Below are positions 1-42,428 of a DNA stretch of 42,428 nucleotides, piece by piece. The position numbers and the translations under genes were made by a program. A model generated the notes under the pieces. It had not been told where the DNA came from. It made no database searches and saw only the letters and a program-made list of their open reading frames with translations. The DNA is from Candidatus Krumholzibacteriia bacterium (GTDB lineage Bacteria > Krumholzibacteriota > Krumholzibacteriia > WVZY01). Every line of letters starts with the position of its first letter. The first letter of the stretch is position 1. The stretch spans positions 1 through 42,428 of the forward strand of contig JAZGDW010000017.1 of assembly GCA_036478295.1 (NCBI GenBank), in the 5' to 3' direction.

Positions 1-2990
1 TAGCAGATGTGGATCCGGTCGCTGACGTGGAACCCCGTTTTCTTGCGGAGATTCTGCACGCGGTTGACAATCTCGCGTGCGATACCCTCCAGCCGCAGTG
101 GCTCCGTAATCTGGAGGTCGAGCGCGACGGTCAGCCCGTGCTCGATCCATGCTCCGTACGGCTGCTTCCCTTCAACGGCGACGGACATCTCGTCTCGTCC
201 CAGCGTGAGTTCCTCGTCGCCCAGCTTGATCGTAACCTCTCCCGCGCTGAGGAATGCCTCCAGCTCGTCACCGGTAAGTGACTGGATACTCGAAGCCACC
301 TCGGGCACGCGCTTGCCGAACCGCTTGCCGAGGACCGGAAACGCCGGCGCCGCCTTGAAGCTGACGTACTTCCCCAGATCGTCGACGAGAAGCAACTCCT
401 TTATATGGAGCTCGTCGAGGACGATATCACGGATTTCCGCATGTTTTAGCAGTTGCCGCGCGCGGCCCTCATGGTCATGGACCCGCATTCGTGCCAGCGG
501 CTGCCGAATCTTTACGCCGGCCTCGTTACGTACCGTCCGTCCCAGCGCCGCCACTTTGAGCGCCGTATCCATGGTGTCCTCGAGCTCGCGGTCGATTCGT
601 GCCTGGTCGCTCTCGGGGAACGACTCGAGGTGTACGCTGTCGTCATCCTCCGCACCGTCACCGGCCAGCGCGGAACGCAGGGCCTGGTACACCTCCTCGG
701 CAACGAACGGGGCGAACGGCGCCAGCAGCCGGACGGTGCCGTCGAGTACGGCGTGCAGCGTCTCGTAGGCGGCGATCTTGTCCGGACCCATCTCGCCCTT
801 CCAGAAGCGTCGTCGCGACCGTCGCACGTACCAGTTGCTCAGCTCATCGAGCACGAAGCGCTGCAGCGCGCGCGCCGCGCGGGTCATCTCGTAGGCGTCC
901 ATCTGCCTGCGGACCTCGGCGACCGTACTGTGAAAGCGAGAGAGAATCCATCGGTCCAGCAGGTTGGGCTCGCCCTTCGTCCCGCCCGGGCGGTAGTCGT
1001 CCAGCTCCGCGTACATGGCGAAGAATGAGTACACGTTGCGTAGCGTGCCCATGAGTTTTTGTGATGCGTCCACCACCCCCTTGCGGTCGAACCGCGTCGG
1101 CAGCCACGGCGGACTGCTGGCGATCAAGTACCAGCGAAGCGCGTCGGCACCCTCCTTGTCGAGGACGTCCCAAGGTTCGATGACATTCGACTTGCTCTTG
1201 GACATTTTCTGACCCTTCTTGTCGAGGATCAGCTCGGTGACGACACAGCTGCGGTAGGGCGACTCGCCCTTGAGGAAAGTCGCGATGGCGAGCAGCGAAT
1301 AAAACCATCCGCGTGATTGATCGATACCCTCACAGATATAATCTGCGGGAAACTGGTCCTCGAACATCTTCTGTTCGTCGAACGGGTAGTGATACTGAGC
1401 GAACGGCATGGCGCCCGAATCGAACCATGCGTCTATCACTTCCGGCACTCGTTTCATTTTTGCGTCGCACTTCGGGCATTTCAGGTGGTAATCGTCTACC
1501 TGCGGGCGGTGCAGGTCGAGCTCGTCGCCCCGGGGAATATTCTTGCCCAGCTCCCGTAGCTCCTCGATGCTCCCTACGGCATGGGACGTATCGCATCCAC
1601 CGCACAGCCAGATGTTGAGCGGTGTTCCCCAATAACGTTCCCGGCTCAGCGCCCAGTCGACGTTGTTCTCGAGCCAGTTGCCGAAGCGGTACTCGCCCAC
1701 TTCCCTGGGAACCCAGTTGATGGTCTTGTTGGCCGCGATCATCTCGTCCTTGAAAGCGGTGGTCTTGACGTACCAAGAGAGTCGTGCGTAGTAGATGAGC
1801 GGCGTCGCGCACCTCCAGCAAAATGGGTACGAGTGCTTGACGCGCTCGCTGCGATAGAGTTTGCCCCCTTCGTCCAGCGCCTTGATGATCAACGGGTCGG
1901 CGTCCTTGATCCATTTGCCCGCCCACGGCGTGACCGCATCGGTGAAGGTACCCGTCGACGTCACCGGCTGGACGATGGGGATACCGACAGTCTGGCAAAG
2001 CCGGTAATCGTCCTCACCGAACGCCGGGGCGACGTGCACGATTCCGGTGCCGTCCTCGAGACTGACGAAATCGGCTCCCAGCACGACGAACGCATTCTCT
2101 TCATCCTTGAAGAAATCGAAGAGCGGCTCGTAGCGCACGCCCACGAGCTTTTCGCCCTTCATGCGCTCGAGGACCTTGTATTCGCCGTCGAGCACTCCCA
2201 GAAGCGCCTCGGCGAGAATCAGCGTCTCGCCGCCGTGTTCGACCCGCACGTAGTCGTGAGCGGGCCCCACGGCGAGCGCCATGTTCGATGTGAGCGTCCA
2301 CGGCGTGGTAGTCCACACGAGAAAGCGGTCATCTGCTTCAGCCCGGCGGAACTTGATGAAGATCGATGGATCGGACACATCCCGGTAGCCGAGGCTGACT
2401 TCGTGGCTGCTCAGCGAGGTCTCGCAGCGCGGGCAGTACGGGACGATTTTGTGGCCCTGGTAAAGGAGATCCTTTTTCCAGAACTCCTTGAGAATCCACC
2501 AAACGCTTTCCACGTACTCGTTGGTACAGGTGATGTAGGGATCGTCCATGTCGAGCCAGTAACCGATGCGTTTAGTGAACTTCACCCATTCCTTTTCGTA
2601 CTTGAAAACACTCTCGCGGCTCTTGCGGTTGAAGTTGCCGATTCCATAGGCTTCGATTTCTTCCTTGCTCTTGATGCCGAGTTCTTTTTCGACTTCGATC
2701 TCGACGGGCAGCCCGTGGGTGTCCCAGCCGCCCTTGCGGATCACCTGGTATCCCTGCATGGTCTTGTATCGGCAGATAATATCCTTGCACAGGCGGGCCA
2801 TGACGTGGTGCACGCCCGGCTTGCCGTTCGCCGTGGGAGGCCCCTCGTAGAACACGAAACGCTCTTTGCCCTCACGGGTCGAGATGCTGCGCTCGAACGC
2901 ATGCGCGCGATCCCAGAAATCGATGATGGAATTCTCGACTTCGGGGATCCGGTCGGGAGTGGCGATGGATTTGAACCGTCCTTCTTTCAT
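1..2990 (-). CDS. ileS: Isoleucyl-tRNA synthetase, type 2 (IleRS2), 3' end outside the window
   Basis: Translated by hand from ATG at 2990 (MKEGRFKSIA...). FYEGPPTANGKPGVHH at the HIGH position, GWDTHGLP, WALSRERYWGTP, EGIDQSRGWFYSL, KMSKS at 1194-1208 in frame, and IleRS2-type C-terminal AREIVNRVQNLRK...VSDRI. No stop codon in the window, so absent from the ORF track. Confidence 0.97.
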   Translation of the reverse strand, partial: MKEGRFKSIATPDRIPEVENSIIDFWDRAHAFERSISTREGKERFVFYEGPPTANGKPGVHHVMARLCKDIICRYKTMQGYQVIRKGGWDTHGLPVEIEVEKELGIKSKEEIEAYGIGNFNRKSRESVFKYEKEWVKFTKRIGYWLDMDDPYITCTNEYVESVWWILKEFWKKDLLYQGHKIVPYCPRCETSLSSHEVSLGYRDVSDPSIFIKFRRAEADDRFLVWTTTPWTLTSNMALAVGPAHDYVRVEHGGETLILAEALLGVLDGEYKVLERMKGEKLVGVRYEPLFDFFKDEENAFVVLGADFVSLEDGTGIVHVAPAFGEDDYRLCQTVGIPIVQPVTSTGTFTDAVTPWAGKWIKDADPLIIKALDEGGKLYRSERVKHSYPFCWRCATPLIYYARLSWYVKTTAFKDEMIAANKTINWVPREVGEYRFGNWLENNVDWALSRERYWGTPLNIWLCGGCDTSHAVGSIEELRELGKNIPRGDELDLHRPQVDDYHLKCPKCDAKMKRVPEVIDAWFDSGAMPFAQYHYPFDEQKMFEDQFPADYICEGIDQSRGWFYSLLAIATFLKGESPYRSCVVTELILDKKGQKMSKSKSNVIEPWDVLDKEGADALRWYLIASSPPWLPTRFDRKGVVDASQKLMGTLRNVYSFFAMYAELDDYRPGGTKGEPNLLDRWILSRFHSTVAEVRRQMDAYEMTRAARALQRFVLDELSNWYVRRSRRRFWKGEMGPDKIAAYETLHAVLDGTVRLLAPFAPFVAEEVYQALRSALAGDGAEDDDSVHLESFPESDQARIDRELEDTMDTALKVAALGRTVRNEAGVKIRQPLARMRVHDHEGRARQLLKHAEIRDIVLDELHIKELLLVDDLGKYVSFKAAPAFPVLGKRFGKRVPEVASSIQSLTGDELEAFLSAGEVTIKLGDEELTLGRDEMSVAVEGKQPYGAWIEHGLTVALDLQITEPLRLEGIAREIVNRVQNLRKKTGFHVSDRIHIC

Positions 2991-3001
2991 CTTACCGGGG
3001 G

Positions 3002-3823
3002 TTACATCTGGCGGAGATAGTGCATGACGAGGTCGCGCAGGGTGGGTTCCGCTTTCTCCGCAACGGCGATGATCTCCTTGACGTTGGAGGGCTGTAGATT
3101 ATCCGCGGGGCACAGGTCGGTCACGATCGAGACCGCGAGTACCTTCATGCCCGCATGGATCGCGACAATGTTCTCCGGCACCGTGGACATGCCCACGACG
3201 TCCGCGCCCATCCGGCGAAGAAAACGATATTCCGCCGCCGTCTCCAGGTTCGGCCCGGCCACGGCGGCTAGCACGGCCCTGCGCACTGTGACACCGTCCT
3301 CCAGCGCGATCTTCTCGAAAAGGCGGCGGCGCTCGTGCGAGTACGGCTCGGACATGTCGGGAAAACGCTCGCCCAGGCGGTCGTCGTTCCAACCGATGAG
3401 CGGATTGTCGCCCATCAGGTTGATGTGGTCGGTAAGCACGACGATATCACCGCGGTCGAGATGCGAATTCATCCCGCCCACGGCGCTGGACATAATCAAT
3501 TCGGTGGCGCCGAGCGCGCGCATCACCCGCAGGGGAAACGTTATCTCCTGCATCGAGTGTCCCTCATAGTAGTGGAGCCGCCCCTGCATCGCCACAACGT
3601 GCTTGCCGCCCAGTGACCCGACAATGAGGTTGCCGGCGTGGCCCAGACCCGTCGCTTTGACACAGTGAGGGATGTCGCCGTACGGAATCGTTGCCTCCGC
3701 TTCGATCGCTTCGGCCATGCCGCCGAGACCGGTGCCCAGCACGAGGGCGAACCGCGGGGTCTTGGAAATCTTTTCTTGAACGTAGTTCGCGGCTTTTTGA
3801 ATGTTGCCGTAAAGATTTTTCAC
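3002..3823 (-). CDS. punA: Purine-nucleoside phosphorylase (trimeric PNP family)
   Basis: VLGTGLG, GHAG, QGRLHYYEG, DHINLMGDNPL, GPNLETAAE and VGMSTVPE motifs; GTG start with GGAG upstream. Confidence 0.93.
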   Translation of the reverse strand: MKNLYGNIQKAANYVQEKISKTPRFALVLGTGLGGMAEAIEAEATIPYGDIPHCVKATGLGHAGNLIVGSLGGKHVVAMQGRLHYYEGHSMQEITFPLRVMRALGATELIMSSAVGGMNSHLDRGDIVVLTDHINLMGDNPLIGWNDDRLGERFPDMSEPYSHERRRLFEKIALEDGVTVRRAVLAAVAGPNLETAAEYRFLRRMGADVVGMSTVPENIVAIHAGMKVLAVSIVTDLCPADNLQPSNVKEIIAVAEKAEPTLRDLVMHYLRQM

Positions 3824-3987
3824 CGCTTGCTCCCTCCAACGCGCACCAAGTCGTCAACTGCCCAGGATTTGCTTGGAACTCCTGCTGCAGGTCTCTCGCG
3901 TGCTGCCCGTCACGCCCGAAATCCGCGCGAACTCGCACGAAACCCGGCGTAAAAACCCTTCTTTGGTTTCAAGGATTCGGTATTCTA

Positions 3988-4281
3988 TCAGATGTCCGCA
4001 ATGCTTAAAAGACGATTCTCGCACGATTGCGGAACGGTGATGCGCTTGGTCCGGGAGTGCCCCCCGGACGCAATGATTACTTCCGTCCTCGGCACGTGGA
4101 GAAACTTGGAGAGCAGCTTGATCAACTCCCGGTTGGCACTGTCGTCGACCGGCGGCGCCGCGACGCGGATCCGTAGGTGAGCTGCGTCATTCCATCCGAC
4201 GATTTCGCCCCGCGAGGCCCGGGGTTGCAATGTCACCAGGAACGCGAGCCGCTCGCCGGCGACATTCTCAACTCGTTTCAT
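3988..4281 (-). CDS. DUF167/YggU family protein
   Basis: LQPRASR...LRIRVAAPPVDDSANRELIKLL...IASGGHSRTKRI signature; usual position after divIVA. Confidence 0.9.
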   Translation of the reverse strand: MKRVENVAGERLAFLVTLQPRASRGEIVGWNDAAHLRIRVAAPPVDDSANRELIKLLSKFLHVPRTEVIIASGGHSRTKRITVPQSCENRLLSIADI

Positions 4282-5341
4282 CCTTCTTGCGGGAGCGCGA
4301 CAGAATATCCTGCTTCAGCCGTTCCAGAGACCACTCGCTGCCTTGAGTGGGCACGGCCGCGGGCTCCAACACGTCCTTTTGAGAGCTGTCATCTTGCGCG
4401 GGCACCGGACGCGGGCCCTCTGCACTTGCAGGCTCTGGCTGCCACGCGGGAGCGGGGCTGGCTGGCGGCGGCGCCACGTTCTCGGCGGCGGTGGGCGGCG
4501 CCGACGGTGGCGCGGGAATCTCCTCGAATTCTGGTCGGGCGGTACCTTGGTCGACAACAGTCGTCTTGCTGCGGCGCGACCTGACGAGGCGATCGAGAAT
4601 ATTGTTCAGGCGCGAAGAGTTATCGTCGGCAAGCACCGCGGTGCTGGTGGGCAGACCTATGGCGGCCGGCGCCTCGCGGTCCGGCGCGGGTCGCTCGCTC
4701 GTATCCGGCACGGCGGGCATCGGCGGTGTGTCCGGCACCGCTTCGACCGGCCTGGGTGCGGGTACCAGTCTCTCGGAGGGCACGGCCGTTGCTTCGACCG
4801 GGCGGGCTATCGCTGATCGCGGCGGGGTCTCTCGCGGCGTTTCCGCCACGTCGGTCTTCCGGGTCTTCTCCAGCTCCTGGTCCTCTTCGGTAAAGTCCAG
4901 TTCAGCAGTCTTCAGGTATTTCTGGTGCGATTCGACCATCATGCGCATGCGGGTGAGGTAGGCGTCGCGCTGCCGCCGTAGCGACAGGATCTCCTGGCGA
5001 AGGCGTATGGCTGCGGCCTTGATGTCCCTCGCGCCTTTCTCGGCCTCCAGCTCGGCCTCTTTGACGATCAAGTTGGCCTCACGGCGGGCGTTGTCTTTCG
5101 CCTCGACCGTTACCCGCTCGGCGGTCAACAGGGTATCGCGCAGCGTCTTCTCCATGTTGCGGTACTCCTGAACCTTGTCGTCCAACTCGAGCACACGCTC
5201 ACGCAGCGCCTTGTTGTCGTTCAAGACCGCTTCGTACTCGTCGGCGATGGTGCTGAGAAACGCGTACACCTCGTCGGTATCGAGCCCCCGCATCACCCTC
5301 CTGAATTCCTGTTTCCTGATGTCTAGCGGCGTCAAACGCAT
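4268..5341 (-). CDS. DivIVA domain protein with coiled coil and long Pro/Ala-rich C-terminal tail
   Basis: MRLTPLDIRKQEFRRVMRGLDTDEVYAFL N-terminal DivIVA motif. Start reassigned to ATG 5341, which has GAGGGAGG upstream. Confidence 0.92.
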   Translation of the reverse strand: MRLTPLDIRKQEFRRVMRGLDTDEVYAFLSTIADEYEAVLNDNKALRERVLELDDKVQEYRNMEKTLRDTLLTAERVTVEAKDNARREANLIVKEAELEAEKGARDIKAAAIRLRQEILSLRRQRDAYLTRMRMMVESHQKYLKTAELDFTEEDQELEKTRKTDVAETPRETPPRSAIARPVEATAVPSERLVPAPRPVEAVPDTPPMPAVPDTSERPAPDREAPAAIGLPTSTAVLADDNSSRLNNILDRLVRSRRSKTTVVDQGTARPEFEEIPAPPSAPPTAAENVAPPPASPAPAWQPEPASAEGPRPVPAQDDSSQKDVLEPAAVPTQGSEWSLERLKQDILSRSRKKDETS

Positions 5342-5539
5342 TATCGTTCCTCCCTCGAGACAGGCGCCCGGTGCGTGCCGGCGACCTGAGCGGCCGCGCC
5401 CGGTAGTTAGTTCCAATCTCCCTCGCTACGCCACCCCCGGCGCGGCTATCCTTTGGCTTATCTACACTTTTTGGTGGTGTTCTGGTCAACCGGCGTACCG
5501 GCCTTGCAGCGTACCGCAGGCGGGTACGAACCCCAAAAC

Positions 5540-5556
5540 AGCAAATATTGCGCCAA
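5540..5556 (-). promoter_or_regulatory. Putative sigma-54 (-24/-12) promoter for the divIVA-yggU-PNP-ileS run
   Basis: Minus strand reads TTGGCGCAATATTTGCT, with exact GG-N10-GC spacing of the YTGGCACGNNNNTTGCW consensus. Confidence 0.6.
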
Positions 5557-5592
5557 TCGTCCGGGCACGGGCAACGGCCATATTTCATTAAT

Positions 5593-5605
5593 TATCAATT
5601 AGTTA
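5593..5605. promoter_or_regulatory. Putative IHF binding site
   Basis: TATCAATTAGTTA matches WATCAANNNNTTR in an AT-rich patch about 40 bp upstream of the sigma-54 element. Confidence 0.55.
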
Positions 5606-5733
5606 CATCTCAAGTAGGCGAGGCGGTTCCCGCATACTGTCCAGAACATACAACAATCACCCGAAGATGGTAAATTTTTTTCCTCCCCCGATACCAACCC
5701 TCGGTACCGGGTTCGGGTACCGGCGCCGGCGTA

Positions 5734-5809
5734 CCCGGCTGCTTAGCGCCCACCCGGCTGCCTAGCGCCCACCCGGCTGCTTAGCGCCCACGCAGCCGCT
5801 TAGCGCCCA
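5734..5809. repeat. Four tandem copies of a 19-bp unit (CCCGGCTGCTTAGCGCCCA) overlapping the yggS stop codon
   Basis: Units at 5734-5752, 5753-5771 (1 mismatch), 5772-5790 and 5791-5809 (3 mismatches; contains the yggS TAA). Confidence 0.95.
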
Positions 5810-6492
5810 CGCGGCCCAAGGAGCACCCTCCCGAGGCGGACAAGGGTCGCCCCTTCCTCAACCGCGGTCTCGAAATCGTCAGTCATCCCCATGCTGAGGT
5901 GTGGCATGGGGTCTTTCGCCGAACCTTCCACTTTGCGTTTGAGGCGGAACAGCGATTGGAACGCCCGCCGGACCGCCGTCTCGTCGTCGGTCAGCGGCCC
6001 GATGGTCATCAGGCCCTCCAGTTTGATTCCGGGCAGGGAGCCGATGGCATCGACGGCGGCTCGCACCTCTTCCGGTTCGAAGCCGTGCTTGGTGATCTCG
6101 CGTGACGTGTTCACCTCGAGCAGCACGCGTGTCGTTATTGCACGCTCTTCGCCTAGGCGACTGAGCGTTTCCGCGAGCTTCATGCGATCCACCGAATGGA
6201 TCAGCGAGAACTCCCCGACGGCCTTGCCCGCTTTGTTTCGTTGCAGGGTGCCGACGAGATGCCACCTGCATGGCCGTTTCACCTCCGGCTTCTTCTTCAG
6301 GAACTCCTGCATGCGGTTCTCTCCAATATCTGAAATACCGGCGTCGATGACCGCATCTATCATTGCCGGGCCGTGGGTCTTCGTGACGGCGACAACGGTA
6401 ACGCTGTCAACCGGTCGGCCCACTCTGTCACACGAGCGCGCGATGCGCTCGCGCACCCGCTCGAGGTTTTGTTTGATGTCGGCTACAGACAC
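5800..6492 (-). CDS. yggS: YggS family pyridoxal phosphate homeostasis protein
   Basis: VAVTKT (PLP Lys), IGENRMQE, WHLVGTLQRNK, GLMTIGP, LSMGMTDDFE, GATLVRLG. GTG start at 6492 chosen for AAAGGAG RBS and family length of about 230 aa. Confidence 0.95.
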   Translation of the reverse strand: MSVADIKQNLERVRERIARSCDRVGRPVDSVTVVAVTKTHGPAMIDAVIDAGISDIGENRMQEFLKKKPEVKRPCRWHLVGTLQRNKAGKAVGEFSLIHSVDRMKLAETLSRLGEERAITTRVLLEVNTSREITKHGFEPEEVRAAVDAIGSLPGIKLEGLMTIGPLTDDETAVRRAFQSLFRLKRKVEGSAKDPMPHLSMGMTDDFETAVEEGATLVRLGRVLLGPRGR

Positions 6493-6669
6493 AGGTCTCC
6501 TTTCAAGGCGGCCCCACCACGCATCCGGGTCGGCGTTCAAGATCTCGATCGTCGGGGACACACCGGACTCCATCCACCATATTTGCTCCTTCTTGCCGCA
6601 AAATTTCCCTTATGGACGGCGTCCCGTCGCTTGCCCACAAATTATTTTTTTCACATAACAAGGTACTTC

Positions 6670-6698
6670 TTGACGGGCGAATTTGCAGCAAATATTAT
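6670..6698 (+). promoter_or_regulatory. Sigma-70-type promoter of nrdAB
   Basis: TTGACG-17 nt-TATTAT. Confidence 0.65.
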
Positions 6699-6729
6699 CG
6701 CCTCCGCACCTTTAGGAAATCCCGATGAA

Positions 6730-6776
6730 CCACAATATCTAGTGCACGTTTCCTTTAGATCGACTATATTTTGGGG
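6730..6776. promoter_or_regulatory. Tandem NrdR boxes
   Basis: ccaCaAtATcTaGtgc (6730-6745) and cgaCtAtATtTtGggg (6761-6776) match acaCwAtATaTwGtgt, 31 bp apart, between the promoter and the nrdA start. Confidence 0.85.
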
Positions 6777-6806
6777 AAGATCCCTTCATCGTCCACAAGG
6801 AGAACC

Positions 6807-9590
6807 ATGGCCATTGAGAAAATAAAGAAGCGAAACGGCACCGTCGTCGAATTCAAACGCGACCTGATCGAACGGGCAATGGACAAAGCGTTTCGCGCGA
6901 GTGGCGTGGCGATTCAACACGAGATTCTCGAGACAATTACCGATGAAATCATCGAGATTCTCGAGAGCCGGTTCATCGAACGCATACCGGACGTCGAGGA
7001 CGTCCAGGATCTGGTCGAGAAGAAACTCGCGGACCACAGCTATTTCGCGGTGTCAAAGGTCTACATTCTCTACCGCCGTGAGCACCAGACGCTGCGCGAA
7101 GACCGCAGAAACGAAATCCTAGAAAAAATCGAAAGGCGCGATCTCAGCGTCCGAAAGCGCAGCGGTGACAGTGAGCGATTCGACGTACGGGACATCGAAG
7201 AGGCGATCGCCAACAGCTGCCGCGGCTTCGAGGGACAGGTGGACGTCGTCGGGATCATCCGCGACACCAAGCTCGCCGTCTTCGACGGGATCAGCACGCG
7301 CGAGATCAACCAGGCGATCATCATGGCGATGCGCGCGCGTATCGAGAAGGACCCGGCCTACTCGCTGGTGGCGGCGCGTTTTCTCTTCAACGATCTATAC
7401 AAGGACGTTATCGGCATCAACGAGTTCGACGACAACTTCGAAGAAATCTACAAACGATCCTTCAAGGAAAAGCTTCGTTACGGTGTCGAGGCCGGCCGCC
7501 TCGACCCTCGGCTGCTCGAGTTCGACCTCGATCGCATGTGCCAAGCGATAGCGCCGGAAAAAGACCGGCTGCTGCACTACCTTGGCGCCCAGGTTCTCTA
7601 CGACCGTTATTTCCTGAAGGATCTCGATCAGAAGATAATGGAAAACCCGCAGTACTTCTGGATGCGCGTGGCGATGGGACTGGCGCTCGGAGATAAGGAT
7701 CCTGAAGCGCGCGCCATTGATTTCTACGAAACGATCTCGTCGTTGCTCTATGTGCCCTCGACGCCGACCTTGTTTCACTCGGGAACGAAACACGCGCAGA
7801 TGAGCTCGTGCTACCTGACGACGGTCGAAGACGAATTGTCGCACATCATGAAAGCCATCTCGGATAACGCCCAGCTCTCCAAGTGGTCCGGCGGGCTCGG
7901 CAACGACTGGACGAACATCCGCGCGACCGGTTCGCTGATCAAGAGCACGAACGTGGGCAGCCAGGGCGTCGTGCCCTTCTTGAAGATAGTCGACGCCACC
8001 ACGGCGGCCATCAACCGCAGCGGCAAGCGCCGTGGTGCGACCTGCGTCTACCTGGAAACGTGGCACTACGATATCGAAGATTTTCTCGAACTGCGCAAGA
8101 ACACCGGCGACGAGAGGCGCAGAACCCACGACACCAACACGGCCAACTGGATTCCGGATCTTTTCATGAAGCGCGTGATGGACAAGGAGGAATGGACGCT
8201 CTTCTCGCCCGATGAGACACCGGACCTGCACCACTTGTACGGCAGGGCGTTCGATGAACGCTACCGGGAGTACGAGCGCATGGCCGCGGACGGCCACATC
8301 AGGCTCTTTCGCAAGATCGAAGCGCGGGAGCTGTGGCGCAAGATGATTACGATGCTCTACGAGACCGGCCACCCGTGGATCACGTTCAAGGACCCCAGCA
8401 ATATCCGCTCGCCCCAGGATCACGTGGGCGTCGTACACAGCTCGAACCTGTGCACCGAGATCACGCTGAACACGTCGGCGGAGGAAACGGCGGTCTGCAA
8501 CCTCGGTTCGATAAATCTCTCCCACCACGTAGACGGGGACCGGCTGGACACGGAGAAGCTCGCGGCGACCGTGGCGACTGCCATGCAAATGCTGGACAAC
8601 GTAATCGATCTGAATTTCTACCCGACCGAAGAGGCGCGAAACGCCAACCTGCGCCACCGCCCCGTCGGGCTCGGAGTGATGGGCGTGCAGGATACGCTCT
8701 ACAGGTTAGGTATGAGGTTCGACAGCGACGAGGCTATGGCATTCTCCGACCGCACCCAGGAGTTTATCTCGTACCACGCCATCCTCACTTCGTCGCGCCT
8801 GGCCGCGGAGAAGGGCACCTACGGGAGCTACAAAGGTTCCAAGTGGGACCGCGGTATTCTCCCCCTGGATACGATGGCGCTGCTCGAGGAGGAAAGAGGG
8901 ATCAAGACAGGGTTGGACCTGAGCCCCCGGATGGACTGGACTCCCGTGCGCGACCATGTCTCGCAGCACGGCATGCGCAACTCGAATTGCATGGCCATCG
9001 CTCCGACAGCGACCATCGCGAATATCGCGGGCTGTTTTCCTTCGGTCGAGCCCATCTACAAGAACATCTACGTCAAGTCCAACTTCAGCGGCGAGTTCAC
9101 CATCATCAACCGATACCTGGTCGACGATCTCAAGAAACTCGGCCTGTGGAACAACGAGATGAGCGAAAAACTCAAGTATTACGACGGCAGCGTTCAGAGC
9201 ATCGCCGAGATCCCCGAGTCTCTCAAATTGAAATACAAGGAAGTTTTCGAGATCGAACCCAAGAGTATCGTCATGCACGGCGCTCTGCGCGCAAAGTGGA
9301 TCGATCAGAGCCAGTCGATCAACATCTTTACGGCGAGCACCTCGGGCAAGTTCATCTCGGATATCTACCAGTACGCGTGGCGCATGGGACTGAAGACGAC
9401 GTACTACTTGAGGACCCTGGGAGCTTCGGGCATTGAAAAGAGCACCCTGGACGCGAGCAAGAAGTACGACGACGCCCTGCGCCCCGAGGACATTCCGGCG
9501 CTTCCAGACGCTCCGATCGAGGTGCCGGCAACTGCGGTCGTATCCTCGCAGTGTCTTATGGACGATCCGACGTGCGAAGCTTGTCAGTAA
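6807..9590 (+). CDS. nrdA: Class I ribonucleotide reductase alpha subunit with two N-terminal ATP cones (NrdAz-like)
   Basis: IKKRNG and VRKRSG ATP cones, PSTPTLFH, QMSSCYL, SSNLCTEI (thiyl Cys), AVCNLGS, IAPTATI, KTTYYLR, C-terminal CEACQ. ATG 6807 with AAGGAG. Confidence 0.97.
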   Translation: MAIEKIKKRNGTVVEFKRDLIERAMDKAFRASGVAIQHEILETITDEIIEILESRFIERIPDVEDVQDLVEKKLADHSYFAVSKVYILYRREHQTLREDRRNEILEKIERRDLSVRKRSGDSERFDVRDIEEAIANSCRGFEGQVDVVGIIRDTKLAVFDGISTREINQAIIMAMRARIEKDPAYSLVAARFLFNDLYKDVIGINEFDDNFEEIYKRSFKEKLRYGVEAGRLDPRLLEFDLDRMCQAIAPEKDRLLHYLGAQVLYDRYFLKDLDQKIMENPQYFWMRVAMGLALGDKDPEARAIDFYETISSLLYVPSTPTLFHSGTKHAQMSSCYLTTVEDELSHIMKAISDNAQLSKWSGGLGNDWTNIRATGSLIKSTNVGSQGVVPFLKIVDATTAAINRSGKRRGATCVYLETWHYDIEDFLELRKNTGDERRRTHDTNTANWIPDLFMKRVMDKEEWTLFSPDETPDLHHLYGRAFDERYREYERMAADGHIRLFRKIEARELWRKMITMLYETGHPWITFKDPSNIRSPQDHVGVVHSSNLCTEITLNTSAEETAVCNLGSINLSHHVDGDRLDTEKLAATVATAMQMLDNVIDLNFYPTEEARNANLRHRPVGLGVMGVQDTLYRLGMRFDSDEAMAFSDRTQEFISYHAILTSSRLAAEKGTYGSYKGSKWDRGILPLDTMALLEEERGIKTGLDLSPRMDWTPVRDHVSQHGMRNSNCMAIAPTATIANIAGCFPSVEPIYKNIYVKSNFSGEFTIINRYLVDDLKKLGLWNNEMSEKLKYYDGSVQSIAEIPESLKLKYKEVFEIEPKSIVMHGALRAKWIDQSQSINIFTASTSGKFISDIYQYAWRMGLKTTYYLRTLGASGIEKSTLDASKKYDDALRPEDIPALPDAPIEVPATAVVSSQCLMDDPTCEACQ

Positions 9591-9672
9591 CCCCGGTACG
9601 CTCCGGCAACCTGCGCGCGCACCCATTTGTTTTGTTTCCGAACACCCCTTATCGGGCAAAGAAAGGACATCC

Positions 9673-10689
9673 ATGGCCCCAGGACGAAATGAGAAAACGC
9701 TGATCAACTGCTCGTCGACCGATCCCAACAAGATTCTGCCCATGAAATACAAGTGGGCGCGCGACCACTACAAGACCGGTGTTGCCAACAACTGGACTCC
9801 CGAAGAAGTAAACATGCAAAAGGACGTGGAGATGTGGCGGAGTCCAACGGCGCTGACCGCGGATGAGAAGCGGCTCGTACTGTGGAACATGGGTTTCTTC
9901 TCGACGGCGGAGAGCTTGACGGCCAACAACATCGTGCTCGCCATCTACCGGCACATCACCAACCCGGAGTGTCGCCAGTACCTGCTGCGCCAGGGCTACG
10001 AGGAAGCGGTCCATACAGACACGTTCATCTACTGCTGCGACACGCTGGGTCTCGATCCCGAAGAAGTTTACAATATGTACCTCGACATTCCGAGCATTCG
10101 CAAGAAGGACGAGTTTGTCATCGAAATCACAAAGTCGATTCTCGACCCCGGCTTCACCACACAGGGCACCGAGAACGTGCAACGTTTCGTGCATGACCTG
10201 GTGGGGTACTACTTGATTATGGAAGGCATCTTTTTCTACGCGGGATTCGTCATGATGCTGTCCTTTCTGCGGCAGAACAAGATGGTTGGCGTCGGTGAAC
10301 AGTTCCAGTTTATCTTGCGCGATGAATCGGTCCACCTCACCTTCGGCACCGATCTAATCAACACCATCGTCCAGGAGAACCTCGACATCTGGACGGAGCC
10401 GTTCAAGGCCGAGATTACGAAGAACGTCGCCCGAGCGGTCGAGCTCGAGTACGATTACGCGAAGGACTGCCTGCCCAAGGGAATCCTCGGGCTCAACGCC
10501 GACGTTATCAACGAGTACATCCAGTACATCGCGGACCGCCGCCTGGAGAAGATCGGCCTGCCCAAGCTCTACGGCTCGAAGAATCCATTTCCGTGGATGA
10601 GCGAAGTGATTGATTTGCGCAAGGAAAAAAACTTCTTTGAAACGCGGGTAACCGAATACCAGTCCGGCATGCTCAACTGGGACGACTAG
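9673..10689 (+). CDS. nrdB: Ribonucleotide reductase beta subunit, class Ic (R2c)-type
   Basis: NNWTPEEV, FFSTAESL, EEAVHTDTF, MEGIFFYAGF, RDESVH, NPFPW, NFFETRVTEYQ. Start reassigned to ATG 9673 (AAAGGA). Confidence 0.95.
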   Translation: MAPGRNEKTLINCSSTDPNKILPMKYKWARDHYKTGVANNWTPEEVNMQKDVEMWRSPTALTADEKRLVLWNMGFFSTAESLTANNIVLAIYRHITNPECRQYLLRQGYEEAVHTDTFIYCCDTLGLDPEEVYNMYLDIPSIRKKDEFVIEITKSILDPGFTTQGTENVQRFVHDLVGYYLIMEGIFFYAGFVMMLSFLRQNKMVGVGEQFQFILRDESVHLTFGTDLINTIVQENLDIWTEPFKAEITKNVARAVELEYDYAKDCLPKGILGLNADVINEYIQYIADRRLEKIGLPKLYGSKNPFPWMSEVIDLRKEKNFFETRVTEYQSGMLNWDD

Positions 10690-10745
10690 CGGCGGGATCG
10701 GCGGTGCGCCCGCAACGGGTCCGTCAACAACCGAACAGCGTAGCC
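10689..10745 (-). repeat. Intergenic repeat, copy A (inverted relative to copy B)
   Basis: Its reverse complement shares three collinear blocks with 12186-12258: GGCTACGC (8/8), TTGTTGACGGACCCGTYGCGGG (21/22) and CGCCGATCSCGCCGC (14/15). Confidence 0.85.
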
Positions 10746-10763
10746 GCGGTAAAGTTGGCAAAC

Positions 10764-10798
10764 AAAAAAGCCCGCCGGGTTCTCCGGGAGGCTTTTTT
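10764..10798. terminator. Bidirectional intrinsic terminator between convergent nrdB and the thioredoxin-fold gene
   Basis: AAAAAAGCC-cg-CCGG-gttct-CCGG-ga-GGCTTTTTT: GC stem flanked by A6 and T6. Confidence 0.85.
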
Positions 10799-10842
10799 GC
10801 TGCGGGGTCAGCGGGATGTCGAGTTGGCGTTGTCTGCCCTTG

Positions 10843-11412
10843 CTAGCCCCTGGCCGGCTGCTTCAACAGGCGGTCGATAAGAGAGACCGCCTGCGCCGAC
10901 TGGATCGAAAAGCCGTTGAACCGCACGTAGCCATTGCGGTCGATGATGACCGCCCACGGCGTTCCCCCCGCCCGGTAACGTCTCATGACGACAGAGCCCG
11001 CACCGTTGCCTGCATCGTGACCGACCGGAATATCGAGATCGAACTGATCGACGGTCGATTTGGCCTTGTGTGACGTGTTGACCTGGTAGCCTTCAAAAAC
11101 CGTTTGAATCGCGACAAAAACGACGTCCTCGTTGTCTTGATAGTGTGCCTCGACGGCCTGCAGGGTCGGAAATCCGTGGGAATGGCACCCGGGACACCAC
11201 GACTGAAATCCGAACAGGTAGACTATCTTGCCCCTGAAATCGGACACCTCGATGCGCTCTACCCCTTCGCCCAGGTTGTACCATTCGCCGACACCCCAAT
11301 TGGGGGCTTTTTGGCCCAGGATTCCGTACGAACTACGTTGCGATATCGAGATTCCAGGCATGGTCGTCACCGCCGCGACCAGGGTGGCTGTCAGAATCAA
11401 TCGTTTCAGCAT
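10843..11412 (-). CDS. Exported thioredoxin-fold redoxin (TlpA/AhpC-TSA-like)
   Basis: Signal peptide; GQKAP; FRGKIVYLFGFQSWCPGC (CxxC); GTPWAVIIDRNG (cis-Pro loop). Confidence 0.88.
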   Translation of the reverse strand: MLKRLILTATLVAAVTTMPGISISQRSSYGILGQKAPNWGVGEWYNLGEGVERIEVSDFRGKIVYLFGFQSWCPGCHSHGFPTLQAVEAHYQDNEDVVFVAIQTVFEGYQVNTSHKAKSTVDQFDLDIPVGHDAGNGAGSVVMRRYRAGGTPWAVIIDRNGYVRFNGFSIQSAQAVSLIDRLLKQPARG

Positions 11413-11602
11413 TCGTAGCTTCCTCCTCCGGCAACTGTTGGATTAGACGGTATGCGTGGCATTCCCTTACACCGTCCGCGTTGCGTGGACGGCGGCATGC
11501 GTTTATGCTATGCTCCTGACACAAGCTTGGGTGGGTCGCTGGTCGCGACCCGCGCCGGCTCGACTCCACCTCCCCCAGCCGGTTTCTTTGAAACGAGGCC
11601 TC

Positions 11603-12154
11603 ATGAAAAGATTGCTATTCGCCGCGTGCATAGTTGTGGCACTTCCGGTCGTGGCGCTTGCCCAGACAGGGCAAATCGGTCTGTTCGCCGATCCCGGCGG
11701 CAACGGCTGCACAGTGACGGACAACTCGCCCGGGCCCATTACTGTCTACGTGGTCCTCACCGACCACGGGGGCGCCGGCGCCTGCGATTTCATGGTTCAG
11801 CCGGGTCCCGGGTTCTTGGGGTCGTGGGTCTCCGATACGTGGATCTTCGCGACTACACAGGGCACCTCGGACAAGGGCATTTCAATTATTTTTGGAAGTT
11901 GCGAGCCGACGCCCACCCACGTCCTGACCATCAATTACGTGGGCGCCGGCACGTCATCGCCGTGCAGTTCGATCGACGTCGTGGGCAACACCAACGTGAC
12001 CCCGCCGTCTCCCTCGATTACCTCCTGCGTCGGCTCGAAGAACCCGGTACCGGTAAGGTCCGTCGTCGTCAATCCCGACGTTACGTGCAACTGCATCGTG
12101 CCCGTGGAAGAAACCACCTGGGGCCGGATCAAAGCGCTCTACCACGGGGACTAG
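11603..12154 (+). CDS. Secreted Cys-rich hypothetical protein with C-terminal VPVEETTWGRIKALY tail
   Basis: ATG 11603 after GAGG; signal peptide MKRLLFAACIVVALPVVALA-Q; beta-rich body with several Cys. Confidence 0.85.
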   Translation: MKRLLFAACIVVALPVVALAQTGQIGLFADPGGNGCTVTDNSPGPITVYVVLTDHGGAGACDFMVQPGPGFLGSWVSDTWIFATTQGTSDKGISIIFGSCEPTPTHVLTINYVGAGTSSPCSSIDVVGNTNVTPPSPSITSCVGSKNPVPVRSVVVNPDVTCNCIVPVEETTWGRIKALYHGD

Positions 12155-12185
12155 CCTCAATGCGTCAAAAAGAATCGCTGTGTGT

Positions 12186-12269
12186 GGCTACGCCGGGCGC
12201 TATCGGATTGTTGACGGACCCGTCGCGGGACCAAGTGGTGGTGCGCCGATCGCGCCGCGGCGGGTAGCC
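12186..12269 (+). repeat. Intergenic repeat, copy B, folding into a long imperfect hairpin
   Basis: GGCTAC/GTAGCC, GCCG/CGGC, GGCGC/GCGCC and ATCGG/CCGAT pair in a nested fashion; homologous to 10689-10745. Confidence 0.8.
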
Positions 12270-12337
12270 GAGCGAAGTGGAGCACGGCGACGGAGGCAAT
12301 CCAACACCGCCCCGCCGCGCACCGTGACCGCAACGCT

Positions 12338-13162
12338 TCAATGCTCCCGCGACTGGAGCCATTCCACATAGGCCCACATCGCATCCAGGTCGCCGGGCTG
12401 CAGGTGTCGCTCGAACGCGGGCATGTGGATGGTGGCGCGGTCGAGGTACACGCGCGCAAACGGGCTCTTGTCGAAACGGTCGCTGATTCCCTTCAACACC
12501 CACTGGTCGAACTCTTCACGGTCCCGCACCAGCTCCGGAAAATCTTCCCCGTCCCAGGAAGGAATGTAACCCTTGAGCGAGCCCGGATTGGGTGGCGAAA
12601 AGCGGCCGCCCGGACCGTGGCAGCCGAAACACCCCAACTCGCGAGCGCGGTCGTAGCCCTTCTCTTGCAGAGGCGTGGCAAGTGATCTTGCACCGCCCGC
12701 AGCCTTGACGAAGGCGACGAGGTCATCGATTTCGAGGTCGGTCAGTTTGTCGCCGAAGGCCGGCATCGAGATAGCGCCGGCGTCGCGCTCCGCCTGCCAT
12801 TGCTTGCTGTTCGCCCTGTCCTCCGGCACGCCATCGCGGATCCACTGGCGGACCTCCGTATCCTCGTGCGAGGCGTGGTCGTGGTCCGCATCCTCGACAT
12901 GACCGCCGTCTTGTGTTTCGTCGGGATCTTCGTCTTGCCCGGCAAAGCCCGGGACGTTGCCCTCACGACGCCCGGCATTCGGCACGCCGCCGAGGCCGCC
13001 CGGACCGTGGCAGGCGAAGCACCCTTCACGTTCGGCGATGCGACGCCCACGCTCGACCGGCGGCAGGTGGGTATGAAACAGAGTCGCACGCAGGACTACC
13101 GCGGCGGCAATCCCCAGGACGATGACGATCGAACTCGAGGTAATGAGAAGGCGGCGGTTCAT
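12338..13162 (-). CDS. Membrane-anchored or exported diheme c-type cytochrome
   Basis: N-terminal hydrophobic helix; CFACH and CFGCH, each followed by a distal MPAF; two homologous halves. Confidence 0.9.
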   Translation of the reverse strand: MNRRLLITSSSIVIVLGIAAAVVLRATLFHTHLPPVERGRRIAEREGCFACHGPGGLGGVPNAGRREGNVPGFAGQDEDPDETQDGGHVEDADHDHASHEDTEVRQWIRDGVPEDRANSKQWQAERDAGAISMPAFGDKLTDLEIDDLVAFVKAAGGARSLATPLQEKGYDRARELGCFGCHGPGGRFSPPNPGSLKGYIPSWDGEDFPELVRDREEFDQWVLKGISDRFDKSPFARVYLDRATIHMPAFERHLQPGDLDAMWAYVEWLQSREH

Positions 13163-13213
13163 CGCGTTCCTTTCAGCGGCAAATCGCGTGTATGTTACCG
13201 CATTCCCTATTCC

Positions 13214-13242
13214 TTGACAGTTTTTTTTGATTGCCTCATTCT
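13214..13242 (+). promoter_or_regulatory. Sigma-70-type promoter for the DUF4153-MFS pair, with a T8 run in the spacer
   Basis: TTGACA-17 nt (GTTTTTTTTGATTGCCT)-CATTCT. Confidence 0.5.
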
Positions 13243-13291
13243 CCTCCAGTAAACCGCGATCGCGGGTGTCGGCCGAACGGGCAGGAGTCGT

Positions 13292-15103
13292 TTGAAGCGA
13301 TTCACCTCATTGAGATTGCTGGTATCGGGGGCGTCTGCCACCTTTCTGCGCTTTCCGCTGGTGCTGACGACCGCCGCAGTGGCGGCCGCGAGCGCGCTCG
13401 CCCTCGTGGAGGACAGCGATAACGCGCTCCCCTTGCGCATCCTTCTCACCTCACAGCTCGGGATTCCGCTGTTCTTTGCGCTCAGTATTTTCACGGAAAG
13501 CCACCGGTGGAGCCGGCCGAAGCATGTCCTGCTTCTCCTCGGTGGGCTGGGCGCGCTGGCCACCTACTTCGTCTTGCTGCCCGACTGGGTGACGCCCGCC
13601 GCCGGCATACGTTACGCGCAGTTCAACGCCGGCCTGCACCTCCTCGTCGCGTTTCTGCCCTTTGCCCGCACGAACCAGATCAACGGATTCTGGCAATACA
13701 ACAAGAGCCTGTTCTTGAGATTCCTCATCGCCGTGTTCTATTCGGGAGTGCTCTACGTGGGGCTGGCCGTCGCCCTGGCCGCGATCGACAAGCTGCTCGG
13801 CGTCGACGTGGAAGGCGAGAGCTACCTGCGGCTGTGGATCGTCATCGCGGCGGTTTTCAATACCTGGTTCTTTCTCGGCGGCGTGCCAGAGGACCTGCCC
13901 GCACTCGAAGACGTGAAGGATTATCCCAAAGGACTGAAAGTCTTCACCCAGTACATTCTGATCCCGCTGATCGTCGTGTATCTCGCCATACTGACCCTGC
14001 ACCTGGGCAAGATCGTCGTGACCCGCGAGTGGCCGAGCGGATGGCTTGGATATCTTGTTTCCAGCGTCGCCACCGCGGGCATTCTGGCCATGCTACTGGT
14101 TCATCCGGTCAAAGGTGAAACGGGGAACAAATGGGTAGGGTCGTTCTCGCGCTGGTTCTATATTTTGCTGAGCCCGTCCATCATCATGCTGCTCCTGGCC
14201 ATCTGGAAACGCATCGACCAGTACGGGTTCACGGAAAAGCGCTATTTTCTGCTGCTGCTCGCCGTGTGGCTCGCCGCGATTTCCATTTACTTCGTGTTCA
14301 GCCGCAGCAGGAACATCAAGGTGATACCGGCGAGCCTGTGCATCATCGCCTTCGCTACCGCCTACGGGCCGTGGGGAGCCTCATCGGTGTCCCGGCGAAG
14401 CCAGACGGGCCGTCTGGAAAATGTTCTGGTCGAAGCCGGTCTGCTCGCCGGCGGCCGCATCGGCAGAGCCACGGAAGAAGTGCCCTTCGACGACCGCAAG
14501 GAAATCACCGCCATACTCACGTTCCTTATCGAAAACCAGGGTACACGGGGCATCGAACCGTGGTTCGGCGAGGCCTTCGCCGAACTCGATACCCTGCAGC
14601 AATCCACGGCGCCCTGGGGACGCTCGACGGCACCCCGGGTGCGTGCGCTCATGACCCACATGGGTCTCGAGTACGTCCCTAAATGGCAGAGTATCGAGCG
14701 CGGGAATTTTTATTTCAACATCGACCACGGTGACCGGACCTATGCGATCGATGCCGCCGACTACTACGTCAAGCTCACTCGTCCCGCCGAGTCGCACTAC
14801 ATCATTCCCGCGCCGGGCGACACCCTTTCCCTCGTTTTCGACACGGACCGTTCCAGCTTCGAGATCCGCCGCGACGGCGAGACCGTGATCGCACTGGCGC
14901 TGGCGCTGTTGTTCGAGCAGGTGGCAGGCCACAAACAGGCGTCTCCCAACACCACCCGCTTTCCACCCGAGGTCATGCGTATCGAGGGCGAGAACGATCG
15001 AGCGAGGATGATCATTTACTTCAATTCCATTTCGGGCGACATCGAGGGCGAACGCCGGAGTGCGCGGCACTTCGACGCCGATTGTTTCATCAAATTGAAA
15101 TGA
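13292..15103 (+). CDS. DUF4153-type polytopic membrane protein
   Basis: RFPL start motif, GFWQYNKSLFLRF, YILIPL, RIDQYGFTEKRY, GPWGASSVSRRSQ; about 11 TM helices plus a soluble C-terminal domain. Confidence 0.8.
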   Translation: MKRFTSLRLLVSGASATFLRFPLVLTTAAVAAASALALVEDSDNALPLRILLTSQLGIPLFFALSIFTESHRWSRPKHVLLLLGGLGALATYFVLLPDWVTPAAGIRYAQFNAGLHLLVAFLPFARTNQINGFWQYNKSLFLRFLIAVFYSGVLYVGLAVALAAIDKLLGVDVEGESYLRLWIVIAAVFNTWFFLGGVPEDLPALEDVKDYPKGLKVFTQYILIPLIVVYLAILTLHLGKIVVTREWPSGWLGYLVSSVATAGILAMLLVHPVKGETGNKWVGSFSRWFYILLSPSIIMLLLAIWKRIDQYGFTEKRYFLLLLAVWLAAISIYFVFSRSRNIKVIPASLCIIAFATAYGPWGASSVSRRSQTGRLENVLVEAGLLAGGRIGRATEEVPFDDRKEITAILTFLIENQGTRGIEPWFGEAFAELDTLQQSTAPWGRSTAPRVRALMTHMGLEYVPKWQSIERGNFYFNIDHGDRTYAIDAADYYVKLTRPAESHYIIPAPGDTLSLVFDTDRSSFEIRRDGETVIALALALLFEQVAGHKQASPNTTRFPPEVMRIEGENDRARMIIYFNSISGDIEGERRSARHFDADCFIKLK

Positions 15104-16386
15104 CCCCGATGCCTCAATTAGCAAACCGAAAAAGTGTCTACGCCTGGGCATTTTACGATTGGGCCAACTCCGCCTTCGCCACCACCGTTATCGCCGGATT
15201 CTTCCCCATTTTCTTCAAACAATTCTGGAGCACGGGAGCCGACGTGACGGTGAGCACCCTGCGCCTGGGCACGGCCAATTCCGTGGCCAGCATCGTGGTC
15301 GCGTTTCTGGCGCCTTTCCTGGGCGCGATCGCGGACAAGGGCAGCGCCAAGAAACGCTTTCTCTTTTTCTTCGCCCTCATGGGCATCATCATGACAGCCG
15401 GTCTGTGCCTTGTCTCTCGCGGCGACTGGCAACTGGCGATCGCGGTCTTTGTCGCCGCCAGCATCGGGTTTTCCGCGAGTATTATATTTTATGACTCGCT
15501 GCTGGTAAGCGTCGCGGGCCGGCGCATGGACTACGTGTCGGCCCTGGGCTACTCGCTCGGCTATCTCGGCGGCGGTTTGCTCTTCGGCCTCAACGTAACC
15601 ATGACGCGGAACCCGCACTGGTTCGGGCTGAGCGACGCCTCACAAGCGGTGCGCCTTTCTTTCGTTCTTGTTGCCTTGTGGTGGGCGGTGTTCTCCATTC
15701 CCATAATGCTTTTCGTCAAGGAACCGCAGACCCCGACCCTCCGGGCATGGGATACGATAAGGGCGGGATTGAGCCAACTGCGCCGCACGTTCGACGACCT
15801 CCGGCAGCTTCGCGTGGTGTTTCTTTTTCTTATCGCGTATTTCCTTTATATCGACGGCGTACAGACCATCGCGCGCATGGGCGTGGACTACGGTCTTTCC
15901 CTCGGCTTCGAGGCCAACAGTCTCATTGTCGCGCTTCTCATCACCCAGTTCGTCGGGTTTCCGGCGGCGCTCGTCTTCGGCAAACTCGGCGAGAAGATCG
16001 GAGCGAAGACCGGCATATACATCGGCATCGCCGTCTACATCGGAGCGTGTGTCTTCGGATTCTTCATGAAGACTGTGAGCGACTTCTACATTCTGGCCAT
16101 CACCATCGGTCTGGTGCAGGGCGGCGTGCAGGCGCTCAGCCGTTCGCTTTACTCGACCCTGATCCCCCGCAACAAGGCCGCCGAGTTCTTCGGCTTCTAT
16201 AACATGCTGGGCAAGTTCTCCACCATGGTAGGTCCACTGCTGATGGGATGGGTGGGCGTGCTCACCGGCAACCCGCGATTCTCGGTGCTCTCCGTGGCCA
16301 TCCTCCTGATCGCCGGCTGGCTGCTGCTCGTACCGGTTAATGTAGCGGGGGGCCGCCGGGCCGCCGCGGAGATGGAAGCGCGTTGA
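15100..16386 (+). CDS. MFS transporter, UMF1/Atg22-like family
   Basis: WAFYDWANSAF, LGAIADKG, SALGYSLGYLGG, ALSRSLYS, EFFGFY; ATGA overlap with the upstream gene. Confidence 0.9.
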   Translation: MTPMPQLANRKSVYAWAFYDWANSAFATTVIAGFFPIFFKQFWSTGADVTVSTLRLGTANSVASIVVAFLAPFLGAIADKGSAKKRFLFFFALMGIIMTAGLCLVSRGDWQLAIAVFVAASIGFSASIIFYDSLLVSVAGRRMDYVSALGYSLGYLGGGLLFGLNVTMTRNPHWFGLSDASQAVRLSFVLVALWWAVFSIPIMLFVKEPQTPTLRAWDTIRAGLSQLRRTFDDLRQLRVVFLFLIAYFLYIDGVQTIARMGVDYGLSLGFEANSLIVALLITQFVGFPAALVFGKLGEKIGAKTGIYIGIAVYIGACVFGFFMKTVSDFYILAITIGLVQGGVQALSRSLYSTLIPRNKAAEFFGFYNMLGKFSTMVGPLLMGWVGVLTGNPRFSVLSVAILLIAGWLLLVPVNVAGGRRAAAEMEAR

Positions 16387-16534
16387 GCAAGGGTTGACGG
16401 CCGCGCGTGTTGGGACTATCGTCTAGTCCGTTCCCCACTTGTTTGACCTCGCGCAAACCGGCAAGACAACGGAGAAACGATGCGGTTTCGAATCACGCGG
16501 TTCACGACCAAGGAAATGTCAAAGGAATGATATC

Positions 16535-17443
16535 GTGACGCCGCATGGAACGCCCATCGAGCGATCCCGCAGACTGTGGATGATGGTGCGTAACGCGTTC
16601 AACGGTCTGGCACGGGCCGTACAGCGCGCCTGGGACGGTTTCTTCGACCGCCGCGTGCCGATGATGGCGGCGGGACTGGCTTTTTATTTTCTGCTGGGCC
16701 TCATTCCGTTTCTTTTTATTATCGCCGCCACCACTGGTTATTTCCTGAAAAACAACCCGGGCATCTATCAGCAGGTCAGTGTCACGGTACTCGAGCTGCT
16801 GCCGCCGGGCATCGGGGAAAAAATTCTCTCACAGATACAGGGTGCGGCGACGAACTGGCAAGGTTTCGGGGCGCTGGGCCTGGTCACGATGGTTCTCGTG
16901 GCGATGGGGTTGTTCGACGCACTCGATGAAGGGATCAACGCGGTTATGGGAACCAAGAAGAAAGTCGGTTTTCTCACCGGCCGCGTCATCTCGTTCGCGT
17001 ATGTCGTGGGGGCGATCACGTTTTTTTCGGTCGCTGCGGCGGCCGGTTACACTCTGGACCTGTTCGGCGAGCTGCCCTTCTTTCAGGAGCACCCCGCGCT
17101 CGTGTCGTTTTTTGGCCGGTACTTCTCAGAGTGGGTGTTCGCCGTGTTCCTCCTGGTGCTCTACCTGACCCTGCCGGTGAAGACGCCACGGTTTTTTCAT
17201 GCGGTGGTCATCGCGCTCGCGGTAACCGGCGCGTGGGCGGGCCTGCAGAAGCTCGGCACCTTCATCACCGCCGGCATCGTCAGGCGTCAGGCAATCTACG
17301 GCGCGCTGGCCGGTGCGGCGGTCTTTCTGACCTGGATGTACGTGCTCGCGCTCCTCATCCTGCTCGGCGCCAGGATCCTCGACTTCTGGCACCGGACGGC
17401 CGAGGTGGCACAGCCTGAAGCTGGCAAGAAACAACACATCTAA
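16535..17443 (+). CDS. YihY/virulence factor BrkB family membrane protein
   Basis: MAAGLAFYFLLGLIPFL and IYGALAG...WMY...LLGA. Start uncertain: GTG 16535 with AAGGA, or ATG 16580. Confidence 0.88.
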   Translation: MTPHGTPIERSRRLWMMVRNAFNGLARAVQRAWDGFFDRRVPMMAAGLAFYFLLGLIPFLFIIAATTGYFLKNNPGIYQQVSVTVLELLPPGIGEKILSQIQGAATNWQGFGALGLVTMVLVAMGLFDALDEGINAVMGTKKKVGFLTGRVISFAYVVGAITFFSVAAAAGYTLDLFGELPFFQEHPALVSFFGRYFSEWVFAVFLLVLYLTLPVKTPRFFHAVVIALAVTGAWAGLQKLGTFITAGIVRRQAIYGALAGAAVFLTWMYVLALLILLGARILDFWHRTAEVAQPEAGKKQHI

Positions 17444-17494
17444 TTATCGTACTGACAATGAATTACACTATCATACCAGGGTGCGAGCAGAACG

Positions 17495-17544
17495 TGACCT
17501 ATATCAGTTTTCCCTTACCAGGCTGGCGGTCGATGCGGTATAAT
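17495..17544 (+). promoter_or_regulatory. Crp/Fnr-like box (TGA-N6-TCA) and TATAAT -10 element upstream of the Crp/Fnr gene
   Basis: aacgTGAcctataTCAgttt at 17491-17510; TATAAT at 17539-17544. Confidence 0.45.
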
Positions 17545-17566
17545 GAGAGGGAAAGTGGGTATTGCC

Positions 17567-18280
17567 ATGACAGAATCATCTGAACGGCTCTATTGTAACG
17601 CCTGCGAGATGCGGCTGAATTCGGCGCTGAAAGACGTCGATACGGCGAGTCTCGAGGCGATCGACACCACCAAGGCCTGTAACGCTTTCAAGAAGGGCCA
17701 CGTTATTTTCGAGGAGGGTTCCGCGCCCAAGGGAATCTTCTGTATCCACGACGGCAAGGTCAAGGTCTACAAGACCGGAGACGAAGGGCGTGACCAGATC
17801 GTGCGATTCGCCAAGGCCGGCGACATCCTGGGCTACCGGTCGCTGGTCAGCGGCGAGCCGTATTCGGTGTCTGCGGCCGCGCTCGAGGACTGCGTCGTCT
17901 GTTTCATTCCCCAGGCTACTTTCTTTGAGGTGCTCAAATCGGACGAGCATTTTCCGATGACGGTCATCCGCCTGTTGTCCGGAGAACTGCAGCGGGCACA
18001 GAAGCAGATCGTCAATCTCGCACAAAAGCCGGTTCGCGAACGTCTGGCCGAGACCCTTCTGATTCTCCGGGAGGTCTACGGCACGGATGACGGCGACTCC
18101 GCCGCTCTGGCCGTCAAGTTGTCCCGCGACGAGCTTGCGAGCGTCGTCGGCACCGCGACCGAGACCCTGGTGCGCACCATCGCCGATCTCAAACGTGAGA
18201 ACCTTATCGCGACCGACAAGAAGAAGATCCGCATTCTGGACCTCGAGGGGCTGATTCACGCCGGAAACCTCCAGGACTGA
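17567..18280 (+). CDS. Crp/Fnr family transcriptional regulator with N-terminal CxxC
   Basis: cNMP-type domain (FKKGHVIFEEG...GKVKVYK...GDILG) and HTH LSRDELASVVGTATETLVR; CNAC near the N-terminus. Confidence 0.93.
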   Translation: MTESSERLYCNACEMRLNSALKDVDTASLEAIDTTKACNAFKKGHVIFEEGSAPKGIFCIHDGKVKVYKTGDEGRDQIVRFAKAGDILGYRSLVSGEPYSVSAAALEDCVVCFIPQATFFEVLKSDEHFPMTVIRLLSGELQRAQKQIVNLAQKPVRERLAETLLILREVYGTDDGDSAALAVKLSRDELASVVGTATETLVRTIADLKRENLIATDKKKIRILDLEGLIHAGNLQD

Positions 18281-18338
18281 TACTGCTCTCACCGCCAACC
18301 CCGTAGAGGCTGAGAAACTGCGCTGAGAAACCAGTTCC

Positions 18339-19118
18339 ATGCAAACGAAACCTTTTGACAACGTAAAAGGGATCCTTTTCGACATGGACGGCGTGGTCCA
18401 CGTGGGCAATTCCCCGGTGCCCGGCGCGGCGGACACGCTGAAGTACCTGGACTCAAAGGGTATCCCGTACCGATTACTGACCAACACCACGACCCTCCCG
18501 CCTGAGAAGCTGTGGCGCAAGATGGTCAATATGGGTCTTCCCGTCACATCGGACGTTATCGTCACTGTCCACCAGGCCGCTGTCGCCTATCTTCGCCGGA
18601 ATCCCAATGGTAAATGCTATTTGCTAGTGGACGACGACGTCCTGCCGGTGTATAAAGGGCTGCCCCAGTCGGAATCGCACCCCGATTACATCGTGATTGG
18701 AGATATCGGCAATCGCTGGAGTTACACACTGCTGAACGAAATTTTCAACCTGGTCATGGATGGCGCAGAGATGGTAGCGCTTCACAAAGGCCGCTTCTGG
18801 CAGACCGAACGGGGCCTGCGGATGGATATCGGCGCGTTCGTCTCCGGACTCGAATACACTACCGGCAAGCAGGCTACGGTCATCGGCAAGCCGTCACCGA
18901 CTTTTTTTGAGACCGCCCTGAAAGATCTTGGACTCGACAAGAAAGAGGTCATCATGGTCGGTGATGATATCGAGACTGACATCGGCGGCGCGCAGCGCGT
19001 GGGTATCGCCGGGGTGCTGGTAAAGACAGGCAAGTACCGGCAGGAAGACGTGGAGCGTTCCTCCGTGGTGCCCGACGCGGTGCTTTCTTCCGTCGCGGAA
19101 CTCAAAGACCTTCTATGA
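18339..19118 (+). CDS. HAD subfamily IIA hydrolase (LHPP/HDHD2-like)
   Basis: FDMDGV, LTNTT, IGKPSPTFF, MVGDDIETDIGGAQ, LVKTGKYR. Confidence 0.92.
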   Translation: MQTKPFDNVKGILFDMDGVVHVGNSPVPGAADTLKYLDSKGIPYRLLTNTTTLPPEKLWRKMVNMGLPVTSDVIVTVHQAAVAYLRRNPNGKCYLLVDDDVLPVYKGLPQSESHPDYIVIGDIGNRWSYTLLNEIFNLVMDGAEMVALHKGRFWQTERGLRMDIGAFVSGLEYTTGKQATVIGKPSPTFFETALKDLGLDKKEVIMVGDDIETDIGGAQRVGIAGVLVKTGKYRQEDVERSSVVPDAVLSSVAELKDLL

Positions 19119-19139
19119 CAGCAAGGGGATAAGCGGAGC

Positions 19140-21578
19140 ATGAAAAAGAGACTTCTCGTCATCGGGATCACACTGGCCGTGCTCACCGGCGGGGTCGTGA
19201 TTCTACTCTTGAATCTCGAGGGACTGGTCAACCGCAACAAGGATTTCCTGATCGGCCGTGCGGAAGGCGTTCTGGGGCGCACCATAACCGTCGAGAAGAT
19301 TGGCGTTACGCTGCGCGGCGGCATCGGCGTTCGTCTGGAGAACTTCGCGGTGGCAGACGACCCCGGTTTTTCTTCAGAGCCGTTTCTCCGCGCCGCGGAA
19401 CTGCAGGTGAATGCAAAACTGCTGCCGTTGCTGAGAAAGGAGTTCGAGGTCAAACGGGTTACCCTGCGTGATCCCGTGATCCGGATTATCCGCAACCGGG
19501 AAGGCCAGCTCAATGTAAACGCGTTTGCCCCGGGAGGCGGTGGCGGCCCGCAGAGTCCGCCCGCATCCACCGACCCGCAATCCGCTTCGCCCGCCGCCTT
19601 CGTGATCTCTTTGGTCAACCTCGACGGCGGCGAGCTGGTCTATCTCGACCAGGCGCAGGGACTCGAGCTGCGGATCACCGACATGAACTCGAAGGTGCAG
19701 GACATCGACCTCACCAACCCCATATCGCTCGAGCTGGAGGCCGCGCTTTTCTCCGAAAAGAAAAACCTGACCCTGCGGGCGACCTTTGGACCCATCGGCG
19801 AGAATCCGCAGAACATGCACGTAGAGGCAACGGCCACACTGGGCCCGGTCGACTTCGGTGCGGCCGCTGCCGCGCTGCCGCAACTCGGCGGGGCGCTGCC
19901 CCAGGGTTTCGAGATAAGCGGCCCGGTCAAGCTGACAGCTGCGGTTGAGGGCTCCCTGCCCGACCTGGGGATCACGCTCGACGTCGATGCCACCGGCGCG
20001 ACAATTCGGGGCGCAGACGGATTTCACAAGAGTGACGGCGTGCCGCTCAGCCTGCGGGGCACCCTGCAAGCCGACGCGGGCAAGTACCTGATCAGCGACC
20101 TGGAGGTGTTGTTTCATACCTTGAAGGTTTCCGGAAACGGCGAGTTCGTGCCGGGCAAGATCCCGTCGCTCGTGCTGACCGCCGCTTCCGAACCCACCAG
20201 CCTCGACGGGTGGGCCGCCGTGTTCCCGGCCATGGAACCGTACCAGCTGGCCGGGCGTATCCAGTTCCACGTGCAGGTCAAGGGACCGATCTCAGACGGC
20301 AAGCTCCCCACCGTGGGCGGCACGGCGACGCTGCGAGGCGGGTCGGCACGACTCCCGCAGCAGCCGAAACCGCTGCAGGACATCCGCGCCGACATCACTT
20401 TCACCGACCGCGAAGCGGAGATCAAAAATGTCTCCTTGAAAATCGGAGATTCCCGCATCGATGGCGAAGCGACCGTCGTCCGCTTCAACCCGCTGACTGT
20501 GGATTACCGGGCCAACTCGGCGGCGCTGGCGCTGGTCGACGTGAAGCTGCCCAACCCGGCCGCGAAGAAACCGGAAGTCATGAACAACGTCGTCGTGCAG
20601 GGGCGCATGCGCGTGAGTAAGGACAAGACACCCGTCAACCGCGGCAAGATATCCACCGGCTCGGGCTCGGTGGCCAACTTCGACTACCGGGACCTGTCGG
20701 GTAAGTACTCCATCGAAGGCAACGTGATCGATCTCACCGACATCCAGGCCAAGACACTGGATGGCTCGCTGACCGGATCCGGCCGGGTCGTGATGGACAA
20801 GACCTCCCCGTCGTTCAGTTTTGAATCCAAGGCCCGCAATCTGAACCTCTTGCAGGTGTTCGAGGCGCTGCCCGGCGTGGCGCGCAAGCACGTGAGAGGC
20901 AAAGCCAATTTCGATCTGAAAATATCCGGAAACGGCAAGGACTGGAACAGCATTCAAAAGACCGTCGCCGGTGACGGGGTGGCCGAGTTCTTCGCGGGTG
21001 AGATTATCGGCACCAACATGTTCAGCAACATAGTCGATCAACTGGCGGCGATTACCGGCCGTTCCGACTGGGTGTCGCAGAACGTGCGCGACAAGTACCC
21101 GAAAGTTTTCAAGAGCGCCGACACGGCGTTCAAGGAATTCAAGAGTACGTTTGTCATCGAAGGGGGCAAGCTCAAGGCGCGAAATGTCACGCTGGACGCC
21201 GGCGATTACGCGATGCTGGGCAAGGGGGAGTTGGACTTGAGCGGCGGGCTGAATCTCGCCGTGACCCTGACCGTATCCCAGGGACTGAGCGCGGACCTGG
21301 TCAGCGGTTTCAGCGCCGCCTCCCTCCTCCGCAACGACCAGGGCCAGATCGAGATACCCTTTCTCCTGACCGGCAGGCTTCCCGACGTGAAGGCCAAGCC
21401 CCGTCCCGACTTCGTCCAGAGCGTGCTCGAGAAGGCGCTGCTCAACAAGGGCCTCGACCTTTTCGGAAAAGACAGATCGAACCTCGAGGACCTGAAGAAG
21501 GACGGCCTCAAGAAGCTGCTGGATTTCGGCAAGAAGAAAAAACCTGCCGCACCCGCCGATACGACATCTGCACCTTAG
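19140..21578 (+). CDS. AsmA family protein
   Basis: N-terminal TM anchor, LGRTITV...V..LPLL...EVKRVTL.DPVI.IIRN.EG.LN, beta-strand repeats, AsmA-like C-terminus IPFLLTG.LP. Confidence 0.88.
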   Translation: MKKRLLVIGITLAVLTGGVVILLLNLEGLVNRNKDFLIGRAEGVLGRTITVEKIGVTLRGGIGVRLENFAVADDPGFSSEPFLRAAELQVNAKLLPLLRKEFEVKRVTLRDPVIRIIRNREGQLNVNAFAPGGGGGPQSPPASTDPQSASPAAFVISLVNLDGGELVYLDQAQGLELRITDMNSKVQDIDLTNPISLELEAALFSEKKNLTLRATFGPIGENPQNMHVEATATLGPVDFGAAAAALPQLGGALPQGFEISGPVKLTAAVEGSLPDLGITLDVDATGATIRGADGFHKSDGVPLSLRGTLQADAGKYLISDLEVLFHTLKVSGNGEFVPGKIPSLVLTAASEPTSLDGWAAVFPAMEPYQLAGRIQFHVQVKGPISDGKLPTVGGTATLRGGSARLPQQPKPLQDIRADITFTDREAEIKNVSLKIGDSRIDGEATVVRFNPLTVDYRANSAALALVDVKLPNPAAKKPEVMNNVVVQGRMRVSKDKTPVNRGKISTGSGSVANFDYRDLSGKYSIEGNVIDLTDIQAKTLDGSLTGSGRVVMDKTSPSFSFESKARNLNLLQVFEALPGVARKHVRGKANFDLKISGNGKDWNSIQKTVAGDGVAEFFAGEIIGTNMFSNIVDQLAAITGRSDWVSQNVRDKYPKVFKSADTAFKEFKSTFVIEGGKLKARNVTLDAGDYAMLGKGELDLSGGLNLAVTLTVSQGLSADLVSGFSAASLLRNDQGQIEIPFLLTGRLPDVKAKPRPDFVQSVLEKALLNKGLDLFGKDRSNLEDLKKDGLKKLLDFGKKKKPAAPADTTSAP

Positions 21579-21647
21579 CCGGGATTTTCACCGAAGACGT
21601 TTAGAACGGCCACAAGCGCCGGTGGCCTGCAGCGCGGTCCATCCTCC

Positions 21648-21676
21648 TTGACCTGCAACGGGCATTCCAGTATTTT
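21648..21676 (+). promoter_or_regulatory. Possible sigma-70 promoter of the flippase-sulfotransferase-DCC1 unit
   Basis: TTGACC-17 nt-TATTTT. Confidence 0.4.
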
Positions 21677-21727
21677 CTCCGTTGAATTGTAGAGACTTAC
21701 CCGTTCTCCAACTGCCCTGATCCGATC

Positions 21728-23281
21728 GTGCCACCGCCCAACGACTCCGACCACGGACCCGAGCGTTACCTCAAGGTCGACCACCTCACCGGTGACCTTC
21801 GCGGGCGCTCTGTCCGCGGCGGTGCCTTGACCATCGGAAACCAGGGCGCCAAGTTCATCCTCACCCTGGTCTCCATCGCCGTCCTGGCCCGCGTCCTGAC
21901 ACCCGAAGATTTCGGTCTCATCGCCATGGTCATGGCAATCATTGGTTTCATCGCGACGTTCAAGGATATGGGACTGGCGATGGCCACGGTGCAGCGCCAC
22001 GACATCACCCACGCCCAGGTCAGCACCCTGTTCTGGATCAATCTCGGTGCGAGCCTGCTCATCATGGCGGCCACCGCCGCGGCTGCACCGCTCTTCGCCT
22101 GGCTCTACGACGAGCCGCGTGTCCGGGCGATTACCGTCGCCCTCGCCGCCACCGTCATCTTCAGCGGTCTTATCGTACAGCACCAGGCGCTCTTGCGGCG
22201 GCAAATGAGGTTCGGCGCCATCGCGGTCATCGAGATAACGGCGATGACGATCGGACTCATGACCGCCGTCTTGTGCGCTCTCTCAGGCCTGGGCTACTGG
22301 TCGCTCGTTCTGATGCCGATTGTCAAAGAAATTGTCACCGCCGCCGGTGTGTGGATTGCGTGCGGGTGGCGGCCCGGCAGGCCGGCGAGGCGTTCCGGCG
22401 TGCGGGTGCTTTTGTCGTTCGGTGTGCACCTGACGGGATTCAACCTCCTCAACTATTTTGCGCGCAATCTGGACAAGGTACTCATCGGCCGCTACTACGG
22501 CGCCAGCCCGGCGGGACTCTACAGCAAGGCGTATCAGCTGGTACTCCTTCCCATTCAGCAGATAGGTGTACCGCTAACGGCCGTCGCCGTTCCAACCTTG
22601 AGCCGGCTGCAGAACCAGATGGAACGGTTCCGCGCCTACTACCGGCGCGGGGTGCTGCTGGCGGTTACGGCGGGGATGCCCATCATTGCGTTCCTGTTCG
22701 TGGATGCGAACCGGGCGGTGCTGACGGTCCTCGGCGACCAGTGGCTGGAGTCGGTGGCCATATTCCGCGTGCTGGCACCGGCGGCGTTCTTCGGTACGTT
22801 CAACGTCGCCACCGGCTGGGTCTACATCGCGTTGGGCCAGACGCGACGCCAGTTCTCGTGGGGAATTTTCTCCTCGGCCTTTACCATCACGGCGTTCGCG
22901 CTGGGTCTTCGCTGGGGTTCTATCGGGGTGGGGGCTGCGTTCAGCTGCGCCGTAGTGATACTGCGCTTGCCTGCGATCGTTTACTGTTTTCGGCACACGC
23001 CGCTCGGCCTCTCCGACTTCTTCGCCGCCGTATGGCGGCCGTTCATCGCCTCCATCGCCGCGGGCGCGGCGCTCTACACGGTCAGTCTTGGGTTCAACCC
23101 GCCGCTCGCGGTGGCGGCGCGTCTCGTCCTCGACTTCGTGCTCTATCTGGTATTCTATGCCTTGATATGGATCGGGCTTCCCCGCGGACGCCGTTCGGTC
23201 CGCGACCTCGTAGACCTCGCACGCGACCTGCGGCCGGCAAGGCCGGCGGTCGCCGACGAAACCCCGGAGCCGTTGCACTAG
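21728..23281 (+). CDS. Wzx-type polysaccharide flippase (WzxC-like)
   Basis: LARVLTPEDFGLIAM, STLFWIN, ALLRRQMRF, NLDKVLIGRYYG...GLYSKAY, VLGDQW. Confidence 0.92.
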   Translation: MPPPNDSDHGPERYLKVDHLTGDLRGRSVRGGALTIGNQGAKFILTLVSIAVLARVLTPEDFGLIAMVMAIIGFIATFKDMGLAMATVQRHDITHAQVSTLFWINLGASLLIMAATAAAAPLFAWLYDEPRVRAITVALAATVIFSGLIVQHQALLRRQMRFGAIAVIEITAMTIGLMTAVLCALSGLGYWSLVLMPIVKEIVTAAGVWIACGWRPGRPARRSGVRVLLSFGVHLTGFNLLNYFARNLDKVLIGRYYGASPAGLYSKAYQLVLLPIQQIGVPLTAVAVPTLSRLQNQMERFRAYYRRGVLLAVTAGMPIIAFLFVDANRAVLTVLGDQWLESVAIFRVLAPAAFFGTFNVATGWVYIALGQTRRQFSWGIFSSAFTITAFALGLRWGSIGVGAAFSCAVVILRLPAIVYCFRHTPLGLSDFFAAVWRPFIASIAAGAALYTVSLGFNPPLAVAARLVLDFVLYLVFYALIWIGLPRGRRSVRDLVDLARDLRPARPAVADETPEPLH

Positions 23282-23282
23282 C

Positions 23283-24122
23283 ATGGCCAATTCCACGCAT
23301 CGAACCGTCAAGTCGCTGGCGAGCGGCGTTCATGCCGCGCTCACGCGGCTCAAGACCTCGGTGCAAACACTCGGCGCGACGGTCCACCCCAATCCGCTCC
23401 TGATGCTCGGCAACCAGAAATCGGGCACGACGGCAATCGCCGCGCTGCTGTCCGAAATGACCGCCATCCCCGCCACGCTCGATCTGCAAAAAGAGATGAA
23501 GGATCCCGCTATCGACCGTGTGAAATCCGGGGCGATGTCGTTCGATGATTTCGTGCGCCGTAACAAACTCGATTTTTCGCGACCGATCATAAAGGAACCC
23601 AGCCTCACGCTTTTCTACGACGAGTTGGCCGCGTACTTTCCCCGCTCACGGTTCGTCATGGTCATTCGCGATCCGAGAGATAACATTCGCAGCATCCTCA
23701 ACCGCATCGATATGCCAGGCAATCTCGAGGCCATGGACCCCGCCCGGCTCGCGGGGCTGACCCGCGCCTGGCAGCTGATACTGGATAACCGCTGGCTGGG
23801 TCTCGAAGGCGAGCATTATATCGACATGCTTGCTCACCGCTGGAACTACACGACCGATCTCTACCTGCGGCACCGGCAGCGCAGTCTGCTCGTTCGCTAC
23901 GAAACCTTCCTGCAGGACAAGGCCGGCGAGATCGCGCGTCTCGCAGGGGCGCTTGCAATGCCCGTGCTCCACGATATCTCGCACCGGGTCGACGTCCAGT
24001 TCCAACCGGCGGGCGACCGCAACGTACGCTGGGTGGATTTCTACGGCCAGGACCATCTCACCCGCATCGAGTCCATCTGCGGGGACCGCATGGCGGAGTT
24101 CGGTTATGCCCCCACGGCGTAA
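23283..24122 (+). CDS. Sulfotransferase (PAPS-dependent)
   Basis: 5'-PSB GNQKSGTT, KEP, 3'-PB IRDPRDNIRS, VRYETF. Confidence 0.88.
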   Translation: MANSTHRTVKSLASGVHAALTRLKTSVQTLGATVHPNPLLMLGNQKSGTTAIAALLSEMTAIPATLDLQKEMKDPAIDRVKSGAMSFDDFVRRNKLDFSRPIIKEPSLTLFYDELAAYFPRSRFVMVIRDPRDNIRSILNRIDMPGNLEAMDPARLAGLTRAWQLILDNRWLGLEGEHYIDMLAHRWNYTTDLYLRHRQRSLLVRYETFLQDKAGEIARLAGALAMPVLHDISHRVDVQFQPAGDRNVRWVDFYGQDHLTRIESICGDRMAEFGYAPTA

Positions 24123-24543
24123 TAAACCCCCGCGCGATGACGTGCCCCCATCCCGCCCGCAGCCCGCGGGCGCCGAACCGCCGAAAAACGACGCACCGGT
24201 GATTCTCTACGACGGCAGGTGTGATTTCTGCATTGCACAGGCGCGCCGCCTGCGGACGATCGCGCGTGGCACGGTGCGCCTCCGCTCATTCCACGACGAG
24301 GGTGTGCTGGCCGATTACCCCGGGCTCAGCAAAGAGGCGTGCATGAAGGAAATAAAACTCGTGGAACCCGGTGGCAGGATTTGCGGCGGGGCCGAAGCGG
24401 TCGTGCGCGCGATTCGCTGGGGCAACCCCATCCTGGGGGTGTTCGTGTGGGTTTACTATGTGCCGGGCGTCCGCCACGCAGCCGATCGCGTCTATCGCTG
24501 GGTGGCAGAAAACCGCCACCGGCGCGTTGCGCGCGGCGGTTAG
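24106..24543 (+). CDS. DCC1-like/DUF393 thiol-disulfide oxidoreductase
   Basis: ILYDGRCDFC (DxxCxxC), GAEAV, YRWVAENR. Start reassigned to ATG 24106 (GGAG 7 nt upstream). Confidence 0.85.
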   Translation: MPPRRNKPPRDDVPPSRPQPAGAEPPKNDAPVILYDGRCDFCIAQARRLRTIARGTVRLRSFHDEGVLADYPGLSKEACMKEIKLVEPGGRICGGAEAVVRAIRWGNPILGVFVWVYYVPGVRHAADRVYRWVAENRHRRVARGG

Positions 24544-25904
24544 CGTTGCAGCCGTATGTGAAATGACATGGTGCCCGTCGCGGTTCTTCGCGCCATGTCC
24601 GTTGCGCTGTAACTGTTGATCAGGTTGTCTTGCCCGAGAAACGTCACGAACTGTTCGAAGTTCTCCAGCGCGGGCAGGTCGCGACCCGTTATATTATAGA
24701 GGTGGGTTCGATCGTTCCACGGGGGCGGGTTATCAATAAAAATAGAATCTCCCTGCACGTCCGCAAGCGGGTAAACGGCTTCGTAGGTAAATGTGTCGCA
24801 CAAGGTCGAGATGGACACCCCGCCGACCCACGTGCCTGCCCTGCCGAACGGCTCCAGAAACCCCGGATCACTCTGCCTCGGAAAGGTATAGAACCAGCCG
24901 GCGACACCTGAGCCGTCCTCTTTGGGGTGGTCGTGTCCGGTCGCCTTTATCAGGAACCGAAATGTCTTCCTCCTGAAGAGTTCGGCGCCGATGACAACAA
25001 AATCGCTGTCGACCGGTGACCACCAGTCCCACACGATGGTTTCCGTGTCGTTGATCCGGGTACCGTCGTGGTTCTCCAGCCAGTAACTATCCAGGGTGGG
25101 ATCGAAGTTGCCGACGATCGCAAAGGAGGGCGGCGACGGGTCGGGCCCGCTGATGTTGGTCGTCCGTACGTGGACGACGTACTCGACCGAGCCGATGTTC
25201 ATCGACGTCGAATTAACCGTGCTGAACGGGTTGTCGTCTGCGGGATCGAAGGGCAGCCATGGGGACGCAAAGAACTTCGCACCCGGCGGAAAAAAACGAG
25301 AATCCCGCTCGTAGCGCAGCTGGTAGTCGAAACACCAGTTCACGGGGTCCGGACAAAGCAGCGGACTGTAGCCGCTGCCCTCATAAGTCACGGTAATCCA
25401 GCTACCGTAGGGGACGGTGTCGGGGATGCCGTCTGTGAAATCAATCGCCTCCTGCTGCGGCTGGCCGCCGATCATGTAGGTGTTCATGATAGTGGTGATC
25501 TGCGTACCCGCGATAAGACCCAGGGCGACCCTGAGCGCCGGTGACCACTGGGACTGGACCTGGGGGTGTATTTTGCAGCGCGCCTGGGCGGCAACGTCGC
25601 GCAGTCCGACGCCGATCCAGACCACGGTTACCGTGTCCGCGTCGCCCCACGGTGTGAGACTCCCCAACCCGGCCTGGTCGAGATCGAAGCGGTACTCGAT
25701 GGGATGGGCGAGGTTACTGGCCGCGCCCCCACTCGCATAGGTGACCGTATCCCCGTCGAGCACGGCACTCGTTCCCTGGGGTATCACCGGGACGCTGACG
25801 ATCTCGTTCGATGGTGGCGGGGGAGGCGGCAGCACGACGTTGTCCTCGCCACATGCGCCGATCAATACGGCCACGAGTACCGCTGCGAGAAACAATCGTC
25901 TCAT
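24540..25904 (-). CDS. Hypothetical lipoprotein with beta-rich domains
   Basis: MRRLFLAAVLVAVLIGA-C lipobox, poly-Pro linker, GGGGAG RBS; no recognised catalytic motif. Confidence 0.8.
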   Translation of the reverse strand: MRRLFLAAVLVAVLIGACGEDNVVLPPPPPPSNEIVSVPVIPQGTSAVLDGDTVTYASGGAASNLAHPIEYRFDLDQAGLGSLTPWGDADTVTVVWIGVGLRDVAAQARCKIHPQVQSQWSPALRVALGLIAGTQITTIMNTYMIGGQPQQEAIDFTDGIPDTVPYGSWITVTYEGSGYSPLLCPDPVNWCFDYQLRYERDSRFFPPGAKFFASPWLPFDPADDNPFSTVNSTSMNIGSVEYVVHVRTTNISGPDPSPPSFAIVGNFDPTLDSYWLENHDGTRINDTETIVWDWWSPVDSDFVVIGAELFRRKTFRFLIKATGHDHPKEDGSGVAGWFYTFPRQSDPGFLEPFGRAGTWVGGVSISTLCDTFTYEAVYPLADVQGDSIFIDNPPPWNDRTHLYNITGRDLPALENFEQFVTFLGQDNLINSYSATDMARRTATGTMSFHIRLQR

Positions 25905-26149
25905 TCAACTCCCCCTTTTTTTTGCGCAACACCACCGGGCGCGGCACGATACCAGAAATCTTTCTTCGTGGGGACCAGCGTCGTGGGGACCGCGTGGCAA
26001 TTAGCGAAGATGGCGGAGAACGCCACCCGAGGGTTCGGGCACGCGGCAGGTCTCACCTGCAAAAAAGATGGCAGATCACGGGCAAAAGCGCAACCCAAAC
26101 CCGACGGGGATATGGAGTTGCGCCCGGTTCGCGTCGTTCGCAGCAAAGG

Positions 26150-26166
26150 TTGGCCGGGCGATTGCC
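26150..26166 (+). promoter_or_regulatory. Possible sigma-54 promoter upstream of the lon-like gene
   Basis: TTGGCCGGGCGATTGCC with GG-N10-GC spacing. Confidence 0.35.
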
Positions 26167-26282
26167 CGCGAGTACGCCGGCGTAAGGTTGTGCAATCCCG
26201 GCCTGACGAGCGCTGGTGGGGGTGAGCGGCCGAGATTGCATAATTCATTTAAAATAGGTATTTTAAAAGGCCTGGGAGTGAA

Positions 26283-28682
26283 ATGAGCGAAGTTTCGAAA
26301 TGGCTCGAATGCGACGTACCGGCGGTCCTTCCCGTGCTGCTCCTCAAAAGCACGGTGCTCTTTCCCCTGCAGGTTGTGTCGGTCCAGATAGCGAAAAAGC
26401 CGAACTTGAGATTGCTCGAAGCGCACACCGGCCCCGATGAAATCGTCGGCGCGGGCGTATTCGTCGACCCCGAAGGAACGTATGTCAAAACAAATCTTGG
26501 ACCGGCGGCGGTCGCCTGCCGGGTGCTGAGCCGGATGAAGATGGGTCGTGGCATCACCCAGGTCGTGTTGCAGGGGCTTCGCCGCGTGGCGCTCACCGAG
26601 ATCGTCGCGTCCCGTCCTTATTTTATCTCGCGCGTGACCTGTGTCGACGCACAGGAGCGTGATAGCAAGGCCACGCGTGATCTCATCGCGCAGGTCATCC
26701 AGCTGGTCGAGAATCTGGTCGCGGTCGACGAGCGTTACACTGAGGAAATAGTCAAGGTGGTCCGGCTCAATGTCGAGAGCGGCTCACGCTGCGCGGACCT
26801 CGTCGCCAATATGGTGCAGCTCAGTTATGGCGACAAGCGGCGAGTGCTCGAGACGGCGGACGTTCCCGCGCGGCTGGCCCTGCTCGCCGATTTGCTGCGA
26901 CGCGAGATCGCCCGTGCCCGGATCGCCGGCGAGGTGCAGACGAAGGCCGAAGCTTCCATCGATCGCACGCAGCGAGAGGCCCTGCTCCGCGAGCAGTTGG
27001 AAATCGTCCGCCGCGAGTTGGACGAACTGGACCCTGCGGAGGCCGAGATCGCCCGTCTGGCCGCGTGTGTGGACGCCGCTGCGCTTCCTCCCCTGGTGGC
27101 CGAAGAGGCACACCGTGAGGTGCAGCGCCTGCACAGCGGGGCCGTCCGCGCCAGCGAGGGTTCCTCGATCCGGGCCTACATCGACTGGGTGCTCTCGATG
27201 CCCTGGGAGGCGGTGGCGCGGGAGCGCATCGACCTCCGCCGCGCCCGGAACATACTGGATAACCGCTACTTCGGTCTCGGCGACGCCCGTGACCGGCTGC
27301 TCGAGTTCCTCGCGGTGCGTAAGCTGCGGGGGAGCAACCGCCTGCCCCTGCTCGGCATCATGGGACCACCGGGCACCGGCCGGACGAGTCTCGCCCGCAC
27401 CGTGGCCGAGATACTCGGGCGGCCCCTGGTGCGCATTCCCATGCGCGGCATCCATGACGAGCAGGAGATTCAGGGATATCCGCGTACCGATGCCACAGCG
27501 CGACCGGGCCACATTCTCGACGGCCTGCGCAAGGTGGGTGTACGCAACCCGGTGATCCTGATCGACGAGATCGAACGCCTCGAGCCCTGGGAGGGCGAGC
27601 CGATGCTGGCGTTGTTGGAAGCGCTCGATCCTGCACGCAACACCCACTTTCGCGACTACTACCTGGGGGTGCCGTTCGATCTCTCACCGGTCCTCTTCAT
27701 CATTACCGGAAATATTCCGGAGGAGATTCCCAATACGCTCCTGGAATTCGTCTATATCATCGAGTTGGCGGGCTACACCGAGCGCGTCAAGCTGGCCATC
27801 ACCAAGGAATACATCTGGCCGCAGGTCGTCGAGGACCACGGTCTTACCCGAGCGAAGGTGCGCATAACCAGCGCCGCACTCCGGCGGATCATCAGCAACT
27901 ACACGCGTGAGGCGGGAGTGCGCGAGCTGACGAAGAGGCTGCAGGCGGTCTGCCGGCGGGCCGCGGTGAAAGTGGCGACCAACAAACACCGCCGCCTCTC
28001 CATCGACGTGCGAAGCCTCGAAGGCTACCTCGGTAAACCCATCTACACGGACGACCAGCTGGGCCGTGGGCCGCAGGTCGGCACCGCGACCGGGCTGGCG
28101 TGGACCGAGTCGGGCGGCGTGCTACTGCCGGTCGAGGCGCTGCTCATGCCGGGCGCCGGCTACACCACGGTGACTGGGTTACTCGGAGAGGTGATGGAAG
28201 AATCCGTCGAGGCGGCCATTTCCTACGTGCGCTCGCGCGCCGAGGAACTCAAGATTCCGGCGGACGTCTTCAAGAAAATGGACCTGCACGTCCATTTCCC
28301 CGAGGGGGCCATCCCCAAGGACGGTCCCTCGGCGGGCATCGCCGCGGTGACCACCATTGCCTCGCTGGCCTCCGGCCGTCCGGTACGCGACGACGTCGCC
28401 ATGACCGGGGAGATTTCGCTGCAGGGCCGCGTGCTTCCCGTGGGCGGCATTCGTGAGAAAGTGCTCGCCGCCTACCGGGCCGGTCTCCGGCACGTCATCC
28501 TGCCCAGGGGCAATGAGAGCGACCTGGACGAGGTGCCCCGCGAGGTGCGCGCGAAGATGCGCTTTCACCTAGTGGACGAAGTGGCCGAAGTCCTGCGCAT
28601 TGCCCTGCTGAAGAAGAGCGCGACGGCCCGGTCCGGCGCAGCCGTCCGGGCCAGAACTGGCGCGAGGGCGAGGCGGCGTTGA
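26283..28682 (+). CDS. lon: Lon (endopeptidase La) homologue with degenerate AAA+ module and intact Ser-Lys dyad
   Basis: LON N-domain, [84 protein letters not shown]. Confidence 0.92.
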
Positions 28683-28724
28683 AGAAGATTCTTTGGACTA
28701 CCGACGCACAAGGAGCCATGACCC

Positions 28725-29645
28725 GTGCCCGTTGACAAGAGGGACATCTGCATCATCGGTGTGCCCATCGACCTCGGGGCCGGTCGTCGCGGCGTCGACA
28801 TGGGACCCTCGGCCATCCGCATCGCCGATATCGAACCGCGCCTCGAAGCACTCGGTTTCACGATCGAAGACTGCGGTGACCTGGACATCGCCATCCCTGA
28901 GCTTCAACGGGTGGGCCAGGGCAACTTGCGTTTCAAAGATTCGATTCTTGCCACGTGCCACCAGGTGATGGACGCCGTGCGCGGTGGCCTCGAGCAGGGC
29001 CGCTTTCCGCTGGTTCTCGGCGGTGATCACAGTCTCGCCATTGGCTCGATTGCGGGCTCGTCCGGTTATTTCGCGGAAAAGGACGAGGAGATCGGTGTCA
29101 TCTGGTTCGACGCCCACGGTGACTTCAACACCCCGCAGACCACCCCCTCGGGTAACATCCACGGTATGTCGCTGGCCGTCTCCGTAGGCCTGGGCGATGG
29201 CGATCTCGTTGGCCTCGGCGGCCGATCACCGAAGGTCAACCCGGAGAAGACGGTTATTATCGGCTTGCGTGACCTGGACGACCGGGAGAAGGAGAATATC
29301 CGGAGTGCCGGCGTCACCGTGTACACGATGAGGGATCTCGACGAGCGCGGCCTGCGGCGTGTGTTTGACGACGCCATCAAAACCGCCGGTGACGGCACTG
29401 CGGGGATTCACCTGTCGTTCGATCTCGACGTCATCGATCCCCAGGTGGCCCCGGGCACCGGAACGCCGGTTCGCGGCGGCGTATCCTACCGCGAAGCCCA
29501 CCTCGCCATGGAGATGCTCGGCGACCATGCGAACGTCGTTTCCATGGACATGGTCGAGGTCAACCCCGTCCTCGATATCCAGAATCAGACGGCGCTCCTC
29601 GGCGTCGAACTCGTACTGAGTTTGATGGGGAAACGGATCCTGTAA
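28725..29645 (+). CDS. rocF: Arginase
   Basis: GAGRRGVDMGPSAIR, GGDHS, WFDAHGDFNT, SGNIHGM, SFDLD, APGTGTPV, EVNP. Confidence 0.95.
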   Translation: MPVDKRDICIIGVPIDLGAGRRGVDMGPSAIRIADIEPRLEALGFTIEDCGDLDIAIPELQRVGQGNLRFKDSILATCHQVMDAVRGGLEQGRFPLVLGGDHSLAIGSIAGSSGYFAEKDEEIGVIWFDAHGDFNTPQTTPSGNIHGMSLAVSVGLGDGDLVGLGGRSPKVNPEKTVIIGLRDLDDREKENIRSAGVTVYTMRDLDERGLRRVFDDAIKTAGDGTAGIHLSFDLDVIDPQVAPGTGTPVRGGVSYREAHLAMEMLGDHANVVSMDMVEVNPVLDIQNQTALLGVELVLSLMGKRIL

Positions 29646-29671
29646 GCACGGTACCGCTCGGCACCAACGGT

Positions 29672-30133
29672 CTATCTGAAGAGCTCCTTGATGGCTCCCC
29701 AGGTCCCGTTCTCGACGGGTGTGGTCTCCTGCCTGGCGACGACCATCGTGACGATGTAGTCCTTCGGATCGATGATCACCGGGTCCTCCGGAAACGGCGA
29801 AACGTTCAGCAACCTCACGACAAGCCCACGGAATGGCACTTCGCTTCGAAAATCCGGATGGGTGTTTAGCTCGAAGAACGTCCTGTCTCGCGGAGACGTT
29901 TCAGCCCAGACGAGACCGGTCGCATTGCCTTCCCAGATGCAATCCACGTTGAGCGGGCAACGACTGTCGGACGTTATCCTGTCGAACCCGACACGAACCC
30001 CCGTGTCGGCGATGAGCACGGATTTGCCGACTCCGAGGTCGAAGGGTTCGCCGATTCGCACCTGTGCGTTTGCGGTTGGGACGAGAACAAAACCCAGAAC
30101 AAGGGCAATCCAGAAGGATTGTTTGGGGCGCAT
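29672..30133 (-). CDS. Small secreted protein (DSRCP..V.C.WEG domain) with C-terminal TPVENGTWGAIKELFR tail
   Basis: ATG 30133 with GGAGGT; signal peptide ending ANA-Q; SDSRCPLNVDCIWEG. Confidence 0.85.
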   Translation of the reverse strand: MRPKQSFWIALVLGFVLVPTANAQVRIGEPFDLGVGKSVLIADTGVRVGFDRITSDSRCPLNVDCIWEGNATGLVWAETSPRDRTFFELNTHPDFRSEVPFRGLVVRLLNVSPFPEDPVIIDPKDYIVTMVVARQETTPVENGTWGAIKELFR

Positions 30134-30292
30134 GAAATTCACCTCCGAGGGGACCGCGGCTTGCGATCCCTGTCCACTGGAAGTGGGGCAAGATAAGAAT
30201 ACGGCATCGAGTGCGCCGCGGGCAAGAGCTAAATGCGACCCGCTATGGCTCTCCCTGGCCGTGCGGACGGTGCACCCCGTAAATTCATGACA

Positions 30293-30308
30293 TTTGACAT
30301 AGGTCAAA
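30293..30308. promoter_or_regulatory. Palindromic TTTGAC-N4-GTCAAA operator (FNR-box-like)
   Basis: TTTGAC-ATAG-GTCAAA has perfect 6-bp arms and lies in the divergent intergenic region. Confidence 0.55.
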
Positions 30309-30421
30309 CATTTCTGGCAAAATCGGTCCGTTGACCTACAGGCGCCCGCTCGATCATCGGTGCGCGCCGGCACGAATCAAAAATTTTCGAACTGCGGTTG
30401 AACGCGAGGACTCCTGGCGGC

Positions 30422-33352
30422 ATGATCGGCAAGACGGTCTCCCACTACAAGATCATCGAGAGAATAGGTGCGGGCGGAATGGGTGAGGTGTATCTGGCCG
30501 AGGATACCGAGCTGCGGCGCAGGGTCGCGTTGAAGTTCCTGCCACCCGGCTACTCGACCGCACCCGATGTCCTCACTCGCTTCAAGCGCGAGGCACGCGC
30601 CGCCGCCGCCCTCAACCATCCCAACATCATCACCATTCACGAGGTAGCCATGCACGGGGACCGCCCCTATATCGTTATGGCCTACGTCGAGGGTGAGTCA
30701 CTGAGCGAGCAAATTCGTTCCAAATCCCTGTCACTGCCGACCGTTATCGATATTGCCATCCAGATCGGTGAAGGGCTGTCCAAGGCCCACCAGGCGGACG
30801 TCGTTCACCGCGATCTCAAACCGGACAATATCGTCATCGACGAAGACGGCCGGGCCAAGATACTGGATTTCGGTCTGGCGAAGCTAAGGGGCGCCACGAA
30901 GCTTACCGACGAGGCATCGACTCTTGGGACTGTCTTCTACATGTCACCCGAACAGACAAGAGGCGAAGATGTCGGTCCCCGCTCCGATCTTTTCTCGCTC
31001 GGCACGGTGCTCTACGAGATGATAACCGGCCAGCTGCCGTTCGGCGGCGAACACATGGCAGCTGTTATGTACGCGATCACGACGGAGGAACCGCAGCCGC
31101 TAAGGCGTTTCAACAACGATGTCACACCCGGCCTGGAACGAATTGTCTTCAAGATGCTGGCCAAGGATCCCGGGGAGCGTTACCAAACCGCCGCGGACCT
31201 GGTCGCGGATCTCAAACACGAACGGAAACTCTCGCAACTGAACGCGTCCACAGCGCGCCGCCGATCTGGCCCTCGTAAACGAGGACCACGCACTCTCAAG
31301 ATCGCTATCCCCTCATCGCTATTGTTCATCGCCATTCTACTCGTGTTGATACTCAAACCGTTTCGCGTTGAAATAGCGCCGGACCGGCAGGCGGAGGCTT
31401 CTGAAAACATGCTCGCTGTAATGTACTTCGAGAACCTCGCCGATCGCGGCGACGAAAAACGTCTGGGGGAGATCATCACCAGCTTGCTGATCACCGACCT
31501 CTCGGCCTCGGATGCTCTCCGCGTGGTCTCCAGCCAGCGCCTCTATGACATATTGAAGGGACTCGATAAGGAGGGCACCAGGAACATCGATCGCAACACG
31601 GCGACGCTCGTCGCGAACAGGGCGGGCGCACAGTGGATGCTCCTCGGCAACATTCTCCAGGCAGAACCTACCCTGGTTGTAACATACCAGCTCGTCGACG
31701 TGGCCAGCGGGGACGTGAAGGACTCCCAACGCGTCGACGGCGCGAGTGGGGAATCAATCTTCTCTCTCGTGGATCGGATGACCGTCGAGCTAAGGAACGA
31801 ACTCTCGCTCACGCTTGCCACGCGTGGTGATATCGACAGGCCGGTTGCGGAGATCACGACAAGCTCGCCCGATGCCTACCGTCATTATCTCGAGGGAATG
31901 GAGCACCTCAATAAGAACTACAAGGAGGAAGCGATCGAGAGCTTCAGGAAGGCCATCGAAATCGACAGCACACTCGCGATGGCACACCTGGAGTTGGCCG
32001 TTCCAAACCTGCCGCTTTCGTTCGCGGAGAAACAGCGACACGTCAAGTTGGCACGGCGCTACTCCACCAAGGTCAGCGAGCGTGACCGCCACTTCATAAA
32101 TTCACTTTACGCGATCTATTTTGGAAGAACTTCAGAGTCCATCAGGGAATTGCACGCTGTCATCGCGAAACATCCTGATGACAAGCGAGCGTACTACGGT
32201 TTATCGGTTATCCACTGGATTGTACTGTCAAAACGTGACCAGGCACTGACCTATGCCAGAAAAGCCATCGAATTAGACCCGCTCTACAAGCTTGCCTACA
32301 ACCGGCTCGCTTACATCTACATCGACCTCGGCGAATATGAAAAGGCTCTGGAGGCGGTCGACACGTACATCGCACTGGGTCCGGACGAGCCCAACCCGTA
32401 CGATACCCAGGCAGAGGTGTATGGGCTCCTTGGCAGGCTCGACGACGCGATAAACGGCTACAAGAAAGCCATCGAGATCAAGCCCGATTTCGGAATTGCC
32501 GCAGTTAGCCTGGGAAACATGTATCTTTTTCGACAGGACTATGCGACCGCGGAAGCGTACTACCGACAATATCTCAGCCACCAAACAGCCGACCTGCGGG
32601 CGGCAGCGCGGCATGCGCTGAGTCGTGTACCTTTGCATCAGGGAAAGTTCGAAAATACCCTGGCGATGCTGGATCGTTACATCGCCGCTGATGAAGCGGA
32701 CCCGTACGGAGGCGAGTACAGCGGCGAGTTCCGTGCGGACAAGTATTGGTCGAAGGCGCTCGTATACACGCAGTTGGGCGATTATCGAAAGGCAATCGCA
32801 GCAGGCCAAAAAGCGCTCGAGATAGAACGCACGAGTGGTCGGGGCGGATCGTGGCGTACCCTGGTGGAGTTGCACGCCCGCAGCAAGGATTTTGCGGCCG
32901 CTGAGACGCTCTTGAGCTCGACGACCCTCGACACCACCCGCTGGAGCGGAGAGGACAGGGCAGAATTCTATTACTCGCACGGAATTATCGAATTCGAAAA
33001 AGGCTCTTACGCCGCGGCGTGTGACCATTTTGAGCGGGCGGTGTTCGACGATCCTGAGTTCTACACGCAGTATGCCCTGGCGGTGGCATACTTGAAGGCC
33101 AACCGGCTGACAGAGGCCGTGCGGGCCTTCGAGAGAATCCTGAACGAGTACTCAAGGCAACGCGCCGATGACCCGATCAATTCCGTACTCGTCTACTACT
33201 ACGCCGGTTTGGCCTATCAAGACTCGGGAATGAACGTCAAGGCTGTCGCGCAGTTTGAGAGATTTCTCGATATCTGGAAAGACGCCGATCCGGGTATCGA
33301 GGAGATGGCAGATGCCCGTCGCCGCCTGGATTCTCTCAAGGGCGGGACCTAG
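30422..33352 (+). CDS. Hanks-type Ser/Thr protein kinase with TM helix, TolB-N-like domain and TPR repeats
   Basis: IGAGGMGEVY, VALK, HRDLKPDN, DFG, YMSPEQ, DLFSLG; TM IAIPSSLLFIAILLVLIL; LAVMYFEN; multiple TPRs. Confidence 0.95.
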   Translation: MIGKTVSHYKIIERIGAGGMGEVYLAEDTELRRRVALKFLPPGYSTAPDVLTRFKREARAAAALNHPNIITIHEVAMHGDRPYIVMAYVEGESLSEQIRSKSLSLPTVIDIAIQIGEGLSKAHQADVVHRDLKPDNIVIDEDGRAKILDFGLAKLRGATKLTDEASTLGTVFYMSPEQTRGEDVGPRSDLFSLGTVLYEMITGQLPFGGEHMAAVMYAITTEEPQPLRRFNNDVTPGLERIVFKMLAKDPGERYQTAADLVADLKHERKLSQLNASTARRRSGPRKRGPRTLKIAIPSSLLFIAILLVLILKPFRVEIAPDRQAEASENMLAVMYFENLADRGDEKRLGEIITSLLITDLSASDALRVVSSQRLYDILKGLDKEGTRNIDRNTATLVANRAGAQWMLLGNILQAEPTLVVTYQLVDVASGDVKDSQRVDGASGESIFSLVDRMTVELRNELSLTLATRGDIDRPVAEITTSSPDAYRHYLEGMEHLNKNYKEEAIESFRKAIEIDSTLAMAHLELAVPNLPLSFAEKQRHVKLARRYSTKVSERDRHFINSLYAIYFGRTSESIRELHAVIAKHPDDKRAYYGLSVIHWIVLSKRDQALTYARKAIELDPLYKLAYNRLAYIYIDLGEYEKALEAVDTYIALGPDEPNPYDTQAEVYGLLGRLDDAINGYKKAIEIKPDFGIAAVSLGNMYLFRQDYATAEAYYRQYLSHQTADLRAAARHALSRVPLHQGKFENTLAMLDRYIAADEADPYGGEYSGEFRADKYWSKALVYTQLGDYRKAIAAGQKALEIERTSGRGGSWRTLVELHARSKDFAAAETLLSSTTLDTTRWSGEDRAEFYYSHGIIEFEKGSYAAACDHFERAVFDDPEFYTQYALAVAYLKANRLTEAVRAFERILNEYSRQRADDPINSVLVYYYAGLAYQDSGMNVKAVAQFERFLDIWKDADPGIEEMADARRRLDSLKGGT

Positions 33353-33375
33353 ATCTCTTGGCCCAAGGGTCCAGC

Positions 33376-34380
33376 ATGCGAACTTGGAAATCTGCGGCGA
33401 CACTCGCTGTGTTGCTCGCTTCACCCGTGTGGGCGGGGACCGTCTTCAACGACGGCCTCATCCACAACATATCCGACGGGAGCCTTTCCGGGTGCTGGAT
33501 CGATGTTCACTCCGGTCCCCGCGGGACAGCAACGACGTTGAACGTTTTGCCGGGCGCCGTGCTCGATTCCGGCCTGGACGCATCGGCCATCAACTCGCCC
33601 CTCGGCGAGGAATCGATTATCAATATCTCCGGCGGCACTATTACCGGAAACTTCGTCGCCGTGGACTGTCAGACGGCTGGGCCTCATTCGATCTCCGGCG
33701 GCATGATCAGCGGTGGGACGTACGGCGTCATACTACGGGAAGGCGCGTACTCGATCTCCGGCGGCGTCATCTCGGGCCCGCTACCGGCGTGGTTCAGGAC
33801 GAACGCCGTCGTCGATTTCATCGGCGGCACCCTCGACGGCGACGGCGGCGCTATCGTGTCGGATAACGCGCAGTTGAATGTCCACTCGGGACTCATGCAA
33901 TCGGTCAACTTTCACGCGGTCACCGCATCCCACAATTCCACAACGCACATCTACGGTGGCACAATGACAGGGGTGGAAACGAGTGGCAACGCCACCCTCA
34001 CGATCCACGGTGGCACGATCACCGCTCCGGCGGGCAAACCCAACGCCATTGTGGTGCGGAACGGTATCGTGAACATCCGCGGGGGAGATATTCACGGCAA
34101 TACTACCTCAGGCGGTGTCGAGCTCATTACGTTTCAGGGGACGGTCAGCATCTACGGAACCAATTTCGACCACCCCGTGGGGCCTTTGCCGTTGGGCGAC
34201 GGCGCGATTGTGAGTGGAACGTTGGAGAGTGGTGTGGCGTTTTCGTGGCGATACTCCAACGTGAACGGCGGCATGATCCACTTGATTCGGTCGACGGTCG
34301 CGACGAAAGAGTTCACGCTGGGCGCAGTCAAGGCAATGTATTTGGGAACGGCTCCCCTGCCACCCGTCCCTCGGCCGTAA
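33376..34380 (+). CDS. Secreted Gly-rich repeat (xxISGG) protein with variant tail VATKEFTLGAVKAMY
   Basis: Signal peptide ending VWA-G; repeated I/V-x-G-G-x-I units; VSGTLESG near the end. Confidence 0.85.
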   Translation: MRTWKSAATLAVLLASPVWAGTVFNDGLIHNISDGSLSGCWIDVHSGPRGTATTLNVLPGAVLDSGLDASAINSPLGEESIINISGGTITGNFVAVDCQTAGPHSISGGMISGGTYGVILREGAYSISGGVISGPLPAWFRTNAVVDFIGGTLDGDGGAIVSDNAQLNVHSGLMQSVNFHAVTASHNSTTHIYGGTMTGVETSGNATLTIHGGTITAPAGKPNAIVVRNGIVNIRGGDIHGNTTSGGVELITFQGTVSIYGTNFDHPVGPLPLGDGAIVSGTLESGVAFSWRYSNVNGGMIHLIRSTVATKEFTLGAVKAMYLGTAPLPPVPRP

Positions 34381-34460
34381 CCTGGTCGGCTTCCACGTAG
34401 TTCACAGCGACCGCGCCGAATCTCCTGTGAGTACCCCCTCCCCCGTAGAGTAATCTCCCC

Positions 34461-34489
34461 TTGACTCGCCCAGTCGCCCTCGCCATAAT
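34461..34489 (+). promoter_or_regulatory. Sigma-70 promoter of the tetR-hcrCAB operon; predicted +1 coincides with the tetR ATG
   Basis: TTGACT-17 nt-CATAAT, with A of ATG 7 nt after the -10 element. Confidence 0.7.
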
Positions 34490-34525
34490 TGAACGATGGT
34501 TAGAATTTTGAACGATGGTTTGAAT
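34489..34525. promoter_or_regulatory. Tandem 18-bp operator repeat overlapping the transcription and translation start
   Basis: TTGAACGATGGTTAGAAT (34489-34506) and TTGAACGATGGTTTGAAT (34508-34525), 17/18 identical, each with an AAC-N4-GTT dyad. Confidence 0.75.
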
Positions 34526-35152
34526 GAGCGCCTCGAGCGGCGTGCCCTGACCCGGCGGCTGGAGATCCTGCGGGCGGCCGGGAGGACGTTTCGCCGGCTT
34601 GGGTTCGTCGATGCGGGAATGCGTGAGATTGCAATGGAGGCCGACCTCTCCCCGGGTAATCTCTACTACTACTTCACCGGCAAAGATGAGATTCTGTTTT
34701 TCTGCCAGGATCGCTCGCTGGACGCGATGCTGGAATCGCTCGCGGCCGCAACGCGATGCGCGGAGTCGTCCGCAGAGAAACTGCACCGCGTGGTGATCGC
34801 ACATCTTCGTGTCCTGCTGGACGAGCTCGAGGGTTCCACAGCGCACCTGGAGATCAATTCCCTGCCCGCCGAGCTGCGTGAGAAGCTGGTGGAGAAACGT
34901 GACCGCTACGAGCGCGGCATCCGCCGTTTGATCTCGACGGGGGTTCGCGGCGGTGAGTTCGCGCCGTGTGACCCCAAGCTGGTGACCCGCGCCATCCTGG
35001 GCGCGCTCAACTGGACGGCACTATGGTACCGGTCCGACGGAACCCGCTCGGTGACCTCCGTTGCCGGGTCGTTCGCAAGTTACCTCGTTCGCGGGTTGGT
35101 CGCCGAAACGCCAATGGATCGTTCGAAGACGCGCCGTGGAGGTTCCGAGTGA
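34496..35152 (+). CDS. TetR family regulator (KstR2/PaaR-like C-terminal domain)
   Basis: ILRAAGRTFRRLGF...MREIA.EA.LSPGNLYYYF.GKDEIL; ILGALNWTALWYR.DG. Confidence 0.93.
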   Translation: MVRILNDGLNERLERRALTRRLEILRAAGRTFRRLGFVDAGMREIAMEADLSPGNLYYYFTGKDEILFFCQDRSLDAMLESLAAATRCAESSAEKLHRVVIAHLRVLLDELEGSTAHLEINSLPAELREKLVEKRDRYERGIRRLISTGVRGGEFAPCDPKLVTRAILGALNWTALWYRSDGTRSVTSVAGSFASYLVRGLVAETPMDRSKTRRGGSE

Positions 35153-35670
35153 AAAAAATCGAAGGAAAAACGAAAGCCCACATGACCGTGACCATCAACG
35201 ACGAGGCGGCAGAGGTTTCGTTCGCCCCGTACAAGACCCTGCTCGAGGTGCTGCGCGAAGACATGGGATTGATGGGCACCAAGCATGGCTGCGAACTGGG
35301 CGAGTGCGGAGCCTGCGCGGTGTTACTGGACGGGGAGCCGGTGCTCTCCTGCCTCATTCTGGGTGTCGAGTGTGACGGTCGCGACATAACAACGGTCGAG
35401 GGCTTGCAGCGGGATGGCCGCCTGCATCCGTTGCAGGAAGCGTTCGCAGACCTCGGCGGTGCGCAGTGTGGTTACTGCACGCCGGCCATACTGGTCACCG
35501 CGAAAGCACTGCTGGAAAAAGTTGCCAACCCCAGCCGGGAACAAATCCGCGAGGCGTTGTCCGGTGTGCTTTGCCGCTGTACGGGCTACCAACAGATATT
35601 CGAATCGGTGGAGGAGGCGATGGTGAGAATGAAAAGCGGAAGCGCTCAACCCGAGGAGGCGAAGCGATGA
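35149..35670 (+). CDS. hcrC: 2x[2Fe-2S] subunit of a xanthine-oxidase-family enzyme (HcrC-like)
   Basis: GTKHGCELGECGAC...SC, QCGYCTP, CRCTGY; GTGA overlap with tetR and GGAGG RBS. Confidence 0.88.
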   Translation: MKKIEGKTKAHMTVTINDEAAEVSFAPYKTLLEVLREDMGLMGTKHGCELGECGACAVLLDGEPVLSCLILGVECDGRDITTVEGLQRDGRLHPLQEAFADLGGAQCGYCTPAILVTAKALLEKVANPSREQIREALSGVLCRCTGYQQIFESVEEAMVRMKSGSAQPEEAKR

Positions 35671-38129
35671 GCGCCGACTCCAGGAAGTTTTCGGTGATCG
35701 GTGTGCCCCGGCGCCGCGTGGACGGGCGCGCGAAGGTCACCGGGCAGACGCGCTTCGCGGACGACGTGGTGCTGCCGCGCATGCTGTACTGCAAACTCCT
35801 GCGCTCACCTCACCCCCACGCGCGGATCAAGAACATCGACACGTCCCGGGCGCGCGCGCATGAGGGTGTGCACCTCGTCCTGACCGGCGCTGACCTGCCC
35901 ATCGAGTTCGGCATTCTGCCCGTGAGCCAGGACGAGCAGCCGCTGTGCTCGGACGTGGTGCGTTATGTCGGCGACCCGGTCGCGGCCGTCATCGCCAAGG
36001 ACGAGTTGACCGCTTTCGATGCGTTGCATCTGATCGATGTCCAGTACGAGGTCTTGCGCACCTACTCCGAGCCACAGGAGAGTCTGGATCACCCCGAACC
36101 GCGAATCCAGGACTACGGAGAAGAGGGCAACATTCACAAACGCGTGTCGTTCTCGTTCGGTGACGCCGAGGCGGGGTTTGACGAGGCAGACGAAATCTTC
36201 GAAGACATGTTCTTCTATGAGGGCAACACGCATCTCGCCATCGAGCAGCACGCCTCTGTTGCTGCGGTCGACCCGGATGGCAAGCTGACACTTTGGTCGA
36301 GCACTCAGACGCCACACTATGTCCACCGCGCCCTCGCCCAGGTGCTCGAGATACCCGCCGCGCACATCCGGGTGATCGCCTGCCCCAACGGAGGGGGATT
36401 TGGCGGCAAGAGCGACATCTTCAACCACGAGATGGTCGTGGCCAGGGCGGCGCTGGTGCTGGATCGCCCGGTCAAGATCTGCCTGACGCGCGAGGAGGTG
36501 TTCTACGCCCACCGGGGCCGCCACCCGGTGCTCATGCGATTCAAGACGGGCACGAAGAAAGACGGAACCATCACCGGCATGAAGCTCGACACACTGGTCG
36601 ACGGCGGCGCCTACGGGTCGTACGGTGTGGCCAGCGTGCTCTACACCGGTGCGCTGCAGACCGTTACCTACCACATCCCGCGCTACCAGTTTCAAGGGTG
36701 CCGTGTCTTCACCAACAAGCCGCCGTGCGGCCCCAAACGGGGCCACGGCACCCCGCAGCCACGTTTCGGCCAGGAGATCCAGCTCGACCGCATCGCCGAG
36801 CGACTGGCGATCGACCCGGCCGAGCTGCGCCTGAAGATCGTGGAGAAACCGAACTCGCTGACCGCCAACTACCTGCGCATCGGAACCATCGGCCTGGGCA
36901 AGTGCATCCAGAGCGTCGTGAAGCACAGCGGCTGGAAAGACAAGTATCGAAAGCTGCCCCAAGGAAAAGGCGTCGGCCTGGCGTGCGGGTCCTACTTGAC
37001 CGGCGCGGGACTGGCGATCTACTGGAACAAGATGCCGCACTCGGGCGTGCAGCTGCGCCTGGACCGAAGCGGCGAAGTCACAGTTTTCTGCGGTGCCATC
37101 GAGATCGGTCAGGGCTCCGACGATGTGCTGGTGGGTGTGGTGGCGGAAGTGCTCGGCATTGACCCGCACGACGTGCGCTGCGTGACCGGTGATACGGCCT
37201 TGACGCCGGTCGACCTCGGCTCGTACAGCAGCCGCGTCACTCTCATGATGGGGAATGCCGCGATCCAGGCTGCCGAGCGCGCAAAGGATTTGGTGGGGTC
37301 GGCGGTGGCCGCCGAGCTCGACGTTTCACAATCGAACTTGGTTTTTGCCGGGAGACGCGTGTTCGACGGCCGGGATCCCAAAAAGGGCATGGACTGGCGC
37401 AACGCGGTGTGCCTCGCCGAGGCCCGCCACGGAACGCTGGGCACGGTCGGCTCCTATACGCCGCCGAAGTCCGCGGCCCGTTTTGGGGGCGGTGGTGTCG
37501 GACCGTCACCGGCGTACTCCTACACCGCAGCAGTGGTCGAGGTGGAGGTGGACTCCGTGACCGGCTGGATTGGCGTACCCCGGGTCTGGATTGCACACGA
37601 CATCGGCCGCGCGCTGAACCCCGTGCTGGTTCGAGGACAGGTCGAAGGCAGTGTGTACATGGGTTTGGGCGAAGCGTTGATGGAGGAACAGGCGTACCGC
37701 CGCCTGCCGGCCAAACACTCGAACGCCCTCGTGCACAAGTTCCCCTCGATCCTCGAATACAAGAGCCCGACGAGCCACGACATGCCGGAAGTCATCACCG
37801 AGCTGATCGAGGATCCGGACCCGGCGGGTCCGTTCGGGGCGAAAGAGGTGGGACAGGGACCGCTACTCCCCATTATGCCCGCGGTCGCTAACGCGGTGTA
37901 CGATGCGATCGGCGTACGCATCGACGAAGTGCCAATCACGCCCGACAAGATCGTCAAGGCGCTGGACGATAAGGCTCGTGGCGGACCCGGCCGCTACGGT
38001 CCGAACGTGTTCCCCGACATCGATTGGCCGGAACCGCTGCAGGTTCCGCCGCCATGGGAAGGCGGCGACGGAAAGGCGATCAACAAGCCGGAGCGCAAGC
38101 GCGCCGCCAAGCTCGCCAGGGGATCCTGA
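35667..38129 (+). CDS. hcrA: Molybdopterin-binding subunit, 4-hydroxybenzoyl-CoA reductase alpha-like
   Basis: RSPHPHARI, STQTPHY, GGGFGGK, KRGHG, EIGQGS, GSYSSRVT, GQVEG, GPFGAKEVGQG; ATGA overlap with hcrC. Confidence 0.8.
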   Translation: MSADSRKFSVIGVPRRRVDGRAKVTGQTRFADDVVLPRMLYCKLLRSPHPHARIKNIDTSRARAHEGVHLVLTGADLPIEFGILPVSQDEQPLCSDVVRYVGDPVAAVIAKDELTAFDALHLIDVQYEVLRTYSEPQESLDHPEPRIQDYGEEGNIHKRVSFSFGDAEAGFDEADEIFEDMFFYEGNTHLAIEQHASVAAVDPDGKLTLWSSTQTPHYVHRALAQVLEIPAAHIRVIACPNGGGFGGKSDIFNHEMVVARAALVLDRPVKICLTREEVFYAHRGRHPVLMRFKTGTKKDGTITGMKLDTLVDGGAYGSYGVASVLYTGALQTVTYHIPRYQFQGCRVFTNKPPCGPKRGHGTPQPRFGQEIQLDRIAERLAIDPAELRLKIVEKPNSLTANYLRIGTIGLGKCIQSVVKHSGWKDKYRKLPQGKGVGLACGSYLTGAGLAIYWNKMPHSGVQLRLDRSGEVTVFCGAIEIGQGSDDVLVGVVAEVLGIDPHDVRCVTGDTALTPVDLGSYSSRVTLMMGNAAIQAAERAKDLVGSAVAAELDVSQSNLVFAGRRVFDGRDPKKGMDWRNAVCLAEARHGTLGTVGSYTPPKSAARFGGGGVGPSPAYSYTAAVVEVEVDSVTGWIGVPRVWIAHDIGRALNPVLVRGQVEGSVYMGLGEALMEEQAYRRLPAKHSNALVHKFPSILEYKSPTSHDMPEVITELIEDPDPAGPFGAKEVGQGPLLPIMPAVANAVYDAIGVRIDEVPITPDKIVKALDDKARGGPGRYGPNVFPDIDWPEPLQVPPPWEGGDGKAINKPERKRAAKLARGS

Positions 38130-38180
38130 CGACGCACGATCGGCACGGCACGCAAAGATTATGAGCGAGGTGACCGAACC

Positions 38181-39215
38181 ATGATGAGACTCCCCTACTT
38201 TCGCTACCGTGCTCCGCGCACGGTGTCCGAGGCTGCGAAGATCCTCGCCGCCGAGGGACCCGAGGCAATGCTGCTCGCGGGCGGTACCGACCTGCTGCCC
38301 AACATGAAACGCCGGCAGCAGGTGCCAGGAACGCTCGTCGGTTTGCGCAGTATTGATGCATTGCGCTCCATTGCAAACGGATCGGGCTTGCGTATTGGAG
38401 CGGGTCTCACGTTGAGCCAGCTCGCGGCCGATGCCCGCGTGCGCGAGCAGTATACCGGTCTGTTCCAGGCAGCGATCCAGGTGGCCACGCCTCACCTGCG
38501 AAACATGGCCACCCTCGGTGGAAACATCTGCCTCGACACCCGGTGCAACTACTACGACCAGAACTACGAGTGGCGCAAGGCGATCGACTTCTGTATGAAA
38601 AAGGATGGGGACATCTGTTGGGTGGCGACGGGGAGCAAGCGTTGCCTGGCCGTCTCGTCCACGGACACCGCGCCCGCCCTGATGTCGCTGGGAGCGAGAG
38701 TGCGTTTGGTCTCGGATGGAGGCGACCGGCTGGTGTCACTTGGCGATTTGTACCGGAACGATGGTATCGACTACATCACGCGCCGACCCGACGAGATTGT
38801 GACCGAGGTTGTGCTCGACCCCCCCGGCGGATGGAAGAGCACGTACTGGAAGCTGCGTCGTCGCGGGTCGTTCGACTTTCCGGTGCTTGCGGCCGCCGTG
38901 GCGGTCAAGTTCGCAAAAGGCGGTGTCGTCGAAGATGCGCGGATCGTGCTGGGAGCGGTTGCGTCCTGTCCCGTTGACTGCCCCGACGCGGCGCAAGGGT
39001 TGGCGGGAAAAAAACTGACGGACGCCGTAATCGAGGAAGCGGCTACAGTTGCCTCGAAGAAGGCCAAGCCGGTGGACAACACGGACTTCACCCTGTCCTG
39101 GCGCAAGCGCGTCGCCCGTGCGTTCGTGACCTACGCGCTCTGCGAGGTCCGCGGCGATGACATGCGTGAGCAGCGGATCAAGGTGGCCCGGCACTCGCTC
39201 GACGCCGCGGTCTGA
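38181..39215 (+). CDS. hcrB: FAD/[4Fe-4S] subunit, 4-hydroxybenzoyl-CoA reductase beta-like
   Basis: AGGTDL, RNMATLGGN, HcrB-type Cys insertion RCNYY...FCMKKDGDICWV...KRC, RGSFDFP. Confidence 0.85.
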   Translation: MMRLPYFRYRAPRTVSEAAKILAAEGPEAMLLAGGTDLLPNMKRRQQVPGTLVGLRSIDALRSIANGSGLRIGAGLTLSQLAADARVREQYTGLFQAAIQVATPHLRNMATLGGNICLDTRCNYYDQNYEWRKAIDFCMKKDGDICWVATGSKRCLAVSSTDTAPALMSLGARVRLVSDGGDRLVSLGDLYRNDGIDYITRRPDEIVTEVVLDPPGGWKSTYWKLRRRGSFDFPVLAAAVAVKFAKGGVVEDARIVLGAVASCPVDCPDAAQGLAGKKLTDAVIEEAATVASKKAKPVDNTDFTLSWRKRVARAFVTYALCEVRGDDMREQRIKVARHSLDAAV

Positions 39216-39379
39216 ACTCGCCGGATCAGCACCGCGCTGTAGCCGTCGTCCATCCCATGAGCTCCCGTTCTCCTTGCCCGAGATACCGGGAACCTCCTCC
39301 ATATCTTTGTGGTAAAGTAGAGCTCAACCGGTTCCGAAGCAAGGTCCGGGAGCCCCAGGTACTTCAACGATAGGTTTTC

Positions 39380-41674
39380 ATGCAGCGATCCTTCCGAATC
39401 TTTCCGGTCGCGCTGGTTCTGGCCGTCTGTCTCATGGCGGTTTCGGGCTGCAAGAGCGACCAGACTCCGCCTTCCTCTAGCGAACAGTCTTCCAACAAAG
39501 CCGCCACCCTCACGTTGAAGGTCACTCCGGGGGCAGTTCCCGGCGATCAGCCCGCCGGCCACCGGCGCATGGTCGCCGTCCTGGAAGACCTCGCCGTGCG
39601 CTCTCCCGACGAGAATTCCTACCAGGGTGACGGGCGGGCGAGGAAACTGCGCGCGGCCATCAGGAACCTGCCCGCCGACGCGCCCATAAAGGAGCGACTG
39701 CGGCTGCTGCGGCACTCGGGCATGGCCGAGTTGCGTGCCGCAAACGAGAGTGAGAGCATCCGCGCCCTCACCGAGGCCCGCCGGTTGCTGCCGCAGGCGA
39801 GCGGGCAGATCAATCGGTTGCAGGCGGCGGACATTGTGTTTCGCCTGGGCGTAGCCTATATGCGCATGGGTGAAACGGAAAACTGCTGCAACCGCTTCAC
39901 GCCGGACAGCTGCATCCTGCCGATTCGTGGTGGTGGCATTCACACAGACCCGACCGGCTCGCGCGGCGCGATTCTCCAGTTCAAGGAAGTGCTGCGCATG
40001 CTCCCGGCGGACAACGATATGCACCTGACCGCGCGCTGGCTGATGAACGTCGCCTACATGACGCTGGACGAGCACCCGGACCAGGTGCCGGCCGAGCATC
40101 TCATTCCCCGAGCGCGCTTCAAGAGCGAGGTGGAGTTCCCGCGACTGGTGAATGTGGCACAGGACCTGGGTCTCGACCGCTTCAACTGCTCCGGGGGCGT
40201 GATCTTTGATGACCTGACTGGTGACGGCGAACTCGACATCCTGACATCGACGTGGGAACCCCGCGGTGCGCTAAAGCTTTTCACCCGGGATTCCAGCGGA
40301 AAGTACATCGACCGATCGGCGGAAATGGGTCTCGAAGGTATTGTCGGCGGCCTGAACCTGGTACCGGCCGACTATGACAACGATGGGGACCTGGACTTTA
40401 TTGTGCTGCGCGGGGCGTGGCTGGGCGAAAATGGACGTCATCCCAATTCGCTGGTTCGAAACAACGGCGACGGCACGTTTACCGACGTCACCTTCGACGC
40501 CGGCCTGGGCGAGGTGCACTACCCCACCCAGACGGCCGACTGGGCCGACTACGACGGCGACGGCGATCTCGATCTTTTCATCGGCAACGAGACTCTGAAA
40601 GGATCTCTCGCATCCGCCCAGTTGTTCCAGAATCAAGGCGACGGCACGTTTAAAGATGTGGCCGCGCGGGCGGGAGTCCTCAACAACCGCTTTACCAAGT
40701 CCGTGTGCTGGGGTGACTACGACAACGACGGTGACCCCGACCTCTTCATCTCGAATTTCTTCCAGGAGAATCGTCTGTACAGGAACGAGGGCGACGGGAC
40801 ATTTGTCGACGTTGCGCCGGATCTGGGGGTAACCCTCCCGCTCATTAGTTTTCCCGCGTGGTTCTTTGACTACGACAACGACGGCAACCTGGACATCTTT
40901 GTGTCGACCTACGACGGCCGCACGGCTCAGGTCGCGCGCCATTACCTCGGTCAGCAGCCGACATCGGAACCGGCCTGTCTCTACCGGGGGGACGGTAAAG
41001 GCGGGTTCACCAACGTCGCGCGAGACGCCGGGCTGATGATGCCGATGTTGCCGATGGGAGCGAACTTTGGAGACCTCGACGGCGACGGCTTCCTCGACAT
41101 CTACCTCGGCACCGGCGACCCCGATTACGCCTCGCTCGTACCGAATCTCCTGCTCATGAACCAGCAGGGCCAACGGTTCGTCGATGTCACGATGGCCGCC
41201 GGAGTCGGACTCCTGCAGAAAGGCCACGGGGTGGCGTTCGCGGACATCGACGGCGACGGCGACACCGACTTGTTCGAACAGATGGGCGGGGCGTACATCG
41301 GCGACCGTTTCCGCGACGCCGTGTTCGAGAATCCCGGATTCGGCAACCGGCACGTGACGGTTCATTGTATCGGCACGCGTTCGAACCGATCGGCGATCGG
41401 CGCGAGGATCCGCGTAGACGTCGACGGTCCGGGGGGACGCCGGACCGTCTATCGCCACGTGAATACTGGGGGAAGCTTCGGCGCGAATCCCCTGCGCCAG
41501 ACCATCGGCCTGGGGAAGGCGGAACGGATTCTCGCAGTCGAGGTCTACTGGCCCACGAGCGGTATCACTCAGCGCGAGGAGAACGTTCCCCTGGACGCTC
41601 TGGTCCGCGTGACGGAAGGAACCGAAGGCGTGGGCGATATCACCGTCATTCCGTCGAACGGCAAGGGCCGCTAG
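39380..41674 (+). CDS. CRTAC1-family lipoprotein with FG-GAP-like repeats and ASPIC/UnbV C-terminal domain
   Basis: Lipobox VSG-C; repeated DYDNDGDLD and N.GDGTF.DV; SNRSAIGARI...GGSFG...IGLG...EVYWP. Confidence 0.92.
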   Translation: MQRSFRIFPVALVLAVCLMAVSGCKSDQTPPSSSEQSSNKAATLTLKVTPGAVPGDQPAGHRRMVAVLEDLAVRSPDENSYQGDGRARKLRAAIRNLPADAPIKERLRLLRHSGMAELRAANESESIRALTEARRLLPQASGQINRLQAADIVFRLGVAYMRMGETENCCNRFTPDSCILPIRGGGIHTDPTGSRGAILQFKEVLRMLPADNDMHLTARWLMNVAYMTLDEHPDQVPAEHLIPRARFKSEVEFPRLVNVAQDLGLDRFNCSGGVIFDDLTGDGELDILTSTWEPRGALKLFTRDSSGKYIDRSAEMGLEGIVGGLNLVPADYDNDGDLDFIVLRGAWLGENGRHPNSLVRNNGDGTFTDVTFDAGLGEVHYPTQTADWADYDGDGDLDLFIGNETLKGSLASAQLFQNQGDGTFKDVAARAGVLNNRFTKSVCWGDYDNDGDPDLFISNFFQENRLYRNEGDGTFVDVAPDLGVTLPLISFPAWFFDYDNDGNLDIFVSTYDGRTAQVARHYLGQQPTSEPACLYRGDGKGGFTNVARDAGLMMPMLPMGANFGDLDGDGFLDIYLGTGDPDYASLVPNLLLMNQQGQRFVDVTMAAGVGLLQKGHGVAFADIDGDGDTDLFEQMGGAYIGDRFRDAVFENPGFGNRHVTVHCIGTRSNRSAIGARIRVDVDGPGGRRTVYRHVNTGGSFGANPLRQTIGLGKAERILAVEVYWPTSGITQREENVPLDALVRVTEGTEGVGDITVIPSNGKGR

Positions 41675-41675
41675 C

Positions 41676-42428
41676 ATGCCGGCCTTTCGCAGACTTATGA
41701 ACAAGACGGCTCCTCTTCTTTTGTCGGTCGTGTGGCTCTTTGCCGCTGCTTCGTGTAGCGGCCCTGGCCAGGAGGAGAGAGCCTCTCTGCAGAAAAAGAC
41801 GACCAGACCTAACATAGTCCTGGTCGTTTCCGATGCGCTGCGCCGGGATGTCATCGGTTGCTACGGCGGCGTTGCCAGAACGCCGAATATCGACCGGCTG
41901 GCTGACCGGGGAGTCTTGTTCGAGAACGCATACAGCACCTCCCCCTGGACACCGCCCTCGGCGGTCAGTATTTTCACCGGCAACTACGCCACTTCCTACC
42001 CTTACTACGATTTCGAGAAAACGATAAAGGTTCACGTGCCTGACGAGGAGATCCTCCTCGCCGAGGCGCTCAGGGAGCGCGGGTATGATACCGCGATAAG
42101 AAACGGTAATTTTCAAGCGGGGTTGCATAATTGTTTTCAGGGTTTCGAGATTCTGCCCGATGAGGTGTGGGTTACCAAAGAAACCATGATGTCCATTGAG
42201 CAGATTACCAACGTCCGGGTTCGCGACACTTCGGGCTACGTAAACTGTCTTAGTGTTCTCAGCCGACTACTGAGTATCCCCGAAGAGAAGAACTTTTTTA
42301 TGGTGCAGTGGATTCTCGATCCACATGAACCATTTACGCCGGCGAGGAAGTTCGCATCAAGTATTGTTGTCGATCAATCCCATCTCACCAAACCGGCGGA
42401 AGAGTACACAAGCAGGAAAAACATCGAG
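41676..42428 (+). CDS. Sulfatase-like hydrolase/transferase lipoprotein, 3' end outside the window
   Basis: Translated by hand: lipobox AAS-C, RPNIVLVVSDALRRD, TPNIDRLA.RGVLFENAY, SPWTPPSAVSIFTG, LAEALRERGY.T, DPHEPF. Open to the window end and absent from the ORF track. Start is 41676 or 41697. Confidence 0.9.
   Translation, partial: MPAFRRLMNKTAPLLLSVVWLFAAASCSGPGQEERASLQKKTTRPNIVLVVSDALRRDVIGCYGGVARTPNIDRLADRGVLFENAYSTSPWTPPSAVSIFTGNYATSYPYYDFEKTIKVHVPDEEILLAEALRERGYDTAIRNGNFQAGLHNCFQGFEILPDEVWVTKETMMSIEQITNVRVRDTSGYVNCLSVLSRLLSIPEEKNFFMVQWILDPHEPFTPARKFASSIVVDQSHLTKPAEEYTSRKNIE

Follow-up and report, generated by a model that had tools for sequence, protein, structure and literature searches.

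Tail-bearing proteins in the window

The window, i.e., the whole stretch of 42,428 nucleotides that was analysed, is one contig (working label C79) of the 3.5-Mb, 91% complete assembly of a Candidatus Krumholzibacteriia bacterium. The label of a homologue with 67% identity and the Atlas taxa likewise point to Krumholzibacteriota as the probable phylum. Scattered among unrelated genes, it holds three that encode proteins with a common sequence at or near the C-terminus (Table 1). The initial annotation had described these as three signal-peptide proteins with unrelated bodies and a shared tail, and this description was borne out, as all three have hydrophobic N-termini by a crude rule and the best pairwise BLAST alignment after removal of the tails covered 37 aa at an E-value of 0.003, which is no real similarity and rules out homology over the full length. 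Its positions for the first two tails were exact, and that of the third was one base off. None of the three proteins matched a Pfam or NCBIfam family, and no T9SS component was found among the 30 window proteins scanned. Four other long frames of the window are also without a Pfam or NCBIfam match.

The tail of the third protein is degenerate, with L in place of W in the translation and a distance of 12 residues to the protein end, and it was absent from the top 90 matches of the HMM described below. It can be regarded as a real family member because P0180, a homologue of this protein, has the canonical form S-T-W-G-x-I-K at the same place; P0179 ends right after the motif. The nearest Atlas models of protein 3 belong to a Planctomycetota cluster (48% with PEP-CTERM) and to a cluster with 56% Dockerin_1, and in structural comparison it resembles folds other than cohesin.

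Table 1 Features of the window and of other contigs of the genome, with related proteins and loci
Feature	Contig	Position	Strand	Description
Protein 1, 183 aa	C79 (window)	11603-12154	+	Predicted signal peptide, predicted cohesin-fold domain and canonical TWG tail
Predicted Sec signal peptide of protein 1, 20 aa	C79	11603-11662	+	Called by eye and by the crude rule
Nine-stranded beta-sandwich of protein 1	C79	11663-12085	+	Predicted cohesin fold; pLDDT >90; VIA Z 12.8 to 2vo8
TWG tail 1, VPVEETTWGRIKALY	C79	12098-12142	+	Junction V-P-V-E and core T-W-G-R-I-K-A-L-Y; stop three residues later
Protein 2, 153 aa	C79	29672-30133	-	Predicted signal peptide, body without known family, canonical TWG tail
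TWG tail 2, TPVENGTWGAIKELF	C79	29678-29722	-	Stop one residue later
Protein 3, 334 aa	C79	33376-34380	+	Predicted signal peptide
Tail 3, VATKEFTLGAVKAMY	C79	34297-34341	+	Degenerate (T-L-G-A-V-K), followed by a 12-residue extension
Long frame	C79	1581-3020	+	No Pfam or NCBIfam match
Long frame	C79	24540-25904	-	No Pfam or NCBIfam match
Long frame	C79	7-768	+	No Pfam or NCBIfam match
Long frame	C79	5891-6658	+	No Pfam or NCBIfam match
NHL protein	C25	4283		Tail-less paralogue, 56% identical
Lipoprotein-like protein	C45	28609-30159		Internal or tandem tails; also P0043, P0070, P0100, P0102, P0165
Lipoprotein-like protein	C54	11059-12393		Internal or tandem tails
Lipoprotein-like protein	C198	372-1103		Internal or tandem tails
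Scaffoldin-like protein	C69	11805-16667		Also L191-L195
Cohesin-family gene with in-frame TGA	C182	24697-25296		L016
Dockerin-like gene	C48	8612-9448		L199
Gene downstream of porV, 1145 aa	C288	4546-7983		L022

A portable C-terminal peptide

The pattern [ST]WGx[IVLMT]Kxx[YF] had 38 matches in the 49,853 stop-to-stop frames of the genome, 37 of them at most 12 aa from the stop, compared to a single match in the reversed frames and 0-2 in each of ten shuffles, none of the latter terminal; these counts exclude a chance origin. The score of an HMM built from 34 seeds falls from 14.7 to 7.7 bits after 37 matches, and two carriers were added by hand (one at 6.6 bits and window protein 3, which the HMM left unranked) to give 39. 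A scan of this kind had been proposed with the initial annotation, and its outcome was as foreseen there, with many matches that are nearly all C-terminal and mostly on signal-peptide-like proteins with unrelated bodies. The tail can be described as a portable peptide of 15 residues at the C-terminus of small proteins for which export is predicted. Third codon positions vary synonymously among the tail genes, so conservation acts on the protein, and a DNA repeat or mobile cassette is ruled out.

In the tail, the junction [PA]-[VTS]-[PAS]-[VT]-E is followed by the core T-W-G-x-[IV]-K-x-L-[YF] and in most cases by an Arg at the end, which is present in 95 of the 121 tails from outside this genome. 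Among 83 tails from several phyla, 54 of which came from a pattern that itself fixes G, K, T, and W, the G and K are invariant and the T and W nearly so. The tail had been thought to form a short amphipathic helix, and this view is not confirmed: in the AlphaFold model of protein 1 it has a pLDDT of 53-59 and three helical residues, and the hydrophobic moment computed for a helix (0.36) is below that for a strand (0.46), at a net charge of about +1.8. It lies unpacked against its own domain in the same model, where it is not seen as part of the carrier's fold. That it lacks a transmembrane helix or basic cluster was correct, since there is no hydrophobic stretch and the proteins stop 1-12 residues past the motif. 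Searches of the tail against Pfam, NCBIfam, and PDB sequences gave no match.

Proteins that carry the tail

By BLAST, the 39 carriers fall into 21 unrelated body groups, the largest of which accounts for 16 carriers and includes window protein 1. They are small, with a median of 211 aa versus 710 aa for the proteins with a T9SS CTD. Signal-peptide-like starts, called by a crude rule rather than by SignalP, were present in 30 of the 38 complete carriers (two of the eight without one are fragments), in 54 of 66 CTD proteins, and in 675 of 2260 background frames (30%). Named domains on the carriers include NHL and other propellers, CHRD, LTD, beta-helix, BACON, and cytochrome c, and tail-less paralogues exist, such as an NHL protein (Table 1).

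The largest tail-bearing family is predicted to have a cohesin fold. All top 19 VIA rows for the model of protein 1 are cohesins, with the best at an rmsd of 2.5 over 119 residues (2vo8), and Foldseek gave an E-value of 6.5e-7 to 5nrm; neither PF00963 nor any other Pfam model matched the family by sequence. This genome's cohesin family was detected in 20 of 80 genomes, none of them from Eisenbacteria or the phylum of genome G063, and it is accordingly not supported as a universal tail receptor. Cluster proteins from other lineages are related to it by profile (92.5%); the main Eisenbacteria cluster family has no such relation to it.

Some proteins combine these elements in other ways. The scaffoldin-like proteins have two cohesin-fold domains split by BACON repeats and a tail at the end, and large relatives with one or two cohesin-fold domains end in a T9SS CTD. 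In a lipoprotein-like family without a Pfam assignment, tails are found within a loop, behind every repeated domain, or as two to four copies in tandem, with four in P0070. One cohesin-family gene (on C182) has an in-frame TGA where its paralogues have Cys, with a P-T-G-I junction and then an intact tail close behind; a nonsense change or an assembly error is likelier than selenocysteine, which was rejected because no convincing hairpin was found downstream (z 0.74).

Relation to the type IX secretion system

The genome encodes SprA, PorV, and PorU-type C25 proteases and has 82-85 CTD matches, and both SprA and C25 proteases were present in all of the 80 genomes tested. The T9SS alone is not sufficient for tails to occur, as it is also present in Zixibacteria. 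For five body families, this genome encodes paralogues of both kinds, tailed and with a CTD, and the CTD forms are longer and have extra domains. Among 38 complete cohesin-like proteins at the retrieved loci, a set that excludes six frames truncated at the edges of the loci, 20 have a tail, 8 a degenerate tail (judged by eye), 9 a CTD, and one neither, and no protein has both. The segment before the CTD resembles the tail junction: [PVTA][TV][GA][IVF] was found there in 31 of 73 CTD proteins versus 3 of 73 at a control position, the 121 outside tails show [PA][VTS][PAS][VT] at positions unspecified by the search pattern, and one gene carries a CTD-type P-T-G-I directly before its tail.

The likeness of the tail start to the linkers that precede T9SS CTDs, remarked on in the initial annotation, is supported, and a tie to the T9SS is supported by the either/or occurrence of tail and CTD on paralogues and by the similar junction. 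The further suggestion of a minimal alternative CTD does not hold, because CTD models matched neither the 34 tails nor the three window proteins, and the core motif was found in none of the 87 CTD-set proteins of this genome; for the latter reason it cannot be what is left of the CTD linkers present here. A tail immediately ahead of a CTD was seen in 0 of the 87; a search of proteins above 476 aa with four tandem tails likewise gave no match, as weak evidence. At the tail position in register with the PorU P1' residue, Pro stands in 33 of the 39 tails of this genome and in 66 of 121 outside. In PMC10202324 the PorU cut site is given as lying between T/E/D/N and G/A/S, and in PMC4804311 PorU cleavage is called sequence-independent, which softens the objection that Pro at P1' raises.

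Distribution across phyla

A DNA pattern scan gave at least 129 stretches; among the matches listed, most are from Eisenbacteria, Krumholzibacteriota, Latescibacterota, and unnamed bacteria, and the five from other groups are chance matches in frames of 26 aa or less. Profile searches detected tails in all 61 genomes of the bacterium's own phylum (1-49 each) and in 50 of 51 from the Eisenbacteria phylum, where the 51st (G096) has at least two real tails and is no longer taken as a genome devoid of both tail and PorU2. A small phylum, for which the label Gemmatimonadota comes from the seed record, has tails in 9 of 9 genomes (18-83 each). Only 6 of 51 Zixibacteria genomes had a tail by profile search, one each, and the rest had none. 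The five of these six tail proteins that were retrieved represent a single small protein, conserved and nearly identical in its tail, and no clear orthologue was found in this genome. This protein (L166-L170, L202-L206) is about 130 aa long, has a signal peptide, and is encoded directly upstream of anti-sigma/phosphatase genes, which also precede the tail cluster in other phyla.

At 50% identity, the tail profile matches at least 999 clusters. In the best 150 of these, the pattern was found in 149, at 9 aa or less from the end in 148 and 58 residues in for the remaining one. Dockerin_1 counts are reciprocal to tail counts, with 4-69 matches per genome in 19 of 19 Zixibacteria versus 0-2 in each of 61 from tail-rich phyla, which amounts to one phylum-level contrast.

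A second PorU-type protease encoded beside tail genes

On contig C48, the genes are ordered lspA, rluD, anti-sigma kinase, SpoIIE phosphatase, ruvX, mltG, NAD-synthase-like, tRNA-Val, dockerin-like, four cohesin-tail genes, and a C25 protease, which runs off the contig and likely has its second half on C292. The arrangement is shared by loci of Krumholzibacteriota, Eisenbacteria, and the third phylum. The dockerin-like gene (by eye; no Pfam match) and its homologues encode secreted proteins with a dockerin-like end, and in many Krumholzibacteriota and the third phylum it stands directly before the cohesin-tail genes; judged from the gene order, its product and the cohesin-tail proteins may form a minimal cohesin-dockerin pair. 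The labels rex, rsbV/W/U, larE, murQ, anmK, spoIID, nagZ, SurA-like, ExbB/D, NTF2-like, and dockerin-like were given by eye and are our assumptions.

The protease, here called PorU2, has a Peptidase_C25 domain, a His/Cys dyad, homology to PorU, and a CTD-like C-terminal domain, as in PorU-type C25 sortases, and its only PDB relative is the PorU of P. gingivalis. Without exception, the 24 sequences compared have the His and the Cys, followed by an extra His (Cys-His signature) absent from three canonical rows; a tree separates PorU2 from canonical PorU at 100/100, with only these three canonical rows. At 27 porU2 loci from three phyla, co-oriented tail genes lie upstream in 24 and downstream in none, and the three canonical porU loci had no tail genes. 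The choice of loci bears on this count, as 13 of the 27 were picked via the neighbouring dockerin-like gene and 14 via protease matches; of the latter, 11 had a tail gene, and in one of these 11 cases a tail nearby had already been noticed when the locus was selected. The majority of the tail genes are far from porU2, and this applies to all three of the window.

A co-occurring protease, for which the initial annotation had recommended phylogenetic profiling, was found in PorU2. With a score gap that was read off once the results were in, it was whole in 33 (at least 477 bits) of 40 held-out genomes from the tail-rich phyla and in pieces in 5, and it was not found in 2 fragmented assemblies, compared to 0 of 40 Zixibacteria, which had a single match each of at most 267 bits, in two cases confirmed as the canonical PorU beside porV. 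No PorU2 match was obtained in the fragmented assemblies G065 (39 tails) and G096, nor in the six tail-bearing Zixibacteria, and the latter imply that a tail can persist without it. Since the joint profile of PorU2 and tail amounts to about one phylum-level contrast, kinship alone could produce the pattern.

Comparison with known sorting systems

Judged on sequence features, the tail behaves like a sorting signal, but it is outside the CTD, tripartite-signal, and dockerin families. To our knowledge, the T9SS signals described so far all fold into domains of at least about 75 residues, and the known short sorting tags come with a transmembrane helix. Like the type A CTD (TIGR04183/PF18962), which is processed by the PorU of the PorQUVZ complex (PDB 6za2), the tail is a putative C-terminal signal on proteins with predicted Sec export (30 of 38 by the crude rule), in the same genomes, which encode SprA, PorV, and PorU, and on the same paralogue bodies, and the protease whose gene is linked to it is homologous to PorU, with the His/Cys pair and a CTD-like end. 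However, the type A CTD is a beta-sandwich of about 75 residues, whereas the tail has 15, is unstructured in the model, matches neither PF18962 nor TIGR04183, and is found on carriers a third the size, usually with Pro at P1', and PorU2 is a separate paralogue with a Cys-His signature. A precedent for alternative signals with dedicated partners is provided by the type B and C CTDs with their PorP/SprF shuttles, which according to PMC12618676 and PMC10202324 form domains whose length ranges from 100 to over 200 residues, the type B CTD probably not being cleaved. This genome has about ten PorV-family barrels, and a PorV paralogue beside tail genes was found in none of 11 cases checked.

Like the tags of LPXTG/sortase, PEP-CTERM/exosortase, GlyGly-CTERM, and MYXO-CTERM, the tail is short and portable, occurs on dozens of unrelated proteins with predicted export, and has a candidate protease whose gene is linked to those of tagged proteins; protein 3 resembles the cluster with PEP-CTERM mentioned above. 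In contrast to the motif, transmembrane helix, and basic residues of the tripartite signals, the tail has neither helix nor basic cluster and no NCBIfam or Pfam match, and the candidate enzyme is a soluble C25 protease rather than a membrane sortase. As in cohesin-dockerin systems, such as the clostridial anchoring cohesins and the dockerin tails of Zixibacteria, the commonest carrier has a predicted cohesin fold, with the nine-stranded beta-sandwich in the model of protein 1, and adjoins a dockerin-like gene. The tail differs from dockerin type I (PF00404) in that alignments and Pfam show no duplicated calcium-binding loop-helix and no Dockerin_1 match, and the cohesins here have no Pfam match and are themselves tailed.

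Proposed function and alternatives

The best explanation, to which we give about an even chance, is that the tail is the sorting signal of a CTD-less T9SS branch and is predicted to be read, cut, and attached to the envelope by PorU2. The tailed protein would be exported by Sec and fold in the periplasm, after which the core T-W-G-x-I-K-x-x-Y-R would be recognised by PorU2 or by one of the PorV-family barrels. A cut within or close to the [PA]-[VTS]-[PAS]-[VT] junction, or else ahead of the conserved Gly, would be followed by transfer to an envelope amine, as with PorU and A-LPS; outer-membrane passage of the CTD-less cargo would be the weakest step. Of the lineage-specific sorting tag put forward in the initial annotation, the portable, terminal, and protease-linked character is upheld, whereas sorting itself we infer, and the tandem and internal copies equally fit a docking peptide. 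These copies on lipoprotein-like proteins count against cut-and-attach, because such a signal does not need them.

A docking peptide of this kind would be dockerin-like and non-covalent and would be retained, plugging into an envelope protein socket for which the non-catalytic part of PorU2, a cohesin-fold domain, or a barrel are candidates, in the role that dockerin tails have in Zixibacteria. We consider this possible though doubtful. Tandem and internal copies suggest avidity, Pro stands at the expected PorU cut site, the commonest body has a predicted cohesin fold with T9SS-tailed proteins containing one or two such domains, and Dockerin_1 and tails are reciprocal between phyla, yet this last point is a single phylum-level contrast. 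Against the cohesin family as a socket, it was detected in only 20 of 80 genomes (none in Eisenbacteria or the G063 phylum), the main Eisenbacteria family is unrelated to it by profile, and the neighbouring dockerin-like gene offers the cohesins a partner that is easier to envisage; moreover, the model leaves the tail undocked on its own domain, and PorU2 keeps its catalytic pair.

That the tail acts with no T9SS step, either binding the envelope directly as a cationic amphipathic peptide on lipid or LPS or linking to peptidoglycan via the conserved Lys, is unlikely in our view. Its charge and hydrophobic moment would suit such a role, with a possible resemblance to the membrane helices of MinD and the Tyr-Arg-Lys end of Lpp, degenerate tails lose the W or G and keep the hydrophobic/basic pattern, and the conserved cluster is flanked by mltG (YceG) and peptidoglycan-recycling-like genes (labels by eye), but the near-complete conservation of four residues exceeds what generic lipid binding needs, and the CTD-like junction and the porU2 linkage would go unexplained. 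Still less probable is a periplasmic quality-control or release signal for a protease or chaperone, or a low-function junction left by CTD loss: a PPIase/SurA-like gene (by eye) lies between the tail genes and porU2 in Eisenbacteria, and tail-less paralogues exist, but conservation at the protein level is strong across phyla.

Returning to a sorting signal handled by PorU2, we tentatively extend it to a picture in which three uncultured phyla would have a CTD-less T9SS branch with its own sortase paralogue, in which the peptide would take the place of the folded CTD on small cargo, and tail-anchored cohesins would build a plug-and-socket scaffold, the founding substrates being the cohesins encoded between the dockerin-like gene and porU2. 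If this picture holds, the tail would be the shortest T9SS signal and PorU2 a PorU with its own peptide address, and a soluble 15-residue tag with dozens of copies per genome, three phyla, and a candidate enzyme would widen the classes of both T9SS signals and short tags. A full-text search that covered few subscription journals found no account of the tail or of a second PorU, and the accessible part of PMC11495043 mentions the phylum three times, none of them on sorting. The tail gives a means of annotating the unnamed protein clusters, of which there are at least 999, provides a tag that is both small and portable, and bears on the workings of the T9SS outside Bacteroidota.

Further observations on the T9SS of this genome

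A search for GldM found nothing in this genome, nor in any control. The PorV-family barrels (on C81, C97, C203, C190, C218, and C265) in several cases adjoin large proteins with an atypical CTD, and several lie near genes that we take by eye to be ExbB/ExbD/TonB-like; in this genome the T9SS may draw its energy in another way. Downstream of porV, a gene for a 1145-aa protein without a Pfam family (on C288) has a weak match to part of SprA and adjoins two unnamed genes and a POTRA/Omp85 gene.

Follow-up and report, generated by a model that had tools for sequence, protein, structure and literature searches.

The window analyzed here, a stretch of 42,428 nucleotides from a Candidatus Krumholzibacteriia genome (contig JAZGDW010000017.1), carries the gene for a full-length Lon protease, P0001, with a degenerate ATPase motor and a preserved protease domain. 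P0001 is a conserved member of the LonA subfamily whose motor is, judged from its residues, very likely dead. We propose, with about as much confidence as doubt, that it assembles by itself and degrades peptides and already unfolded chains independently of ATP. The degenerate motor with a preserved protease, first described in an earlier note on this DNA, was borne out by motor lesions, an invariant catalytic dyad and low dN/dS in the clade to which P0001 belongs.

P0001 has the build of LonA and several motor lesions

The reading frame of P0001 extends over 799 amino acids without an internal stop (Table 1), in agreement with the earlier claim of a full-length Lon with a preserved frame. The protein scored 711.5 bits against the LonA profile TIGR00763 (curated cut-off 608.05), and the Pfam domains PF02190, PF00004, PF22667, and PF05362, corresponding to the N-terminal domain, AAA+ module, and protease domain, were found in one chain. 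LonA chains were the best Foldseek match of its AlphaFold2 model (mean pLDDT 80.9), and P0001 is ~38% identical to solved LonA chains. The pTM of the full-length model was 0.42, and the arrangement of the domains was therefore left uninterpreted. A complex prediction for two copies of residues 311 to 778 scored 0.00 and was used neither way.

Equivalent residues were assigned by alignment with Escherichia coli Lon (6u5z) and Meiothermus taiwanensis LonA (MtaLon, 8k3y). The three substitutions on which the earlier note was built were all recovered: the Walker A Lys is replaced by R367, aligned on K362 of E. coli Lon, the RTYIG pore loop reads RTDAT with D403 on the pore-loop Tyr, and the DRME arginine finger reads EFVY with F489 on R484. 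The Walker B sequence DEIER was likewise as described. Two changes were absent from that note, namely, the replacement of the entry-gate Tyr by A233 and a pore loop 2 that is one residue short. Of the parts expected in a functional ATP-dependent LonA, P0001 thus has neither the Walker A Lys (R367) nor the finger Arg (F489) nor an aromatic residue in pore loop 1 (D403). P0001 retains Walker B D428 and E429, sensor-1 N477, and sensor-2 R547, but the clade as a whole does not.

The protease domain aligned without gaps to both of these reference Lons, and its Ser-Lys dyad is intact, as had been claimed. P682 precedes the catalytic S683 and 42 residues lie between Ser and Lys, both of which are given as hallmarks of LonA (PMC9569914).

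TABLE 1 Features of the gene for P0001, in positions of the window
Feature	Position	Strand	Detail	Basis
Full-length motor-degenerate LonA gene	26283..28682	+	799 aa, P0001	Open reading frame, no internal stop
LonA N-terminal substrate-binding domain	26325..26903	+	aa 15-207	Pfam PF02190
Entry-gate position (MtaLon Y224)	26979..26981	+	A233	Alignment to 8k3y
P-loop GPPGTGRTS	27363..27389	+	From aa 361; R367 (27381-27383) replaces Walker A Lys	Alignment
Pore loop 1 RTDAT	27483..27497	+	D403 on pore-loop Tyr; aromatic grip residue gone	Alignment
Walker B DEIER	27564..27578	+	Glu retained in P0001	Alignment
Arginine finger position (R484)	27747..27749	+	F489, in EFVY motif 27744-27755	Alignment
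Sensor-2 Arg	27921..27923	+	R547, retained in P0001	Column analysis
Lon protease domain	28065..28616	+	aa 595-778	Pfam and alignment
Catalytic Ser	28329	+	S683	Gap-free protease alignment
Catalytic Lys	28458	+	K726	Gap-free protease alignment
Basic C-terminal tail, low confidence	28617..28679	+		pLDDT <50

The P0001 clade and its distribution

Two protein searches returned a set of full-length or nearly full-length relatives that scored 1045 to 1426 bits with the clade profile, with the next canonical Lons at ≤887 bits. Clustering at 50% identity placed the whole set together, with a gap of 395 bits to the following cluster. The sample of 48 sequences used below (47 proteins and locus L030) was picked for similarity to P0001 in percent identity and for motifs that were visibly altered; the near-copy P0029 and the loci L001, L031, and L032, which duplicate listed proteins, were left out. 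The 38 full-length sequences formed one branch in an 86-row tree (SH-aLRT 100), the other 10, fragments and close relatives, being outside the tree. Identities in the clade span 47 to 90%, and full length is kept across this span, apart from a small number of cluster members that are fragmentary or whose gene is split within one contig.

Named members are labelled Candidatus Krumholzibacteria (P0009), Gemmatimonadota (L001), and Planctomycetota (clusters of P0122, P0127, and P0129), all automatically annotated as ATP-dependent Lon or endopeptidase La. The gene was present in 4 of 13 genomes of the source's own family and was not found in the other 195 genomes searched of its phylum (4/208 in total, with four candidates scored per genome), nor in a genome of the same genus (G001). 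One member was found among 401 genomes of the phylum of G208 (two candidates scored per genome), a second match there (G545) being canonical. Since few candidates were scored per genome, misses are possible in these phylum-wide searches. A scan of genome contigs gave one clade member (L001) in 28 loci, the other 27 being Deinococcus Lons. A scan with the clade alignment, whose patterns were unspecific, gave none among 80 metagenome loci, which were reused as comparison Lons. No plasmid record exceeded 60% identity among 125 matches.

The closest genome-borne relative of P0001 is the Gemmatimonadota-labelled L001 (74% identity, dS 0.8 to 1.0), and the copies from its own family are more distant (63 to 68%, dS 1.2 to 1.8). 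The sister group of the clade was formed by Gemmatimonadota Lons in one tree and by the pore-loop-less P0472 and P0530 in another, and no donor is therefore claimed.

Motor residues are lost and protease residues kept across the clade

Eight motor elements were scored in the 48 clade sequences and in 94 nonredundant comparison Lons (from 267). All clade sequences lacked three to seven of the eight, in differing combinations, compared to none lacking in 93 of the 94 comparison Lons. No clade sequence kept more than three of the five residues of ATPase chemistry. Position 367 was always basic, with Arg in 38/48 and Lys in 10/48, and the three P-loop glycines were invariant; in all 10 members with the Walker A Lys, the finger and the Glu of Walker B were missing together. 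The Walker B Glu was kept in 16/48, with Asp in 27/48, and was likely regained from Asp in the crown group that holds P0001, because Glu is confined to that group. Sensor 1 was kept in 30/48, the sensor-2 Arg in 19/48, the arginine finger in 9/48, and the pore-loop-1 aromatic residue in 1/48. The entry-gate Tyr or Phe was present in none of 45 clade sequences versus 85 of 94 comparison Lons, and pore loop 2 was below canonical length in 46/48.

The protease domain presented the opposite picture. S683 and K726 were kept in 47/47, and the equivalents of E613 and L708, which form the protease-ring interface of MtaLon (PMC10643698), were invariant (E618 in 48/48 and L713 in 47/47). Positions conserved in ≥95% of the comparison Lons were mostly retained by the clade in the protease domain (38 of 43) but not in the AAA alpha/beta domain (23 of 61; Fisher P = 2e-7, with sites and sequences not independent of each other). 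The conservation of the dyad shows selection on catalysis and is silent on the oligomer in which catalysis takes place.

The Arg-rich C-terminal tail pointed out in the earlier note is real in P0001 but not unique, tails with ≥30% Lys or Arg occurring in 39 of 47 clade sequences and in 20 of 94 comparison Lons; it was rejected as a clade-defining trait.

The regularity of some substitutions raises the question of a rewired ATPase site, in which R367, R452, and R328 would allow slow hydrolysis or let another phosphorylated ligand act as an allosteric switch. The invariably basic position 367 would suit this reading, as would a Gln-to-Arg change at 452 in 45/48, within a loop that contacts the nucleotide of the neighbor in MtaLon (PMC8503904), an Asp-to-Arg change at 328 in 44/48, and the retention of D428, E429, N477, and R547 in P0001. 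We nevertheless consider it highly doubtful, the Walker B Glu being absent in 32/48, sensor 2 in 29/48, and sensor 1 in 18/48, with 4, 12, and 7 state changes on the tree, respectively. Hydrolysis could moreover not drive threading without the pore aromatic residue, and the same Lys-to-Arg change abolished the ATPase activity of human LonP1 (bioRxiv 2021.07.28.454137).

Selection acts on all domains

The dN/dS values were 0.07 to 0.24 in every domain (Nei-Gojobori, three regions, dS near saturation), with 0.16 to 0.20 in the N-domain. At short range, 15 synonymous versus 5 and 6 nonsynonymous codon changes were counted in the AAA core, over ~115 synonymous and 323 nonsynonymous sites. Across the same four genomes, the protease domain of the clade copy was 79% identical, compared to 74% and 82% in two canonical paralogues; the corresponding values were 72% versus 89% for the AAA alpha/beta domain and 64% versus 90 to 94% for the long helix. 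Since it evolves faster than in canonical Lons and its dN/dS is still low, the AAA+ module appears to be relaxed for catalysis yet selected as a structure.

On these data, it is very improbable, and largely refuted, that the gene is a duplicate in decay with relaxed selection or a product of misassembly. The patchy occurrence in the family, with no copy found in the same-genus genome, and the faster evolution of the AAA domain would be expected of decay, unlike the full length and invariant dyad over the whole identity span and the dN/dS values, which lie far below 1 for distant and close comparisons alike. The Walker A and pore-loop codons showed no amino-acid change in contigs of the runs X1 and X8 (from different studies, ~95% identical), nor did the finger codon, covered by X8 only. 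With these independent contigs keeping the residues and 47 further clade sequences having degenerate motors, an artefact was rejected. The orthologues thus share degenerate motors under purifying selection, and the case that had been named as fatal to the earlier claim, substitutions unique to one genome with relaxed selection, is excluded by the clade and its low dN/dS.

Selection on the N-domain, in which S23, Q30, S33, N41, N71, R84, and R186 are conserved residues specific to the clade (column analysis), would also be expected if P0001 were mainly an ATP-independent holdase or aggregate-binding chaperone, or a nucleic-acid binder, acting through its N-domain and basic surfaces with the peptidase secondary. 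The median pI of 8.2 in the clade versus 6.1 in the comparison Lons is consistent with such a role. LonP1, including K529R and a hexamer of the N-domain only, is reported to suppress aggregation without ATPase activity (bioRxiv 2026.05.06.723147), and LonC is described with dual chaperone and protease forms (PMC13069640). The protease domain, however, is the best conserved part of the protein and would not be needed for a mainly noncatalytic role, and no chaperone or heat-shock gene was linked to the clade gene in the five loci compared. We regard this explanation as quite unlikely.

Gene neighborhood and canonical Lons of the carrier genomes

No conserved neighbors of the clade gene were found among the five loci, and linkage to another lon gene was found in 0/5. 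Because the closest genome-borne relative of P0001 carries the label of another phylum and common neighbors are missing in 5/5 loci, the gene seems to travel alone between genomes; a mis-binned contig could mimic part of this pattern. In the window, an arginase gene (TIGR01229, above cut-off; 28725-29645, + strand) follows 42 bases after the lon gene but is absent at the other four loci, and a lon-arginase operon as a family trait was rejected. An AT-rich segment ending 15 bases before the lon start contains an inverted repeat (26248-26267) with perfect 9-bp arms separated by 2 bases, a possible operator; it is present in a single copy in the genome and was not seen upstream of four orthologues, and a promoter scan gave nothing above chance.

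Other genes of the window include a 454-amino-acid open reading frame divergent from the lon gene with no Pfam or NCBIfam match (24540-25904, - strand), a 984-amino-acid Ser/Thr kinase with TPR repeats (30398-33352, + strand), and the alpha and beta subunits of a class Ia ribonucleotide reductase (6771-10689, + strand), the beta frame having ~85 residues before the profile match. At 34496-39215 (+ strand), a TetR-family regulator is followed by molybdenum and FAD subunits of the xanthine dehydrogenase family, whose best matches, below cut-off, were 4-hydroxybenzoyl-CoA reductase alpha and beta.

The source genome also encodes two canonical Lons (contigs C202 and C71; 38% and 35% identical to P0001), the latter beside a frame that is presumably clpX. 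A canonical Lon was present in all five carrier genomes examined (two copies each in G000, G004, and G008, three in G007, and one split over two contigs in G208), and those of G004, G007, G008, and G208 had canonical motifs in the sequence shown. This co-occurrence, which weakens the case for a stand-alone role of P0001, makes mixed rings conceivable, in which P0001 would modulate a canonical Lon by dampening its motor while adding protease sites. The invariant interface residues E618 and L713 would permit them, and pentamers of MtaLon are reported to accept a sixth subunit, with engineered or monomeric subunits inhibiting Lon in vitro and in cells (PMC10643698).

Several observations make this explanation unlikely. 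The co-occurrence is uninformative because a Lon match was found in 60 of 61 relatives. P0001 is only 35 to 38% identical to the co-resident Lons, and its gene lies apart from other lon genes at all five loci and is spread over several phyla. The invariant dyad would be superfluous in a pure inhibitor. Without finger and pore aromatic residue, P0001 could help a neighbor neither in hydrolysis nor in pulling. R484 is reported to act in trans on the gamma-phosphate of the neighboring subunit (PMC8503904), and a cooperative mixed hexamer becomes less likely because this trans-acting finger and the pore loop are gone.

A Zixibacteria family with the opposite pattern

A cooperating noncatalytic AAA+ subunit would be expected to keep its trans-acting arginine finger and pore loop and to lose its catalytic residues in cis. 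This signature is missing from the P0001 clade and was found in a second, larger family of degenerate LonA. One comparison sequence from the metagenome loci, L069 (6893-9451), was degenerate in a different way from the P0001 clade, and a search with it gave at least 120 matches (90%-identity clusters P0286 to P0405), the named members being nearly all Zixibacteria or GN15. Among the matches listed, the Walker A Lys was kept in 119/120, the finger in 118/120, and the pore aromatic residue in 117/120, with Ala for the Walker A Thr (120/120), ED for the Walker B DE (119/120), Arg for sensor 1 (120/120), a sensor-2 Arg in 0/120, and the dyad in 116/117. Its residues suggest that this family, the reverse of the P0001 clade, would be dead in cis and competent in trans, and it fits better as a candidate noncatalytic subunit of mixed Lon rings.

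The earlier note had offered two roles for P0001, an ATP-independent peptidase or a regulatory subunit of mixed hexamers. On the conservation pattern, the peptidase appears the better fit, and the cooperating subunit fits less well.

Degenerate LonA proteins were also found beyond these two families. Of the best 150 LonA clusters at 50% identity, the 136 below 950 amino acids were examined, the 14 above that length being set aside. No lesion was seen in 121 of them, and in at least 11 the dyad was intact although three or more motor elements were lost; both families are among these 11 and are favored by the query. Mis-annotation is hence not confined to one lineage. Deep clusters in which two to six motor elements were lost and the dyad was intact were P0408, P0425, P0428, P0429, P0434, P0456, P0460, P0471, P0487, and P0520; among the further deep degenerate clusters, one is named Zixibacteria and one Eisenbacteria. 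P0472, P0530, and P0420 had lost the pore-loop aromatic residue and kept most residues of ATPase chemistry, the first two adjoining the P0001 clade in one tree. A further group of Lon-related proteins of 1200 to 1400 amino acids (P0002, P0004, P0024, P0026, P0030 to P0034, and P0038) gave a high AAA-region score at low identity, which suggests repeated AAA modules, and was left out of the alignments.

Degenerate sequences required three changes on a 46-row tree, at least two of them forced by its starred branches, with deep placements unsure owing to long branches. A common origin of the P0001 clade and the Zixibacteria family was neither supported nor rejected (AU P = 0.165). Tentatively, and with more doubt than confidence, Krumholzibacteriota, Zixibacteria, Eisenbacteria, Gemmatimonadota, and Planctomycetota may harbor an unrecognised radiation of motor-dead, catalytically intact LonA of two kinds, a pore-less and finger-less ATP-free protease in which proteolysis would be uncoupled from translocation, and the Zixibacteria family as a noncatalytic subunit of Lon heterohexamers.

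A proposed LonA protease without a working motor

As an ATP-independent protease, P0001 would neither hydrolyze ATP nor thread substrates. Its AAA+ module would have a scaffolding role and, like that of LonC, would still be able to bind phosphate or nucleotide in the P-loop, and the AAA+ ring might act as a phosphate sensor. Subunits would oligomerize via the protease ring, substrates would diffuse to the active sites through the de-gated, aromatic-free pore or a lateral gap, and the N-domain would offer a capture or holdase surface. The gene would pass between phyla by itself, providing an accessory protease for quality control at no energy cost.

In favor of this reading, K529R, the same Walker A change, is reported to abolish the ATPase activity of human LonP1 (bioRxiv 2021.07.28.454137), and LonP1 without ATP to cleave peptides but not casein (bioRxiv 2026.06.23.733973). 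The main weakness is that single lesions of this kind already prevent canonical Lons from dealing with casein. K529R is reported to abolish casein proteolysis as well (bioRxiv 2021.07.28.454137); in MtaLon, Y224S or Y397A abolished casein binding and Y224S left mostly open spirals (PMC10643698). P0001 may accordingly be restricted to peptides, or may need compensating changes to degrade more than these. The purifying selection on the AAA core and the Walker B DE and sensors 1 and 2 kept by P0001 also speak against an ATP-independent protease.

The engineered LonP1 K529R and MtaLon Y224S, Y397A, and dN-E613K carry lesions at positions naturally changed in the P0001 clade. They are single lesions in a canonical background, unlike the clade, in which several are fixed together under selection with the interface Glu kept.

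P0001 shares with the LonA proteins of E. coli and M. taiwanensis its domain order, length, Pro-Ser motif, and predicted fold and differs in the missing Walker A Lys, pore-loop Tyr, arginine finger, and entry-gate Tyr; across the clade, losses of sensor 1, sensor 2, and the Glu of Walker B are frequent too. In function, the nearest likeness is LonC (MEROPS S16.007; MtaLonC), which combines a degenerate AAA+ module with a retained P-loop and an intact protease domain; it is reported to bind phosphate or nucleotide at the P-loop and to degrade unfolded proteins without ATP (PMC3391209 and PMC13069640). The clade has a LonC-like P-loop, with GxxGxG[RK] invariant while the hydrolysis residues vary. 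LonC, however, is described as related to LonB, with a helical-hairpin extension, a protease domain that contains insertions, and an Asp preceding the catalytic Ser, and without a LonA N-domain (PMC3391209, PMC13069640, and PMC9569914). P0001 has the LonA N-domain, no AAA+ insertion relative to LonA, Pro682, and the gap-free protease alignment. P0001 is thus not a LonC but likely works like one, and since it is LonA-built, the likeness would be convergent. The Pseudomonas protease AsrA, compared by description only, is a second LonA beside a canonical one with substrate preferences of its own and is described as ATP dependent, unlike P0001 (bioRxiv 2026.09.03.749167). No description of a motor-dead LonA subfamily was found in the open-access literature searched, where LonC, LonBA, and AsrA were found; a mention in a comparative table or supplement is possible.

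LonA is the standard example of a protease driven by an ATP motor. If the proposed role is true, P0001 would show that Lon proteolysis became ATP-free twice independently, once in LonC and once in a LonA. Its clade would offer a test of what activates the LonA protease ring without threading and of the role of the N-domain without a motor, and with the Zixibacteria family the formation of mixed Lon rings could be tested in a natural system.
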